DNA from: Trueperaceae bacterium
GTDB lineage: Bacteria > Deinococcota > Deinococci > Deinococcales > Trueperaceae
Length of the DNA: 64,000 nucleotides
Assembly (NCBI GenBank): GCA_965215565.1
Contig: CBDCDZ010000004.1
Coordinates: forward strand, 4,064,001 to 4,128,000
Reading direction: 5' to 3'
Within the stretch, counting starts at the first letter, position 1, and every line of letters starts with the position of its first letter. Both the position numbers and the translations under genes were made by a program. Of the stretch, positions 1 to 64,000 are shown piece after piece. The notes below the pieces were generated by a model, which searched no databases, was not told where the DNA came from, and saw only the letters and a program-made list of their open reading frames with translations.

Positions 1-2
1 CC

Positions 3-3665
<3,663 letters not shown>

Positions 3666-3666
3666 C

Positions 3667-3900
3667 AAGCAGGTAGCATCTGGTCATAAACGCTCTAAGC
3701 GGTGAAGGGGTTGGTCAACGCGCACATTCATATAGCAGGTAGCATCTGGTTTGAGCCAATCTCACGAGATAAAACATTGTTTCACTGTGTGAAAACTGCG
3801 TAAGCAGCACGCACTTTGAGGGATGATGCCTGCGTGATTCAGGCTCAGTACTTCTGCTAACCGCTGTAGATGATGCCTGCGCTACTTCAACCCAGCATTA
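3667..3900 (+). mobile_element. TAGC-family MITE (host copy, degenerate) interrupted by a second copy
   Basis: AAGCAGGTAGCATCTGGTC left end; sequence resumes at 3869 with GATGATGCCTGCGCTAC after the nested copy. Confidence 0.7.
3733..3866 (+). mobile_element. TAGC-family MITE nested in the host copy
   Basis: TAGCAGGTAGCATCTGGTTTGAGCCAATCTCACGAG...CAGTACTTCTGCTAACCGCTG, flanked by TA at 3731-3732 and 3867-3868. Confidence 0.8.
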
Positions 3901-3901
3901 G

Positions 3902-3935
3902 AAAGAGCCGGACACGTTCCGGCTCTTTTTCTTTT
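3902..3935 (+). terminator. Intrinsic terminator after rpoC
   Basis: AAAGAGCCGGA-cacgt-TCCGGCTCTTT followed by a T run. Confidence 0.8.
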
Positions 3936-3949
3936 GTTATTCTGGAGCG

Positions 3950-4327
3950 ATGGTTGTCGGTTTAGACCCTGGCAAGAATATTGGCGTGGCGTTCGTCAAT
4001 GCTAAGGAAAAGTTAGTTTATAGAAACATTATTACGCTAGAAGAGTTGCGGGGGCTCGAGCTTCCCCCCGGTATCACTATCGTTGTGGGTGACGGTACGG
4101 GCAGCGATAAAGTTCAAGAGGTGCTGCGTGAACGCGGTAAGACGTTTGCGCTGATGGATGAGCGGGATACAACGTTGGAGGGGCGCGAACTCTACTTCAG
4201 GGCGAATCCGCCGAGAGGTCTGCTTAGACTCCTTCCCAAAGGAATGCGCTCGCCGCCACGCCTTATTGATGACTATGCGGCGTACGCGATTGCGCTTAGG
4301 TTTTTGCGTCAAAATTGCTTTGATTGA
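3950..4327 (+). CDS. YqgF/RuvX-like RNase H-fold protein
   Basis: VGLDPG, VVGDGTGS, DERDTT and DDYAA motifs; TATTCT -10 box just upstream. Confidence 0.75.
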   Translation: MVVGLDPGKNIGVAFVNAKEKLVYRNIITLEELRGLELPPGITIVVGDGTGSDKVQEVLRERGKTFALMDERDTTLEGRELYFRANPPRGLLRLLPKGMRSPPRLIDDYAAYAIALRFLRQNCFD

Positions 4328-4328
4328 A

Positions 4329-5174
4329 CTATGAAGTTTTGGCATTGGGTTTCGGCAATGTCAAATCTACAGTTATACCGAAATGATCGCTCGCCCAAAT
4401 TCCGTCTACCGGCTCGTCGAAGACGAGTTCACAAGCCGAGATGTTCAGAGTAGGTCCACCGTGCTGTCCACACCGCACGAAAATATGGTCGATTCTTTTG
4501 TACGGCCAGTCCCAGTCCGTCTCTGTGACCAGCGGATTTCTAGTGGTAAACGTGTGACCCGGCTCGCTGAGGTGCACGCTGTCCCAAGCGTTACGGTAGC
4601 AAACGCTCACGCCGTCTAAAGATTGTTTACCAGCAAGAAAGCGCATGCTGGCAGCGTCGAGGCCGCCCGCTATGATGACGTGCATGTTTTGCTCTCTAAC
4701 CATAGCTTCGGTAGACCGAGCCGCAATTACGGTTTGCAACTCGCGCTCATACTCGTAATCTACTTGCCAATTGGGAAAGTGGTTGACGAGTAAGAGAGGT
4801 CCAAAGGGCTCCGGCGCTTGAATTTTAGCAATGAGCGTCGTGCAGGAGAAAGCTACTGTGCGAGGTGTGACGTTCAGATCAAGCTCGCGCACCTCTAGGA
4901 TGGGCCAGCGACTAGCGACCGAAGCGCCTTGACCGTCCTCTTCCCTCGCCTCTGAATTGACAATATGAAAGTCAGAGGGGAGTAAGTCGGCAGCTTGGTC
5001 GTAGTCACCGGTCACAATTGTCTCTTTTCAAGAGACGAGGTCTAGAGAGAGCTTTTTTATCCCGCTGATAAGAATGCGCCGTCGATCTTCCCAATTTGAG
5101 CGCCGACCGTAAAGGTTATGTGTCAAAACCCTCACGCTGTCACCATCAAATGAGCGTTGATTGCTGTTTTTCAT
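4329..5174 (-). pseudogene. Endonuclease/exonuclease/phosphatase family gene with an internal TGA
   Basis: ATG at 5174 gives VRVLTHNLYG...DLVS*KETI with an in-frame stop at 5030-5028; C-terminal RIDHIF and SDHFG motifs. Confidence 0.7.
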
Positions 5175-5190
5175 CTGCGGATTATAAATG

Positions 5191-5258
5191 ATACGGATTC
5201 TGGTTGATTACTGCATAAACTCCTTCGGAGTTTCTTCCGTTATCACCGGAATCCGTAT
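5191..5258. mobile_element. ATAC...GTAT-family miniature element
   Basis: Terminal inverted repeat ATACGGATTCTGGT / ACCGGAATCCGTAT; internal AAACTCC-TTCG-GAGTTT hairpin. Confidence 0.7.
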
Positions 5259-5474
5259 TTGTTGCTACTCGCTCAGGAGCCTTCAGCCGGGCGTATCATG
5301 CCGTTGTAGATGGCTTGTGCTGGCTATTCGTTGATATTACCACCGGCTGATGGCTCTTCCTCGGGATTAAACACGCTACTTTATAGCGTGTTTAACCGGC
5401 AAGGGTATGACGCGCTAATTTTGTGTCTAGCGTGGTTATGCTCGAGTTGTAAAATAGATGAGTAGCGACAGTTC

Positions 5475-5789
5475 CTATTTCGTTAGATGAATTTCAAGCT
5501 CATCCATCGTCTTTAGAAATGCCGCCTCTAAGTCGACCTCATGCGCCTGCGCCAAAACTATCACCGACCATAAGCAGTCAGCGAGTTCGTGCCCCAGCTT
5601 ACCTTTGGCATCAGGGATATCTCTCACACCATTCATAGCTTGAACGAGCTTTGCCAAATCTCCTACGTCTCCTACAAACCCTAACGCAAGCTCTTCATCC
5701 GTCCAACTTCGCCCGTACTTGACCTCTTCAAATTCAGCGTAGAGCGCTCTAACCTTAGCGGCGCGGCGCGTCAGTTCGGCAAATTCCAT
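5475..5789 (-). CDS. MazG-like nucleotide pyrophosphohydrolase
   Basis: GDVGDL...HELADCL motif. Confidence 0.8.
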   Translation of the reverse strand: MEFAELTRRAAKVRALYAEFEEVKYGRSWTDEELALGFVGDVGDLAKLVQAMNGVRDIPDAKGKLGHELADCLWSVIVLAQAHEVDLEAAFLKTMDELEIHLTK

Positions 5790-5861
5790 CCTCACCTCTT
5801 CCAGAAAGCAAAAAAATAGACCAGGATAACCCTGGTCTCATAAAAACATATTTAGGGGTGC

Positions 5862-6368
5862 TTAGTTCAGATCGTCGTCGTCGCCCGCGTCCATCATGTT
5901 GCGCGCTTCTTTGGCGGTGATACCCATGACCGCACTGATTTCACCCGCTAAGAGGCGGAGTGAGCGGCGGTAAGCCTGGCGGTCTAAGTCGGGTAGACCA
6001 CGCTCTAAGTCCCAGCGGCGGAGTTCGCTCGCTAAGGTGGCGATTTGGTAGGGGTCGCCACTTGAAAGAATCTCGGTGACGCGGCGGTGACGCGCTGCCC
6101 ACTGCTTGGGGAGATTGATGCGTCCGTTATTGAGACGCTCTAGAACCCCTTGAACCTCTTTTTTCGTAAGCGCGGGGCGCAGACCGGCGGCTTGGGGTGA
6201 GGCAACCGGCACGAACGCTTTGGAAGTGCCGTTGGGAAAATCTACTTCGTAGTATTGATAATCCGAGCCCGCGACGGTGCGCACTGTCGTGCCTGAAACG
6301 ACGCCGACACCGTAGGGGGGCAAGACAACCTGGTCACCATTTTTGTAAGCTTTCTGTGATTCTTTCAA
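5862..6368 (-). CDS. carD: CarD family transcriptional regulator
   Basis: GDQVVLPPYGVG and GLRP motifs, conserved Trp (KQWAAR); AAGGAG RBS before TTG at 6368. Confidence 0.92.
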   Translation of the reverse strand: MKESQKAYKNGDQVVLPPYGVGVVSGTTVRTVAGSDYQYYEVDFPNGTSKAFVPVASPQAAGLRPALTKKEVQGVLERLNNGRINLPKQWAARHRRVTEILSSGDPYQIATLASELRRWDLERGLPDLDRQAYRRSLRLLAGEISAVMGITAKEARNMMDAGDDDDLN

Positions 6369-6764
6369 AGGTATACACTCCTTTAGTTGGCACATTCGAA
6401 TTAGCGCGGCGCTCGCTGAGCGTCAATAACGCAGCGCATTAGGGATTATGCGGGGTATGAAATCAGTTGTTTCTGGGATTATTAGGTGTGCTTGTCGCTT
6501 CAACGGAGAAGAGATGTAAAGCACAACCACGTGCATTATTGTAACAAATTTCTCGCCTATTTACTAGCGTCAGCCTACAGAGTATGAAGATTCTTACAGG
6601 GTAGGGGGACAGTAAATGGTGTACTCTCTCATCAACCGGGTTCAAAATGGGCGTCCCTCGGTATAAGGTTGGGTGAAGAGGTGAGGGTAGCCGAAGAGTA
6701 GCGCGAGAACACTACCGACTTGGTCAATGTTTGGTAAAGACCTCGAGAAGACTTTGGGAGAACC

Positions 6765-7673
6765 TCAAGGCTCCGAGGCGGCTCGGCTTGGCGCGGGCTG
6801 AGCGGCGCGGCTGTTGCGCGTGGTGAGCGCGACGCCGAAGAGCAAGATGAGACCACCTAAAATCGTGAGGAGTGTAGGCACCTCGCTGAAGAGGAGGAGG
6901 GCTAAGAGGCTCGAGCCCACGGGCTCCAACAGAATCACCGTTGCTACAAACGTCGGGTCTAAATGCTTCACCACGTAGTTAAACGAGGTGTGCCCGATGA
7001 GTTGCGGCACGAGGGCTAAGAGCGCAATCCAGAAGAGGGTTTCTAAGCTATAGCCTGTGTAAGAAAAGTTGAAAAAGAGCGGCAGTGGCAAGAGGACGAG
7101 TGCAGAGACTCCATAAGCGACTCCGATATAGGCTTGTAGTGACAGTCCGCGCCGCTGCGCCGCTCGCCCTAAAAGAAGATACGCCGAGGCGCAAATCGCC
7201 CCCATGAGCGCGAGCGTGTCGCCTAAGAGCGGCGCGCTCCCGCCACTGAGATTACCAAAACCGATGAGCGCCCCGCCGAGTACGGCGATCAGCACGCCCA
7301 TCAAGACCGTAAATGAGGGCGCGAGCCCCAAAAATATCCAGCTAAAGAGCGCTACCCAGAGCGGATTGGTAGTGACCAGAACGACGCTCGCCGCGACAGT
7401 CGTGTAGGACAAAGAGGTGATCCAGGTGGCGAAGTGTGCGCCTAGAAAGAGTCCCGCGAGCAGCGTGTAACCTACGTTCTCCCTGGTGAGCGGTGTTTCC
7501 TTGAGCGCTCTGAGCGTCCAAGGAAGTAAGACGAGGCTGGCGACGAGCATCCTGTACGCCGCCACGACCACGCCGGGCGCGTCGGCCAAGCGGATGAAGA
7601 TAGCAGCTAGGCTCACGGCGACGACGCCGCAGCCCAAGATGAGGTAGAGGCGTGAAGTGGCAGGCTGACCCAT
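6765..7673 (-). CDS. DMT/EamA family transporter
   Basis: About 10 TM segments; PQLIGHT and LEPVG motifs. Confidence 0.9.
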   Translation of the reverse strand: MGQPATSRLYLILGCGVVAVSLAAIFIRLADAPGVVVAAYRMLVASLVLLPWTLRALKETPLTRENVGYTLLAGLFLGAHFATWITSLSYTTVAASVVLVTTNPLWVALFSWIFLGLAPSFTVLMGVLIAVLGGALIGFGNLSGGSAPLLGDTLALMGAICASAYLLLGRAAQRRGLSLQAYIGVAYGVSALVLLPLPLFFNFSYTGYSLETLFWIALLALVPQLIGHTSFNYVVKHLDPTFVATVILLEPVGSSLLALLLFSEVPTLLTILGGLILLFGVALTTRNSRAAQPAPSRAASEP

Positions 7674-7816
7674 AGTCGCATCGTACCCCTTGCCCAGCCT
7701 AGATGTAAGAGCAAAATGGTGTCACCTTTAGAATTGATATACAGTATTCAACAAACGGCTGTTTTTTAGAGTTGCAGCAATGACTCATAAAATTGCTAGT
7801 AAAATGAACAGCAGTT

Positions 7817-8175
7817 ATACGAGGTTGCACGGCTTAAGTAGGTGCATCGAAATAACCTAAACTAGAGAATGTCAACGAAGTCCGTTCTGAGCGTAAAAAC
7901 TTCCTCGAGATTGTTTAGATTATTGAAGCCGAAGTACTTAGTTTTACAAACTAAGCCGTGCCCTTCACGGATGGGACGTAAACTCGGCCCAAGCCCGCTC
8001 TCAGGCGAAGCCGTTCCGCTAGGCTCTGCCTGAGAGCTGGACGGCTAAAGCTGAGTCGCTGAAAAGCTCTATGCACGAAATACAGCCGCGTGCTCCCGCC
8101 GTCGCATACGCTCCCGCTAGCCGCTAGGCGAAGCAACGCCCTCAGTTGGGGTAAGTAAACTGTGCAATTCTGTAT
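7817..8175. mobile_element. ATAC...GTAT-family composite MITE (long, filled copy)
   Basis: Ends ATACGAGGTTGCACGGCTTA / TAAGTAAACTGTGCAATTCTGTAT match the short copy at 55343-55444. Confidence 0.8.
7837..7938 (+). mobile_element. AGTA...TACT-family MITE nested in the ATAC element
   Basis: TA on both sides; homologous to the reverse complement of 34804-34904; absent from the copy at 55343. Confidence 0.8.
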
Positions 8176-9077
8176 CAGTAGGTTTCTTCGCCGTTCGCCA
8201 GCCACCTTGCACACTCCTCCCCGAGTTCTTCAACAGCGCTTTTTTCGTACGCCGCGACCTCTTCCGCCGTGAGCGTTTGCTGCCAGCGCCCGTTCGTGCC
8301 CTTGTTGATAAAGGTGCGAGCGCCGCCTTCCCAGATGGCGTCCGCGCCAGGCACCACCGTGCCCGCGTTCCGCTTCATCCAGTCGAACGAGCAGTACCCG
8401 ACGGTCTCCTCCCACCGCGTCTCGTCGATATGGACGTCCAAAAACGCCGCGATGCGCCGCATCTGCCCCGGCAGGTCGCGTTTGAGGTCGTCAAAGTGTA
8501 GGAGCATGACGTTGGGCAGCTCGCGCTGCGCCCACCAGCCGCGCACGTGCTCCCAGAAGGGCCAGAAGGGATAGCCGTCCCCCTCGAACCACTCGCGCCA
8601 GAAGAGGTGAACGTCGCCTGCGGGCGGCTCGAGGGGTGGTCCGACTCGTCCAGGTGCGCTGTTGATCGCCTCGTAGAAGGCGGGCGTAAACGCGCGGAAG
8701 TGGTTGTACAAACTCCACGCAATATCACGCCCGTCGCGCCCGACGTAGAGGTATTGCGCTTTGGGCGAGAAGACGAGGGCGTCTACGGGGAGGTGGGTCT
8801 TGAAGACCCGCCGGTGCGTCTGCGCCTCCACCTCAGGCAGCTTCACCTCTTTCGGGGGAAGGCGCAAGTCGAGCCAGGGAGATAGTTTTGTAAGCTCAAG
8901 TTCAGGGTCAGGACCGAACAGCATCTGAGCCGCGATTTGCTGCGTCCAGGTTGAGCCTGACTTGCCGTAGTTCGCCACAACAATGTCATCGTCGCGGAAC
9001 GTCAGGTCGTTCCAGATGCTCGAGTCCATATGGTGGTTATGCATCTCGCGGGTTTTTTGGGGCCAAGTTTGGTTCAT
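8175..9077 (-). CDS. PAPS-dependent sulfotransferase
   Basis: YGKSGSTW PSB loop, KTHLP, RDGRD and KGTNGRW motifs. Confidence 0.92.
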   Translation of the reverse strand: MNQTWPQKTREMHNHHMDSSIWNDLTFRDDDIVVANYGKSGSTWTQQIAAQMLFGPDPELELTKLSPWLDLRLPPKEVKLPEVEAQTHRRVFKTHLPVDALVFSPKAQYLYVGRDGRDIAWSLYNHFRAFTPAFYEAINSAPGRVGPPLEPPAGDVHLFWREWFEGDGYPFWPFWEHVRGWWAQRELPNVMLLHFDDLKRDLPGQMRRIAAFLDVHIDETRWEETVGYCSFDWMKRNAGTVVPGADAIWEGGARTFINKGTNGRWQQTLTAEEVAAYEKSAVEELGEECARWLANGEETY

Positions 9078-9394
9078 GATTCCCTTTCCTTTATAGCTAA
9101 GAGCAGCGCGACGCCCGGAGACGTTCTGTGAGAGAGCGTCTCAACACCTCGTGCCCAGTATTTGGTGCCCGGCACTTAGTGCCCGGTACTCAATGCAACG
9201 CACAGCAGGACGAACTATATGCACAGCTCGTCGGCGGTGCGGTATTCTCCCGACGAAGGCAGTCGTCTACCGAGCTGAGACGCGAGCGCCCACCCTCGTG
9301 GAGCGTCAATCACCCTCTTCTGGCGGCGAGAAGGGTGCCCCTTGAACCCCTAGCCTCTCTAAGCTCAGCTAATCTCTACGGCACCCTCTGCACT

Positions 9395-10468
9395 TCAGTC
9401 GAGCAGTACCAGAGATTCAGGCTTTGTTACCGTCACCGCGCCCGTAGGGGCAGGGTCAACGGCTCCTTCTAGCGACAGCACATCGTCAAAGCGCAAAACA
9501 GCGTTCGTCGCCTTGTCGCCGACGTAGAGCGCCGAGCCGTCGAAGGTGAGGTCAGAGGGGTTGCCCAGCCCTGAGTTAGGTCCCGCAAGTTGCGCTTTGA
9601 CCTCAGTATCGCCTTCGGCTCCGCTCGCGTTCTCGATGACGAAGAGCTTGCCGTCCGTGCCAAAGCCAAGCTCGTCCGAGTCTTTCGCGGAACCGAAGTC
9701 CGCGACGATGAGCGTGTCTTGCTCGGGCAAGTGGATGATGCCGTGAAGGTTAGCTGAGGCTTTTTCGCCCCCTAGCGTCGGAACGATGACGCGCTCAGGA
9801 CCGCGCTCGCCCCGCCTTAATAGGTAGTCGTTGTAAACGAGAATGACGCCGTCGGTCGTCGCGACGAAGAGACGCTGCTGCGCCGGGTCAACCGCGAGGT
9901 CCCAAGGTTGGCGCGGTTCGCCTGCCGAGGTTTGCCCTAAGTCGGTGATGTTGAATAAGGGTGCTGCGTCCCCCTCCGCCTCCGTATCAAACCCCTTGAC
10001 CGTATTCGTGCCGAAATCTGCGACGCTCACGACGCCGAGCGTGCTGTCCACCACCAACCCTTTAGGCTGATCTAAACCCGTCGCTGGACCGTGAATATAA
10101 CGTACTTCAGCAGGTCCCTCCATGAAGCGCGGGATGACGAGGAGTCCACCAGGGGTGTCTTCGGTCGTGCCAACGTCGAAGCTGAGCAGCGCGGTGCCCT
10201 CCTCTTTCAAGCAAATGTACTCGAGGCTAAGCGCTTCACTCAACACGCCTTCGCCCGCTGTAAGCAACTCAGTAGCAGTTGAGAGGTCGCCTTGTAGCGC
10301 CAGCACTTCTGAGGCGGGGTCGGTCTCTAAAATTGCCAACGGCGGCTTGCTTATCGCGAGAAGTTTTGCGCTGTCCAACGCTAGAGCGTCCTGGGCTTGC
10401 GCCAAGCTAGGAGCAAGTAGAGCGAAATACAAAAGATATAGGGCGTGGCGTAAGGTCATATGAATCAT
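9395..10468 (-). CDS. Secreted beta-propeller (NHL-like) protein of unknown function
   Basis: Signal peptide ending AQA; repeated PKGL/PWDL/PSDL-x-VAD blades. Confidence 0.6.
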   Translation of the reverse strand: MIHMTLRHALYLLYFALLAPSLAQAQDALALDSAKLLAISKPPLAILETDPASEVLALQGDLSTATELLTAGEGVLSEALSLEYICLKEEGTALLSFDVGTTEDTPGGLLVIPRFMEGPAEVRYIHGPATGLDQPKGLVVDSTLGVVSVADFGTNTVKGFDTEAEGDAAPLFNITDLGQTSAGEPRQPWDLAVDPAQQRLFVATTDGVILVYNDYLLRRGERGPERVIVPTLGGEKASANLHGIIHLPEQDTLIVADFGSAKDSDELGFGTDGKLFVIENASGAEGDTEVKAQLAGPNSGLGNPSDLTFDGSALYVGDKATNAVLRFDDVLSLEGAVDPAPTGAVTVTKPESLVLLD

Positions 10469-10787
10469 CGTTCTCCCATTTATGTCGAGGTCTAGGTGGA
10501 TACCGGGTTCGGGTTTCGAAACGAGCTTATGGCGCTCGACATGACCGAGCCCTGACCCGCATGAATATGAAATGAAATTCTTTAAGGAAATTTCAAAACA
10601 GATAGTTGGTTCGGATTTTGAAACGCAATAACTGAAAAGTCGTGTCCGCTAAACAGTTTGGATGAGCGCGTACAGGTACTGTTCCTATGTCTTGGGCTGG
10701 CTTCCGCTGGGTTTGCTCATCAGCTTAGATTCAAGGGTACAAGGACGGTGCAGAAGGTAAAAGGGGCTACCTTTAGTTCTGCTTGAC

Positions 10788-10963
10788 CTATCTTGTGGTC
10801 TGCTCAACCTTGCGCCAAGCAGCAGGGGAAAGCGCGTGGCGCTTGCGAAAAAGGTGGCTGAAGGTGCTCGGGTCGGTATAGCCCACAGCTTCACCGATAG
10901 CGCTCACAGGTTCATCGGTGTTCGCGAGTAACCTCTTAGCCTCTTGCATCCGCCGCCCAATGC
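10788..10963 (-). pseudogene. AraC family regulator, C-terminal HTH remnant
   Basis: RMQEAKRLL...IGEAVGYTDPSTFSHLFRK...SP; the 5' part is replaced by repeat elements. Confidence 0.8.
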
Positions 10964-11350
10964 AGCGCGCACATTTTGAGATGGTATCTGCGCTCATCCG
11001 TCTCAGTATGTTTTGGAAATGCTATTAAATTAGCGTTTCCACGTTTCATTGCTGTAGCAATGAAACGTGCTTGTCGGATGCGTTCACGAAGTCGCCAGTG
11101 GGAGCGAAGTGACGCGCAAGCCTTAGAAATAAATGCAGGGCAGTTGGTGCAGCGAAGCGTGGAACTGCTAAATGAGGCTTGCGCTATTCCAATTCAGTAC
11201 TTCTGTGGACTGCTTTATAGCAAGTATCATTTGGTTTGAGCCAATCTGAGAAGAGGGAACGTAGTCTAGCGCGCACGTTCGGGAATGATACTTGCGTGAT
11301 TCAAGCTCAGTGCTTATGTGAATTGCTTTATATCGTGGAACTGCTGTGTA
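10964..11350. mobile_element. Pile-up of TAGC-family elements and fragments
   Basis: Right-half fragments at 10964-11024 and 11171-11215; element TAGCGTTTCCACG...CGTGGAACTGCTA at 11031-11170; full copy at 11218-11328 flanked by TA. Confidence 0.75.
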
Positions 11351-11429
11351 TAGTGGGATGCGTGAGCCTAGAAGGTCGGCGAATTTGAACCGAAGCTAGC
11401 CCAAGAGGTGCACCTCAAGCTCAGCTACC

Positions 11430-12089
11430 CTAGCGCCGTAATACCCAGACGTTCTCTTTCACCGGGCGCATACCCTTTAATCCCTCAGGAACGTCCAGGC
11501 TTTCTACGAGCGACGGATGATAAACACCTCTATAGCGCCGCTCAACCTCCTCTTTGCTGACCGAGAAAGGCGGACCTTCAAACAAGCGCTGGTCGAATTC
11601 GTAAGTGATCAGTAGTTGCGGTGCACTGCGTGTTATTTCCGTCAAGTGCGCTGCATACCGCTCACGTACAGGTTCAGCTAGAGCAATGAGCGCCGCCCTG
11701 TCGTAAACTGCGTCAACGGAGCCGAGCATCTCGCCGGACACGCTGAAGACGTCGCCGACAAAGATGTCCAGGTGCGCCGCGCTGTAGCGCCTCACCTCGC
11801 TCAAGTCTGACCTCTTTGGCTCGACGCCTAACTCCTGAAAAAGTTGCTCGACAGCCCCCTCGACGAGTTCAGCACCTATGACGTAGTAGCCCTGGGCGAG
11901 TAGCCAGGCGATGTCGAGCGTTTTACCGCAGAGGGGTACGAACACGCGGCTGCCCTGCAGAAGTGAAAGAGCACTAAAATGTTTGACTAGCGAGGGGTTC
12001 ACTTCGCTTTTGTGAAAGCCAATGTTGTCGTTTCGCCACCTCTCAAACCAAAGTTCTCTCTGCGTTTCAACGTTCTCGTTCTCAGTCAT
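11430..12089 (-). CDS. tpm: Thiopurine S-methyltransferase family
   Basis: W..RW...NIGFH, RVFVPLCGK, YDRAALIAL and GPPFSV motifs. Confidence 0.92.
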   Translation of the reverse strand: MTENENVETQRELWFERWRNDNIGFHKSEVNPSLVKHFSALSLLQGSRVFVPLCGKTLDIAWLLAQGYYVIGAELVEGAVEQLFQELGVEPKRSDLSEVRRYSAAHLDIFVGDVFSVSGEMLGSVDAVYDRAALIALAEPVRERYAAHLTEITRSAPQLLITYEFDQRLFEGPPFSVSKEEVERRYRGVYHPSLVESLDVPEGLKGMRPVKENVWVLRR

Positions 12090-12172
12090 AAGCGCTCCTA
12101 CAGGATGAGTTTGAACCAGGTCCATAGCTAAGTTGACGAACAAGCCCTTGTCGGCAGTTGGAGTACAAACCC

Positions 12173-12673
12173 TCACGGCGACACTACGCCTAGCAAATCG
12201 TCCAGGTCGAGTCGCCCTGTAACCATTGCAAAACTCCCGTCCGGCTTGCGCGGCCACACCTCTTGCGGACGGTCCCAGCATAGCTCCACCCCATTGCCGT
12301 CAGGGTCACGCAGGTACAGCGCTTCGCTGACGCCGTGGTCGCTCGCGCCGTCTAAGGGAACACCGGCGGACATCAGGCGGCGCAGCGCGTCTGAGAGCGC
12401 GGCGCGCGTCGGGTAAAGGATAGCGAGGTGGTAGAGCCCGGTCGTGCCCGCAGGAGGCGGCGATCCCCCGAGGCTCTCCCAGGTGTTCAGCCCTATGTGA
12501 TGGTGATAACCGCCCGCTGAGACGAAGGCAGCTTGTGAACCGTAGCGCAGGGTCAGTTCGAAACCGAGAACGCCGCAGTAAAAATCGAGGGCGCGCTCTA
12601 TATCTGCGACTTTAAGGTGGACGTGTCCGATGCGGGTGCCGGGGTCTATCGGACGAGTATCGTGCTTGGTCAT
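12173..12673 (-). CDS. VOC/glyoxalase family protein (CatE-like half)
   Basis: IGHVHLKV, YHHHIGLNTW and DHGVSEALYLRDPDGNGVEL motifs. Confidence 0.88.
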   Translation of the reverse strand: MTKHDTRPIDPGTRIGHVHLKVADIERALDFYCGVLGFELTLRYGSQAAFVSAGGYHHHIGLNTWESLGGSPPPAGTTGLYHLAILYPTRAALSDALRRLMSAGVPLDGASDHGVSEALYLRDPDGNGVELCWDRPQEVWPRKPDGSFAMVTGRLDLDDLLGVVSP

Positions 12674-12718
12674 GGCTGCCTCCACAAAGTTTGAAGAAGG
12701 TGTTGTCGTGGCTGAGTA

Positions 12719-12764
12719 ATACAGTTCCCGGTTGATTTCTGTAGAAATCAACCGGGAACTGTAT
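12719..12764. repeat. 46-bp palindrome of the ATAC...GTAT family
   Basis: ATACAGTTCCCGGTTGATTTCT-gt-AGAAATCAACCGGGAACTGTAT with perfect 22-bp arms. Confidence 0.9.
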
Positions 12765-13901
12765 CAGTTTGAAGGCGTGTCGTCCGGCATGGGCACGTGG
12801 GGAGTTCCCACAAAACGTGATGTTGGCTGTATCTCCCCGCCGTACCAGGAGAGGGCAAGGGAGATATCGAGGTCTTTCTCTGTCCAGATTCGCGGCTCCC
12901 AATCCGGCTCGAAGATCAGGTAGCCTTCGTCGCCGTACACCTCGATACGGTTGCCGCCTGGCTCAAAGAAGTAGAGAAAAGCGCCCTGCGCGATGCCGTG
13001 CATACCGGGACCGGAGGCGATCTGGACGTCCTGCTCGCGGAGTATGTTGGCTAGGTCCGACGTGTGTTGCGAAATTCCGTAATAGAAGGCTACGTGGTGA
13101 AGGCGGCCTTTCGAATTGGTGCCGTCTCTCGCCAGCGCGACATCGTGGTTGATGTTGCTGTGGGACAACCACGCGCCCCTCTCGACTCCTTCGGTAATGA
13201 GCATCTCGCGTAGGCGGGTCCCCATAGCTTCCTGGTAGAACTCCCGAATGAGGGAAACGTCCGAGGCAAAAAGAGTGACGTGGTCGAGGCGGCGGACCGG
13301 CACGCCAGTCAAGGGACGCTTCTGCGGGCGGTTGAGGAGCGGCGAGCGCTGGTCCTCAGGGATGACGGCACGTTCCACCTCCCAGAAGAAGGTGCTGAAG
13401 ATGACCGTCGGGCGTGCGGTACGCATAGGCGGGACCGTAGCCAGCCTCGGACTCGGTCCAGCCCACCCCGCCCCCCATCTGCTCAATTTTTGCGACGCGG
13501 CGCTCGAGCGCCGCCTGCGACGTAGCACGCCAGCCCACGTGACCCAGCCCGGCCTGGTCGCTCTCGGTCAGCTTGAGCGAGTGGTGGTAGCTCTCCTCGT
13601 AGCCGCGCAGGTAAACGGACGCGCCATCACGCTCTGTTTCTTGAAGCCCCAAAAGGTCTTTGAAGAACCGAACACTCTCGTCCATCTTAGGGGTCAACAG
13701 CTCGACATGGCTTATTTGAGCTACGCCGAAGATAGGCTTCTGATTCGCCATGTCGTACTCCTCTTTTGCGTCCGTTAGAGACGCGGTAGGTTGCGTCCCT
13801 GAGCGAGCTTGAGCTAGGAAGCTGCCTCCGAGTGCCGCGCCGAGTGCCGCCCCGCCGCCCCGCTTGATCAGCTCGCGCCGGGTGATACCACGTTTACTCA
13901 T
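12764..13901 (-). pseudogene. Catechol 2,3-dioxygenase (type I extradiol) split by a 1-nt frameshift near 13390; N-terminal Tat-like leader
   Basis: SHVELLTP...HHSL in one frame; RRLDHVTL, RLHHVAF, GPGMHG and YFFEPGGNRIE in the other; junction CAC CTT CTT CTG G. Confidence 0.8.
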
Positions 13902-14144
13902 GTTGGCAGGGACATTGGCTCAGTAAGGGTGCCCTGACTAGAATTTGGTGTGCGCTACGAATAGATGTCATATCGAAACCTCCTCAGTTTCTGAAAGGTT
14001 GACCTAGATTTAGTTGACCTATCAATCTTTCTGATTCAAGGGTAAGAGGATAGTGTAGGAGGCAACAGGGGCAATCTTTAGCTCTACTTGATTTATTTTG
14101 TGGTCTTCTTATGGTTTGCTCTTTCCGCTCGTTTGCGTTGCGCC

Positions 14145-15257
14145 CTACTGACTGGGCACAAAGCGCAACGTAAGCACCTCGGAAGAGGTCGCGCCACTCG
14201 CCGCTTCTGCTCGCAGCTCGAGGCGGTTCTCCCCCGGTCTGAGCCCAGAGAGCGTAAAGGTAAAGCGGTTGCCCGAAAGCGGGGCTTCTGTGAGCGGGGC
14301 ATCTCCAAGTCGGTAGCTCAATTCGCGCACGTCTTGCCCTACCGCGCCGCGCACAATGACGCTGTCTGTAGTGAGAGTGGACCCGTCAGCGGGGCTCGAG
14401 ACTTCAATCACGCGCTCTGTAGCAGGAGCAGAGAGCGTGACGCGGCTCAGCGGGTCAGTGGGTTGCGGGCTGCCGCCGGGTGGCTCTAAGCTTAGGTAGA
14501 GCGACGCGAACCCTTGAGTAGACACACCGAAAACGCTATTTTGCGAGACCGTAAGCGAGGTGAGCTGCTCACCGCTCTGCGGGCTCCAGTCGTCGCTGGT
14601 GTGCCCCCAGGCTTGGTAGACGCGCCTATCTGGGGGCGGCTCAGCTAGGACGAAGAGCGCTTCGCCGGGGCGCAGCAGCGCCGCGCCAACCTCTTGGTCA
14701 GCGTCGTCGTAAAGGGTGGCAGTCTGCGCGTTGGGCGCACTTAAAAATTCTGTCACAAGCGCCTGCTCTGCCCGGAGTTGCTGAAGCGTAAGCTCAGCGC
14801 GGTACGCCCCAAATAGCCCACCACCCGCCAGGACCAAGCAGGCGGCGCAGGCAGCCGTGAGCCAGCGAACCGTCCGGGGCGAGGCGTAGCGAATGACGTT
14901 CGTGGGTTCAGCCTCTCTATATGGTTTTGTATCTGTCTCTACATCCGTCTTCGCATCTGTCTCTAAGTTAATGTCTTCTGTGAATGTAGGAGTGCCCAGA
15001 GGTTCCGCGTCCACTTCCTCAACAGGCGCAGAGGGGGCGGGCTTATCCCTGATTCGGTCCAAGAGGCCAGCCTTGACTTGGGGCGGAGGTTCAACCTCAG
15101 GTAGCGCGTCAACCCAACCCGTCAAAGTTGCGTCGAAGCGCCGCACCTCTTCGCGGCACGCTTCGCACGTCTCCAGGTGCGCCTCGACCGCTACCATCTC
15201 GTCAGAGTTCAAGAGCCCCAGGGCGTAGTCGGGCAGCTTCTCTTTAGGATGCGCCAT
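14145..15257 (-). CDS. RskA-like anti-sigma factor with zinc finger, TM segment and extra C-terminal Ig-like domain
   Basis: HxxxCxxC (HLETCEAC), TM helix, YQAW and LEPPGGSPQPT motifs. Confidence 0.85.
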   Translation of the reverse strand: MAHPKEKLPDYALGLLNSDEMVAVEAHLETCEACREEVRRFDATLTGWVDALPEVEPPPQVKAGLLDRIRDKPAPSAPVEEVDAEPLGTPTFTEDINLETDAKTDVETDTKPYREAEPTNVIRYASPRTVRWLTAACAACLVLAGGGLFGAYRAELTLQQLRAEQALVTEFLSAPNAQTATLYDDADQEVGAALLRPGEALFVLAEPPPDRRVYQAWGHTSDDWSPQSGEQLTSLTVSQNSVFGVSTQGFASLYLSLEPPGGSPQPTDPLSRVTLSAPATERVIEVSSPADGSTLTTDSVIVRGAVGQDVRELSYRLGDAPLTEAPLSGNRFTFTLSGLRPGENRLELRAEAASGATSSEVLTLRFVPSQ

Positions 15258-15804
15258 GATCCCCGTGCTCCCCACTCTCCATCGCCCCGCGCAGCTTGAG
15301 CAGGGCGCGTCTGATCTTGCTCCGGATTGTACCAAGGGGTTTTTGCTCGAGTTCTGCGAGTTCCGCGTAGCTGTAGCCCAAGAAGTAGGCGTGTTCGATG
15401 AGGTGGCGCTCTTCTGGGCTGAGCTGCGCAAGGCCGCGCTCGAGCCATAAGCGTGTAACGTCCGGTGAGGCGAGGTCCGACGCGAAGGGCAAGCTAGGGT
15501 CGTGAACGTCCCAGGCGTCCGACTTGAGCGGGCGCGACTGACGCTTGCGCAGCCGTGAATGCGCCGCGTTACGCGCCAAGGTATAGATAAACGCACGCGG
15601 TGAGCGCTCCCAGGTGTGATAAGACGTATTCACATTGAAAAGTTTGTAGAAGACCTCTTGAGAGACCTCCTCAGCCTCCTCGCGGCTACCAAGTAAGTTA
15701 AGCGCCAGGGTGTAGACCTTGGTTCCTAACCGGTCATAGAGTTCACTTAGGGCTGCTTCGTCGCCCTGTGCGGTGCGCGCGAGCAGTGCGGCTTCGGGGT
15801 CCAT
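15244..15804 (-). CDS. ECF sigma factor (SigK-like)
   Basis: GDEAAL..LYD, AEEVSQEVF and SYAELA...PLGTIRSKIRRAL; overlaps the anti-sigma start. Confidence 0.92.
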   Translation of the reverse strand: MDPEAALLARTAQGDEAALSELYDRLGTKVYTLALNLLGSREEAEEVSQEVFYKLFNVNTSYHTWERSPRAFIYTLARNAAHSRLRKRQSRPLKSDAWDVHDPSLPFASDLASPDVTRLWLERGLAQLSPEERHLIEHAYFLGYSYAELAELEQKPLGTIRSKIRRALLKLRGAMESGEHGDHGAS

Positions 15805-16396
15805 GTGCCTCGCTTTAGGTGGGGCGCTTAGAGCGGTACTGAGCCAAGAGGTCCTCAAGGGGCAGCGCCCTTTTCACGGTGGACAGCGTGTGGAGAGAAC
15901 AGCGTAAGGCGGAGTAATCTTCGTAGCATTGTAACCTCGCATTACAACCTCCGAGGCTGTCCACTATAAGAAACGCAGGTTCCAGGCTTTTGTATGCGTA
16001 GAGGTGCAGATGGTAGAGCGTGGGTTGTGTCCGGTCCTAAAGACTCGGTCTAATACCGTCTCCGGTTGAATACGAAATAAGTGGTTTGTACTTAACCCGA
16101 GATGCAAGTTGAAATCCGTACAACTCGGCACACGCTTTACCCACACCCTCAATGTTTCCTCGCCTCCAACTGCAACATCCACACTTCTAACGTTCTCGAC
16201 GGCTAAACGTCTAAACAGAGCGTCCTGCTTCGCTTCACCTAACCCTAGTGCATATACCCGGTCCTTCTCTGCGTTTCTGTAAATGAGGAGGGAAGTTTGC
16301 AGCACGCCCGAAGACTAGGGCGAGAGTCTCAGGCTGCGATTACTACTAACTAGCGAGTCATCACCCTAAAACCCCTATTCATTCAAGGAGATACAC

Positions 16397-18106
16397 ATGA
16401 AAGCACTTCATCCATCCGGACGACTCTGGCGCGTCATCGGCTTCGCCGCAGGGCTTCTACTCGCCGCGTGCTCTACGGACACGGCGACACCTGAACCCAA
16501 CGTGCAGAGGGCAGACTTCACGGTCTTTGTTCTCGCCACTAGCGAGGTCGAGGCAGATACCAACACGCTTCAAGCGACGCCTTGGACGCTCGAGCGCGGA
16601 GCCGGCGAAGACGTCCAGGGAGAGGGCCAAGCCGTCGGCGAAACCCCCCTCATTCGGGAGCGCGTCCACACCATGCAGGTAAGCGCCCAGCCGGGCGACG
16701 AGATGACCCTGAACGTCACGATGGGCGCGGGCGAAACGGTGGGCGTTGGACCCTTCAGCCTCTTTGACGGCGCTGGGCCCGCTAATGGTGAGGTGTTGAG
16801 TCAGGGCAACTTGACGGTCGTGGCGAAGCCGAATTCGCTGGCGACGGCTGCGCTAAAGATCGCAACCGTACAACCCGTTGCTTTCAGCGATATCAAGCTC
16901 TCGGGCGACGCCGAAGTGCCCCCCGTCGAGACGGACGCCTCAGGCGAAGCTGCGCTTTTGCTCATCGACAACCTCCTCTTCGCGGTCGGGCGTTTCAGAG
17001 GATTGCAAGGTGAACTGTTCGAGGTCGAAGGGAGCCCCGCTCACATCCATCAGGGCGCGGCGGACGAAAACGGCGACATCGTCTTCGACCTGGCTGCAGC
17101 TGCGAACGAGGCTGGCGACGGCTTTTTCGTCGGACTGGGCAGCCTAGAAGATGAAGAGGTCTTACGCCTCGGAGCGGGCGAGCTTTACATTAACATCCAT
17201 AGCACCTTTAGCGAGTCCGGCGAGCTGCGTGGTCAGATCACCCAAGGTGAGCAGGTTGAACAGCCAGATGAGGATGAAGCGGGAGCGCTCACGCTCAGCG
17301 TCGCGGAGAGTGACGCGTTCGGCGAATACATCACGGATAGTGAGGGTAACAGCCTCTACCTCTTCACCAACGACACGCGCGGCGCAGATGAAAGCACCTG
17401 TAACGGCGAGTGCGCCGAGACCTGGCCCGCGCTGACCTTTGACCCTGACGAAACGAGTCTCGAGGTAGCTGACGGCTTAGACGCGGACCTCTTAGGCAGC
17501 TTCGAACGTGAAGACGGCAGCGTCCAAGTTACCTACAACGGCTGGCCGCTCTACAATTTCTCGGGCGACGGTGAAACGGGCGATACCAATGGACAAGGCG
17601 TCGGTGAGGTCTGGTTCTTAGTCAACCCGGACGGCACCCGCAATATCCCCGATGATGAGTCGGATGAAGACGAGGGTGACGAAGTGGGCGTCCAGCTCGA
17701 GACCCGCGAGAAAGACCCCTTCGGCGCGTACATCACCGACAGTGAGGGCAACAGCCTCTATCTCTTTTTCAACGACGGGAAACGCTCGAGCCAAAGCAAC
17801 TGCAACAATGAGTGCGCCGAAACCTGGCCTCCTCTGACCTTAAGCGAGGGCGAGACGGTTACCGTCGCCGAAGGCAGTGGTTTGGACGCGGACCTCTTGC
17901 GCAGCTTCGAGCGTAACGACGGCAGGGTCCAGGTGACTTACAACGGCTGGCCGCTCTACCGCTTCTCGGGCGACGACGCGCCGGGCGACACAGACGGTAC
18001 GGCGGTGAACCTCTGGTTTTTAGTCACGCCGGACGGCGACGAAAATCTGCCCGACGAGGCGGGCGGTGATGTCAACGACTCAGTGGCCGAGCAGCGTGGG
18101 GACTGA
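16397..18106 (+). CDS. Lipoprotein with a CHRD domain and duplicated COG4315 (Lipoprotein_15) domains
   Basis: Lipobox LAAC; AHIH..G and LYINIHS...GELRGQ; two copies of LYLF..D..C...CA..WP...QVTYNGWPLY. Confidence 0.85.
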   Translation: MKALHPSGRLWRVIGFAAGLLLAACSTDTATPEPNVQRADFTVFVLATSEVEADTNTLQATPWTLERGAGEDVQGEGQAVGETPLIRERVHTMQVSAQPGDEMTLNVTMGAGETVGVGPFSLFDGAGPANGEVLSQGNLTVVAKPNSLATAALKIATVQPVAFSDIKLSGDAEVPPVETDASGEAALLLIDNLLFAVGRFRGLQGELFEVEGSPAHIHQGAADENGDIVFDLAAAANEAGDGFFVGLGSLEDEEVLRLGAGELYINIHSTFSESGELRGQITQGEQVEQPDEDEAGALTLSVAESDAFGEYITDSEGNSLYLFTNDTRGADESTCNGECAETWPALTFDPDETSLEVADGLDADLLGSFEREDGSVQVTYNGWPLYNFSGDGETGDTNGQGVGEVWFLVNPDGTRNIPDDESDEDEGDEVGVQLETREKDPFGAYITDSEGNSLYLFFNDGKRSSQSNCNNECAETWPPLTLSEGETVTVAEGSGLDADLLRSFERNDGRVQVTYNGWPLYRFSGDDAPGDTDGTAVNLWFLVTPDGDENLPDEAGGDVNDSVAEQRGD

Positions 18107-18109
18107 GCG

Positions 18110-19120
18110 GTGTCGCAACGCAAATACCATATAACCGAACAACGCGAAACGACGCCGACGCACTCGGTGCTTGAAGGTATGCAACCTGACCTAACCGACG
18201 AGACCTTAGAGGGCGCACCTGTCAACGTAGCGCTCCAAACGACCTCGGGCGATTCTCCAGACCGGCAGAGACTGCTGACCCTCTCCTTGAACAAGAAGAT
18301 GCAGCGTGCAGTTTTGCATAGCCTTGTAAAATTTGCACCTAAAGCCGCCCTCCAAATCGCCTTCTACAACCTGCTCAGCCCGCGCCTTGGACGCTTGTAT
18401 CACGAGGATGATTTGCCCGTGGGCGCAACCTCTTTCATACTGCCCTATAAGAGGAGCTTTCTGCGCGGCTATAGCTGGGGCGTAGGTGACAGGGTGGTCT
18501 ACCTCGTGCACGGTTGGGAAGGCAATCTAGGGCGTATGCGCAAGTTTGTCGAACCGCTCACCTCTGCGGGTTTCAGAGTTGTCGCGTTTGACGCGCCGAG
18601 CCACGGGCGTTCCGGCAAACAGCTCACCACCTTGAAGGACGTCAGCGCTTCACTGGCGGACGTTGTGACGCACTTCGGTCCTCCGCACGCAATCATCGCT
18701 CACTCGTTGGGCGCAGCCGCGACCGCGCTCACGCTCAAGGAGAAGCCCGCGCTCCTCCCCGCTGCACTCGTTTTCCTCTCGCCGATGAAGTCGCTGCGGG
18801 AACACGTCGATATCTTTAACCTCGCCGCCCAGCTTCCGCCGCACTTAGCAGACGCGCTGACGGCGCAAGTCGAGCGTTACGCGAAGCTCAGCGTGACCAC
18901 AACCGACTTCGGGCGCAACGTCGCCGCGTTACCCATAAAGGGACTTCTCGTCCACGACGAGGAAGATGACATCGTCCCCTTCGCCCCTACGCAGCGCGTC
19001 GCAGAACGTTGGCGCGGCGCGGCGCTCTACAAGGCGAGGGGCCTGGGGCACCGCGGCGTCCTCTACGACGCGGCGGTCATAGGGCGTGTGACGCGCTTTG
19101 TGGCAGACACAGTCCGGTAG
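18110..19120 (+). CDS. Alpha/beta fold hydrolase
   Basis: LVHGW, AHSLG, HD..D and GLGH motifs; start codon uncertain. Confidence 0.85.
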   Translation: MSQRKYHITEQRETTPTHSVLEGMQPDLTDETLEGAPVNVALQTTSGDSPDRQRLLTLSLNKKMQRAVLHSLVKFAPKAALQIAFYNLLSPRLGRLYHEDDLPVGATSFILPYKRSFLRGYSWGVGDRVVYLVHGWEGNLGRMRKFVEPLTSAGFRVVAFDAPSHGRSGKQLTTLKDVSASLADVVTHFGPPHAIIAHSLGAAATALTLKEKPALLPAALVFLSPMKSLREHVDIFNLAAQLPPHLADALTAQVERYAKLSVTTTDFGRNVAALPIKGLLVHDEEDDIVPFAPTQRVAERWRGAALYKARGLGHRGVLYDAAVIGRVTRFVADTVR

Positions 19121-19690
19121 AGGCTCGAGGTTCATATGTGCACATAGCAAGTGACCTCAGTCAAGCCCCCGGTACTTACGCAGCACTGGGGGTCAAACTT
19201 TGAATATTGGTCTCGCTGGAGCCTACCTGAAATCCATCAGTAGATGCCGTGCAGATCGAAAAGGCCGCTCAAGAACTGCCTTTTGCGCTCCCTGAAGCGC
19301 TACCGAGTAACGTAAAAACGAAGCAGCTCTCATCACTTCTAACGAGCCGTGCATATAGTTCGCTCTGCCTTGCGTTTCAAGAAGTAGAGGAGCGAGCCCT
19401 GAGCGTATTGAGTTCTCCCACGAGACGCGCTAAAGCAGACCGGACAACACCTGCGCTCGCTTCCGACTCTAACTACAAGGAAAGGAGGGCGTGAAGAGAC
19501 CCTACTCGTAAGAGGAGCGTGCTTTATCCGCCGAGGGCGTTTCGCAGAAGCAACGCACCTGTGTTCGGGGAGAGGAGGCGAGAGACGAAAAGCGCATGTT
19601 CTCTCGGAAGTTTAGGGAACGTCAGATGACGAACCGGAGTGGCTGTTTCGCCACCAGGTTTACCGCACATAGATCACAGAGAGGAAACTT

Positions 19691-20158
19691 ATGCACACCC
19701 CACTACTCAGAACATTTGTACTCGCGTCTCTCATCGCGGTGCTCGCCGCCTGTTCAGGCGTTGACGCACCTGCCGCTGCTGACGAAGTGCTAGAGACGTC
19801 ACAGAACGACCCTGGCGCTTTCGCTAACGGGGTTGAGGGACCCGCTTCAGACAGACCGGGTCGCGCCGGTGTTTGCTTCTACAGCCTGCCCAACTTCCAA
19901 GGTCGCTCACTCTGTTATCGCCAATCACGACCTGGCTTAGCCCCAAGTGGTACTACTCTTCCCGTCGGCGGGATACGTCCTTCATGGAACGATAGGGCGA
20001 GTTCGCTCATCGTCTCGAGAGGCTGGGACGTCGTCACGTACACTGACGGGGTCTTTCGTGGTCGCGCTGTCGTAGCTGGTGATGCCAACTTCGAACGCAG
20101 GGTGCCACGGCTCACGTTCGACAACAACATGTCATCATTTAGGCTCATCAAACAGTAG
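19691..20158 (+). CDS. Lipoprotein with a beta/gamma-crystallin-like domain
   Basis: Lipobox LAAC; CFY...NFQG, WNDRASS, F.G and DNNMSSF Greek-key motifs. Confidence 0.7.
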   Translation: MHTPLLRTFVLASLIAVLAACSGVDAPAAADEVLETSQNDPGAFANGVEGPASDRPGRAGVCFYSLPNFQGRSLCYRQSRPGLAPSGTTLPVGGIRPSWNDRASSLIVSRGWDVVTYTDGVFRGRAVVAGDANFERRVPRLTFDNNMSSFRLIKQ

Positions 20159-20461
20159 TGAGGGGTTTCGGTTAACCTTCCGGCACAGCAACGCCCGCTT
20201 GTTGGAGGTGTGGTCAATCACTATGAGTTCAGACTGCGTTTGTAGCTGCTCTAAACTCATACAGGTCAGTTCTTGATCTGAGGTTGCGCTGAATCCAGGC
20301 AAATTTGGATAAAGCCCGTCTCTAACGCAAGGCAGGCTCATAAAAGTGTCCGAACTATCATCAAGGGGTAGCTGAGTTTAGGCTCAGCTACCCTAGGCCT
20401 TAGCCCTTGCAGCGCTCGCAGGCATTGCGCTACGCACCACAAAACTTTAAGAGGAGAAACA

Positions 20462-20745
20462 GTGGCTAAGTTAGAAGAAGCACCAGCGCCTAGGTTAGAA
20501 GGAGAAATCGCAACGGTGACACTAGGGGACGCCCGCAGGATCATCGCCGCCGCCGAGAAAAAGGCTGAGGAAATTGGTGAGCGTATGAATATCGCCGTGG
20601 TTGATGTCGGGGGGAACATCGCTTCGCTTTGCGAAAACTTCGTAACGCCCACGTGCATATGGACGGTGGCTGCATAGGCAGCATCGACGATTCAGTGAGA
20701 AAGGCGTACACCTCGAGCGCGTTTAGAATATCTGAAACACCACGC
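20462..20745 (+). pseudogene. GlcG/HbpS heme-binding protein, frameshifted and truncated
   Basis: IIAAAEKKA..NIAVVDVGGN, then AHVHMDG..IGSID...KAYTSSAF in another frame. Confidence 0.75.
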
Positions 20746-20888
20746 TGCCCTGCTTCTGGACCCGCTTCTTGGAAGGCGAGGGGCGCGCACGGATTCTCAG
20801 CGACTCCAGGTTGTTCGCGTGCTCTGTCCGCCCAACCGGACAGGCTGTGCCCACGGCAGGGGGATATCAAGTACTTCATGATTTGCTT

Positions 20889-20948
20889 GAGCCGTGTGCG
20901 GTGAAAGTCGCGCGCACGGTTCTTGGGGGCGGGAGGCCGGTGACGGTC
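20889..20948 (+). mobile_element. Group II intron 3' remnant (domain V and first half of domain VI)
   Basis: GAGCCGTGTGCGGT-GAAA-GTCGC-GC-GCACGGTTC: 34 nt, AGC triad, GNRA loop. Confidence 0.88.
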
Positions 20949-21075
20949 GTGGGGTTGATGGTGCCGCACGCGGTCAGGCTCCTGCTCGGTCCCGACCACC
21001 GCACGCTGCTGCCCATGAGCATGATTTTGGGCGGGACATTCATGGTGCTCGCCGACTTAGCCGCCCGCACCGCTC
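20949..21075 (+). pseudogene. BtuC/FecCD permease fragment
   Basis: VGLMVPHAVRLLLGPDHRTLLP...LADLAART. Confidence 0.85.
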
Positions 21076-21806
21076 GTCTTTGCGGCGCTACGGTTCACCA
21101 CTGCTCGCCCTATCAGAAGGATATCCCTGCTACGGCAGAGGTACTCGAGTCCGTCCACCGCTTCGCGCCGACGCTTCTTTGGCTCTGTCACCCTACCAAC
21201 TCTACAGGTCACGCTTGGCGGGTAGGGGATTTGCGGAAGCTCGCCGAGAGGTGTCAGGAACACGAAGCCTTGCTCGTCCTAGACCTCGCGTACCTGAACT
21301 TTCTCGAGCGCCTCACCCACCACTTACCTCTCCCTTTACTTCACAACGCGGTGCAGCTCTACTCCCTGACTAAGAGCTTTCGGCTGCCGGGCGTCCGCGC
21401 GGGCTACGCGCTCGCGTCCCCTGAGGTCGTGAACGCCTTGGAGCGGAGCGCTCCGCCGTGGCAGATGAGTGTCCACGCGCAAGCCGCTACGGGGTGGGCG
21501 TTCTCCGACGCCGGACGGACGTTTTTGCGGCGGACGCTGCCCGAGTTAGGAGAGGTGAGGCGCGACTTCCAGGCGAAACTTCGTACCCTCGGGTTGCAGG
21601 TTCGGGATACGAGCGCGAACTACTTCTTAGTCGAGGTGGGCGACGCAGTCATCTTTAAGCAAGCCGCCTTGCGAGCGGGCTTCCGCGTGCGCGACTGCGC
21701 GAGCTTCGGCTTGCCGACTCAAGTGCGCCTCGCCGCGCAGCAGCCGCGCGAAAATCAGACGTTTTTGGCGTGGCTCGAGTCAGGCTGGTTACCCGAAGGT
21801 GGCTAG
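21076..21806 (+). pseudogene. cobD: CobD-like threonine-phosphate decarboxylase (PLP class I/II), N-terminally truncated
   Basis: LCHPTNSTG, DLAY, SLTKSF..PGVRAGY, ANYFL and VRDCASF; sits in a cob context. Confidence 0.7.
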
Positions 21807-22680
21807 AGCGCTGATGGTCCAGGGCTGCACCTCGGACGCGGGCAAGTCGTACCTGATAGCGGGCTTGTGCCGCTTTTATGCGAAGCGCGGCGTCAAGGTC
21901 GCGCCCTTCAAGGCGCAGAACATGAGCAACAACGCGGGCGTCACGCCTGAGGGGTTAGAGATGGGACGTGCGCAGCTCTTGCAAGCCCAAGCCGCCCGCG
22001 CCAGCCCCGAAGTCCGCAGGGGCTGACGGACGAGGTGGCGCACCTCGCTAAGCTCGGTGTGCCCATTTTGGGGGTCTGCGGCGGTTTGCAGATGCTCGGA
22101 CGCGCAATTCGTGACCCTGACGGGGTCGAAGCTACCGGGAGCGCGAGGGGCTTGGGACTGCTCGACGTGACAACCGTATTCGCAGGGGATAAAGTCACCC
22201 GGCAGACCACAGCGCATCTCCTACCTACGGGGGACACCGTTACGGGTTACTAGCAGTTCCACGACATACTGAGACAGTTGAGCGCAGATCTCTGTCCGCA
22301 AGGACTAGCGTTACGGGCAGGCCGCCCTGCCGTTGCGGGATTTCATCCCTCGAAGTGCGTGCTAGACTGTTCATTTCTCACTAAGGGTGTTTCTGACCAG
22401 ATGATACCTGCTATACGAAATACATCATGGGCGAACCCGAGCAGGGAAGGGTGCGCGACCCTTACTCAGCGGCGGTCTAGGCTTTATTCAGGGTAATGTG
22501 ATGGGCGTTTACGCCCACGGCTTGTTTAGCAGCGCCACGTTTAGACGGTGGTTTCTAGGACACCTTGGCGTTCAAGCGTCTCAGCGGGACTGGCTCACCC
22601 ACGTAGACGCCGCGCTCGACACGCTCGCCGATCACCTGGAAGAGCACCTGGATGTGTGGACGCCATTGACAGGGCGCTCG
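21799..22680 (+). pseudogene. cobQ: Cobyric acid synthase with internal deletion, MITE insertion and frameshift
   Basis: [37 protein letters not shown] split by an element, G.Y.HGLF. Confidence 0.9.
22251..22413 (-). mobile_element. TAGC-family MITE inserted in cobQ
   Basis: TAGCAGTTCC...ATACCTGCTA flanked by TAC on both sides. Confidence 0.88.
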
Positions 22681-23261
22681 AGGTCCGCAAGACGCCCCCA
22701 TCATCAGCAAGGCTCTACTTCATCACGGGGGGCGCGCGTTCGGGCAAGTCGCGCTACGCAGAGGCGTTGGCAAAGCATCTGGGACAGGACAATATCACGG
22801 TGATTGCCACGCTCGAGCCCTTAGATGACGAGATGGCGCGCCGCGTCGCGAAGCACAAGGCGCGGCGTCCTGCGAATTGGCGAACGCTCGAGGCACCTCT
22901 GGACTTACCGCGAGCTGTTCTACGAGCACCGACGGAGACCGTACTCGCCGACTGCTTATCCGGCTTCGTCTCGAACCTGCTGCTCAAACATGAAGCGGAG
23001 GGGGAAGAGGCGGCGCTCGAGCAGGTCTTGGGGGCGGTCGACGCGCTTATCCGAGCGGTGAAACAGAGCCGAAAAACAGTAATCGTCGTTAGCAACGAGG
23101 TGGGGGGCGGTGTCGTGCCCGCGTACAGGCTTGGGCGCTGGTACCGCGACGCCTTGGGGCTCGCCAATCAGCGCGTCGCGGCGGCGGCGGACGCGGTGAG
23201 CCTGGTGACGGTTGGGCTTCCCAAAAGGTTGAAAGGAGCGTTACCGGAGCTTGCCGAGTAG
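22680..23261 (+). CDS. cobU: Adenosylcobinamide kinase/guanylyltransferase domain (no own start codon seen)
   Basis: ITGGARSGKS, H..RRP..W.T.E, DCL, VSNEVG.G and RD.LG.ANQ motifs. Confidence 0.8.
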   Translation, partial: EVRKTPPSSARLYFITGGARSGKSRYAEALAKHLGQDNITVIATLEPLDDEMARRVAKHKARRPANWRTLEAPLDLPRAVLRAPTETVLADCLSGFVSNLLLKHEAEGEEAALEQVLGAVDALIRAVKQSRKTVIVVSNEVGGGVVPAYRLGRWYRDALGLANQRVAAAADAVSLVTVGLPKRLKGALPELAE

Positions 23262-23333
23262 TCAAGCAGTTTCACCAAGTACAGTAGAAAAGCCTAAAAG
23301 ATGGTGGCAATTTGGAAAACGTAGGGCCTAACC

Positions 23334-23714
23334 TCAGTCCTCACACTCCGCCGTAATACTCGTCCCCCACCGGTACGCCTCCACACACGGCACACCTACG
23401 CGCCGAATGGAAAGCGAATTTTGAACATTTTCCTCTTGATACAAGCGAGCGGAGGCGAGCACCGTCGCGCCTCTTGGAGCCCAGAAGCGAACGGTGTGCG
23501 GATAGCGTGAGGTGACGCCTTCGCCTAAGCGGTCTAGGGGGTTGCCCCTCGAGTAAACAAGCGGTTCGGTAGTCACGAGGTAGCGTCCTTCGAAGGGCGT
23601 GCCGATTTCACCCTCCCAGGTGATGGACTGCGGCACGGGTCCGCCAAACAAAAAATAGAGTGCGCCGATAACGAGAATACTGAATAGAGAGATTATGCCT
23701 AGCATCACTTTCAT
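23334..23714 (-). CDS. Hypothetical membrane-anchored protein (paralog of 23947-24342)
   Basis: N-terminal TM helix; shared GGPV..IT.EG..GTPF.G.Y and C..Y.WG..TA.CE. Confidence 0.75.
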   Translation of the reverse strand: MKVMLGIISLFSILVIGALYFLFGGPVPQSITWEGEIGTPFEGRYLVTTEPLVYSRGNPLDRLGEGVTSRYPHTVRFWAPRGATVLASARLYQEENVQNSLSIRRVGVPCVEAYRWGTSITAECED

Positions 23715-23946
23715 GGCGTCAATGTACCGCGCGCGAAAGAGGTCAACCGTGAGGTTAAGTGCAGATGCTTCTCCTTGCGCTTTTTGTAGTTTGTTTCACA
23801 TACAGCCCGCAAGTTTAGCGCGTCGCTTACAATAGAGCGTGCTAGGGTGAAACGTCCCTACCCGTCCAAGCGCCCTGTGCTGTAAGTTAAAACCGCGCCT
23901 CAGCGTGTCTTGAAACTGGCTAACTTATTTAACTCGAGGAGAACTC

Positions 23947-24342
23947 ATGTCCGCTCTACCCTTTGAAATTCGTATCTTTCACCTCTTTATCGGCGCGTTC
24001 GTGCTCGTCGTGCTGCTCGCGGCGTACTACGTCTTGGGAGGTCCGGTCATTCACGTCATCACCTTTGAGGGAAAAGAGGGAACACCCTTTCAAGGAAGTT
24101 ACGTGGTCTCGCGTCGATCTCAGAGTACGCCCTCAGAAGCGCTCGCGTCGGCTAGAAACAGCATCGAGGGAGAGTATCCCTTTACCGTTTTCACCTGGGC
24201 ATCGAAAGACGCTTACATTTTAGCGGGCGCACGCATCGCCTTAGAACAAAATATGTACAACACCATTACGATTCGCCGCGCCGGGGTGGTGTGTAGCAAG
24301 GGGTATACCTGGGGGCAAGCGGTCACGGCGGCGTGTGAGTAA
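23947..24342 (+). CDS. Hypothetical membrane-anchored protein (paralog of 23334-23714)
   Basis: GAGGAG RBS, N-terminal TM helix, colinear similarity to the divergent neighbour. Confidence 0.75.
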   Translation: MSALPFEIRIFHLFIGAFVLVVLLAAYYVLGGPVIHVITFEGKEGTPFQGSYVVSRRSQSTPSEALASARNSIEGEYPFTVFTWASKDAYILAGARIALEQNMYNTITIRRAGVVCSKGYTWGQAVTAACE

Positions 24343-24344
24343 GA

Positions 24345-24417
24345 AGCAATGAGCTGAAAGCAATGAGCAATGAGTCGAAAGTCTTCGGTTTTCACTCATT
24401 GCTCGTTTCTCATTGCT
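24345..24417. repeat. GCAATGA heptamer inverted-repeat element
   Basis: GCAATGA repeats facing TCATTGC repeats; near-identical inverted copy at the window end. Confidence 0.75.
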
Positions 24418-24667
24418 ACCCCCTCGGCGGGTCCTCCTCCCCCCGGTGCTGGTAGTTGCCAGCGTCGAACTCTTGGGGCGTTAGTTTAACTAATCCGTCG
24501 CCCTCCTCTTGCTCTAAAATCACCATGTCAATCTGCTTGTCCGCCACGCGAAAGCCGCGTCCCACGCCGTCCACGACGATGTCGTTTACAGTGAGGTTAT
24601 CAAAAGTTGCGCTGTACGTGGAGTCGTTTATAACGTCATCTGTAGGGTTGTAGCTCGGATCGTCCAT
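24416..24667 (-). CDS. Hypothetical acidic protein
   Basis: ATG immediately after the TAA of the upstream gene. Confidence 0.55.
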   Translation of the reverse strand: MDDPSYNPTDDVINDSTYSATFDNLTVNDIVVDGVGRGFRVADKQIDMVILEQEEGDGLVKLTPQEFDAGNYQHRGEEDPPRG

Positions 24668-24937
24668 TTACGCTCCTAACAGGGTCACGCGCCCTGCGCT
24701 CATGCCGGCGACGGCGGCGCGCTCGAGCGCCAAGTGCGCCATCTCCGCGACTTTTTCTCCGCCGCTATAGAGTTTGACCTCTTTGAGGTAGAGAATATCG
24801 CCCGCTCGCGGCTCGCCCTCTTGCAAGGCGTAGTCCTCGGGTGAACTGCGCAGCCCTTGGATGAGCAGCCCTTGCACCAAGAGCGTCATCGGCGTGTTCA
24901 TATTTGTATCTACGTCTTTCTCGGTAGCGTCGCTCAT
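24668..24937 (-). CDS. Hypothetical protein
   Basis: ATGA overlap with the fasciclin gene. Confidence 0.6.
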   Translation of the reverse strand: MSDATEKDVDTNMNTPMTLLVQGLLIQGLRSSPEDYALQEGEPRAGDILYLKEVKLYSGGEKVAEMAHLALERAAVAGMSAGRVTLLGA

Positions 24938-25335
24938 ACGGGTAAGAGTACCTGATCGATGACGTGGACTGCGCCGTTGTCCGCCATGAGGTCCGCTTTG
25001 AGGACCGAGGCGCGTCCTACCATGAGATTGTCGGTGTCGCCGCTAACACCGACCTCTTGCCCGTTCAAGGTAGTGAGCGAGCCAGCGTCCAGAGCGCTCG
25101 CCACTGTGACCTCACCTGAAACGGCGTGGTGTTTGAGTAACTCCGTGAGGGCCGCTTGGTCTCTCAAAAGCTCGTTCACCGTGCCTTCGGGCAGCTTGTT
25201 AAAGGCGTCGTCCGAGGGTGCGAAAAAGGTGTAGGGCGCTTCGCCAAGCGTGCCGAAAAGGTCTGCGTCTTTAAGCAAAGCGGAGAGCGTTTTGAAGTTG
25301 TCGTCATTCTGAATAATATCGACAATCGTAGGCAT
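24934..25335 (-). CDS. Fasciclin (FAS1) domain protein without signal peptide
   Basis: TFFAPSDDAF and NGAVHVIDQVL motifs; AAGGAGG RBS. Confidence 0.92.
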   Translation of the reverse strand: MPTIVDIIQNDDNFKTLSALLKDADLFGTLGEAPYTFFAPSDDAFNKLPEGTVNELLRDQAALTELLKHHAVSGEVTVASALDAGSLTTLNGQEVGVSGDTDNLMVGRASVLKADLMADNGAVHVIDQVLLPV

Positions 25336-25424
25336 CGTGACCTCCTTAGTTGTCTTATAACAGATGTGGTTCAGAAAAGATGTGGCGGTGAACGTGCTCT
25401 CCAGAACGTCTTCTGAATCAGGTC

Positions 25425-25461
25425 AAAAAAAGAAGCCGCCTGAACTTCAGGCGGCTTTTCT
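25425..25461 (-). terminator. Intrinsic terminator after tRNA-Pro
   Basis: AAGCCGCCTGAA-c-TTCAGGCGGCTT with adjacent A run. Confidence 0.8.
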
Positions 25462-25463
25462 AA

Positions 25464-25537
25464 TCGGGGTGACAGGATTTGAACCTGCGACCACTTGACC
25501 CCCAGTCAAGTGCGCTACCAGGCTGCGCTACACCCCG
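25464..25537 (-). tRNA. tRNA-Pro(GGG), CCA not encoded
   Basis: CGGGGTG acceptor stem, CTTGA-CTGGGGG-TCAAG anticodon arm, GGTTCAAAT T-loop. Confidence 0.96.
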
Positions 25538-25596
25538 TGGCGCGTCCACTAGTCTACACGCTCCTAAGAGAGCCTGTCAAACCGCTACAATACCTC

Positions 25597-26208
25597 ATGG
25601 CTGAGGGAGACGAATTTCTCGACGTATTGACCGAAGAGGGTGTACCCACCGGGCGGAGCAAACGCCGCGCCGACGTTCATAGAGACGGCGACTGGCACCG
25701 GAGTTTTCACCTGTGGATCGTGAAAGAGGAGCGCTACGTGCTGTTTCAGCGGCGCTCGCAGCGTAAAGACTTAGAGCCTGGCAAAATCGACGTCACGGTG
25801 GGCGGACATTTTTCGGCAGGAGAGACCTTGAAAGAGGTACTTAGAGAGCCCTACGAGGAGTTGGGTTTGGACCTCAGCCCCAGAGATATTTCGCATCTCA
25901 CAACGCGCAAAGCCGAGCGGTTTTATGAGGGCGCGACGGACCGCGAGTTTCAAGAGGTCTACGTGATGCGTTGTGACAAGAGGTTGGAGGAGTACGGGCT
26001 GAACCGCCAAGAGGTCTACGCGCTCTACGAAGTCCCTTTGGAGCGCGCGATCGACCTCTACCGCATAGGCGAGAGCGTGGCGGCGGCGGGGTTCGACGCT
26101 TATGGGCGGGAGAATAACGCGCTGCTCTTCGCGGCTGACCTCATCGAGCAGGCGCGGGAGGACGTGGCAAAGACGCTGGAGGAGATACGCGCTTGGCTAG
26201 AGGGTTGA
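25597..26208 (+). CDS. NUDIX hydrolase (IDI-like)
   Basis: VHRDGDWHRSFH, QRRS..K..PG and GGH..AGE...REPYEELG; TACAAT before the ATG. Confidence 0.85.
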   Translation: MAEGDEFLDVLTEEGVPTGRSKRRADVHRDGDWHRSFHLWIVKEERYVLFQRRSQRKDLEPGKIDVTVGGHFSAGETLKEVLREPYEELGLDLSPRDISHLTTRKAERFYEGATDREFQEVYVMRCDKRLEEYGLNRQEVYALYEVPLERAIDLYRIGESVAAAGFDAYGRENNALLFAADLIEQAREDVAKTLEEIRAWLEG

Positions 26209-27270
26209 GGGGTCTTCGGGCGCAGTGTTTGACCCCTTGGGGCGTAGCAGCGTGCCGCCTAATGCAGGTCCGATGAGGAAGAACACGTAGTAGTTGAAGA
26301 TGCGCCAGACGATGAGTGCAGGCGCGATCTGGGCGGCGTCCGTCTGCAGCTCGAACAGCGACAGCGTCGCGAACTCGGTATAGCCGCTCCCCCCCGGCGT
26401 CGGCACGACGAACGAGGTCACAGACGCTACGAGCACCGTCGCGAGCGTGGGCAAGAGGGCAAGCTCAGCGCCCAAACTCGCCGCGACGACGTAGAAGACC
26501 GCGTAGTTGCTGAGGTGTAGGGGCGCGGTCACGGCGAGTAGGAGGAACTGGACGAGAGGACGCCGTGACGTGAGCGCCGCTGCGTCGGTTAGCTTGTCGA
26601 ACGAGGTGAGTGCGCCCTCTCGCCAGCGCGCCAGGAGGGGCAGGGTGAAAAGCGCCCCTAGCACGGGCTTCAGCCACGCCAAGCGGTAGGCGAGCAGATA
26701 CCAAAACCCGAGAAAGGCGACGCTCAGCGCGAGCGCGGGAAGCAGCAGCGAATCCACCGGAAACCCTATGCTCGTGCTCAGCAGGAGGAGCGCTAGGGGC
26801 ACCGCGCCGCCGAAGAAGAGCAGGTCCAAAATCGCGGTGTAGAGCGTCGCCGCCCACGCTTTAGGCGCGTCCATCCCACCCTGAATGAGCGCGAGCCCCA
26901 TCACGGGCATCTGCCCGCTACCGCCCGGCGTAACGAGGTCGCTGAAGCGCCCGAGCAAGTAGGCGCGGAGCCCCTGCCAGAGGCTTAGGGGCGCACCGCT
27001 CACGTTCGCTAAGACCTTGAGCCGCGCCGCGCCGCACAGAAAGTTGACGAGCACGGAGGCGGCGCTTACGAGAAGCGCCGAAACGGGGACCTCGAGCACG
27101 GCGCGCAGCTCGCCTACGTCGCCTAGCCACAAGAGCGCCGCGCCCAGCCCACCCAAACTCAGCAGCGCGGACAAGGCGAGCGTTCCCGCTAGGCGGATGA
27201 GGGTTCCTTGCGTGGGAGCGCGGGACGCACACGCTTGCGGGGGCGCGTAAAGCGCTCGATGAGGGCGCAC
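26197..27270 (-). CDS. Lysylphosphatidylglycerol synthase TM / flippase-like protein (UPF0104)
   Basis: TPGGSGQ, PTPGGSG..E and WR motifs; start uncertain. Confidence 0.8.
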   Translation of the reverse strand: MRPHRALYAPPQACASRAPTQGTLIRLAGTLALSALLSLGGLGAALLWLGDVGELRAVLEVPVSALLVSAASVLVNFLCGAARLKVLANVSGAPLSLWQGLRAYLLGRFSDLVTPGGSGQMPVMGLALIQGGMDAPKAWAATLYTAILDLLFFGGAVPLALLLLSTSIGFPVDSLLLPALALSVAFLGFWYLLAYRLAWLKPVLGALFTLPLLARWREGALTSFDKLTDAAALTSRRPLVQFLLLAVTAPLHLSNYAVFYVVAASLGAELALLPTLATVLVASVTSFVVPTPGGSGYTEFATLSLFELQTDAAQIAPALIVWRIFNYYVFFLIGPALGGTLLRPKGSNTAPEDPSTL

Positions 27271-28280
27271 GCGGCGGCGTTGCCGGGTTCGAAAGGCTGC
27301 GGCTCAAAGTCGGGCAAGCGGGCGATAAAGGCCTCTATGTCTGCCTCCTCGAGTGTGCGCCCAAAGCAGGCGTGACCGAGTCCGTGTCGCTCGAGCAGCA
27401 GCGCGTTCAAGGTCTGCTCGAAGAAGCTGCGGTTGGGATGAACCAAGAGCGGCTTTCCTAGAAAGAGCGCTTCGCTGATGAGGTTGAAGCCCGCCGTGCA
27501 AATCACCCCGCGACAGCCGGCTAGGTCCGCTTCGAACGTTCCGGCGGAGGGACGCTTGAGCAGCACGTTAGGGGGAACCGAGGGGGGCAGGGGAGCCGAG
27601 CTGTACACGACGAACGGATAGTTGACCCCGCCGAGCACCCTCAGGGTGTCCACGATGTCCTTATGGTTGTAGTAGACCAAGAGGTAGTCGCCCTTGCGGG
27701 GCGTCTTATCGGCGACGGAGGCGCGGATGATGGGAGAGAGGGGCGTGGCGCACTCGGGACGCTTTAGCTCGAGGGGTGAAAAGGTCGGCAGCAGGATGTG
27801 CTCGGGGCTTTTCGGCGCGAGGTAGCGCACCGCCGCCCTCGTCAAGAAAGCCGAGCCGCGGTACCCGGGAGGCAGCGTGTAACGCGCCTCCGTGACCACC
27901 TGCTGGCGGTTTAGAGCGACGATAGGCAGCCCCATAAGCTCGGCGGCGAGCGTCGCGAAGGGTTCGAAGTCGCTGATAAGCAGGTCAGGGTCGTACCTCT
28001 CCAGCGCGTGGACGAGACCAGGCACGTCGAAGCCGAGCGCGAAGGGTTTGAGGTTGTGCAGCACCGTCTTGCCGAAACTGCCCCGGTTGTTGTGGATGAC
28101 CTGCTCCAAAGCAGGCACCTCGACCACACGTTCGCCCCGTCTTTCCAAGGTAGCCTTGACCGCGCCGCCGCAGCAAAACACGACGTTGTGACCGCGTTGC
28201 CGCAATGTTTCTGACACCGCCAGCGCCCTGGACGTGTGACCCCGCCCGCCGCTATTAAAGGCGTAGATAAGCGTCGCCAT
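27189..28280 (-). CDS. Glycosyltransferase (MJ1255/VC2487-like)
   Basis: GRGH.SR, ISDFEP, AGF.L.SEAL and EQ.LNA motifs. Confidence 0.85.
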   Translation of the reverse strand: MATLIYAFNSGGRGHTSRALAVSETLRQRGHNVVFCCGGAVKATLERRGERVVEVPALEQVIHNNRGSFGKTVLHNLKPFALGFDVPGLVHALERYDPDLLISDFEPFATLAAELMGLPIVALNRQQVVTEARYTLPPGYRGSAFLTRAAVRYLAPKSPEHILLPTFSPLELKRPECATPLSPIIRASVADKTPRKGDYLLVYYNHKDIVDTLRVLGGVNYPFVVYSSAPLPPSVPPNVLLKRPSAGTFEADLAGCRGVICTAGFNLISEALFLGKPLLVHPNRSFFEQTLNALLLERHGLGHACFGRTLEEADIEAFIARLPDFEPQPFEPGNAAACALIERFTRPRKRVRPALPRKEPSSA

Positions 28281-28552
28281 TTACCGCCTCACTGCTTGTA
28301 TAGCCACCTGCATAACGGTCCGCATAGTTCCCCCCAAAAGATAAGATAGCAGGAATCAGAGTCGTTCTCGTCGAGGCTCGGAACTGGTCTGAAACACGCT
28401 CACTGTAACAAACAGTGTTTCCTTTTGCTTTGCAAAAACTTCGCAATCGGTTTTCTACCTCTTCCTTATCATTCACGCGATATACACCGAGAACTAGGGA
28501 GCACAGCGCAATTGTGGTGAGCAGGTTGCTCCGTAGAGGATTTGCGCCTATA

Positions 28553-28663
28553 TAGCAAGTATCATTTGGTTTGAGCCAGTCTCACGCTGGAGAACATCAA
28601 CGAGCACGTACATTCTTAAATGATACTTGCGCTATTCCAATTCAGTACTTCTATGAACTGCTT
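28553..28663 (+). mobile_element. TAGC-family MITE
   Basis: TAGCAAGTATCATTTGG...GAACTGCTT flanked by TA; a degenerate fragment also lies near 28383-28447. Confidence 0.82.
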
Positions 28664-28717
28664 TAGAACGAGGCTCGAGCTAAGAGAAGCCGCTACAAAA
28701 ACGCTTGGAATCCGACG

Positions 28718-28746
28718 AAAAGGGGAGAAGGTCAACCCTTCTCCCG
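28718..28746 (-). terminator. Intrinsic terminator after rnj
   Basis: GGGAGAAGG-tcaac-CCTTCTCCC with adjacent A run. Confidence 0.7.
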
Positions 28747-28775
28747 TTCACGCTTAGCACGTGTACTCTTTGAAT

Positions 28776-30455
28776 TTAGCCCTCGATGACAGTCGGCACG
28801 ATCAGCGGGTTGCGCCCCGTCGCCTTGCGCAAGTAGCGCCTGACCGGGTAGAAGATGTCGTCGCGGATGTCAGAGAGGTTGCGCTTTTCGCGCACGCCTT
28901 TTTGCAGGCCTTCTAACGCGATGCGCTCGACCTCACCGTTGAGTTCCTTCTGATTTTGCGCGACGCCCCGACTGATGACCTCGACGGACGGGTTGCGCCC
29001 CGCTAGCGCCATAATGACCACGACGCCTTCGTTCGAGAGCGTTTGCCGGTCGCGAATCACGGGCTCGGTGATCTCCTCGCCCTGCTTGCCCATCGAGTCG
29101 ATGTAGATGATGCCCGAGTCGATCTGCCCGACGCGCTTGAGGTCGTCGCGGGTGAGTTCTAAAATATCCCCGTTCTCAGCGATGAGGCTCTTCTCCGGCG
29201 GGTTCGCCATGCCGTGCGCGAGCTTCTGGTGGTTCGTTTGGTGGCGCACCTCGCCGTGCCAAGGGATGAAGAATTTAGGCCGCGTCAAGTCGAGGATGAG
29301 CTTGAGTTCCTCTTGCGAAGCGTGACCTGAGGCGTGCACCTTGTAAGCGGGCGGATAAAAGACGTTGACGCCCCTCGCGTAAAGCTGATTGATGACGCGT
29401 CCCACCGCCTCTTCGTTGCCGGGAATCGGGTTCGACGACATGATGATGGTGTCACCGGGTTGCAGGTTGATCTTGCGGTGGCTGCCCGAGGCGAGGCGGG
29501 ACAGAGCCGCCATCGGCTGACCCTGCGAACCGGTACAGAGAAAGAGCACCTTGTCGTCGGCGAGGTTTTGCATGTCGTCGGTGCTGACTAGAGGCTGCTT
29601 AACCTCTAAGTAGCCCAACTCTTGCGCGATGCGCGTATTTTTAATCATCGAACGTCCTTCGATGACCACGCGGCGGTCGTACTTCTCGGCGACGCGGATG
29701 AAGTTCTGGAGGCGGTGGACGTGCGATGAGAACGTTGTGACAATCACGCGCCCGCTCGCTTTCGAGACGAGTTCGTCCACCGCGTTCATCACGTCGCGCT
29801 CACTGGGCGTGTAGCCGGGGCGCTCAGCGTTCGTCGAGTCGGAGATGAGCGCCAAAACGCCCTCTTGCCCGGCCTGCGCCAGCTTGTGCAGGTGGCTCGT
29901 CTTGCCGTCGGCAGGGTTGTAGTCGAGCTTGAAGTCGCCCGAGTGGACGATGCGCCCGATGGGGGTGTGGACGATGAGCCCCGAGTTATCAGGAATCGAG
30001 TGCGTCATGCGGAAGAAGTCCACCGTGAAGTACTTGCTGACCTTGATGCGGTCATCCGTGGAGATTTCGCGCAGGTCCACGTCGCTCTCGCGCAGCTTAA
30101 ACTCGTCGAACTTGCCGCGCAGGAGCCCAAGGGTAAGTTTCGCGCCGTACATGGGAATTTTCGGCAGGAGTTTGAGCATGTAGGGCAGCCCGCCGATGTG
30201 GTCTTCGTGTCCGTGGGTCAGGACCCAGCCCTTGATTTTGTGGGCGTTTTCAACCACCCAGTCGATTTTCGGAACGAGGATGTCGACACCCAGCATATCT
30301 GCGTCGGGGAAGGCAAGTCCACCATCAATCATGAGGATTTCGTCCTCGTACTCGAAAGCGAACATGTTCTTGCCGATTTCGCCCATCCCGCCGATAGGGA
30401 TGATGCGCAAGGCCTTTTGGTTGGATTTCTGCTTATTTTTAGTGTTGCGGCTCAT
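28776..30455 (-). CDS. rnj: Ribonuclease J
   Basis: GGMGEIGKN, THGHEDHIG, GSQGQP and HASGH motifs. Confidence 0.96.
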   Translation of the reverse strand: MSRNTKNKQKSNQKALRIIPIGGMGEIGKNMFAFEYEDEILMIDGGLAFPDADMLGVDILVPKIDWVVENAHKIKGWVLTHGHEDHIGGLPYMLKLLPKIPMYGAKLTLGLLRGKFDEFKLRESDVDLREISTDDRIKVSKYFTVDFFRMTHSIPDNSGLIVHTPIGRIVHSGDFKLDYNPADGKTSHLHKLAQAGQEGVLALISDSTNAERPGYTPSERDVMNAVDELVSKASGRVIVTTFSSHVHRLQNFIRVAEKYDRRVVIEGRSMIKNTRIAQELGYLEVKQPLVSTDDMQNLADDKVLFLCTGSQGQPMAALSRLASGSHRKINLQPGDTIIMSSNPIPGNEEAVGRVINQLYARGVNVFYPPAYKVHASGHASQEELKLILDLTRPKFFIPWHGEVRHQTNHQKLAHGMANPPEKSLIAENGDILELTRDDLKRVGQIDSGIIYIDSMGKQGEEITEPVIRDRQTLSNEGVVVIMALAGRNPSVEVISRGVAQNQKELNGEVERIALEGLQKGVREKRNLSDIRDDIFYPVRRYLRKATGRNPLIVPTVIEG

Positions 30456-30636
30456 AAAGCTCCTTTGGTGCCGCACGGTAGGCGCATGCATCTAAAGTTG
30501 TGATGCAGAAAACAAAAGGTTAAGACACGCGCCGAATGCGACCCCTCGTGTGACGCTCGAGGGAAGCGGCAGTGCAGAGGTCTATGTGACCCCTGCCATT
30601 GAATTGAATAGTGCTTGTTGACGCTACTGCTATAAA

Positions 30637-32832
30637 TCAGCGGCGGCTGCGGTCCCCACCTCTTTCGCTACGACCGCCACGGTCACCGCGTCCACCGCCC
30701 CGGTCCTCGCGGCTGCGGCGTGGGGCGATTTTACCCTCGAGTTCCGGCCTTACGAGGTCGAGTTTGCCACGTCCGTCGATGTTGTTGACCTTGACAGTGA
30801 TGGGGTCACCCACCTTGAGGTAGTCCTCGACGTTCTGAACGCGCTCCTCAGCGATCTGTGAGATGTGTAAGAGCCCGTCCGTGCCGGGGAAGATGGTGAT
30901 GAACGCGCCGAAGTCCGTCGTTTTAGCGACTTTGCCCTCGTACGTCGCGCCGACTTCTGCTGTGGCGGTCAAACCTTCGATCTGGCGCTTCGCTTCGTTC
31001 GCGGCGGCGGAATCCTCGCTGTAAATTTTGACGGTGCCGTCTTCGGCGATGTCGATGGAGACGCCCAAGGTTTCAAGCTCGCGTATCTGCTTGCCGCCCG
31101 GTCCGATGACCGCGCCGATCTTCTCCACAGGAATCTGCACGCTGATGATGCGCGGCGCGTTCTGCGAGACCTCGTCGCGGGGCGCAGCCAAGACCTCGTC
31201 CATTAAGCCCAAGATATGGCGGCGTCCGTCTCTAGCTTGGTTGAGCGCCGCGTTCATGATGTCGGCGGTGATGCCCTGAATCTTGATGTCCATCTGCAGG
31301 GCGGTCACGCCGTCGTGCGTGCCCGTGACCTTGAAGTCCATGTCGCCCAAGGCGTCTTCGGAGCCCAAGATGTCCGAGAGAATCTTGTAGTTCTCGCCCT
31401 CTTTGATGAGCCCCATCGCGATGCCCGCGACGGGCTTTTTGATAGGGACGCCCGCGTCCATCAAGGATAAGGTGCTCGCACAGACCGACGCCATCGAGGA
31501 GGAGCCGTTGGACTCCAAGGTCTCGGCGACGGTGCGAATGACGTAAGGAAAGTCCTCTTGTGAGGGGATCATCCGCTCCAAGGAGCGCCGCGCCAAGTTG
31601 CCGTGTCCGAGTTCGCGCCTCGAGGTGCCCCTGAGCCGCTTCGCCTCACCCGTCGAATAGGGTGGGAAGTTGTAGTGGAGCATGAACTCTTCGGACGTTT
31701 CCAGCCCTAAGTCATCCACCAAACGGTTGTCCTTACCCGTGCCGAGCGTCGAAACGCTAAGCACTTGCGTCTCGCCTCTCGTAAAGACCGCCGAGCCGTG
31801 CGCGGCGGGCAACACGCCCGCTTCAATCCAGATCGGGCGAATCTCCTCGGGCGTGCGGTGGTCCGAGCGCTGGTTGTCCTCTAAGACCATGCGGCGCGAC
31901 TCAGACTGCACCGCCTTGCTAAACGCCTCTTTAAGCTCGCCTATACGCTCCGCTGCGCCTTCCGCTTCGGGGTCGGGGACGTGCTTTTCGATGAGCGAGT
32001 TGCGCAGCTCTTTCGTCTTCGCGCCGCGCGCTTTTTTGCCTTGGGTTAAGAGGACCTCTTTAAGTCCCGCGTCACGCGCCTCTTGCGTCATCATCTCGAC
32101 GTCGTCTTGAGAGAGTTCGGAGGCGGGCTCGAACTCCAACTTCTCCTCGCCCACTTCCGCTTTCATCTGCTCGATGAGGTCTAAGACGCCTTGCATCTCG
32201 CGCTGGGCAAACTCGATGGCTCCCACCATCACGTCTTCGGACAACTCATTCGCGCTCGCCTCGACCATCAGCACGGCGTCTTTCGTCGCGGCGACGGTGA
32301 GTTCTAACTCCGACTCTTGGAGCTGCTGTAAGGTCGGATTCAAGACGTACTCGCCGTTGATAAAGCCGACGCTCACGCAGGCGAGAGGTCCGTCCCAGGG
32401 GGTGCTCGAGATGGACAAGGCCGCCGACGCACCAATGGCGGCGATGATGGCGGGGTCGTTCTCCTGGTCCGCCGAGAGAACCGTGATGATGACCTGAACT
32501 TCGTTGCGCAAGCCTTTGGGGAAGAGCGGGCGAATCTGCCTGTCGGTGATGCGAGCGTTCAAAGTCGCCTGATTACCGGGGCGTCCCTCGCGGCGCATAA
32601 ATGAGCCGGGAATCTTGCCGATGGCGTAGTGGCGCTCTTCGTATTCGACGGTCAGCGGCAGAAAGCTCATCGGCGAGGTGCCGCCCGACATCTGCGCGGT
32701 GACGAGCACGACGGTGCCGCCGTAGCGCACCATCACGCTGCCCGAGACGAGCTTGGCGTACTTACCCGTCTCTAGGGTCAGTTCGCGCCCGCCCAAGGTG
32801 GTGCTGTAGGCTTTAGGTTCTGGAATATTCAC
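30637..32832 (-). CDS. pnp: Polyribonucleotide nucleotidyltransferase
   Basis: [15 protein letters not shown] and GDMDFKV motifs; KH and S1 domains. Confidence 0.98.
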
Positions 32833-33027
32833 TCTGTCTCCTCTATTACTTGTATATTCGCACGTGTTGGTGTTCCTGATAAGTCCACAAAATAGGGGTG
32901 AAACTGGTAGCTGCGATATACTGCGCTCTTTTCAAGTACAGATTCTTTTAGGAAAGTGACGAGTGACGAGCAATGAGCAAAATTCTTTAACCTACATTGC
33001 CTTTAACGCATCCCTCCACACTCAATA

Positions 33028-33139
33028 TAGCGATTATCAGAAGTACTGAGCTTGAATCACGCAGGTATCATCACAATCAAGTGCGTGCTAGACGATAGTG
33101 TATCTCGTGAGATTGGCTCAAACCAGATGATACCTGCTA
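33028..33139 (-). mobile_element. TAGC-family MITE between rpsO and pnp
   Basis: TA-flanked; perfect internal inverted repeat GCAGGTATCATC / GATGATACCTGC. Confidence 0.85.
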
Positions 33140-33145
33140 TACAAC

Positions 33146-33173
33146 AAAATAGCGAGGCGTAAGCGGCCTCGCT
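33146..33173 (-). terminator. Intrinsic terminator after rpsO
   Basis: AGCGAGGC-gtaagcg-GCCTCGCT with adjacent A run. Confidence 0.7.
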
Positions 33174-33214
33174 CCAAAGCTCATTTGAAGGTGCAAATTG
33201 ATGCGTGAGTGGGT

Positions 33215-33484
33215 TTAACGGCGTAATCCGAGCCGCCCAATCAGCGTTTTATAACCCTCGAAGTCCTTCTGCTCTAAATATTTGAGAAGGCGTTTGCGCT
33301 TACCCACCATCATTAGCAGACCGCGCCGTCCGTGATGATCTTTTCTATTCGCTTGGAGGTGCTCACTCAAGGACTGAATCTGCGCCGTGAGCATAGCGAC
33401 TTGCACTTCAGTTGAGCCGGTGTCGCCCTCTTGCGTACCGTATTCGGAAAATATCTCTTGCTTGTGTTCTTTGCTTAGTGCCAT
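33215..33484 (-). CDS. rpsO: 30S ribosomal protein S15
   Basis: [19 protein letters not shown] and LGLRR; AAAGGA RBS. Confidence 0.98.
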
Positions 33485-33546
33485 AATTGAGTTCCTTTCA
33501 GGTAGACCAGCGTAGACGCTGTGGCGCAGCGTGAACCCCAGTCCCC

Positions 33547-33654
33547 TAGCAGGTATCATCTGGTCAAAAACGCGCTTAGTCTGATGGTGTATTGCTCAGC
33601 TTGAACGTCGATGGATGATATCTGCGCTGCACAAGCCTATTGCTTGGCAACGCT
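33547..33654 (+). mobile_element. TAGC-family MITE (divergent) upstream of rpsO
   Basis: TAGCAGGTATCATCTGGTC...GATGATATCTGCGC. Confidence 0.7.
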
Positions 33655-33750
33655 CGAGTCTAACACGCCTTCGTGAGGCAGTTCAAAGAGGGGACTACAG
33701 AAACTTTAGTAGGGCTAACGAAGGAACGTCATCCCTGTAAAATCACCTCT

Positions 33751-34614
33751 ATGCCTCCTCAGCCCGAGCCCGCGCTGCTCGAGTTCCTACGAAACGAACT
33801 AGGAAGCTTTGAAGTCATCCGCTTTTGCGGCTGGGACCACGCCGAGTCGAACGTGTGGGAAGTTTCCGCGAACGGTAAACGTTACTATCTCAAGCAGCAT
33901 AAGCAGCCACGCAAGTTTCAGCAAGAGGTCTACGCTTATCAAAATTGGACACCTCAGTTGCATCCTTTCGTACCTCAACTCACCGCCGTCAAGGAAAAAC
34001 CGAACGCGCTGCTTCTATCCGCCTTGCCAGGCGCACTCGTCCAAGAGACCGCGCTAGATGAGGCTCAGGAGCGAGAGGTCTACCGCCGAGCGGGGGCATT
34101 TTTGCGCCGACTTCACGACTCGCCTTTTGAAGATACCGATAGCGTACTCCTTGCTGATGCGCTTCTCAAGAGGTCGAAGGCGTGGGTCAAGCGGGGAGAG
34201 GAGGTGCTAGGGCCGCGAACAGTGGATTGGGTGAGGGGACGGCTCGAGGAGGCCGTGAATATTACCCGAGAAAGAGGTTGGACGCGCGTCCCCTGCCACC
34301 GCGACTACACCGCCCGCAACTGGCTCTTAGAGGGTGAAGACTTCTACGTCATCGACTTCGAGCACGCCAAGCCTGACCTCTTCTTGTCGGACTTTGAACG
34401 GTTGTGGAGCCTGGTATGGCAGCGCCGCCCAGGCTTGGAGACCGCCTTCTTTGAGGGTTACGGGCGCAGCTTGACGGACGACGAGGCGGGGGTTTTAGAG
34501 CGGTTGGCGGCGCACGGGGCGCTCGTGACGGTAGTGTGGGCGCGGGAGCACGGCGATAGAGAATTCGAGCAGCAGGGGAGAGCGGTGCTGGAGCGGTTGC
34601 GAGGCTTGCTATGA
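33751..34614 (+). CDS. Aminoglycoside phosphotransferase (APH) family kinase
   Basis: YLKQ, CHRDYTARNWL and VIDFE motifs. Confidence 0.85.
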   Translation: MPPQPEPALLEFLRNELGSFEVIRFCGWDHAESNVWEVSANGKRYYLKQHKQPRKFQQEVYAYQNWTPQLHPFVPQLTAVKEKPNALLLSALPGALVQETALDEAQEREVYRRAGAFLRRLHDSPFEDTDSVLLADALLKRSKAWVKRGEEVLGPRTVDWVRGRLEEAVNITRERGWTRVPCHRDYTARNWLLEGEDFYVIDFEHAKPDLFLSDFERLWSLVWQRRPGLETAFFEGYGRSLTDDEAGVLERLAAHGALVTVVWAREHGDREFEQQGRAVLERLRGLL

Positions 34615-34702
34615 GCGCACCTCTTGTTCTAAACGCTCGAGCCCTACCGATAAGCCTTTGTGAGCGAACTGACTTCCAAATCCAAGAATGCCACTTTTCA
34701 AA

Positions 34703-34976
34703 TAGCAGTTCTCATTGCTTGGACGAAGTCATGCGAAGTAACACTTCTCCGCAGATTTCACAGCTTCGCTGTAACGGAACTTCATCCCTGAAAGTGCGTG
34801 CTAAGTACTCCAGCCTAAATAATCTAAACTATTTTGGAAAGATTTCTCCCTGTAAGATGCGTTTCGTCAACCTCTTTAGTTTAGGTTATTTCCACGCACC
34901 TACTTAGGCAATGTTCTTTTTAGTGAGAGTGTTACTTCGTATAGCTTCGCTCAAGCTGACCAAATGATACCTGCTA
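34703..34976 (-). mobile_element. TAGC-family MITE, long composite copy
   Basis: TAGCAGTT...AATGATACCTGCTA ends, TTCATCCCTGAAAGTGCGTGC core, extra inverted repeats. Confidence 0.75.
34804..34904 (-). mobile_element. AGTA...TACT-family MITE nested in the TAGC element
   Basis: TA on both sides; reverse complement aligns with 7837-7938. Confidence 0.8.
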
Positions 34977-35298
34977 AAAAAATACGGGTTTTAAGAAAGG
35001 TGAACTCAAGTGGCGAAAACCTCGGGGAAACGCCCGCTCCCCGCAAAAACCGCGCGCTTTCCCCTTTTTTGTCAAACTAAGGTACAATGGGATGATAGAC
35101 AAGCAGCCCCCACCCTGCCATAATCGAGGGTAGAGGCTACGGTTTAGACTGCACGATGATCAGGCTGCGTAATGTCAGGTTGCATCATGGAGCAGCGGCA
35201 GACTGTAGTGCGTGTCTAAAATGCGTGTATGTAAAGCGCTTGTGCATATAGTCTGTCGAAGGCGTCTGTAAAAGGTGGACCAGAGGGAGGAGTGTACC

Positions 35299-36027
35299 TT
35301 GGCGGGTCATAGCAAATGGTCGCAAATCAAGCGCAAAAAAGCGGCTAACGACAAGGAGCGCAGCAAGGCGATCAGCAAGCACATCCGCGCGATTCAAGCT
35401 GCGGTGCGCGAGGGTGGCAGCGGCGATCCTAGCGCGAATTTGCCGCTTAAAAACGCTCTCTCGGCGGCGAAGACCGACGACGTTCCCCAGGACAACATCG
35501 AACGCGCTATCGAACGTGCGTTAGGCGGCGCTGAAGGGGGCGGCTTCGACGAGGTGATGTACGAGGGATATGGGCCCGCGGGCGTCGCGGTGCTCGTCGA
35601 GGCGCTTACAGACAACCGCAACCGCACCGTCGCCGAGGTGCGGCACGCTTTTAGCAAGCACGAGGGCAACATGTCGGGCGCGACTGCGTGGCAGTTCGAC
35701 GCCAAGGGCGTAATCGTGCTGAGCGACACGGGTGAGCGCGCGCAAGAACTCGCCATCGAGCTGGGCGCGCAAGACCTCGAGGTTGAGGAGGGTCTCTTGA
35801 CGGTTTATACTGAGCCCGCTGACCTCTACACGCTAGTCGAAGGGTTTCAAGAGGTGGGTTTCGAGCCCGAGGTGAGCCAGTTGACCAAACTGCCGCAGAC
35901 GACGACGCCCATAAGTGGTGAAGACGCGGGCAAGGTAGTAAGACTTTTAGAGGCGTTAGAAGAACTCGACGACGTGCAAAGTGTCTACAGCACCGCTGAC
36001 TTGAGCAGCGTGAGCGAACCCGTTTAG
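35299..36027 (+). CDS. yebC: YebC/PmpR family protein
   Basis: AGHSKW, YEGYGP.G and TDNRNRT motifs; GGAGGAG RBS before TTG. Confidence 0.95.
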
Positions 36028-36816
36028 GTGGCTGATATGACGATGGCAAATAAGATGGTGGCAAAGATGACCAACAAGATGGCGGATGATTCCAACGCGG
36101 CTCACAGACCAGACGTTCCGACGCTGAGCTGGGACAACTTGCAAAAGGTGAACGCTTCGCAGATGCAGCATATCTCCCTCTTGGCAACGGGCAAGTACGG
36201 GTTCGATATGCGCGTGCTCATGGAGGAGGCGGGCAAGAGCCTAGCGAATTTAGCCGCTCACCTCACGCCTAAGGGTCCGTCGCTCGTCGTCGCGGGGCGC
36301 GGCAACAACGGCGGCGCGGGGCTCGCGGCGGCGCGCTACCTAGCCGAGATGGGCAGACCCGTATGGGTCGTGCCGACGCACGAGGCGGAGAACTATTCGG
36401 GCGTGCCTAAAGAGCAGCTCGAGAAGCTCAGCGAATATAAAAATATCCGCGTGCGTAGCGGCTTACCCAAGATGAAGTTCCAGTGCATCATCGACACGGC
36501 GGTAGGGATTCACTTAGAGGGTCCCCCGAGGGGGCGCACGCTCGACGTCATCACGGTGCTTAACAGCATGAACGGTTGTCCCATCATCTCGCTCGACGCG
36601 CCTACCGGCATGGACGTCAACGACGGCAGCGTACCCGGCGACGTCGTGCAGGCCACGGCGACGCTGTCGCTCGTGCTGCCCAAGGCGGGCGTCAGGCCCG
36701 GCGGTCACGTCGGCGAACTGTACCTGGCAGGACTCGGTCTGCCCGAAGACCTCTTCGGCGATCTCGGCCTAGAGCCCTTCGCGCCGCCCGCCCCCTGGGG
36801 AAGAATCTCGGAGTAG
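36028..36816 (+). CDS. nnrE: NAD(P)HX epimerase (stand-alone YjeF N-terminal domain)
   Basis: LMEEAG, GRGNNGG.G, DTAVG and SLDAPTG motifs. Confidence 0.8.
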   Translation: MADMTMANKMVAKMTNKMADDSNAAHRPDVPTLSWDNLQKVNASQMQHISLLATGKYGFDMRVLMEEAGKSLANLAAHLTPKGPSLVVAGRGNNGGAGLAAARYLAEMGRPVWVVPTHEAENYSGVPKEQLEKLSEYKNIRVRSGLPKMKFQCIIDTAVGIHLEGPPRGRTLDVITVLNSMNGCPIISLDAPTGMDVNDGSVPGDVVQATATLSLVLPKAGVRPGGHVGELYLAGLGLPEDLFGDLGLEPFAPPAPWGRISE

Positions 36817-37017
36817 GTGGCGCATCTCGAGCCCGCCGACGCAAGTCCCTCATCCGTTTTTACACCTCTTGCAAAAGGGCTTGCAGCGCTCTATCAACTC
36901 TGACCTTTAGCAATTGCCACGTTTTAAGGTCTGTCTTCTGCTCATAGAATCTGACGCCCGACTGAGAACCCCGTTCTGCTCGTAACGGGGTCTTTCAACC
37001 CGCTCGGCAAGTTGATA

Positions 37018-37173
37018 TAGCAGGTATCATCTGGTCAGAGACACTCTCACTTTGTGAAACGCTGTTTCCTGCGGAAAACTTCGTAATTAGCACGCACTTT
37101 GAGGGATGAAATTCCGCTAGCTCTGCGAGCTGAGACCTGCGTTCAACTGTCTCAGTGTGTCGTGGAACTGCTT
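37018..37173 (+). mobile_element. TAGC-family MITE
   Basis: Near-identical to the reverse complement of 57443-57577 plus 21 extra nt. Confidence 0.88.
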
Positions 37174-37440
37174 ATAGAAGCTCTGCAACGCGGTTTTCGA
37201 CCCTCGCGCTTCTACAAAGATGTCACGTGAACTACATGGTAGCGCGGTGACTTTATCTGCGTGCGTTCTGTACCAATGACAAAGCGCCCCTTATGAGATG
37301 TGCCCCCCATGAAATGTGTCTGTTACAAGCTGTACCTGCTGCCGGTTTCACCCAGTGACTAAAGCGGGCGCTATGATAAAGGCTATGCAAAGTCAACACA
37401 TTGCCGCCCCCCTTTACGCCTACTTTCCCTTTGTTCTCGC

Positions 37441-38034
37441 ATGATCGCTTACCTCGACGGCGTCGTCTCCGAAATCCGCGACAACAGCGTCGTGATTCAG
37501 TCGGGCGCGTTCGGCATGGAGGTCTTTGCGCCCAAAGCCACGCTCATCGTCTGCAAAGTCGGCTCGGCTCTGAGGCTCCACACCTACTTGCTCGTCAAAG
37601 AGGACCTGCTCGCGCTCTACGGTTTTCACAACAAGGACATGCATACGCTCTTCACCTACCTCATCGGCGTGTCGGGCGTCGGACCCAAGCTCGCACTCGC
37701 GATGCTCTCGTCTATGCAGACGACAATCCTTGCGGGCGCAATCTTAGGCGGTGACGCGGGACTCTTGTCCTCCGCGCCCGGCGTGGGCAAGCGGATGGCG
37801 GAGCGCATCATCCTAGACCTTAAAAACAAGCTGCCTGAGGAGTTGCTGGCGGCGTCGGGCGGCGCGCGCCCCACCGTGCTCACCTCGCAAGCGGGCGAGG
37901 ACGCCGTGGAAGCCCTGCTCGCGCTGGGCTACCGGGAGTCGCAAGTCAAGGGTGTGGTAGCCGAACTCGCGCTGCAAGACCCCGAGGCGGGCGCAGAGGT
38001 GTTGATTCGCAAGGCGCTCGCCAAGTTGCGTTAG
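37441..38034 (+). CDS. ruvA: Holliday junction branch migration protein RuvA
   Basis: MIAYLDG, LYGF, VSGVGPKLA, PGVGKR.AERI and ALLALGY motifs. Confidence 0.96.
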   Translation: MIAYLDGVVSEIRDNSVVIQSGAFGMEVFAPKATLIVCKVGSALRLHTYLLVKEDLLALYGFHNKDMHTLFTYLIGVSGVGPKLALAMLSSMQTTILAGAILGGDAGLLSSAPGVGKRMAERIILDLKNKLPEELLAASGGARPTVLTSQAGEDAVEALLALGYRESQVKGVVAELALQDPEAGAEVLIRKALAKLR

Positions 38035-38115
38035 TCTATCAAGTATCAAAAAAAGCGCGCGCTCGAATCCAAACGATGGGCACGCAACGTTTGAGACCTG
38101 AGGATAACGCCGTCA

Positions 38116-38223
38116 GTAAGGGCGGGTTTCAAAACCCGCCCCTACACGTTTATGCGCTCCTGTACCTGCTGACAATGCGGCTCGGTAGGGGGACATGGTG
38201 AGTGCTGTACGAATCACCCCTAC
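38116..38223. repeat. Two GTAG-type REP-like palindromes
   Basis: GTAAGGGCGGGTTTCAAAACCCGCCCCTAC and GTAGGGGG...GAATCACCCCTAC. Confidence 0.7.
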
Positions 38224-38540
38224 GCCGTTTCAGAAATACACAGAAATAACCAGGACTTACGCATGTAAAACTTTAAGGAGATAGTCGTCATCCCAACTCA
38301 CCCTGCTGCGCTTAGCTTTGATACTGGCTTTAAGCGTTGATTCTTGCTTGAGCTGATTGAGGGCTAGATGGCGCAAGGTAACGAGGTTAGCTTGCGCGTT
38401 CTGCGTTCTCGCTCTGCTTTCGTCTTCCCTGAAAGCGACATCTAAAGTTCAGTGTAGCCCGTTTTCGATACCCCAGTGAGCACGCACCGCGTAAGCCAGC
38501 GTTTGCGCGTCCGTGAGGCTGTTCAGGAAGTAGCCGACTC

Positions 38541-39437
38541 TTAGGGGTCGCCTTTGTCGTGTTGGGCAAGAACAAACGACAATACTGCCCCGTTCCAAGC
38601 TGCTGTTTGTTCAATATGAGCCAGATGTCCTACTCCGTCAATAAGGTTAAGTTTTGCGTCCGTAAGACGTTCTTTTAAGCGTACAGCGACACTTGAAGGG
38701 AACCGCATGTCGTTCTCGCCGTGCAAAATAAGGGTAGGCAAGTCAGCCTTTTGCAGCACCTTTTCGTAGTTGGGAGCGTTGGCGTCTCGGAGTGTTCCCG
38801 CTCGCCAAGCGCCCATCCACTCACCGGAAAAACGGATACGGTCAAGGACCCCTCGAGCCTCCCCAAGCTTCTCGAGGTCGTAAACATCAAGCGGTAAGGT
38901 TACGTGAGCGAGCCGAACCGTACGCGCCTCGTCACTCAGGTCAGGAGAAGAGAAGATGTGTGCAACTTCTCCTTGTATCTCTGTGTTATAACGCTCTCGG
39001 TACTCCGCCCAGCCGTCTAAATCTTCTTGATAGTCCGAATAAGCTGTGGTGGAGGCGAGAACAAGCCGCTCTACATACGCTGGATAGAGGTGCAAAAAGC
39101 GCATAGCAACTTGTCCACCGTAGGAAAAGCCAAGAAGCGTAACCTTAGCGAGCCCTAATGCGTCTAAAAGTTGCTTCAAGTCTTCCACAGCGTGGGTAAG
39201 ATGGTAGAGGTTCGGTTTTCCGAAACGCTGTGAGCGTCCACAGCCGCGCAGGTCGAAAAGCGTCAGGCGCATCTGCTCGGAAAGAGACTCGAGGTAAGGT
39301 AGAAAGTAGCTATGGTCCCAGTCGGGTCCGCCGTGTACGATGACTAAGTTCTGAGGACCTCTGCCTAACTGACGGACGAAAAGCTGAACGCCACGCAGTT
39401 GAATCAGCCCGCCCGAAGTCGTTATTTGCGCAGACAT
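38541..39437 (-). CDS. Alpha/beta hydrolase (proline iminopeptidase-like)
   Basis: [23 protein letters not shown] and GH motifs. Confidence 0.88.
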
Positions 39438-39564
39438 AAAGCAAGCGTACATGACGTGGCGAAGACCTTTTAACCTGTATAATCACCCTTTGACAGGACG
39501 CGCAACCAGGCGCACCTCCTCCTTTACAAACAACCCAACTTCATCCAAAAGAATAGAGAGAACT

Positions 39565-41373
39565 ATGAATTACCGAAACATTGCCATCATCGCGCACGTT
39601 GACCACGGCAAAACGACGCTTGTAGATGGGATGCTCAAGCAGTCGCACATCTTCCGCGACAATCAAGAGGTCATGGACCGCGTCATGGACTCGAACGACT
39701 TGGAGCGCGAGCGCGGCATCACCATCCTGGCGAAAAATACCGCTGTGGAGTGGGAAGGTACGAAAATTAACATCGTGGATACGCCCGGTCACGCCGATTT
39801 CGGTGGTGAGGTCGAGCGGGCGCTAGGCTTAGTGGACGGCGTGCTCCTACTCGTGGACGCCGCCGAAGGTCCAATGCCGCAGACGCGCTTTGTGCTCGGT
39901 AAAGCCTTGGCAAGAGGGCTCAAACCGATCGTCGTTATCAACAAAATCGACCGCAAGGACGCTCGTCCCGATGAGGTAGTGAACCTCACCTTTGATTTGA
40001 TGGTCGAACTCGGTGCGGACGACGAGCAGTTGGACTTCCCCATCGTCTACGCAATTGCTCGAGACGGACAAGCCTGGTTGGAGTTAGAGAACCCTGGCGA
40101 CAATTTAGAGCCGCTCTTCGAAACCATCTTAGAGCAAATCCCCGCCGCTAAAGTGGACACCGACGCGCCCTTCCAGCTTCAAGTAACGAACCTCGACTAC
40201 TCGGACTACTTAGGGCGCTTAGCGCTCGGACACGTGAAGCGTGGCACTTTGAAGAAGAACGACAGCGTGGTGCGTATCGCTCGCGACGGGTCGCAGGTTC
40301 GCTCGAGAGTCACCAAACTCTACACACACATGGGCTTAGCCCGCGTCGAAGTCGAAGAGGTCTCGGCGGGCGACATCATCGCGCTTTCGGGCGTGGATGA
40401 GGTGCAAATCGGCGATACGCTCACCGACCCCAACACGCCCGACGCGCTGCCCGTCGTGAGCGTGGACGAGCCTACCATCAGCATGACCTTTGCGCCGAAT
40501 ACGAGCCCTTTTGCGGGCAAAGAGGGCAAGTACGTCACTTCGCGCCACCTCAAAGACCGCCTGGAGCGCGAACTCCTCACCAACGTCGCCCTGCGCGTCG
40601 AAGAACTCGGCAGCGAGCAGTTCCGCGTGGCGGGGCGCGGCGAGTTGCACCTCTCGATTCTGATTGAACAGATGCGCCGCGAGGGGTACGAGTTTGCGGT
40701 CTCACGCCCGGAAGTCATCATGAGAGAGGTGGATGGGCAGACCTTAGAACCCTACGAGCACGTCGTTGCTGATGTTCCCGAAAGCGCGATGGGCAGCGTG
40801 ATTGAATCGCTCTCCGGGCGCAAAGGGACGTTGCTCAACATGGCGCAAGAAGGGGGCAGGACGAGGCTCGAGTTCTCCATCCCCAGCCGCGCGTTGTTCG
40901 GCTACCGCACCCAGTTCTTGTCCATGACCCAAGGCGAAGGACTCTTAAACCATGTCTTCGACGGCTACGAGCCCGTCCTCAAAGACCTCAAGACGCGCCA
41001 GAGCGGGTCTTTGGTCGTGATGGAGCCCGGTGAAGTCTTCGCCTACTCGCTCTACAAGCTGCAAGACCGAGGTACGTTCTTCGTAGACCCCGGTACAGAG
41101 GTCTACGTCGGGATGATCGTCGGGGCGAACGCTCGCATGGGCGATTTGAATATCAACGTGACGAAGAACAAGAAGCTGACTAACGTACGGGCTTCAGGCA
41201 GTGACGACAACATCAACCTCACGCCGCCTAAGAAGCTGACCTTGGAAGAGGCGTTGGAGTACATCGCTGACGACGAACTCGTCGAGGTGACGCCGCAGAG
41301 TATTCGCCTTCGCAAGCGCGTCTTGGACCCCGGGATGCGGAAGCGGACGGAGAAGGTGGCGGCGACGAGTTAG
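39565..41373 (+). CDS. typA: Translational GTPase TypA/BipA
   Basis: [28 protein letters not shown] and KKLTNVRA motifs. Confidence 0.98.
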
Positions 41374-41528
41374 AGGATAACGCCGAAAACTGCTAAAAGA
41401 GCGATGATGCCAAAGATGGCGAAGATGATATAAGCTACCTTGACGCTCGGTTTTTTAGAGGTGCGCCCCCAGAGGTGGACGTTAAAGTCCTCCTCTTTTT
41501 CTTTGGATTCGTTTTCCCTATTCGCCAT
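41370..41528 (-). CDS. Small C-terminally anchored membrane protein
   Basis: GGAGG RBS; charged N-terminus and hydrophobic C-terminus. Confidence 0.5.
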
Positions 41529-41573
41529 AACGCCCTCCGCATTACTCGGTTTTGCTGATACTATGAAGTTCCT

Positions 41574-42365
41574 ATGACTCGGCAAGTCCCTATTACGCTC
41601 GCGCAGTTTCCTATCAGCTTAAATGTTCGGGATAATTTAACCGTGATGACCGATATTATCACTGAAGCAAACGCTGGCGACGTGGTTGTTTTCCCTGAAG
41701 GGGCTTTGTCTGGCTACGACACGGACGTGAGCTTTCTAGCGGACATTGACACGACTTTATTAGACGAGGGACTCAAAACGCTACGGGACGTTTCTCAGCA
41801 AGCAGGTGTTCATCTTATCTTTGGCTCTTGTATCTGTGAGGCGGGGAGGTGGTTCAACGCGGGTATCTACTACGCTGCTGGCAACACGTTCATCTACAAA
41901 AAGATAAATCTAGCGACGAATGAGCGCGGCGTTTTTCGCTCAGGCGATGCTCTTCCAACCTTTCAAGTGCGTATTGGAGACTCGAGTTTTACCGCAGGTA
42001 TTCAGCTCTGTAGAGAGATACGCTTTCCCGAACAGTGGCAACACCTCTCTCGTTCCGGCGCTGAGGTCATCTTCTATCTAACGAACGCGGTAGGCGATAG
42101 CAAGGAAGCGCTCGTTTGGGACGCTCACCTCATCAGCCGCGCGGCTGAAAATCAACGCTTCGTCGTGGCTGCGAATAATGCTCACGCTGAGCAAAAATGC
42201 TCTACGATGATTGTGAGTCCATCGGGTAAAGTGCTTCATAAGGTCAGTTCGGCTGAGACAGAAATTGTACGTGAAACGATAGATTTAGAGGCTGTCTCCA
42301 ACTGGTATCTTGACCAAGCTCGAGTGGACGTTATCGAAGTTGTCTGTCATGCAACCGAGGCGTAA
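41574..42365 (+). CDS. Carbon-nitrogen hydrolase family
   Basis: FPE, YKK, LCREIRFPE and RAAENQ motifs. Confidence 0.9.
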   Translation: MTRQVPITLAQFPISLNVRDNLTVMTDIITEANAGDVVVFPEGALSGYDTDVSFLADIDTTLLDEGLKTLRDVSQQAGVHLIFGSCICEAGRWFNAGIYYAAGNTFIYKKINLATNERGVFRSGDALPTFQVRIGDSSFTAGIQLCREIRFPEQWQHLSRSGAEVIFYLTNAVGDSKEALVWDAHLISRAAENQRFVVAANNAHAEQKCSTMIVSPSGKVLHKVSSAETEIVRETIDLEAVSNWYLDQARVDVIEVVCHATEA

Positions 42366-42367
42366 AA

Positions 42368-42949
42368 ATGACACCTAATCCCGTTGACCTCTTCCTCGAG
42401 TGGTACAAAACCGCCACTCAAAACAGCCCCCTCAACCATCCCAAAGCAGTTTGTGTCTCTACAGTCAACGCAAGCGGTGAACCCGAAGCGCGGTTCGTCG
42501 CGCTTAAAGAGGTGTCCGGGGCTGGCTTTGTTTTTTGTACGGCGTTCGACTCTCCTAAGGGGCTCGAGCTTGCTGATAACCCCAATGTCGCCTTGACCTT
42601 TTGGTGGGACCACATCGAGCGTCAAGTTAGGGTGAGCGGCACAGCAGCACGCATCTCAGATGAGGAAGCAGATCGATATTTTCAGGGGCGGCGTAAGGAC
42701 GCACAGCTTACCTCTTTGGTATCGGAGCAGAGTCAGCCTTTGGAGCAGCTCGAGCGTTTAGAGAAGAGGTTGCAAGAGGTCGAAGCGCAGTTTGAGGGTC
42801 AAGAGGTACCGCGTCCTGAGAACTGGGGTGGGTACTGCGTGAAACCTAAGAGGCTCGAGTTTCTAAAATTCAAAGCTGACAGACTGCACGAGCGAATGCT
42901 TTTCACTTATGATGTGAATGGCTGGATAAAGCAGTTGCTTCAGCCTTGA
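42368..42949 (+). CDS. pdxH: Pyridoxamine 5'-phosphate oxidase
   Basis: RFVALK, S.KG, RQVRV.G, WGGY, RLHER and LQP motifs. Confidence 0.92.
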   Translation: MTPNPVDLFLEWYKTATQNSPLNHPKAVCVSTVNASGEPEARFVALKEVSGAGFVFCTAFDSPKGLELADNPNVALTFWWDHIERQVRVSGTAARISDEEADRYFQGRRKDAQLTSLVSEQSQPLEQLERLEKRLQEVEAQFEGQEVPRPENWGGYCVKPKRLEFLKFKADRLHERMLFTYDVNGWIKQLLQP

Positions 42950-43025
42950 TTCACTCATGCCTTTTCACCTTGCGGAAGCGTCCGCACCGAGCTACCCACC
43001 TATCCAAATACCTCTTCTCTTCCTG

Positions 43026-44306
43026 TCAACTCATAAGCCCCATTTGCCGTCCATACGTTTCAACAACACGAACAGTGTTCTCGAGGCCACGCTCCTCTCG
43101 AATCGCCGCGCCGAGATGCGCCGCCTTGCGCTGCACCGCTTTATCGGTCGTAACGCGCTGAATGGCTTGGGCAAGCTTCTCTATGGTGAGGTCTTTGCGA
43201 GGAATAGGCGCAGGACCAACGCCCAACGCTTCCACCTGTCGTCCCCAAAACGGCTGATCGCCAAAAAAGGGAATGACCACGTTAGGGACACCCGCCCGCA
43301 AGCCAGCCGCCGTCGTACCTGCCCCGCCGTGATGGATAACAGCCGCCATGCGCGGGAAGAGCCAGGTGTGCGGCACGGCGTCACTCAGGTAGACGTTGCC
43401 CGGTAGGGTTTTGCTCATCAGACCGCCCCACCCTTTGAGCAGGACGGCTCGCTGTCCGGTGCGTTCTAACGCGCTCAGCACCAAGTCAGCGGTTTCTTCC
43501 GGGTTGCGGTTGCCCATGCTGCCGAAGCCGATGTAGAGGGGCGGCGGTCCAGCTTTCAGAAAGCTTTGTAACCCGGCGGGCGGCTGCCACTCGCTTTCGG
43601 GCTCTAAAAACCAATAGCCCGTCATGCGAATATCGGCGTTCCAGTCGGTTGGCTTGGGAATGACGCTCGGGCTAATGCCGTAGAGCATGGGTGCACGGGG
43701 CGTTTTCTTCTGCGGGCGCAGACCCCAGAAGGGCGCGGGGGGTAAGTCGAGTATCTGTCGCCTAGCGAGACGGTCGCCTGCCCTCGAGCTTTGCCACATC
43801 ACCTGCTGAACAAGGCGGTAGCTGAGGCGATTAGCGAACCCGCCGAGTTTAGGCGCATTCGCCGGGACGAGCGGATGGGGAAACTCGCGAGTTGGCGTGA
43901 ACGGTATGACGTAGGACTCGAGCAGCGGCAAGTTGAGCTTTTCAGATAAGGCTCGAGCCAAAAACAGCCCCCCGATTCCCGCGATGAGGAGGTCTACACC
44001 TTCAACCGCGCGTAGTGCGTCCCGCGCCCAGTCAACGGCGAGGGCTTGTGCCAGCTTTGCGGTGCGCTGGTTGATCTTGATGAAGTTTCCCTGTTCGAGT
44101 AGCTCGAGCATCTCCGGTGACTGAGCCACCTCTTGGACGTTGCCCTGCACGGACCAAAAGTCTAAGCCGTTCGCCCGCGCCGTGTCCTCAAAGTTTTCGT
44201 GGGTAATCAGGCGGACGCTGTGGTTGGCGTTTTTGAGGGCAGCGCCGAGTGCGAGGTAGGGTTGTACGTCCCCTTGCGAGCCCAATGAGATAAGTGCGAT
44301 GTTCAT
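43026..44306 (-). CDS. Sterol-glucosyltransferase-like GT-B glycosyltransferase
   Basis: GSQGDVQP, GFGSM, HHGGAGTT and PFFGDQPFWG motifs. Confidence 0.92.
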   Translation of the reverse strand: MNIALISLGSQGDVQPYLALGAALKNANHSVRLITHENFEDTARANGLDFWSVQGNVQEVAQSPEMLELLEQGNFIKINQRTAKLAQALAVDWARDALRAVEGVDLLIAGIGGLFLARALSEKLNLPLLESYVIPFTPTREFPHPLVPANAPKLGGFANRLSYRLVQQVMWQSSRAGDRLARRQILDLPPAPFWGLRPQKKTPRAPMLYGISPSVIPKPTDWNADIRMTGYWFLEPESEWQPPAGLQSFLKAGPPPLYIGFGSMGNRNPEETADLVLSALERTGQRAVLLKGWGGLMSKTLPGNVYLSDAVPHTWLFPRMAAVIHHGGAGTTAAGLRAGVPNVVIPFFGDQPFWGRQVEALGVGPAPIPRKDLTIEKLAQAIQRVTTDKAVQRKAAHLGAAIREERGLENTVRVVETYGRQMGLMS

Positions 44307-44325
44307 AAAATGCTCCTATACTGAG

Positions 44326-44973
44326 TCATAATCTCACGCGGCGCAAAAGCACCTGACCTAAGAACGAAAGGAAGGGCAGCGTCGCAATCAAAACGACGAG
44401 TGCCGGTGAGGTCTCGAACAACCACCCGAGCAGTTGTTCGCCGAAAAGCGCCTGTGAAATCCAGAGTGCAGTGCCCAAAACGGCGCTTATAAAGTACTGC
44501 CGCCGCGTGTACCCCGTCAGCACGAAGAAGGCTTCTAAGATTGCGCCGGAGCCGAGCGTCAGCCTCGCCGCGAGCCCAACTTGGAAGGGATAGCGCCTCA
44601 CCCACGCGGCGAGCCGTTGCAACCAGCCGGGCCAAGACGCGCGGTACGCTGCCATAGAACCCCCTAGACGAACGAGGATAAGCGCCGTTATAAGTCCACC
44701 TAGCAGCGTCCCTGTAAACGATAGACTCCACACAACGCCCGGCGACCAAGTGACGGGCGCAAGTTCGATCACCACGCCGCTGAGATGAAGGGGAGCCGCC
44801 ACCATGCAGAGCAGGACGTAAACCAGCGGCGCGGCTCCTGCGGCGTTTTGAAGGGAAGTTTCAAGTAATCTCATCAACCAAAGAGGTTGTGCGGCGGCTA
44901 AAACGACACCGACGAGCGTTAAGCCCGCTGCCACCAGAAACAAGGTTTGTCCGATTTTGATATCACGTGTCAT
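44326..44973 (-). CDS. VTT/DedA-like membrane protein
   Basis: Multi-TM pattern with GTLLG and GLAARL; coupled to tetR. Confidence 0.55.
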
Positions 44974-45577
44974 GGGGCTCTATTCCGTTCATCAAGAGGT
45001 CAGCTAGGGTGTCTGGCAACTCGTCCCAAGCCTCGGTGAGTACGTCGTCTCCCAACACGCGCTGAACCAGCAAGCCGATGATGAGGCTCGAGATCATACG
45101 CATCGTCAGGTCACTGCGCTCAAACGTGACCCCGTTGCGCGTTGCCCACGTCTGTGCAAACTGCTCCGCCCCCTGAATCATAGGAGCGAGAAGCTGCGTA
45201 GAGAAACGCTCCCCGAGTTCTCGGTTGACCATGGCTTCGGACATCATCACCTTGAACAGCTCAAAGTCGTTCGCTGCAAACGCTTGCAAGGGCTGCTGAA
45301 CGTACAGCTTGAGGAAGCTGCGCAAGTCCAGCGCACGAAGCTCTGCCGGGTCAACGTTGCTCGACGCGGCCTCAGTCGTCTGGTCGAAGAGGCTCAGTAG
45401 CAGCTCGGATTTATTCTCGAAGTAGTTGTAAATCGTCCCGTCAGCGACGCCTGCTGTGCGGGCAATATCTTTAATGGTCGCGGCGTGAAACCCTTTTTCA
45501 GCAAAAACGTGAGCAGCGGCATTCAGAATGTGGGTTCTCTTGGCAGTGACGAGCTGGTCTTGCAGACTGTTATTCAT
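44963..45577 (-). CDS. TetR family regulator
   Basis: ILNAA..VF..KGF...[20 protein letters not shown]. Confidence 0.95.
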
Positions 45578-45607
45578 CGGTCTCCTTGGTAATGAACAAA
45601 CGCTCAA

Positions 45608-45627
45608 TTGAATGAACGTTCATTCAA
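45608..45627. promoter_or_regulatory. Probable TetR operator
   Basis: Perfect palindrome TTGAATGAACGTTCATTCAA about 30 bp upstream of tetR. Confidence 0.75.
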
Positions 45628-45822
45628 ATTGTAGGCTGAGATATTCCTGTTGTCAACGGCTCGAGTCGCACCATCCCCAGACTCTTCAAATTTATTGTGT
45701 GTTCCATACGCCCGAGTCCAGCGGGGCGTAGAGGCATATAAAAATGCTGCATGAATCGCCCCTGCTAACGTATAACTCGGAATGTCAGCGCCGCTCGAGC
45801 CTATACATTCCAAAGCGCACCG

Positions 45823-46656
45823 CTAGAGCGTCCGCACCGCCTCAACCCACCAACTCGGATACATCTCCTTAAACTTTGGCTCCACCTCCCCCGCGTGCGC
45901 CTCATCTCTCGCCAAGCCAAAACAGGTCGAGCCCGAGCCCGACATCATCACGCCGCGCAAACCTTCTAACCTAAGCGCCGTAATCACCTCTCGGATGTAG
46001 GGTTCGTGCAGCATCACGCCGGGTTGTAGTGCGTTGAGGTAGCCCGGTTCTTCACCCGCTTGCAAGTTTTTCAAGAGGTCGTCCAGCTTCAAACGGGGGC
46101 TGAAGTTCTGCAAGTTTTCATAGGCGCTTTTGGCGCTCACCTCTACACCGGGGTTGAGCAGAATAAGGTGAAGCTCAGGGAGGTTTACAGCCTCGAGCTT
46201 CTCCCCCCTACCTCTTGCTCTCGCTGCCGAAAGGTTACTGACGAAGAAAGGAACGTCCGAACCGAGCGCTTTAGCGAGTTGGAAGAGGTCGATATTATCC
46301 GCTGGATAGAGTTGGGAGAGTCCGCGCAAGACCGCGCCCGCGTCCGAGGAGCCACCACCTAAGCCCGCAGCGACGGGGATGCGCTTTTCAAGGGTAATAT
46401 GCACCCCTTTATCTTGTTGTGTTACCTCAAAATAGAGTCTGGCAGCGCGAAAGGCTAGGTTATCCTCTTGCTCGCCTAAGTCCGCGTCTTGTACATCTAA
46501 GGTAGTGGTTGAAGCGGGCTCGAGCCTCACCACATCGAATACACTGACCTTCGTCATCAGCGTATCGACTTCGTGGTAGCCGTCACCTCTCTTAGCAACG
46601 ACGTTGAGCCCTAGATTGACTTTAGCGTAAGCGTTGAGTTCCAAAGGTTTAGTCAC
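45823..46656 (-). CDS. ispE: 4-diphosphocytidyl-2-C-methyl-D-erythritol kinase
   Basis: AKVNL, KRIPVAAGLGGGSSD, GSDVPF and MSGSGS motifs. Confidence 0.96.
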   Translation of the reverse strand: MTKPLELNAYAKVNLGLNVVAKRGDGYHEVDTLMTKVSVFDVVRLEPASTTTLDVQDADLGEQEDNLAFRAARLYFEVTQQDKGVHITLEKRIPVAAGLGGGSSDAGAVLRGLSQLYPADNIDLFQLAKALGSDVPFFVSNLSAARARGRGEKLEAVNLPELHLILLNPGVEVSAKSAYENLQNFSPRLKLDDLLKNLQAGEEPGYLNALQPGVMLHEPYIREVITALRLEGLRGVMMSGSGSTCFGLARDEAHAGEVEPKFKEMYPSWWVEAVRTL

Positions 46657-47308
46657 GTTGAGCGTCCCATACGGCAGCGAGAGCATTGGCTATTTCCAAG
46701 TCAGCGGGCGTCGTCACCTTCATGAGCCACTGACTTCCTTCAATTAGAGTAATAGAATGACCGAGCAAGCGAACCAGCCCAGCGTCATCCGTCGCTTCCG
46801 TGCGTTTAGAAAGTGCGTTTTGATGCGCCTTTACAATGACCTCTCGCTTAAATCCCTGTGGCGTCTGCACAGCTCGCAACTTCTGTCTGTCCACAACCTT
46901 GCCCGTCTCCGCTTGGATGAGCGTATCCGCCACGTTCATCACGACAGATGCCGCGCCGACACGCTCAACTTCTCCAATAATCTCTTGAATCACTCGAGTA
47001 CCCAAAAAAGGTCGCGCCGCGTCGTGAATCAGCACGAGATCGGCGGTTGTCGCGTTCAAGAGGTTGCGCACGCTCGCTTGCCGCGTTTCGCCGCCGAGTA
47101 CGAGCTTGACCTGCTCCCCGAATTGCCTTTTGACCGCCCCGCACATCTCCGGTGAAACCGCTACAACAATTTCGTCCACCTGATTTTCAAAGGCTTGCAC
47201 CGAACGCTGCAACAAACTCTTTCCTTTAACTTCAACTAATGCTTTGTGACCTCTTCCCAAACGTGTCCCCGTACCCGCAGCAGGGATGAGCGCCGCTGTT
47301 CTCGTCAC
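46649..47308 (-). CDS. ispD: 2-C-methyl-D-erythritol 4-phosphate cytidylyltransferase
   Basis: PAAGTGTR, HDAARP, QTPQ, TDD and KVTTP.D motifs. Confidence 0.96.
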   Translation of the reverse strand: MTRTAALIPAAGTGTRLGRGHKALVEVKGKSLLQRSVQAFENQVDEIVVAVSPEMCGAVKRQFGEQVKLVLGGETRQASVRNLLNATTADLVLIHDAARPFLGTRVIQEIIGEVERVGAASVVMNVADTLIQAETGKVVDRQKLRAVQTPQGFKREVIVKAHQNALSKRTEATDDAGLVRLLGHSITLIEGSQWLMKVTTPADLEIANALAAVWDAQRD

Positions 47309-47883
47309 ACGCTCTCCTTCCAGCGCGGCGAGCGGGCGTTGTCTATCCCTAAGAGGTCGAGCGTGCGGGCGGTGACGCCGCTGATGAGTTCGTCAATCGT
47401 TTCGGGACGGTGATAGAAACCGGGGGAGGCGGGCATAATAGCTGCGCCCGCGTCGTGTGCGGCGAGCATGTTTTGGAGCATCGGGCGGGAGAAGGGCGCT
47501 TCGCGGAGGACCAATACAAGAGGTCGGCGCTCCTTCAAGGTCACGTGGGCGACTCTGGACAAGAGGTTGTCCGCCATGCCTTGCGCGACTTTTGCGAGCG
47601 TCCCCGCTGAGCAAGGGTTGACAATCATGCCCACTGTGCGAAACGAACCTGAAGAGATGGCTGCGCCTAAGTCCGTGTCTTTGTAAGACACATCGGCTAG
47701 GGCTTCAAGTTCTAAAGCTGTCTCGTCAAGCTCGGAGGGAATCACCTGTTTGGCTCCGTTGGTAATGACGACGTGCGCTTCCACGGGCAAATCTCGGAGC
47801 GTTTTCAAGAGGTCGAGCGCGTAAATCATGCCGCTGCCACCGCTGACGCCAACGACGATGCGGGGGGGTAGCTCGAGCTTCAC
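47305..47883 (-). CDS. ubiX: Flavin prenyltransferase
   Basis: VSGGSG, ISSGS, PCS, LKERR and RE.P motifs. Confidence 0.93.
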   Translation of the reverse strand: MKLELPPRIVVGVSGGSGMIYALDLLKTLRDLPVEAHVVITNGAKQVIPSELDETALELEALADVSYKDTDLGAAISSGSFRTVGMIVNPCSAGTLAKVAQGMADNLLSRVAHVTLKERRPLVLVLREAPFSRPMLQNMLAAHDAGAAIMPASPGFYHRPETIDELISGVTARTLDLLGIDNARSPRWKESV

Positions 47884-48048
47884 AGCGTCGCCCTAAGAAG
47901 AAAGATGGATTCTGTCACCACTTCACCATACCGCGCTAAGTGAGAGGTTTGCCATGTACGGTGTGAGAGACTATGGCGCGCTGGGCTCAACCTCTTTGTG
48001 TGAATTCTCCAAATACCTTTCGCCACCGGCGAGGCGCTAAGCTAGGGT

Positions 48049-48444
48049 ATGGCTCGCGAACAAGGTATGACGTATGAGAGATTTAAGGAAACCGTCGAAG
48101 AAATGGTAGCAGAGATTCCCGAGGAATTTATGGAGGGGCTCCAAGGTGTTCACGTCTTAGAGCACATCAGGCGAGAAGAACACTATGAAGACGTAGTGCG
48201 TCTGGGCGAATACTTGGACCCCGGACCCGAGAGTTTCTTGGGTGGCAACGGCTTAGGGCGGCACATCGCGCTCTATTACGGCTCGTTTAGGGATATCGCT
48301 GCGGGCGAGCCCAACTTCGACTGGGAAGAGGAGGTGTGGGAGACCTTGACGCACGAGCTGAGGCATCACGTCGAGTCGTTAGCTGGGGACGTGAGTTTGA
48401 TTGAAGAGGACGTGCAGCGGGCGAAGGAGTTCAAGCGGCGCTAA
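48049..48444 (+). CDS. Zincin-like metallopeptidase family protein
   Basis: LGEY, LYYGSF and THELRHH motifs. Confidence 0.8.
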   Translation: MAREQGMTYERFKETVEEMVAEIPEEFMEGLQGVHVLEHIRREEHYEDVVRLGEYLDPGPESFLGGNGLGRHIALYYGSFRDIAAGEPNFDWEEEVWETLTHELRHHVESLAGDVSLIEEDVQRAKEFKRR

Positions 48445-48465
48445 CGTGAAGACGTCAACACGTCA

Positions 48466-48493
48466 GTAGGGGTGATTCATGAATCACCCCTAC
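48466..48493. repeat. GTAG-type REP-like perfect palindrome
   Basis: GTAGGGGTGATTCATGAATCACCCCTAC between convergent genes. Confidence 0.8.
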
Positions 48494-48522
48494 ACCGTCA
48501 AGCATTATCTTTCAGTTGAAAC

Positions 48523-49875
48523 TTAATCTAGGAAATCTCTTAGCTTGCGCGTTCTCGACTCGTGGTACTTGAGCTTGCGGAGCGCTTTGTTTTCAATTTG
48601 GCGGATGCGCTCTCTCGTCACGCCGAAGTGTGAGCCTACCTCTTCTAAGGTGTGCTCGCGTCCGTCCACTAAGCCCTTACGGAACTTCAAGACCATCGAC
48701 TCGCGCTCGGTGAGCTTGTCCAAGGCTTTGTCCAGCTCTTCGGACAGGAGCGTTTTGCTGGCTTGCTCGACGGGCGACTCGACGTTTTCGTCGGGGATAA
48801 AGTCGCCGTAGAAGGAGTCCTTTTCGTCGCCGATAGGCGTCTCGAGTGAGACGGGCTCCTGCGAGACCTTGAAGACCTCTTCGACCTTTTCGGCGTTCCA
48901 GCCCGGACCCATCGCGTCAGCTACCTCTTCGTAGGTGGGCTCACGGGAGAGTTCTTGCTGGAGTTGCCGCGCAGTGCGGGTCAGCTTGTTGATGGTCTCG
49001 ACCATGTGCACGGGGATGCGAATCGTGCGGGCTTGATCGGCGATGGCGCGGTTGATCGCTTGGCGAATCCACCACGTCGCGTAGGTGGAGAACTTGTAGC
49101 GGCGGCGGTACTCGAACTTCTCGACGGCGCGAATGAGTCCCTGGTTGCCCTCCTGGATGAGGTCCAAAAAGGAGAGCCCGCGCCCGGTGTACTTCTTGGC
49201 GATAGAAACCACTAAGCGGAGGTTCGCCTCGATGAGGTGCTGCCGCGCCATTTCACCGTCTTCGACGACGCGCCGCAGCCCGCGCTGGGTGCGCTCGGGG
49301 AGGTTGTCGGCTTCCTCTTCCAGCCGCTCCTGCGCCGCTTCGCCCTCTTCGATGCGCCGCGCCAAGGAGATTTCCTCCTCTAACGAGAGCAGGCTGACGC
49401 GCCCGATCTCGTGGAGGTACTGGCGCACAGGGTCGTTTGTCGAGAGCCGACTACCCGCCATCGCCTCGGCGCGCGCCTCTAGCGCTTCGGTGTCCACGCT
49501 GTCGTCGATATCTTTGATATCGTCTACGTCGTCGAACTCGTCCTCGTCGATGATCTCGTCCTCGGAGAGGTCGGCAATTTCGATGTTTTTGGACTCCAAA
49601 ACCTTCATCAGGTCTTCGAAGTTCTCGTTTTCGCCGTTTAAGTCCAAAGACTCTAGCGCCTGGTTAAAGGCGGTGCTGATCTCTTCGGTGTTTAAGGAGC
49701 CCTCTTTTTGCCCCGACGCGATGAGCTTCTGAATCTGCGGGGTCTCGAGCCACGTGGGGCTAGGCACTGCCCCCTTCACCGCCTCTTTCGCTGCGGCTGT
49801 TTTCGTCGCTTTTTTAGTTTTTGCTTTGGTTTTGCTCGGGGTTTTAGTTGAGGTTTTTGCCGATTTAACTGCCAT
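48523..49875 (-). CDS. rpoD: Primary sigma factor
   Basis: [31 protein letters not shown] and TRERIRQIE motifs. Confidence 0.98.
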
Positions 49876-50130
49876 TACGCCTCCTCGAGAGGGTAGCCAT
49901 AAAGTGGTGCAGGTTGAGTCGCTCGTCAACGTTCGCTGAGTTGTAAACAGGGATGTTAAGAATAGGCGTCTTCACGCTCTCTTTAGTGTAAGTCAACATG
50001 AAGGGCGGGCATGTAGTCTACACAGCAAATTCTTATGTTAGCACAACCCGCGCGGTGTGTAAAGGTTCACAGAGGGAATCTTTAACCTTATGTCACGCTT
50101 CTCACCACCCCAAACTGCTACATTAAAAGG

Positions 50131-50688
50131 GTGCTGAAACTTACTGCTACCGCTTTAGCTGTTACCGTCGTCGCTCTTCTCGTTGTCGCGCTGCTGCCTC
50201 AACAGGAGCGCACCGTTCCCGGCGAGATCATCGAACTGAGCGGCGCTGCCGTCACGCTCTACCCCGAAGCTGACCCCGAAGCCGTCTGGTACTTCGACGC
50301 GGACACCGTGGACTATGACCCGGCGCTCGGCGAGACGACGCTCTACGACGTCGACGACGCCCGCCGCACAGTGGATGACGAGACTGACTTCACGCTCCAA
50401 GCCGAAGAGGTGGTCATCGACCCTGAAGACAACTTGCGCGGCGAAAGGATGCTCGTGCACCTCGTCGAAGCCAACTGGGACCTCACGATGCAGGCGGGTG
50501 AGGAGCGCCAAGTCCTCATCGATCAGGCCGAGGGCAAGTTCGAGGTGCCTATCCTGGACTACACGGGCGACGGTCTGGGTCAGAACCACGCCGAGGGCGT
50601 CCGCATGAATTTCGACCTCACCGACTACGAGGCTAACTGCGAGGGCGCGAAGTGCCAGAACGAATTTCGGGATCAGGAAGCGCAGTGA
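50131..50688 (+). CDS. LptC-like membrane-anchored protein
   Basis: N-terminal TM helix, beta-rich acidic domain, upstream of lptA-like genes. Confidence 0.5.
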   Translation: MLKLTATALAVTVVALLVVALLPQQERTVPGEIIELSGAAVTLYPEADPEAVWYFDADTVDYDPALGETTLYDVDDARRTVDDETDFTLQAEEVVIDPEDNLRGERMLVHLVEANWDLTMQAGEERQVLIDQAEGKFEVPILDYTGDGLGQNHAEGVRMNFDLTDYEANCEGAKCQNEFRDQEAQ

Positions 50689-50717
50689 GTTGGATAGGCG
50701 TCCAAAAACAGTCGTTT

Positions 50718-50895
50718 CAGTACCTTCAAAACACGCTGAAATAGACCCGCGCAGCTATCATTTTCGGGAGTGCGCTCCAAAGTAGAGTTTTGTAAAGTAA
50801 GCGCGTTCGTGACTAGATAAACGCGCGAAGCTTCCGATTACGCAGTGTTCCGAAGGAAAAGAACCTGCTACTCATTGACCAGATGATACCTGCTA
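50718..50895 (-). mobile_element. TAGC-family MITE (divergent interior)
   Basis: TGACCAGATGATACCTGCTA end and internal GCAGCTATCATT inverted copy. Confidence 0.65.
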
Positions 50896-50928
50896 TCTAC
50901 CAAATGTACCTACTATAAGGAGTTCGCC

Positions 50929-51969
50929 ATGCTTAAAGCGTTACGCACAACCTCGCTCTTCTTCCTGCTCGTTACGAGCCTCTTCGCCCTTGCTCAAGAT
51001 ACCGGTGGGCAGAGCGGTGGTTTCGACATAAGACAGGGGGAGCCCGCTCAGAACCCCGACGAACAGGAGACCGAAGCGGAAAACGCCCAGGACGACGCGC
51101 AAGAGGCAGCCGAGGAGCGCATCATCAACATCGACTTTAGCGGCGGCTCGCAGCGTAGCGAGAGCTTGCGCTTCGGTCCTCTGGTCTACACGCACCCCGA
51201 CCCCGAAGGGCTCGTCGCGACGGTCTCTAACCTCACGATCTACGCCCAAAACGCCCAACTGAGCGCGCCCGAAGAGGTGCTCATCGCGCAAGCGGAAGGG
51301 CAGCGTGAGGCTGAATTCACGGGCGGCGTGCGCGTGGTGCGGGGGCGCTTGACCGCCACCGGACCCGACCTCGTCTACAGCGAAGCGACGGGTTTGGGCG
51401 TAATGCCCTCGGAGACCGCCATCGTGGTGACGCCCGCCGAAGAGGGTCCCGAAGAGGATAGGGTCCCTGTCAACATCAGCGCGAACGAGGTCACCTTCGA
51501 CGTGGATACTGACACGAGCATCAGCCGGGGTGATGTAACGCTTGTCAACGGCAACCAGAGCGCCCAAGCGCAGGAGCTAACCTTCGAAGAGGGGCGCGAT
51601 TTGGCGCGGCTCTCGAGCCAAAGCGAGCAGGTCACCGCCCGCCGCGAGAGCGAAGACGGCGTCTTGACCATCACCGCCGACGTGATTCGCACGAATACCG
51701 CCAACGACACCCTCTTAGCGACGGGCAACGTGACCATCGTAGACGGCGACATCACCAGCACGGGCGACACGGTATATTTCAACGATGAGGCGTCCCGCGC
51801 CGAGGTCATCGGCTCGCCTGCGAGGTCCGTCAACGAGGCGCAAGGCGTGACGTTGACGGGCGCGCGGCTCGAGCAGCGCACCGACTTAGACGTGGTGCGC
51901 GTTCTGGACGAGTCCGTCCCGGCTGAGTTTGACCCCGCGCAGTTCAGCCTCACGAACGAAGGGAACTAA
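50929..51969 (+). CDS. LptA/OstA family beta-jellyroll protein
   Basis: Signal peptide; repeated F.GGVRV..G / ATGNVTI..G strands. Confidence 0.75.
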   Translation: MLKALRTTSLFFLLVTSLFALAQDTGGQSGGFDIRQGEPAQNPDEQETEAENAQDDAQEAAEERIINIDFSGGSQRSESLRFGPLVYTHPDPEGLVATVSNLTIYAQNAQLSAPEEVLIAQAEGQREAEFTGGVRVVRGRLTATGPDLVYSEATGLGVMPSETAIVVTPAEEGPEEDRVPVNISANEVTFDVDTDTSISRGDVTLVNGNQSAQAQELTFEEGRDLARLSSQSEQVTARRESEDGVLTITADVIRTNTANDTLLATGNVTIVDGDITSTGDTVYFNDEASRAEVIGSPARSVNEAQGVTLTGARLEQRTDLDVVRVLDESVPAEFDPAQFSLTNEGN

Positions 51970-51974
51970 ACGAG

Positions 51975-52916
51975 ATGGGCGCTAACCTCAAACTTCTAGT
52001 CTTCCTCGCCGGACTTTTAGGCTTAGCGCTCGCTCAAGACGCGCCTTTGACGCGCTCGCAACTCACCATAGACCGCAACGACAGCGAGATTCGCGTGATT
52101 CAAAATGGCAGAAGTGATCAGGGCGCGGAGTTTATCCCGAGCAACCCAGGGTGCGAAGAGGGCAACAGCTTAGGCGTCGTCTACGCGCCGCCGCCTGGCT
52201 TCGTTGAGACTTTGGTCAACGACACGCGCATCGTCTCGACGGTGGCGTTCCTCAGACGTCCCGACGGCACCGAGGACGAGGAGACGTTGGAACTCTTCGA
52301 CGGCTCTTTAGACCTCGACCCCGCCACGCTCTGCCCGACGAATGTGCAGCGCACCGAAGAGACCATCACCGTGACGGAGGGGCGCACTACGACGACGGGC
52401 AGAGCGTTCTTCTACAACAATGCCACGGGCATCGGCAACATGGACGGACCCATCGATTTGGCGCGCGCCGAAGAGGGCGAGTCGCCCGCGCTCACAGCAA
52501 GCTCGAGAAGCTTAGCCTTTGATGTAGACAGCGACCTCACCACCCTACAAGGAGGCGTCGAAGTGGAGTCGGACGGGCGCGTGAGTCGCGCGCAGAGGCT
52601 CGAGCTGGACGAAGAGACGGGCTTCGCCGTACTGACGGGCAGCCCCGCTACGAGCGAGGACGAAGAGGGCACCGTCTCGGGTGAGCTTATCGAGTACGAC
52701 CTCGACAGTAACGACGTGGTGGTGCGCGGCGAGGGCAGCGTGCGGGCGTCTCTAAATATCGACTTGGGCGACGCCGAGCCGGGTAGCGAGACGGGCGGCT
52801 CCGCACCTGGGGAGGACTTGGATGAGGACTTGGGCGAGGAAGGCGGCGACGATAGCGGCGAAGACAATAGTGGCGACGATGATGACGAAAACGGCCCGGA
52901 CGATCCCTTCGACTGA
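51975..52916 (+). CDS. LptA/OstA family protein with acidic tail
   Basis: Signal peptide; LQGGVEV, LTGSPA and G..IEYDL motifs. Confidence 0.72.
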   Translation: MGANLKLLVFLAGLLGLALAQDAPLTRSQLTIDRNDSEIRVIQNGRSDQGAEFIPSNPGCEEGNSLGVVYAPPPGFVETLVNDTRIVSTVAFLRRPDGTEDEETLELFDGSLDLDPATLCPTNVQRTEETITVTEGRTTTTGRAFFYNNATGIGNMDGPIDLARAEEGESPALTASSRSLAFDVDSDLTTLQGGVEVESDGRVSRAQRLELDEETGFAVLTGSPATSEDEEGTVSGELIEYDLDSNDVVVRGEGSVRASLNIDLGDAEPGSETGGSAPGEDLDEDLGEEGGDDSGEDNSGDDDDENGPDDPFD

Positions 52917-53915
52917 TCAGCCGTTCAAGTAGGCGAGTAAGGGACCTCGCCACGCGCTCAGACCCTTGTAAGCTAAGAGTTCTTCGTTCATAGACGCGAG
53001 CGCGGCGGCGAAGGTCCGCCGCCGTTCGTTGTTGCAGAGCGCCGCCTCGAGAGGTTGCGTCGCCACGCGAACGGTGAAGAGACAGCGCCCGAAGGTGGGC
53101 AGCGGAATGCTCACCTGCCGCTCGGTACGGAAGAAGAGGGCGGCGGCGAGCTTTGCGGGTGAATGTAAGATGTCCCGAGGTAAAGAGGTCTCAGCCTCAG
53201 CAGGATGCTGCCCCAAACGCCCGTCTGCGCTCAAGCCCCACACGAAGCGCACGAAGGGTCCCTTGTGGAAGAGCGCGTTCATCACCGGTCGGTGAGACCT
53301 CAGCAGCGCGGCGTTATTCGCAACGGGCTGGTGAACCTCAGAAAAGTTCTGCCCCACTTTCTCCTGCGGGTCCCAGGCGCTCGGAAAGGTGACGCAGAGG
53401 CACTCGGTTTCGTCCGCGCCGCCCAAATCTCGCACCACGACGATATCTTCTTGGACGCTCAGCGCGAGCGCGTGCGCGAGCTTCACCGGGTCAGGCTGAG
53501 CCTCTAGGTGCGCTCTGACCCGCCGCCCCAACGCTGCAAGAGGTGCGTCAGAAGTTTCAATCCAGTATTTTTTTGTCTGGCATCTCTTTTGCGATTGCCT
53601 TAACCTGAGCCCTAATGCTTTGAGCCAGACCTTTTCAGCCCCGAGTTCCACCAAGTCAGGTTGCTCGTTCGCCACGAGGCTGAACACATGGAAGAGGGCG
53701 TTCTCCAAACCCTCGTGCGCGCCCGCCGAAAGGCCGCTGTAACGTTCGGGATGGTTAGAAAGGCTGCTCAGTTTTTGCTCGAGGTACGTTTCGTAGGCTC
53801 CGTCCACAACGAAAAGCTGCCCTGAGTCCCGCGGCGAGCTATCCAACCTCTTCAAGCTGGGTCTGGTGTTATAAGGGACTGTGATGGGAAAAGGGGTGTA
53901 GAGACCCGCAGTCAT
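52917..53915 (-). CDS. DUF3445 / heme-dependent oxidative N-demethylase alpha-like protein
   Basis: VQED, FPSAW...KVG..F.EVH.PV, RFVW, RTERQ and YKGL motifs. Confidence 0.82.
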   Translation of the reverse strand: MTAGLYTPFPITVPYNTRPSLKRLDSSPRDSGQLFVVDGAYETYLEQKLSSLSNHPERYSGLSAGAHEGLENALFHVFSLVANEQPDLVELGAEKVWLKALGLRLRQSQKRCQTKKYWIETSDAPLAALGRRVRAHLEAQPDPVKLAHALALSVQEDIVVVRDLGGADETECLCVTFPSAWDPQEKVGQNFSEVHQPVANNAALLRSHRPVMNALFHKGPFVRFVWGLSADGRLGQHPAEAETSLPRDILHSPAKLAAALFFRTERQVSIPLPTFGRCLFTVRVATQPLEAALCNNERRRTFAAALASMNEELLAYKGLSAWRGPLLAYLNG

Positions 53916-53926
53916 AGGCGCAGAGG

Positions 53927-54319
53927 CTAGCGCTTAGGCAGGTGTAGGGTGAGCAGTCCGTTTTTCATCTGCGCGTTGCTCCTCTTCTCGGCAATCTCTT
54001 CAGGCAGTTCGATGGTGCGCTGAAGGTGCCCGGCGGTGCGCTCGCCGATGAGGAGGTGCGCGCCGGACTCGCGGGGCGGGACGACGACTGCAACCGTAAG
54101 GTGCCGCCCCTGTATAGAAATCTCCAGGTCCTCCTGCGCGACGCCGGGCACCTCCGCCACGAGGCGATAAGCGTCCTCTAGCTCGAAGAGGTCCACCTTG
54201 ATCGTCGCCTCGTCCTCCAACTCGCTCACGAGTGCGCCGACGCGCTCGCGCAAGGTGAGGAGGTGCTGCAAGTCGCTACTCGTCGCGTGTTTTTTGTCAA
54301 GTTCCATGTCGGACTCCAT
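53927..54319 (-). CDS. Hsp20/alpha-crystallin family protein
   Basis: EVPGV, ER..G...R.IELP and NGLLTLHLPK motifs. Confidence 0.9.
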   Translation of the reverse strand: MESDMELDKKHATSSDLQHLLTLRERVGALVSELEDEATIKVDLFELEDAYRLVAEVPGVAQEDLEISIQGRHLTVAVVVPPRESGAHLLIGERTAGHLQRTIELPEEIAEKRSNAQMKNGLLTLHLPKR

Positions 54320-54378
54320 GAGGCAGAGTTTAGCACGCGCCCTACCGCCTTTCTGTCACCTCCCTGATAGCGTGAGGT

Positions 54379-55308
54379 GTGACTCCCTACGCTCGCATCC
54401 CCGTCTTAGCTGCGCCCACCGCGTCGGGCAAGAGCGCGCTGGCGCTCGAGTTCGCCCAGGCGCTGCCCCTAGAGATCGTCTCCGCCGACGCCATGATGGT
54501 GTATAAGGGCATGGACATCGGCACGGCGAAACCTACCGTAGCGGAGCGGCGCAGCGTGCCGCACCACCTCATCGACATTGTGAGCCCAGACGAACCTTTC
54601 AGCGTCGCGGACTACGTGAAGCGCGCCGAGGCGGCCGTCGCCGCTGTTTTAGAGCGCGGCAAGCTTCCGCTCATCGTTGGTGGGACGGGCTTTTACATCC
54701 GCGCCCTGTCCGAGGGGCTGCCCACCGTTCCTCCCGCTGACACGGACGTGCAAGCGCGACTCTGGGCGCGCTTGAAGCGTGAAGGTTTGGACGCGCTCGT
54801 GGACGAGCTAGACGCCTTTAGCCCCGAGGACTCGAGACGAGCGCAGCGCAACCCGCGCCGCGTGGTCCGCGCTCTGGAAATCTTGGAGCGAACCGGGCGC
54901 GCGCCGAGCAGCTTCGCGAAAGAGGTGCCCCGCTTCCGCTACGACAAGGCGGTCTTGCTCCCTGATGTGGACCTGTTAAGTACGCGCATCGCCCTCAGGA
55001 CGGAGCGCATGTTTGGAGCCGGGCTCACCGAGGAGGTGCGGGGTCTCTTGGAGCGCTACCCTGCGCGCCCCACCGCCACGCAAGCGATCGGCTACAAAGA
55101 GGTCGCCGACTATTTGGAAGGGCGCTACACCTTGCGTGAAGCTAAGCAAGCTGTCACGCTCGTCACGGTGCGCTACGCCAAACGTCAGCGCACCTGGTTC
55201 CGCAAGGAGCCGGGGGCGGTGCGCTACCCCATCGCAGAGGCGGCTGGATTTGAAGAGGTTGCGAAGAGATTGCGGGGCTGGATAGAACAGTTCGCTCCGT
55301 CCAAATAA
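54379..55308 (+). CDS. miaA: tRNA dimethylallyltransferase
   Basis: PTASGKS, DIGTAKP, GGTGFY, QAIGYKE and YAKRQRTW motifs. Confidence 0.97.
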   Translation: MTPYARIPVLAAPTASGKSALALEFAQALPLEIVSADAMMVYKGMDIGTAKPTVAERRSVPHHLIDIVSPDEPFSVADYVKRAEAAVAAVLERGKLPLIVGGTGFYIRALSEGLPTVPPADTDVQARLWARLKREGLDALVDELDAFSPEDSRRAQRNPRRVVRALEILERTGRAPSSFAKEVPRFRYDKAVLLPDVDLLSTRIALRTERMFGAGLTEEVRGLLERYPARPTATQAIGYKEVADYLEGRYTLREAKQAVTLVTVRYAKRQRTWFRKEPGAVRYPIAEAAGFEEVAKRLRGWIEQFAPSK

Positions 55309-55342
55309 TTTCGTTCAGATAATCTGTCGCGGGTGCGTACTA

Positions 55343-55444
55343 ATACGAGGTTGCACGGCTTAGTTCGCAAACTAAGCCGTGCCCGTCCGTGACGGTAAGC
55401 TTAGACGCCCTCTGTAAGGATAAGTAAACCGTGCAATTCCGTAT
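55343..55444. mobile_element. ATAC...GTAT-family MITE (short, empty copy)
   Basis: ATACGAGGTTGCACGGCTTAG / TAAACCGTGCAATTCCGTAT; internal GCACGGCTTAGTT / AACTAAGCCGTGC hairpin. Confidence 0.8.
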
Positions 55445-55838
55445 AACTGGGTTTTAGGAGGGAGGGGCGAGCGTCAACCGGTTCGCTTAGCGTTGCGCAA
55501 CTAACGTCAACCGCTCCCTCGCATGCGCCGTGCAACCCTTTGCGAAGGGCTGCAACAAATAAACCTTTAGTGAGCCCCGCTCCATGTGAGATATGCGAGT
55601 GTCAGGGACTACCAATCTGCTAAAGTACCTTTTAGAGAGCTTCGTCAGCTTGACGAAGCTCGAGCTTAACTGTTAGAGAGGCTGAACATCGGTACAGCGC
55701 AAGCTACACAGTTTTAGGCAACTCTGGGGCAATTCAAGATTATTCAGGTGAAGACGTCGGCAAATCGCTACAAAAGCTCATGTTCAAGAGGTAATTTAGA
55801 GTCACACGCCGGCGGTGTGACCGTCACTGAGGTGAAAG

Positions 55839-57398
55839 ATGCAGCAAGATATCAACATAACAATGGGGGACCTCTTCCGCTTCTTGAGGCGCGGCTTTTT
55901 GCTCGCCCTCCTGCTCGCGGTGGCGGGTGCCGCCGCCGCTTACTATTTGAGCAGCCAGCGTCCGCCTGTCTATCAGGCAAACGCAACCGTGCTCGCGCCG
56001 AAAGGTGACATTGACGTGGGCTCCTTCGGCATTCCGAGGGTGACTGCGCCCCCCATCAGCGTGTCGGGCTACCGGCTCGCGGCGACGAGTGATACGGTCC
56101 TTAGGGACGCGCTCATCATCGCGGGAACCGAAGAGGTCAGCCAGAGCGACGTCGCCAATTTGCGTGACCGTATGAACGTCACGGTGGACGACACGCGCGA
56201 GTCAAGCTCGGTAACGACGGTTGTGAATGGTGGCTCGGCGGAAGGGGTGGCGAACCAGGCGAACGCGCTCGCTAGGGCGCTCATCAACTGGGACGAAAAC
56301 CGCGCCACGGAGTTTCTCGCGGACAGCGTGTCTGCGCTCGACCAGCAGATCGCTAACCTCGACGCCAGGATTAGCGAACTCGAGGCGAGCGGCGCACCCG
56401 CGAGCGAGATCGAGCGGCTCAACGCGCGGCGCACGAACGCGCAAGAGAACGTCACCGACGCAGAGTCGCTCATCGGCACGGCGGCGAGCCGCCTGAGCGT
56501 CGTGCAGGCGGCGTCTATACCCGTCAATCCCATCGCGCCGCGCCCCGTCCTCTTCGCTGTGTTCGCGGCCGCCTTCGGCTTCTTGCTCGGTTACGCGCTT
56601 CTCTTGGTGCGCAACATGCTCGACACGCGCTTACGTAGTGCCAGCGACTTGGAAACGGCGACGGGCCTGCCTATCCTCGGCGAATTCCCCAAGCTTCCTA
56701 AGAAAGCGCGGCGGCTCCCCCGCGAGGCCTCGGGCTACTTGCGCACGAACTTACTGTTCGCCACCTCTGAGGCGGATACAAAGGTCATCTTGGTAACGAG
56801 CCCGCAGACGGGCGAAGGCAAGTCGAGCGTGGCGCTCAGCCTAGCGGAGAGCTTCACCCGCGCGGACTACCGCACGCTTTTAGTGGACGCCGACCTGCGC
56901 CGCCCCGTCATCGCCAAGGAGTACAACCTCGACGACAAGCGCCACATGCCGTTGCGGGCGCACCTGGAAAACCCCCACGACGCCTACGAAGCTGCCCACG
57001 TCTCGGTCAACTTGACGCAGCGCTTGGATATCATCCCCACCTTCCGCGCCGCGCCCTCGCCCACCGAACTCCTGAGCTTGGGCTTCCAGGACTGCTTAGA
57101 GAGCTGGCGCAAAGACTACGACGTCATTGTCATCGACTCCGCGCCCATCCTAGACGTCGCCGACACCCTGACCATCGCGCCCTTATGCACGGGCACCGTC
57201 CTCGTGGCGAGCTTGCAAGACACCGAGCCGCAAGAGGTCAACGACGCCGTCGAACTCCTGAATAGGAGCCGCGTCAACCTCTTGGGCATCGTGGCGACGC
57301 ACGTCAACATGAGCCCCCGCTCGTCGCGCTACGACTATGACAGCGTGGATGTCCCCGGCGAGTACCCCGCCATTTCAGACAGAGCCGTCGTCCGCTAA
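55839..57398 (+). CDS. Wzc/CapAB-like polysaccharide co-polymerase with BY-kinase domain
   Basis: Two TM segments and coiled coil; LRTNL, TSP..GEGKS, DADLRRP and IDSAP motifs. Confidence 0.9.
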   Translation: MQQDINITMGDLFRFLRRGFLLALLLAVAGAAAAYYLSSQRPPVYQANATVLAPKGDIDVGSFGIPRVTAPPISVSGYRLAATSDTVLRDALIIAGTEEVSQSDVANLRDRMNVTVDDTRESSSVTTVVNGGSAEGVANQANALARALINWDENRATEFLADSVSALDQQIANLDARISELEASGAPASEIERLNARRTNAQENVTDAESLIGTAASRLSVVQAASIPVNPIAPRPVLFAVFAAAFGFLLGYALLLVRNMLDTRLRSASDLETATGLPILGEFPKLPKKARRLPREASGYLRTNLLFATSEADTKVILVTSPQTGEGKSSVALSLAESFTRADYRTLLVDADLRRPVIAKEYNLDDKRHMPLRAHLENPHDAYEAAHVSVNLTQRLDIIPTFRAAPSPTELLSLGFQDCLESWRKDYDVIVIDSAPILDVADTLTIAPLCTGTVLVASLQDTEPQEVNDAVELLNRSRVNLLGIVATHVNMSPRSSRYDYDSVDVPGEYPAISDRAVVR

Positions 57399-57413
57399 AC
57401 CCTCAGACTCGAG

Positions 57414-57443
57414 AAAAGCTCCGCACTTAGCGGAGCTTTTTTT
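57414..57443. terminator. Bidirectional intrinsic terminator
   Basis: AAAAGCTCCGC-actta-GCGGAGCTTTT. Confidence 0.8.
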
Positions 57444-57577
57444 AGCAGTTCCACGACACACTGAGGCAGTTGAACGCAGGTCTCAGCTCGCAGAGCTAGC
57501 GGAATTTCATCCCTTAAAGTGCGTGCTAAACAGCGTTTTACAAAGTGAGAGTGTCTCTGACCAGATGATACCTGCTA
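57443..57577 (-). mobile_element. TAGC-family MITE
   Basis: Near-identical inverted copy of 37018-37173. Confidence 0.88.
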
Positions 57578-57617
57578 TTTAATGCTGCAACCCAGGAAGT
57601 CAGTGTGTTTTCTCGAG

Positions 57618-58307
57618 TCACGTGAGTTGCGACAGCAGAAATTTGCGCAACTCAGCTACCGAACTCACCTCTTGCGTCGGTCTATAGTCACCGTAGCCAT
57701 GCTCGAACCTGAGCTGCTCGCGCAACCTGAGCCGTACGCTCTGCCAGCCTAGCTGAGCGGGCGCGTTAAAATCCTTGCTCGGGTTGTCGCCCACGTAGAT
57801 GAGGTTGCTGTGCGGCAGACCTAACGCTTTGCTCGCCTCCTCGAACGCTTTGGGGTGAGGCTTCCAGAAGTCTCTGCCCCACGTGTCGGTCAGAATAACC
57901 GCGTCGGCGTAGTGCGCTAAGCGCAGCGCGTCGGCCTTGGCGCGTTGGCTGACAAAAGGTCCGTCGGTGATGACGCCTAGCGGGACGCTCTGGGCTCGCA
58001 GCTCGAGCATGAGCCCCTCCATCTCTGGTAAGAGGTTAATTGTCGGCGCGTGCGCCCTGTAGACAGCCACTAAGTCCGGGATAGTGAAAGACGCGCTGAG
58101 TTCGGGGTAGCGTGCGAGCAGCGCGTCGAACGTCGTTCCCCGCGTGCCCGCCTCGAAGAGTCCCCACAGCAGCGCGAAGGCGTCCTCTTCGGGAACGTTG
58201 GTTGGCTCAGCGGCAGCCGCCGCCACCGCCCGAAAGCCGCTCCTGACGTAGTCGCGCTCTAAGTAAAGCGTATCGTCCATATCGAAAACGACGCCTAGCG
58301 TGCTCAT
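57618..58307 (-). CDS. HAD family hydrolase
   Basis: FDMDDTL, ITDG, KP.P and VGDNP.KD motifs. Confidence 0.92.
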   Translation of the reverse strand: MSTLGVVFDMDDTLYLERDYVRSGFRAVAAAAAEPTNVPEEDAFALLWGLFEAGTRGTTFDALLARYPELSASFTIPDLVAVYRAHAPTINLLPEMEGLMLELRAQSVPLGVITDGPFVSQRAKADALRLAHYADAVILTDTWGRDFWKPHPKAFEEASKALGLPHSNLIYVGDNPSKDFNAPAQLGWQSVRLRLREQLRFEHGYGDYRPTQEVSSVAELRKFLLSQLT

Positions 58308-58308
58308 A

Positions 58309-59277
58309 TCAGACGGACCACAGAGGCTCAGCGGTGAAATACTCCGTGTTGTAGCGCGTCATATAGAGCCCCACCTGATACTCGCCGAAACGCTCCGGCA
58401 CCTCTTCCCCGCGCAGCATCGCCATGAGCCAGTCAGGATACTTGCCGCCCGCCGCGTACGCCAGCGGGAAGCCGCCGCCGAAACGCGGGTTGACCTCGGT
58501 CAAGACCGGACCGCGCCCAGTCAAAAAGGCTTGCAGCGTCACCGCGCCTCTCGCCCCGAGTTTTGACAGGACGTTCAGAACGCTAATGAGCCAGTCGCGC
58601 AGGTCACCGTCAGGCAGCGTAATCCCTTGAATCGACTCGCCCGCGAGCGTGCGGATGCGCCGCCGGGGGACGTAGTGGAGCGGTCTACCCGTGAGGTCCA
58701 AAAGCGCGTCGATAGTGATCTCGTGCCCGCTCAGTTCCTCTTGAATGATGACGTTCGGCACGCGGGGCAAGTAGCGCGCCAACTCGCCCGTCGGCACGCT
58801 GTAGATGTCGCGGCTCGCGCTGCCGTCCCTCGGTTTGACGAAGAGGTGTTCGGGCAACTTGTCCGCGTCGTAATCGTCCGGCAACCAAGACGCCGCCGTG
58901 TCCACGCCCGCTTCCGCGAACGCCTTGTAGGTCAGCCACTTGTCGCCGCAGATGTCGATGAAGGCTGGCTCGGAGATGAGCGCCGCCGCGCCCACCTCTC
59001 TAAAAGCGTCGGCGTTCTGTGCCAAAACTGCGAGTTCCGTGTCGATAGTCGGCACGACGAGTTTGATCTGATGCTCTTCTGCGAGCGACAGGAGGTGAGG
59101 GATGTATTCGGCGCTGTCTACGCGGGGCAGCGGCACGCCCCGGTGCGCGAGATAGAGCGCAGGCGCGAGGCTGCTGAGGTCGCCTGCGAAAACCCGCCCG
59201 TCCACCGCTTCCGCCGCCTTGACGAACGCTTGCACGAGTGATGTTCTGCGCCCTGCACTTGTCACGAGGACGTTCAT
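58309..59277 (-). CDS. ATP-grasp domain protein
   Basis: TSAGRR, PTIDTEL, DK, KPRDGSAS and EVNPRFGGG motifs. Confidence 0.9.
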   Translation of the reverse strand: MNVLVTSAGRRTSLVQAFVKAAEAVDGRVFAGDLSSLAPALYLAHRGVPLPRVDSAEYIPHLLSLAEEHQIKLVVPTIDTELAVLAQNADAFREVGAAALISEPAFIDICGDKWLTYKAFAEAGVDTAASWLPDDYDADKLPEHLFVKPRDGSASRDIYSVPTGELARYLPRVPNVIIQEELSGHEITIDALLDLTGRPLHYVPRRRIRTLAGESIQGITLPDGDLRDWLISVLNVLSKLGARGAVTLQAFLTGRGPVLTEVNPRFGGGFPLAYAAGGKYPDWLMAMLRGEEVPERFGEYQVGLYMTRYNTEYFTAEPLWSV

Positions 59278-59431
59278 AAATAACCTCTCAACGTAGACCC
59301 ACTTTCAAGAATAGATCGAGGCGTGTTCAGCCTTCCCTAAAATTCAATCACGTTGAGTCGTCTGTGCCTGTTAGAGACCTCATAGTGGGGCTCGAGATGA
59401 CAAGAGGTCACGGCTCTCACCGTATCAATAG

Positions 59432-59461
59432 AAAGAGGTAAGACTGAACCGTCTTACCTCT
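59432..59461 (-). terminator. Hairpin / terminator after cysC
   Basis: AGAGGTAAGAC-tgaacc-GTCTTACCTCT. Confidence 0.65.
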
Positions 59462-59482
59462 CGAGCCTCGGTGCGTCAACCC

Positions 59483-60112
59483 TCACTCCGCCGAGAGGTA
59501 GCCCTTCTCCTCTAACGTCGCGATGACCTTTGCCGCGCTCTCCTCCGCGCTTTCGTCTGCGGTGTGGAGCGTGATTTCGGGGCTCTCGGGCGCTTCGTAG
59601 GGGTCGTCGATGCCCGTGAAGTTCTTTATTTCGCCCGCCCGCGCCTTTTTGTAGAGCCCTTTCGGGTCGCGCTCTTCGCAGACCTCCAAGGGCGTGTCCA
59701 CGAAAATCTCGATGAATTCGCCCTCGCCCATCAGCTCACGCACCATCTCACGGTCGCGCTGGTAGGGCGAGATAAACGCCGTCAACACGATGAGGCCTGC
59801 GTCCGCGAAGAGCTTCGCGCTCTCCCCGATGCGGCGTATATTCTCCACGCGGTCCTCAGCGCTAAAGCCTAGATCTTTGTTCAGGCCGTGGCGGACGTTG
59901 TCGCCGTCCAAGAGGTAGGTGTGATGTCCGAGTTCGAACAAGGCACCCTCGAGGACGTTCGCCACCGTCGATTTACCCGAGCCCGAGAGCCCCGTGAACC
60001 ACAGGATGCAGGGCTTTTGCCCCTTCTGCTTTGCCCGCTCATTTCGGCTGACCCGCGACTCGTGCCAGGTGATGTTCGTCGCCTTCTGTCCGGTTGGCTG
60101 CGTCATGCTCAC
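59483..60112 (-). CDS. cysC: Adenylyl-sulfate kinase
   Basis: [19 protein letters not shown] and RDPKGLY motifs. Confidence 0.97.
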
Positions 60113-61263
60113 GCCTCCTGATATGACTTCATGAGAATCTTGGCGACTTCAGGGCGGCTGAACTCGGCGGGCGGCATCTGCCCGTTCGAGAGCATCTCGC
60201 GCACTTTCGTGCCCGATAAGAACACGCGGTCTTGCGCGCCGTGCGGACAGGTCTTCGAGGAGCCCATCTGCTCACACTTCTTGCAGTAGAAGGAGTGCTC
60301 GAAGTTGAGCGTCGAAATTTTGAGTTCGTCTTTAGTAAAGCCCTCGAAAATCTTCTGCGCGTCGTAGGTGCCGTAGTAGTCGCCTACGCCCGCGTGGTCA
60401 CGCCCAACGATGAAGTGCGTGCAGCCGTAGTTCTGCCGCGAAATCGCGTGCAGGATCGCCTCGCGCGGTCCCGCGTAGCGCATGGCGGCGGGATACGTGC
60501 CTAAGAAGACGCGCCCGTCCGGGTAGTAGTCGTCCAAGATGACGTTGTAGCACCTCATCCGCACGTCCGCCGGGATGTCGTCGGACTTCGTCGTGCCGAC
60601 TAAGGGGTTGATGAAAAGCCCGTCCACGATTTCCAGAGCCACCTTCGTCAGGTACTCGTGCGCCCGGTGAATCGGGTTGCGCGTCTGAAAGGCGACAACG
60701 GTGTTCCAGCCGCGCTCTGCGAACGCCTTGCGCGTCTCCTGCGGTGTGAAGCTGACCTCTTGGAACTCGCTCTTGGGTAGGTCATGAATCAAGCTGATAG
60801 GTCCGCCCAAGTAAACCGGGCCTGCCTCCATAATGGCTTGCACACCAGGATGTGCGCTGTCCGACGTGCCGTAGACGTGCTCCGCTTCATATTTTTGGTC
60901 AGGCTGATAGGTGTCGGTCACGTCCATGAGGGCTAAGATATCGCCGCTCGGACCTACCAGCGCGACCTCTTGACCTACCGAAACGCTGTCGTCCTCGGCT
61001 TGCAAGGTGATAGGAATGCTCCAAGCGACGCCACTCGTGAGCTTCATGTCGTCTACGATGCTGCGGTAGTCGGCTTCGTCGACGAAGCCCTCTAAGGGGC
61101 TGTAAACGCCCGTGACGAGGCACACTAGGTCCGCCAAATTTCGCTCGGACAGCGTGACGCGCGGCAGGCTTTCGGCGCGGTCCTTGGCGCTTTGCAGTTC
61201 GTCACCCTCTAAGCGCCGGTTGACCAGCGTACCGCCGTGAGGTTCGATCAGTTGATTGGACAT
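60109..61263 (-). CDS. sat: Sulfate adenylyltransferase
   Basis: [19 protein letters not shown] and VGRDHAG motifs. Confidence 0.97.
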
Positions 61264-61511
61264 CTATACTCCTAGCTCGTTTCCTGGCTTGTTGAATACG
61301 TAAAACCTACAGGCACAAGCGGGAGTATACCCAATTCACTTAGAGGATGTGGCGAAACGGGTGCGTTTCAGCTCAGAGGTGAGCGCCTGGGCGCAGCACG
61401 GTTAGAGCGGCGTTAAAGGGCGCTTTTGGATAACTCGAGCCCTACGCTTACAACTTCCCTTATAAATCATCGCCTAGAAACCGAGGCTCCTCCCGAAGCA
61501 GGGTTAGACCG

Positions 61512-62372
61512 CTAGCGCACCTCGATCTTGCGAAAACGTGCCAACACGAGCGCGGCGTACGCGCCGTAAGCGACGAGCCCCAAGGCGACTAAGCCAAGAA
61601 TCCAAGGGCCGTAAGGTTGCCGCGCCAGCGTGCTGAGCGCCTCGCCCAGTCCGCCCGCTTGCTGCGGATTGGCCTGCACAGCCGCTTGAATAAGCAGCCC
61701 ACCGATAACGCCGTAAACAACGCCTCTTGCTGCCAATCCTATGCGACCCGCCCGCGTCGCCCAGGTCTCCTCAGCGTCGCCCATCTCGCTGAGCTTTAAG
61801 TCGTCGCGAAATTTAGCAGCGAACCCCTTGTAAAGCTGGAAAAAGCCAATGCTAATAATGATGACGCCGACGATACCCACCAGCCACTGCCCGAAAGGTT
61901 GCGACATAAGCCGCGCCGTAAAGTCTTGCGTGCTGCCGCCACCCCCGCCACCCGTGCCGCGAATAATCTGAAACGAAGTAAAGGCGAGACCCAAGTAGAC
62001 GAGACCGCTGATAGCGTAGCCGATGCGCTTGACGATACCCTCACCGTCTGTTCCCTCTTGCTCGGGGTCCATAATCGCCTGCACCAAACGCCAAATCGCG
62101 TAGCCAACAAGCCCTACCGCAACTAAACCTAAAAGGATGCGCCCGAAAGGTTGATTGACGATAGTTTGCAGCGCACCTGACTGTCCCGTCGTCTGGCCGC
62201 TACTGCCACCTCTAAAGGCCGCCTGAGCCGCTAACACCCCGATGATAGCGTAGACGACACCTTTGGCCGCGTAGCCAAACCGCGCGAGTCCCTTGACCCA
62301 CGCCGCTACGTCACCTGACGACGCCTTGTCTGCGGTATCCCTTGCACCTTCGCCTGTTTCTGTTTGTGCCAT
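61512..62372 (-). CDS. DUF1206 domain membrane protein
   Basis: ARFGYAAKGVVY and repeated QPFG..L motifs. Confidence 0.85.
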   Translation of the reverse strand: MAQTETGEGARDTADKASSGDVAAWVKGLARFGYAAKGVVYAIIGVLAAQAAFRGGSSGQTTGQSGALQTIVNQPFGRILLGLVAVGLVGYAIWRLVQAIMDPEQEGTDGEGIVKRIGYAISGLVYLGLAFTSFQIIRGTGGGGGGSTQDFTARLMSQPFGQWLVGIVGVIIISIGFFQLYKGFAAKFRDDLKLSEMGDAEETWATRAGRIGLAARGVVYGVIGGLLIQAAVQANPQQAGGLGEALSTLARQPYGPWILGLVALGLVAYGAYAALVLARFRKIEVR

Positions 62373-62529
62373 AAATGCTTCTCCTTTACAGGGTTGACGG
62401 CGCGACTTGCGTTTATTCGGGTAGATTAGATGATTCACGCCGCGATCTAAGCTCTGAATACCTGTAGCGTAAGCTGTAAGAGGTCACAAAATGTGGTTTG
62501 TACTCACGGTTGGGCTCGAGTATGAAGCC

Positions 62530-62772
62530 TCAGTCATCCCCGAACAGCTTTTTCAGTGCGTCCTCTTTGCTCGTTTTAGATGCCACCACGTAGCGCTCGT
62601 CCTGCTGCTCAACCTTGCCCTGCTCCATGAGGTGACTGAGCGAACGTTGCAGCGTGTCTACAGCCAACTCCTCATAGCGGTGCTCGTCTATGTAGCGCTG
62701 CACCTCACGCAAGGTTAGACCGCGATTCCCAGCACTCCTCAGCGCCTCTAATACCCAGGTATTGACTGTCAT
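62530..62772 (-). CDS. Small hypothetical protein, possibly winged helix
   Basis: GLTLREVQ...LQRSL..L.EQGKV; TAAACT -10 box before the ATG. Confidence 0.65.
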   Translation of the reverse strand: MTVNTWVLEALRSAGNRGLTLREVQRYIDEHRYEELAVDTLQRSLSHLMEQGKVEQQDERYVVASKTSKEDALKKLFGDD

Positions 62773-62802
62773 AGAAACAGTTTACGACTTTGAAACAAAA
62801 GG

Positions 62803-63846
62803 TTAAGGGTTCTCTGCCGAGTCGTTTGGTTTGTCTTTTGAACGGCCTGAGCGAGACAGGCGGGCGACGGTTCCCTGCGCGCCGCCCCCTTCTTTCCGGT
62901 AGACCTCCTGCGCGCCGCCCGACAGCTCACCCCACGTGACTTCCTCTAAAGAGATCACTCTGACCGGGCAAGAGGTCACACAGGCGTTGCAGCCGTTGCA
63001 GCGCTCGGGCTCGAGTCTTAGCACCCCCCCGCCCACCTGCACGGGCTCTAACTCGCGGTGGAACGCTCCGGTTGGGCAGACGTTCGTGCAAACCGGACAC
63101 ATGATGCACCCCTCCGCCACGCGGGGCAGCGTCCAAGGAACAGGCGTCTCGGGCTGGGGTTTTGCCGACTCGATGAGCCCGTAGTGCTTCTTGAGTTCGG
63201 TAGGCAGCCCTTTTTCGGTCTCTTCAGCCGCGTTCAGCACCTCCAGGGGCGCGAGCACGTCGGCAGCGCCGCGCTGTGCCCCGCGCCAGCCGCCGCGTAA
63301 GAGGTCGCGGCGGCTGAGTGGATCGGGGTTATCCACCGTGTCATAGTGCTCGGCGACGAGGATATTCGCCTCTAAATCGCGCCCTTTAAGCGCCGCTAGC
63401 GCCCTGGCGCGTTCGAGCAACTCGTCCACCACCTCTTTCGTCGCCGCCGCGCCAACCTTGCAGCCCTCGCACTCGTTGCGGACGAGCGTCACCTTGTTCC
63501 TCTTGCTCGCGAGGCGCAACACGTCGGACGGCTGCAAACGCGACAGACACTGCACGCTCTGCGCCGAGCCCTTGACCTGCGAGCACTTTAAGGGCGCACC
63601 CGGCTGATAAGACACGCTGCTCTCCAGAGCTTGCGACGGGCACGCCTGCACGCAGAGCCCACAACCCGTACAGTCGATGTCGTCGATCTCGACGTGGCGC
63701 TTAATGGTAATCGCGCTATGTGGACACGTATCGGCGCAGACCTTGCAACCGCCCACCGCTCTCGTCACGACGAGACAGTGCTCCGCGGTGTACTGAGGCT
63801 GCACGCTCGTCGCTTTAGAAATGTAGTTGAGAAGTTTGTCGAACAC
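62803..63846 (-). CDS. Multi-4Fe-4S polyferredoxin-like protein
   Basis: Several CxxCxxCxxxCP motifs at both ends. Confidence 0.88.
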   Translation of the reverse strand: MFDKLLNYISKATSVQPQYTAEHCLVVTRAVGGCKVCADTCPHSAITIKRHVEIDDIDCTGCGLCVQACPSQALESSVSYQPGAPLKCSQVKGSAQSVQCLSRLQPSDVLRLASKRNKVTLVRNECEGCKVGAAATKEVVDELLERARALAALKGRDLEANILVAEHYDTVDNPDPLSRRDLLRGGWRGAQRGAADVLAPLEVLNAAEETEKGLPTELKKHYGLIESAKPQPETPVPWTLPRVAEGCIMCPVCTNVCPTGAFHRELEPVQVGGGVLRLEPERCNGCNACVTSCPVRVISLEEVTWGELSGGAQEVYRKEGGGAQGTVARLSRSGRSKDKPNDSAENP

Positions 63847-63884
63847 TCTTTCTAGTGTAGCTCAAAGAAGCAGCGGTGAGTGAA

Positions 63885-64000
63885 AAGCAATGAGCAGAAA
63901 GCAGCAATGAGTACCGAGCAACCCAGTCGAGCTGGGCGAACGGTGAGTAGTGAGTGAAAACCAGAGACTTTCAACTCATTGCTCATTGCTTTCAACTCAT
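63885..64000. repeat. GCAATGA heptamer element running off the window
   Basis: Reverse complement of the last ~55 nt matches 24349-24405. Confidence 0.75.

Follow-up and report, generated by a model that had tools for sequence, protein, structure and literature searches.

Nested repeats in a Trueperaceae genome

When one small repeat is found inside others, did it choose those sites or merely survive in them? The question is raised by the 64,000-nucleotide stretch of a Trueperaceae genome analyzed here (the window), in which a repeat of about 101 bp, which we call AGTA, lies within a member of one repeat family (ATAC) and, inverted, within a member of another (TAGC), while uninterrupted members of both families are present nearby. 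An earlier note, made from the letters of the window, had described this arrangement and proposed that several TA-targeting miniature elements use one another as safe havens. We therefore characterized the AGTA family across the genome, together with its hosts, its target sites and its possible source of transposase.

The AGTA element is a TA-duplicating MITE

A search with nhmmer, using an HMM built from 13 copies, placed 17 copies of AGTA in the genome. They are 94–103 bp in length, fall into two subfamilies (A and B) and are all located in spacers between genes. The subfamily A copy at 7837..7938 (+ strand, 102 bp) is bordered by TA at 7835-7836 and 7939-7940 and has 100% identity to the copy at C4:1705021-1705122; the subfamily B copy at 34804..34904 (- strand, 101 bp) is bordered by TA at 34802-34803 and 34905-34906 and matches C4:687522 and C4:3126871 at 100% identity. 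Across the family, three copies of subfamily B and two of subfamily A are 100% identical. We confirm that the two window copies belong to one TA-flanked family with common arms, as the earlier note had held: AAATAACCTAAACTA and GTTTAGATTATT are found near the ends of both, and the alignment of 7837-7938 (+) with 34804-34904 (-), a check fixed beforehand, runs end to end, with 73% identity over 102-103 nt in a whole-genome BLAST (E 3e-7) and a mean column identity of 78% when the flanks are included.

All 15 copies that retain both ends carry TA on each side, which indicates that TA is duplicated on insertion, and homologous empty sites matching the insertion points have a single TA. The 28-nt termini are imperfect inverted repeats (19 of 28 positions match), with AGTA at the tip and 14 of 15 matches in an inner block, AAATAAYCTAAACTA. 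When the two window copies were folded, neither did better than shuffled sequences (z +0.34 and -1.36). An IS200/IS605-type palindrome-associated (PATE) or REP-like identity was rejected on the basis of the TA duplication and these z scores. AGTA is a real, genus-restricted miniature transposon (MITE) of the non-coding kind.

Occupied and empty sites in three host families

The ATAC-family host spans 7818..8174 (+), with ends TACGAGG...CTGTA and flanking 3-mers TTA and TCA. AGTA occupies a TA within the 5′ arm of the 13-bp hairpin of this host, and another ~155 bp have been inserted farther downstream in the same element. An uninterrupted ATAC copy at 55343..55444 (+) retains the unoccupied target TA at 55361-55362 (CGGCT-TA-GTT). 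The TAGC-family host at 34703..34976 (-) is interrupted at its central TA (HMM position 50-51), and uninterrupted TAGC copies at 22251..22415 (+) and 57443..57578 (+) have this central TA (GTGC-TA) unoccupied at 22363-22364 and 57527-57528, respectively. The empty sites named in the earlier note at 55343, 22251 and 57443 are thus real. A third host family (TACGGATTCTGG...CCGGAATCCGTA) is represented by a copy at 5191..5256 (+), whose unoccupied TA at 5241-5242 is the empty homologue of the site filled by AGTA at C4:242109. The nesting of AGTA in both other families is therefore borne out and extends to one further host family, and empty sites of all three are present in the window.

The host families themselves duplicate targets of other kinds. 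The true ends of the ATAC family are TACGAGG...CCGTA, and its 3-bp duplication is TAA in most copies, with TTA/TTA and TCA/TCA in two. The TAGC repeat, with about 500 copies in the genome, has a 3-bp duplication of variable sequence in 94 of 137 copies. The description of several TA-targeting elements accordingly did not hold, as AGTA alone duplicates TA; given three co-resident repeat families with three different duplication types, different enzymes would be needed. We also observed that the central few bases of the TAGC repeat hold 21-23-nt cassettes in 37 of 200 full copies, and that an IS110 element is inserted at the tip of a TAGC repeat.

AGTA copies are enriched in other repeats

Nine of the 17 AGTA copies lie within another repeat or border one, versus 505 of 2500 intergenic TA controls (20%; binomial P ~0.003), the controls being drawn from an intergenic model that is a crude ORF heuristic. 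The excess over TA-matched controls that the safe-haven proposal called for is thus present, at ~2.6-fold with n = 17. When the flanks of each copy were joined with a single TA, those of 9 of the 17 matched between 8 and 264 uninterrupted repeat copies across the junction, far beyond chance; 7 of the 17 copies are in unique spacer DNA. The hosts of the nested copies are three unrelated repeats (TAGC, ATAC and the third family, which has one insertion). Eight of 18 AGTA-type elements are in or at a TAGC repeat, for which arithmetic on a 9.5% figure gives P on the order of 1e-4.

The same TA is used repeatedly

To the extent that hosts are merely tolerant, insertions should be scattered among their TAs. 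In the TAGC repeat, all four internal AGTA insertions are at HMM position 50, the central TA. In 200 full copies this position accounts for 137 TAs, out of 1,581 overall and 1,245 that are internal; arithmetic from these counts gives a chance of ~0.001 that all four would share any one position. Both orientations and both subfamilies are represented among the four, and divergence in the flanks is far greater than in the inserts, one side being unalignable. On these grounds we regard the four insertions as independent. Two further insertions, oppositely oriented, share one TA of the ATAC repeat, and both are therefore in the same arm of its symmetric hairpin.

The immediate context of the target is also biased, with TAG/CTA at 14 of 18 AGTA-type sites versus a 50% background (P 0.016) and TAGC/GCTA at 8 of 18 versus 18.6% (P 0.011). 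The TAGC motif was rejected as the sole cause of nesting, as just 14% of such intergenic sites are in a TAGC repeat. Repeated use of single TAs points to a likely contribution of target choice to nesting.

An IS630 relic whose left end matches AGTA

In agreement with the earlier note, no mobilizing enzyme was detected in the window: a Pfam scan of 61 of the 106 window ORFs that reach 100 aa, chosen by hand and in most cases the longest at their location, returned no transposase family, and no IS630 match was found within the window. The note had suggested searching the genome for IS630-family transposases with AGTA ends, and this was successful in part. A relic of 949 bp at C4:1933674-1934622 is TA-flanked, has ends that appear to be of the AGTA type and retains no more than the catalytic half of an IS630 transposase, encoding a DDE_3 domain (Pfam E 1e-19) that matches NF033545 at positions 134-299 only; the N-terminal DNA-binding half is absent, and a mosaic of other repeats forms the 5′ part. 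No intact cognate was found, as whole-genome searches with PF13358 and NF033545 returned only broken or partial IS630 genes.

The left end of the relic is closely tied to the MITE. When its 24 nt were searched against the whole genome, allowing up to 5 mismatches, 13 of 13 matches were AGTA left ends and the relic itself. The right end, GGAGTACT-TA, is common to the MITE right end only over AGTACTCC and scattered bases, and the parentage therefore rests mainly on the left end. The relic right end resembles that of an intact two-ORF IS630 element in another genus (genome G049), which was the closest intact relative when the relic protein was compared with 100 family genomes (101 with G000). The proteins are 71% identical, and the terminal sequences of the G049 element differ beyond AGTAC.

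No full element with AGTA ends was found in the 100 family genomes, the genome collection or the metagenomes searched. The AGTA left-end pattern matched one stretch in the contigs of the genome collection, a Trueperaceae MAG with two tandem MITE copies, and seven stretches in metagenome contigs, all of them brief chance matches that cover no more than 28 model positions; tblastn of the relic protein against the metagenome contigs gave no matches. The remaining IS630 copies of the genome are either broken or bounded by unrelated ends. Among these, the element at C4:411545-412662 was rejected as the AGTA parent, since its ends (TACCAAACTG..., with a TAA duplication) match none of the three families. 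Long dispersed repeats were likewise considered as IS candidates and set aside, most of those at ~65% identity being paralogous genes and the true IS copies having unrelated ends.

Choice, tolerance and other accounts of nesting

Taken together, these data favor a model in which AGTA is a TA-duplicating MITE that was probably moved in trans by a transposase of the IS630/Tc1-mariner type, with nesting arising from biased choice among TAs combined with better tolerance of the resulting insertions. Mobilization in trans by such an enzyme is likely because the ends of AGTA appear to be shared with the resident IS630 relic and TA is duplicated. The enzyme would excise AGTA at its 28-bp imperfect inverted repeats and reinsert it at a TA, with a probable bias toward the TAG/CTA context and toward certain positions in resident repeats. 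Junk repeats may also tolerate insertions better than regulatory spacers do, and nested copies would accumulate as a result. The cognate enzyme appears now to be defective in this genome, and the identical copies may reflect a recent burst by a transposase since lost or broken, or possibly cross-mobilization.

Tolerance might also act by itself, with AGTA landing in any TA and persisting where it is harmless, for instance in other selfish repeats. Such survivorship would fit the confinement of all 17 copies to spacers, 7 of them unique, and the modest size of the enrichment, and tolerance is one of two explanations offered in the discussion of pneumococcal repeat clusters by Croucher et al. 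(PMC3049150). The one relative with an AGTA family (genome G035) points the same way: none of the 8 AGTA copies seen there is in a TAGC repeat, though TAGC is abundant, which implies that the TAGC preference is not a fixed property. However, tolerance should not discriminate among the ~6 internal TAs of a non-functional repeat, nor between the arms of a symmetric hairpin, and we therefore consider survivorship without target choice distinctly unlikely. That nesting simply follows from the repeat share of spacer DNA is less credible by far; repeats do hold 20% of the control TAs already, but the excess of nested copies, the association with TAGC and the same-site recurrences all weigh against chance.

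The nested copies could instead descend from a single composite, copied as a unit or spread by gene conversion between host copies. Two observations lend this some appeal: the inserts at C4:687522 and C4:3126871 are identical and oriented alike, with similarity over ~32 nt in one of the flanks, and an AGTA copy adjoins an ATAC tip both in G000 (C4:793756) and in G035 (L033). Yet the latter two loci have nothing in common beyond the two elements themselves, which are 76% identical over 234 nt, and a single origin is hard to reconcile with insertions of both orientations and both subfamilies in TAGC repeats of far more diverged flanks, or with the opposite orientations in ATAC. A comparison of the nested copies, moreover, revealed no host repeat plus AGTA that recurs as a unit, and we regard this explanation as very improbable. 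The composite structured units that the earlier note envisaged are thus supported neither by this comparison nor by the folding of AGTA.

A broader proposal is that the TAGC repeat is a landing pad shared by several unrelated mobile systems, each reading a structural or sequence signal, and that the AGTA transposase actively homes into other MITEs, as opposed to its element simply persisting in them. It draws on the variety of insertions in this repeat, in which the centre takes AGTA (four hits) as well as the cassettes and the tip takes IS110; we put it forward tentatively and think it rather unlikely.

Relation to known systems

The preferred model, a MITE moved in trans with biased TA choice, has close parallels. 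Insertion into TA with duplication of TA is described for IS630-family elements in an account of this group (PMC2170065). AGTA resembles ISY100 and IS630 (IS630-Tc1-mariner) in these respects, in its terminal inverted repeats and in the DDE catalytic domain, here in a relic; unlike them, the resident element is a 949-bp relic that lacks the N-terminal DNA-binding part. IS630 itself prefers CTAG. The nearest counterpart is RUP, with IS630-Spn1, of Streptococcus pneumoniae, a species for which repeats inserted into one another are described. Like RUP, for which mobilization in trans has been proposed and which reportedly inserts within or close to other mobile elements, AGTA is a simple non-coding repeat of ~100 bp with terminal TA and with ends resembling an IS630-family element. 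Unlike RUP, it is found in the Deinococcota (Trueperaceae), with unrelated sequence; it occupies MITE-like repeats instead of IS genes and recurs at the same TA, and no intact cognate transposase was found for it. The literature found on nested MITEs consisted of plant and animal papers, with no prokaryotic study of same-site nesting, and a review of prokaryotic MITEs makes no mention of 'nested' or of IS630.

AGTA nesting is an ordinary, well-documented kind of selfish DNA and reveals no new mechanism. What it offers is a clean, well-controlled case of one MITE inserted in another, from a phylum that has received little study, with occupied and unoccupied sites side by side in one window. The reuse of single TAs would make it possible to ask directly whether IS630-type enzymes recognize more than TA in choosing a target.

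Copies and ends of the AGTA family

The genome consists of four contigs (4.49 Mb, 58% G+C), and the window spans C4:4064001-4128000. Seventeen copies of the AGTA MITE were identified in the genome by BLAST and with an HMM trained on 13 copies. Thirteen are full-length, three are diverged (C4:487330, C4:620363 and C4:4293984) and one (C4:2710713-2710925) is split by an inserted TAGC element. They form two subfamilies, about 73% identical to one another; by BLAST, three subfamily B copies share 100% identity, as do two subfamily A copies. All 15 copies that retain both ends have a TA on either side, and these ends are 28-nt imperfect inverted repeats composed of an AGTA tip, nine poorly matching bases and then AAATAAYCTAAACTA. 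The two copies named in an earlier note, at window positions 7837-7938 (plus strand) and 34804-34904 (inverted), lie where it had placed them, each with TA on either side, and align over their whole length with 73% identity (E 3e-7, BLAST against the 4.49-Mb genome). The unoccupied sites it had reported are also present: CGGCT-TA-GTT in the ATAC copy at 55343-55444 and GTGC-TA in two TAGC copies, 22251-22415 and 57443-57578. Single-strand folding of the two window AGTA copies was no better than that of shuffled sequences (z +0.34 and -1.36). Separately, bases 1-12756 of contig C3 (23,751 bp) match its bases 10998-23751 at 99.98% identity; C3 probably represents a small circular replicon (~11 kb) that the assembly contains about twice in succession.

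A resident IS630 relic

A whole-genome search found no intact IS630-family gene, all being broken. One relic, C4:1933674-1934622 (949 bp, TA on both sides), carries a DDE_3 domain in its open frame. Of the 299-position IS630 model, this frame covers positions 134-299 alone, so it lacks the DNA-binding half; the relic's 5′ third is a mosaic of other small repeats. A search of the whole genome, on both strands, for the relic's 24-nt left end, allowing up to 5 mismatches, gave 13 matches, all of them AGTA left ends or the relic itself. The right end, ...GGAGTACT-TA, resembles that of an intact two-ORF IS630 relative (ends AGTACACCGTTAA; 71% protein identity to the relic) in G049, a genome of another genus in the family. 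A passage in PMC2170065 gives TA as the insertion target of IS630-family elements, duplicated on insertion. Because of the relic ends and this TA duplication, AGTA was filed as a putative IS630-type MITE whose probable resident parent is defective.

The relic protein was matched in 22 of 101 family genomes, the genome under study included (the tally takes in the unpublished G033, on which no claim rests); none of the 22 relic-matching genomes among the 101 searched has AGTA-type ends. Of 100 other genomes of the family that were searched for the MITE itself, one contains it: G035, from the same genus. The left-end pattern occurred in a single stretch of the genome collection, in 'MAG: Trueperaceae bacterium', and gave only short chance matches in metagenomes. 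Identical AGTA copies are present though queries with the relic protein, the MITE and the left end, across family genomes, the genome collection and metagenomes, found no intact parent or cognate transposase.

Host repeats and their duplications

The TAGC family, which has a 111-bp core, gave 583 HMM hits in the genome, including 200 full-length copies; the two ends, TAGCAG...CTGCTA, have only TAGCAG in common. In 94 of 137 copies the same 3-mer stands just outside both ends, without fixed sequence across the family, and the family therefore makes a 3-bp duplication that is not TA-specific. Nesting is reciprocal at C4:2710713-2710925, where a TAGC element lies inside an AGTA copy at GAGA-TA-GTT; in this one case only TA is duplicated. 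An IS110-family element of ~1.16-1.26 kb (DEDD_Tnp_IS110 and Transposase_20) also lies inside the ends of TAGC repeats, at C4:681543-682807 and in about 7 further copies.

The ATAC family, with about 25-28 copies in the genome, has the true ends TACGAGG...CCGTA, flanked by a 3-bp duplication that is TAA in most of 12 aligned copies, with TTA/TTA and TCA/TCA pairs in two. This duplication resembles that of IS630 lineages duplicating TNA. No parent was found for the family: a two-ORF IS630 element at C4:411545-412662 also duplicates TAA, but its ends differ. Within the ATAC copy at window 7818-8174 lies a further insert of ~155 bp (~7975-8130), beginning after ...GATGG with GACGTAAACTCGG; C4:4385916 has a 24-bp insert with the same starting bases at the same point, and parts of the longer insert are repeated ~30 times in the genome.

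A third host family (TACGGATTCYGG...CCGGAATCCGTA) contains the AGTA copy C4:242109, and its copy at window 5191-5256 has this site unoccupied. Another repeat family is built of GCAATGAG-like units (window 24338-24420 and 63876-64000; 122 genome BLAST hits).

Duplication type differs across AGTA, TAGC and ATAC, and presumably the enzymes do too. The earlier view, that several of the elements target TA, is therefore incorrect for TAGC and ATAC, two of the three, both of which make 3-bp duplications.

Nesting and repeated use of single sites

The flanks of each AGTA copy were joined with one TA and matched to other loci across the junction. Such matches were obtained for 9 of 17 copies (8 to 264 each). 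By the same procedure, 505 of 2,500 random intergenic TAs (20%) had at least 3 matches, the intergenic set coming from a crude ORF model with 85% coding. Nesting is thus commoner than TA availability predicts (binomial P 0.003), as had been proposed. With the relic counted, there are 18 AGTA-type elements, and 8 of them lie inside the TAGC repeat or a few bases from its ends. This repeat holds 9.5% of intergenic TAs; 7 of the 17 AGTA copies are in unique spacer DNA.

In four cases (C4:687522, C4:3126871, C4:3659104 and the window copy at 34804-34904) an AGTA copy breaks a TAGC element at HMM position 50-51. The TA at position 50 accounts for 137 of 1,581 TAs in the 200 full copies (~7.9 each), and by our own arithmetic the chance of four internal insertions sharing any one position is ~0.001. 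Both orientations and both subfamilies are represented, and the inserts resemble one another far more closely than their host flanks do; these four are independent events. Two AGTA copies, in opposite orientations, interrupt ATAC elements at one shared TA, located in the 5′ arm of the 13-bp ATAC hairpin. A further four AGTA-type elements (C4:487330, C4:793756, C4:1097294 and the relic) are at TAGC tips. Among the 200 full TAGC copies, 21-25 nt cassettes also occur at fixed places, after HMM positions 23 (32 copies), 48-50 (37), 71 (26) and 76 (9), of which 48-50 is the spot used by AGTA.

The sequence context of the insertion sites is mildly biased: TAG/CTA is found at 14 of 18 sites against a 50% background (P 0.016), and TAGC/GCTA at 8 of 18 against 18.6% (P 0.011). 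The latter motif was rejected as sole cause of the link with the TAGC repeat, since that repeat accounts for just 14% of intergenic sites with the motif. The TAGC repeat is also abundant in G035, where it has at least 126 candidate matches, and none of the 8 AGTA copies seen there, at 7 loci, is in it; one copy adjoins the tip of an ATAC element and two others form a head-to-tail tandem (L037, G035:C1:3669775-3672877, positions 1418-1603). This distribution and the unique-spacer copies count against a strong, fixed preference, the sample being small. No composite was found to recur as a multi-copy unit. AGTA adjoins an ATAC tip both at C4:793756 and at the G035 locus L033, which have nothing else in common and whose two elements are only 76% identical there; the pairing may go back to an old composite or to a TA preferred in both genomes.

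Mechanism and known analogues

AGTA displays TA duplication, inverted ends, filled and empty sites and multiple independent same-position insertions, and its left end suggests a link to the resident IS630 relic. An IS630-type transposase would move AGTA in trans by cut-and-paste, and nesting would combine target choice with tolerated insertions in junk repeats. The closest described analogue is RUP of pneumococcus, which passages of PMC2229807 describe as ~107 bp long, with TA at its termini and IS630-Spn1-like ends, and as landing in or near IS elements. For pneumococcal repeats, part of PMC3049150 offers common site preference or regional tolerance as explanations. When the literature was searched by phrase for nested MITEs, the papers returned dealt with plants and animals; none was a study of same-site nesting in prokaryotes, which does not imply that no such study exists. 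Jiang and Wessler reportedly worked on nested plant MITEs. The nested MITE system described here is real, well documented and of a kind already known; its value is modest, the main points being that single TAs are used repeatedly and that three duplication types occur side by side.
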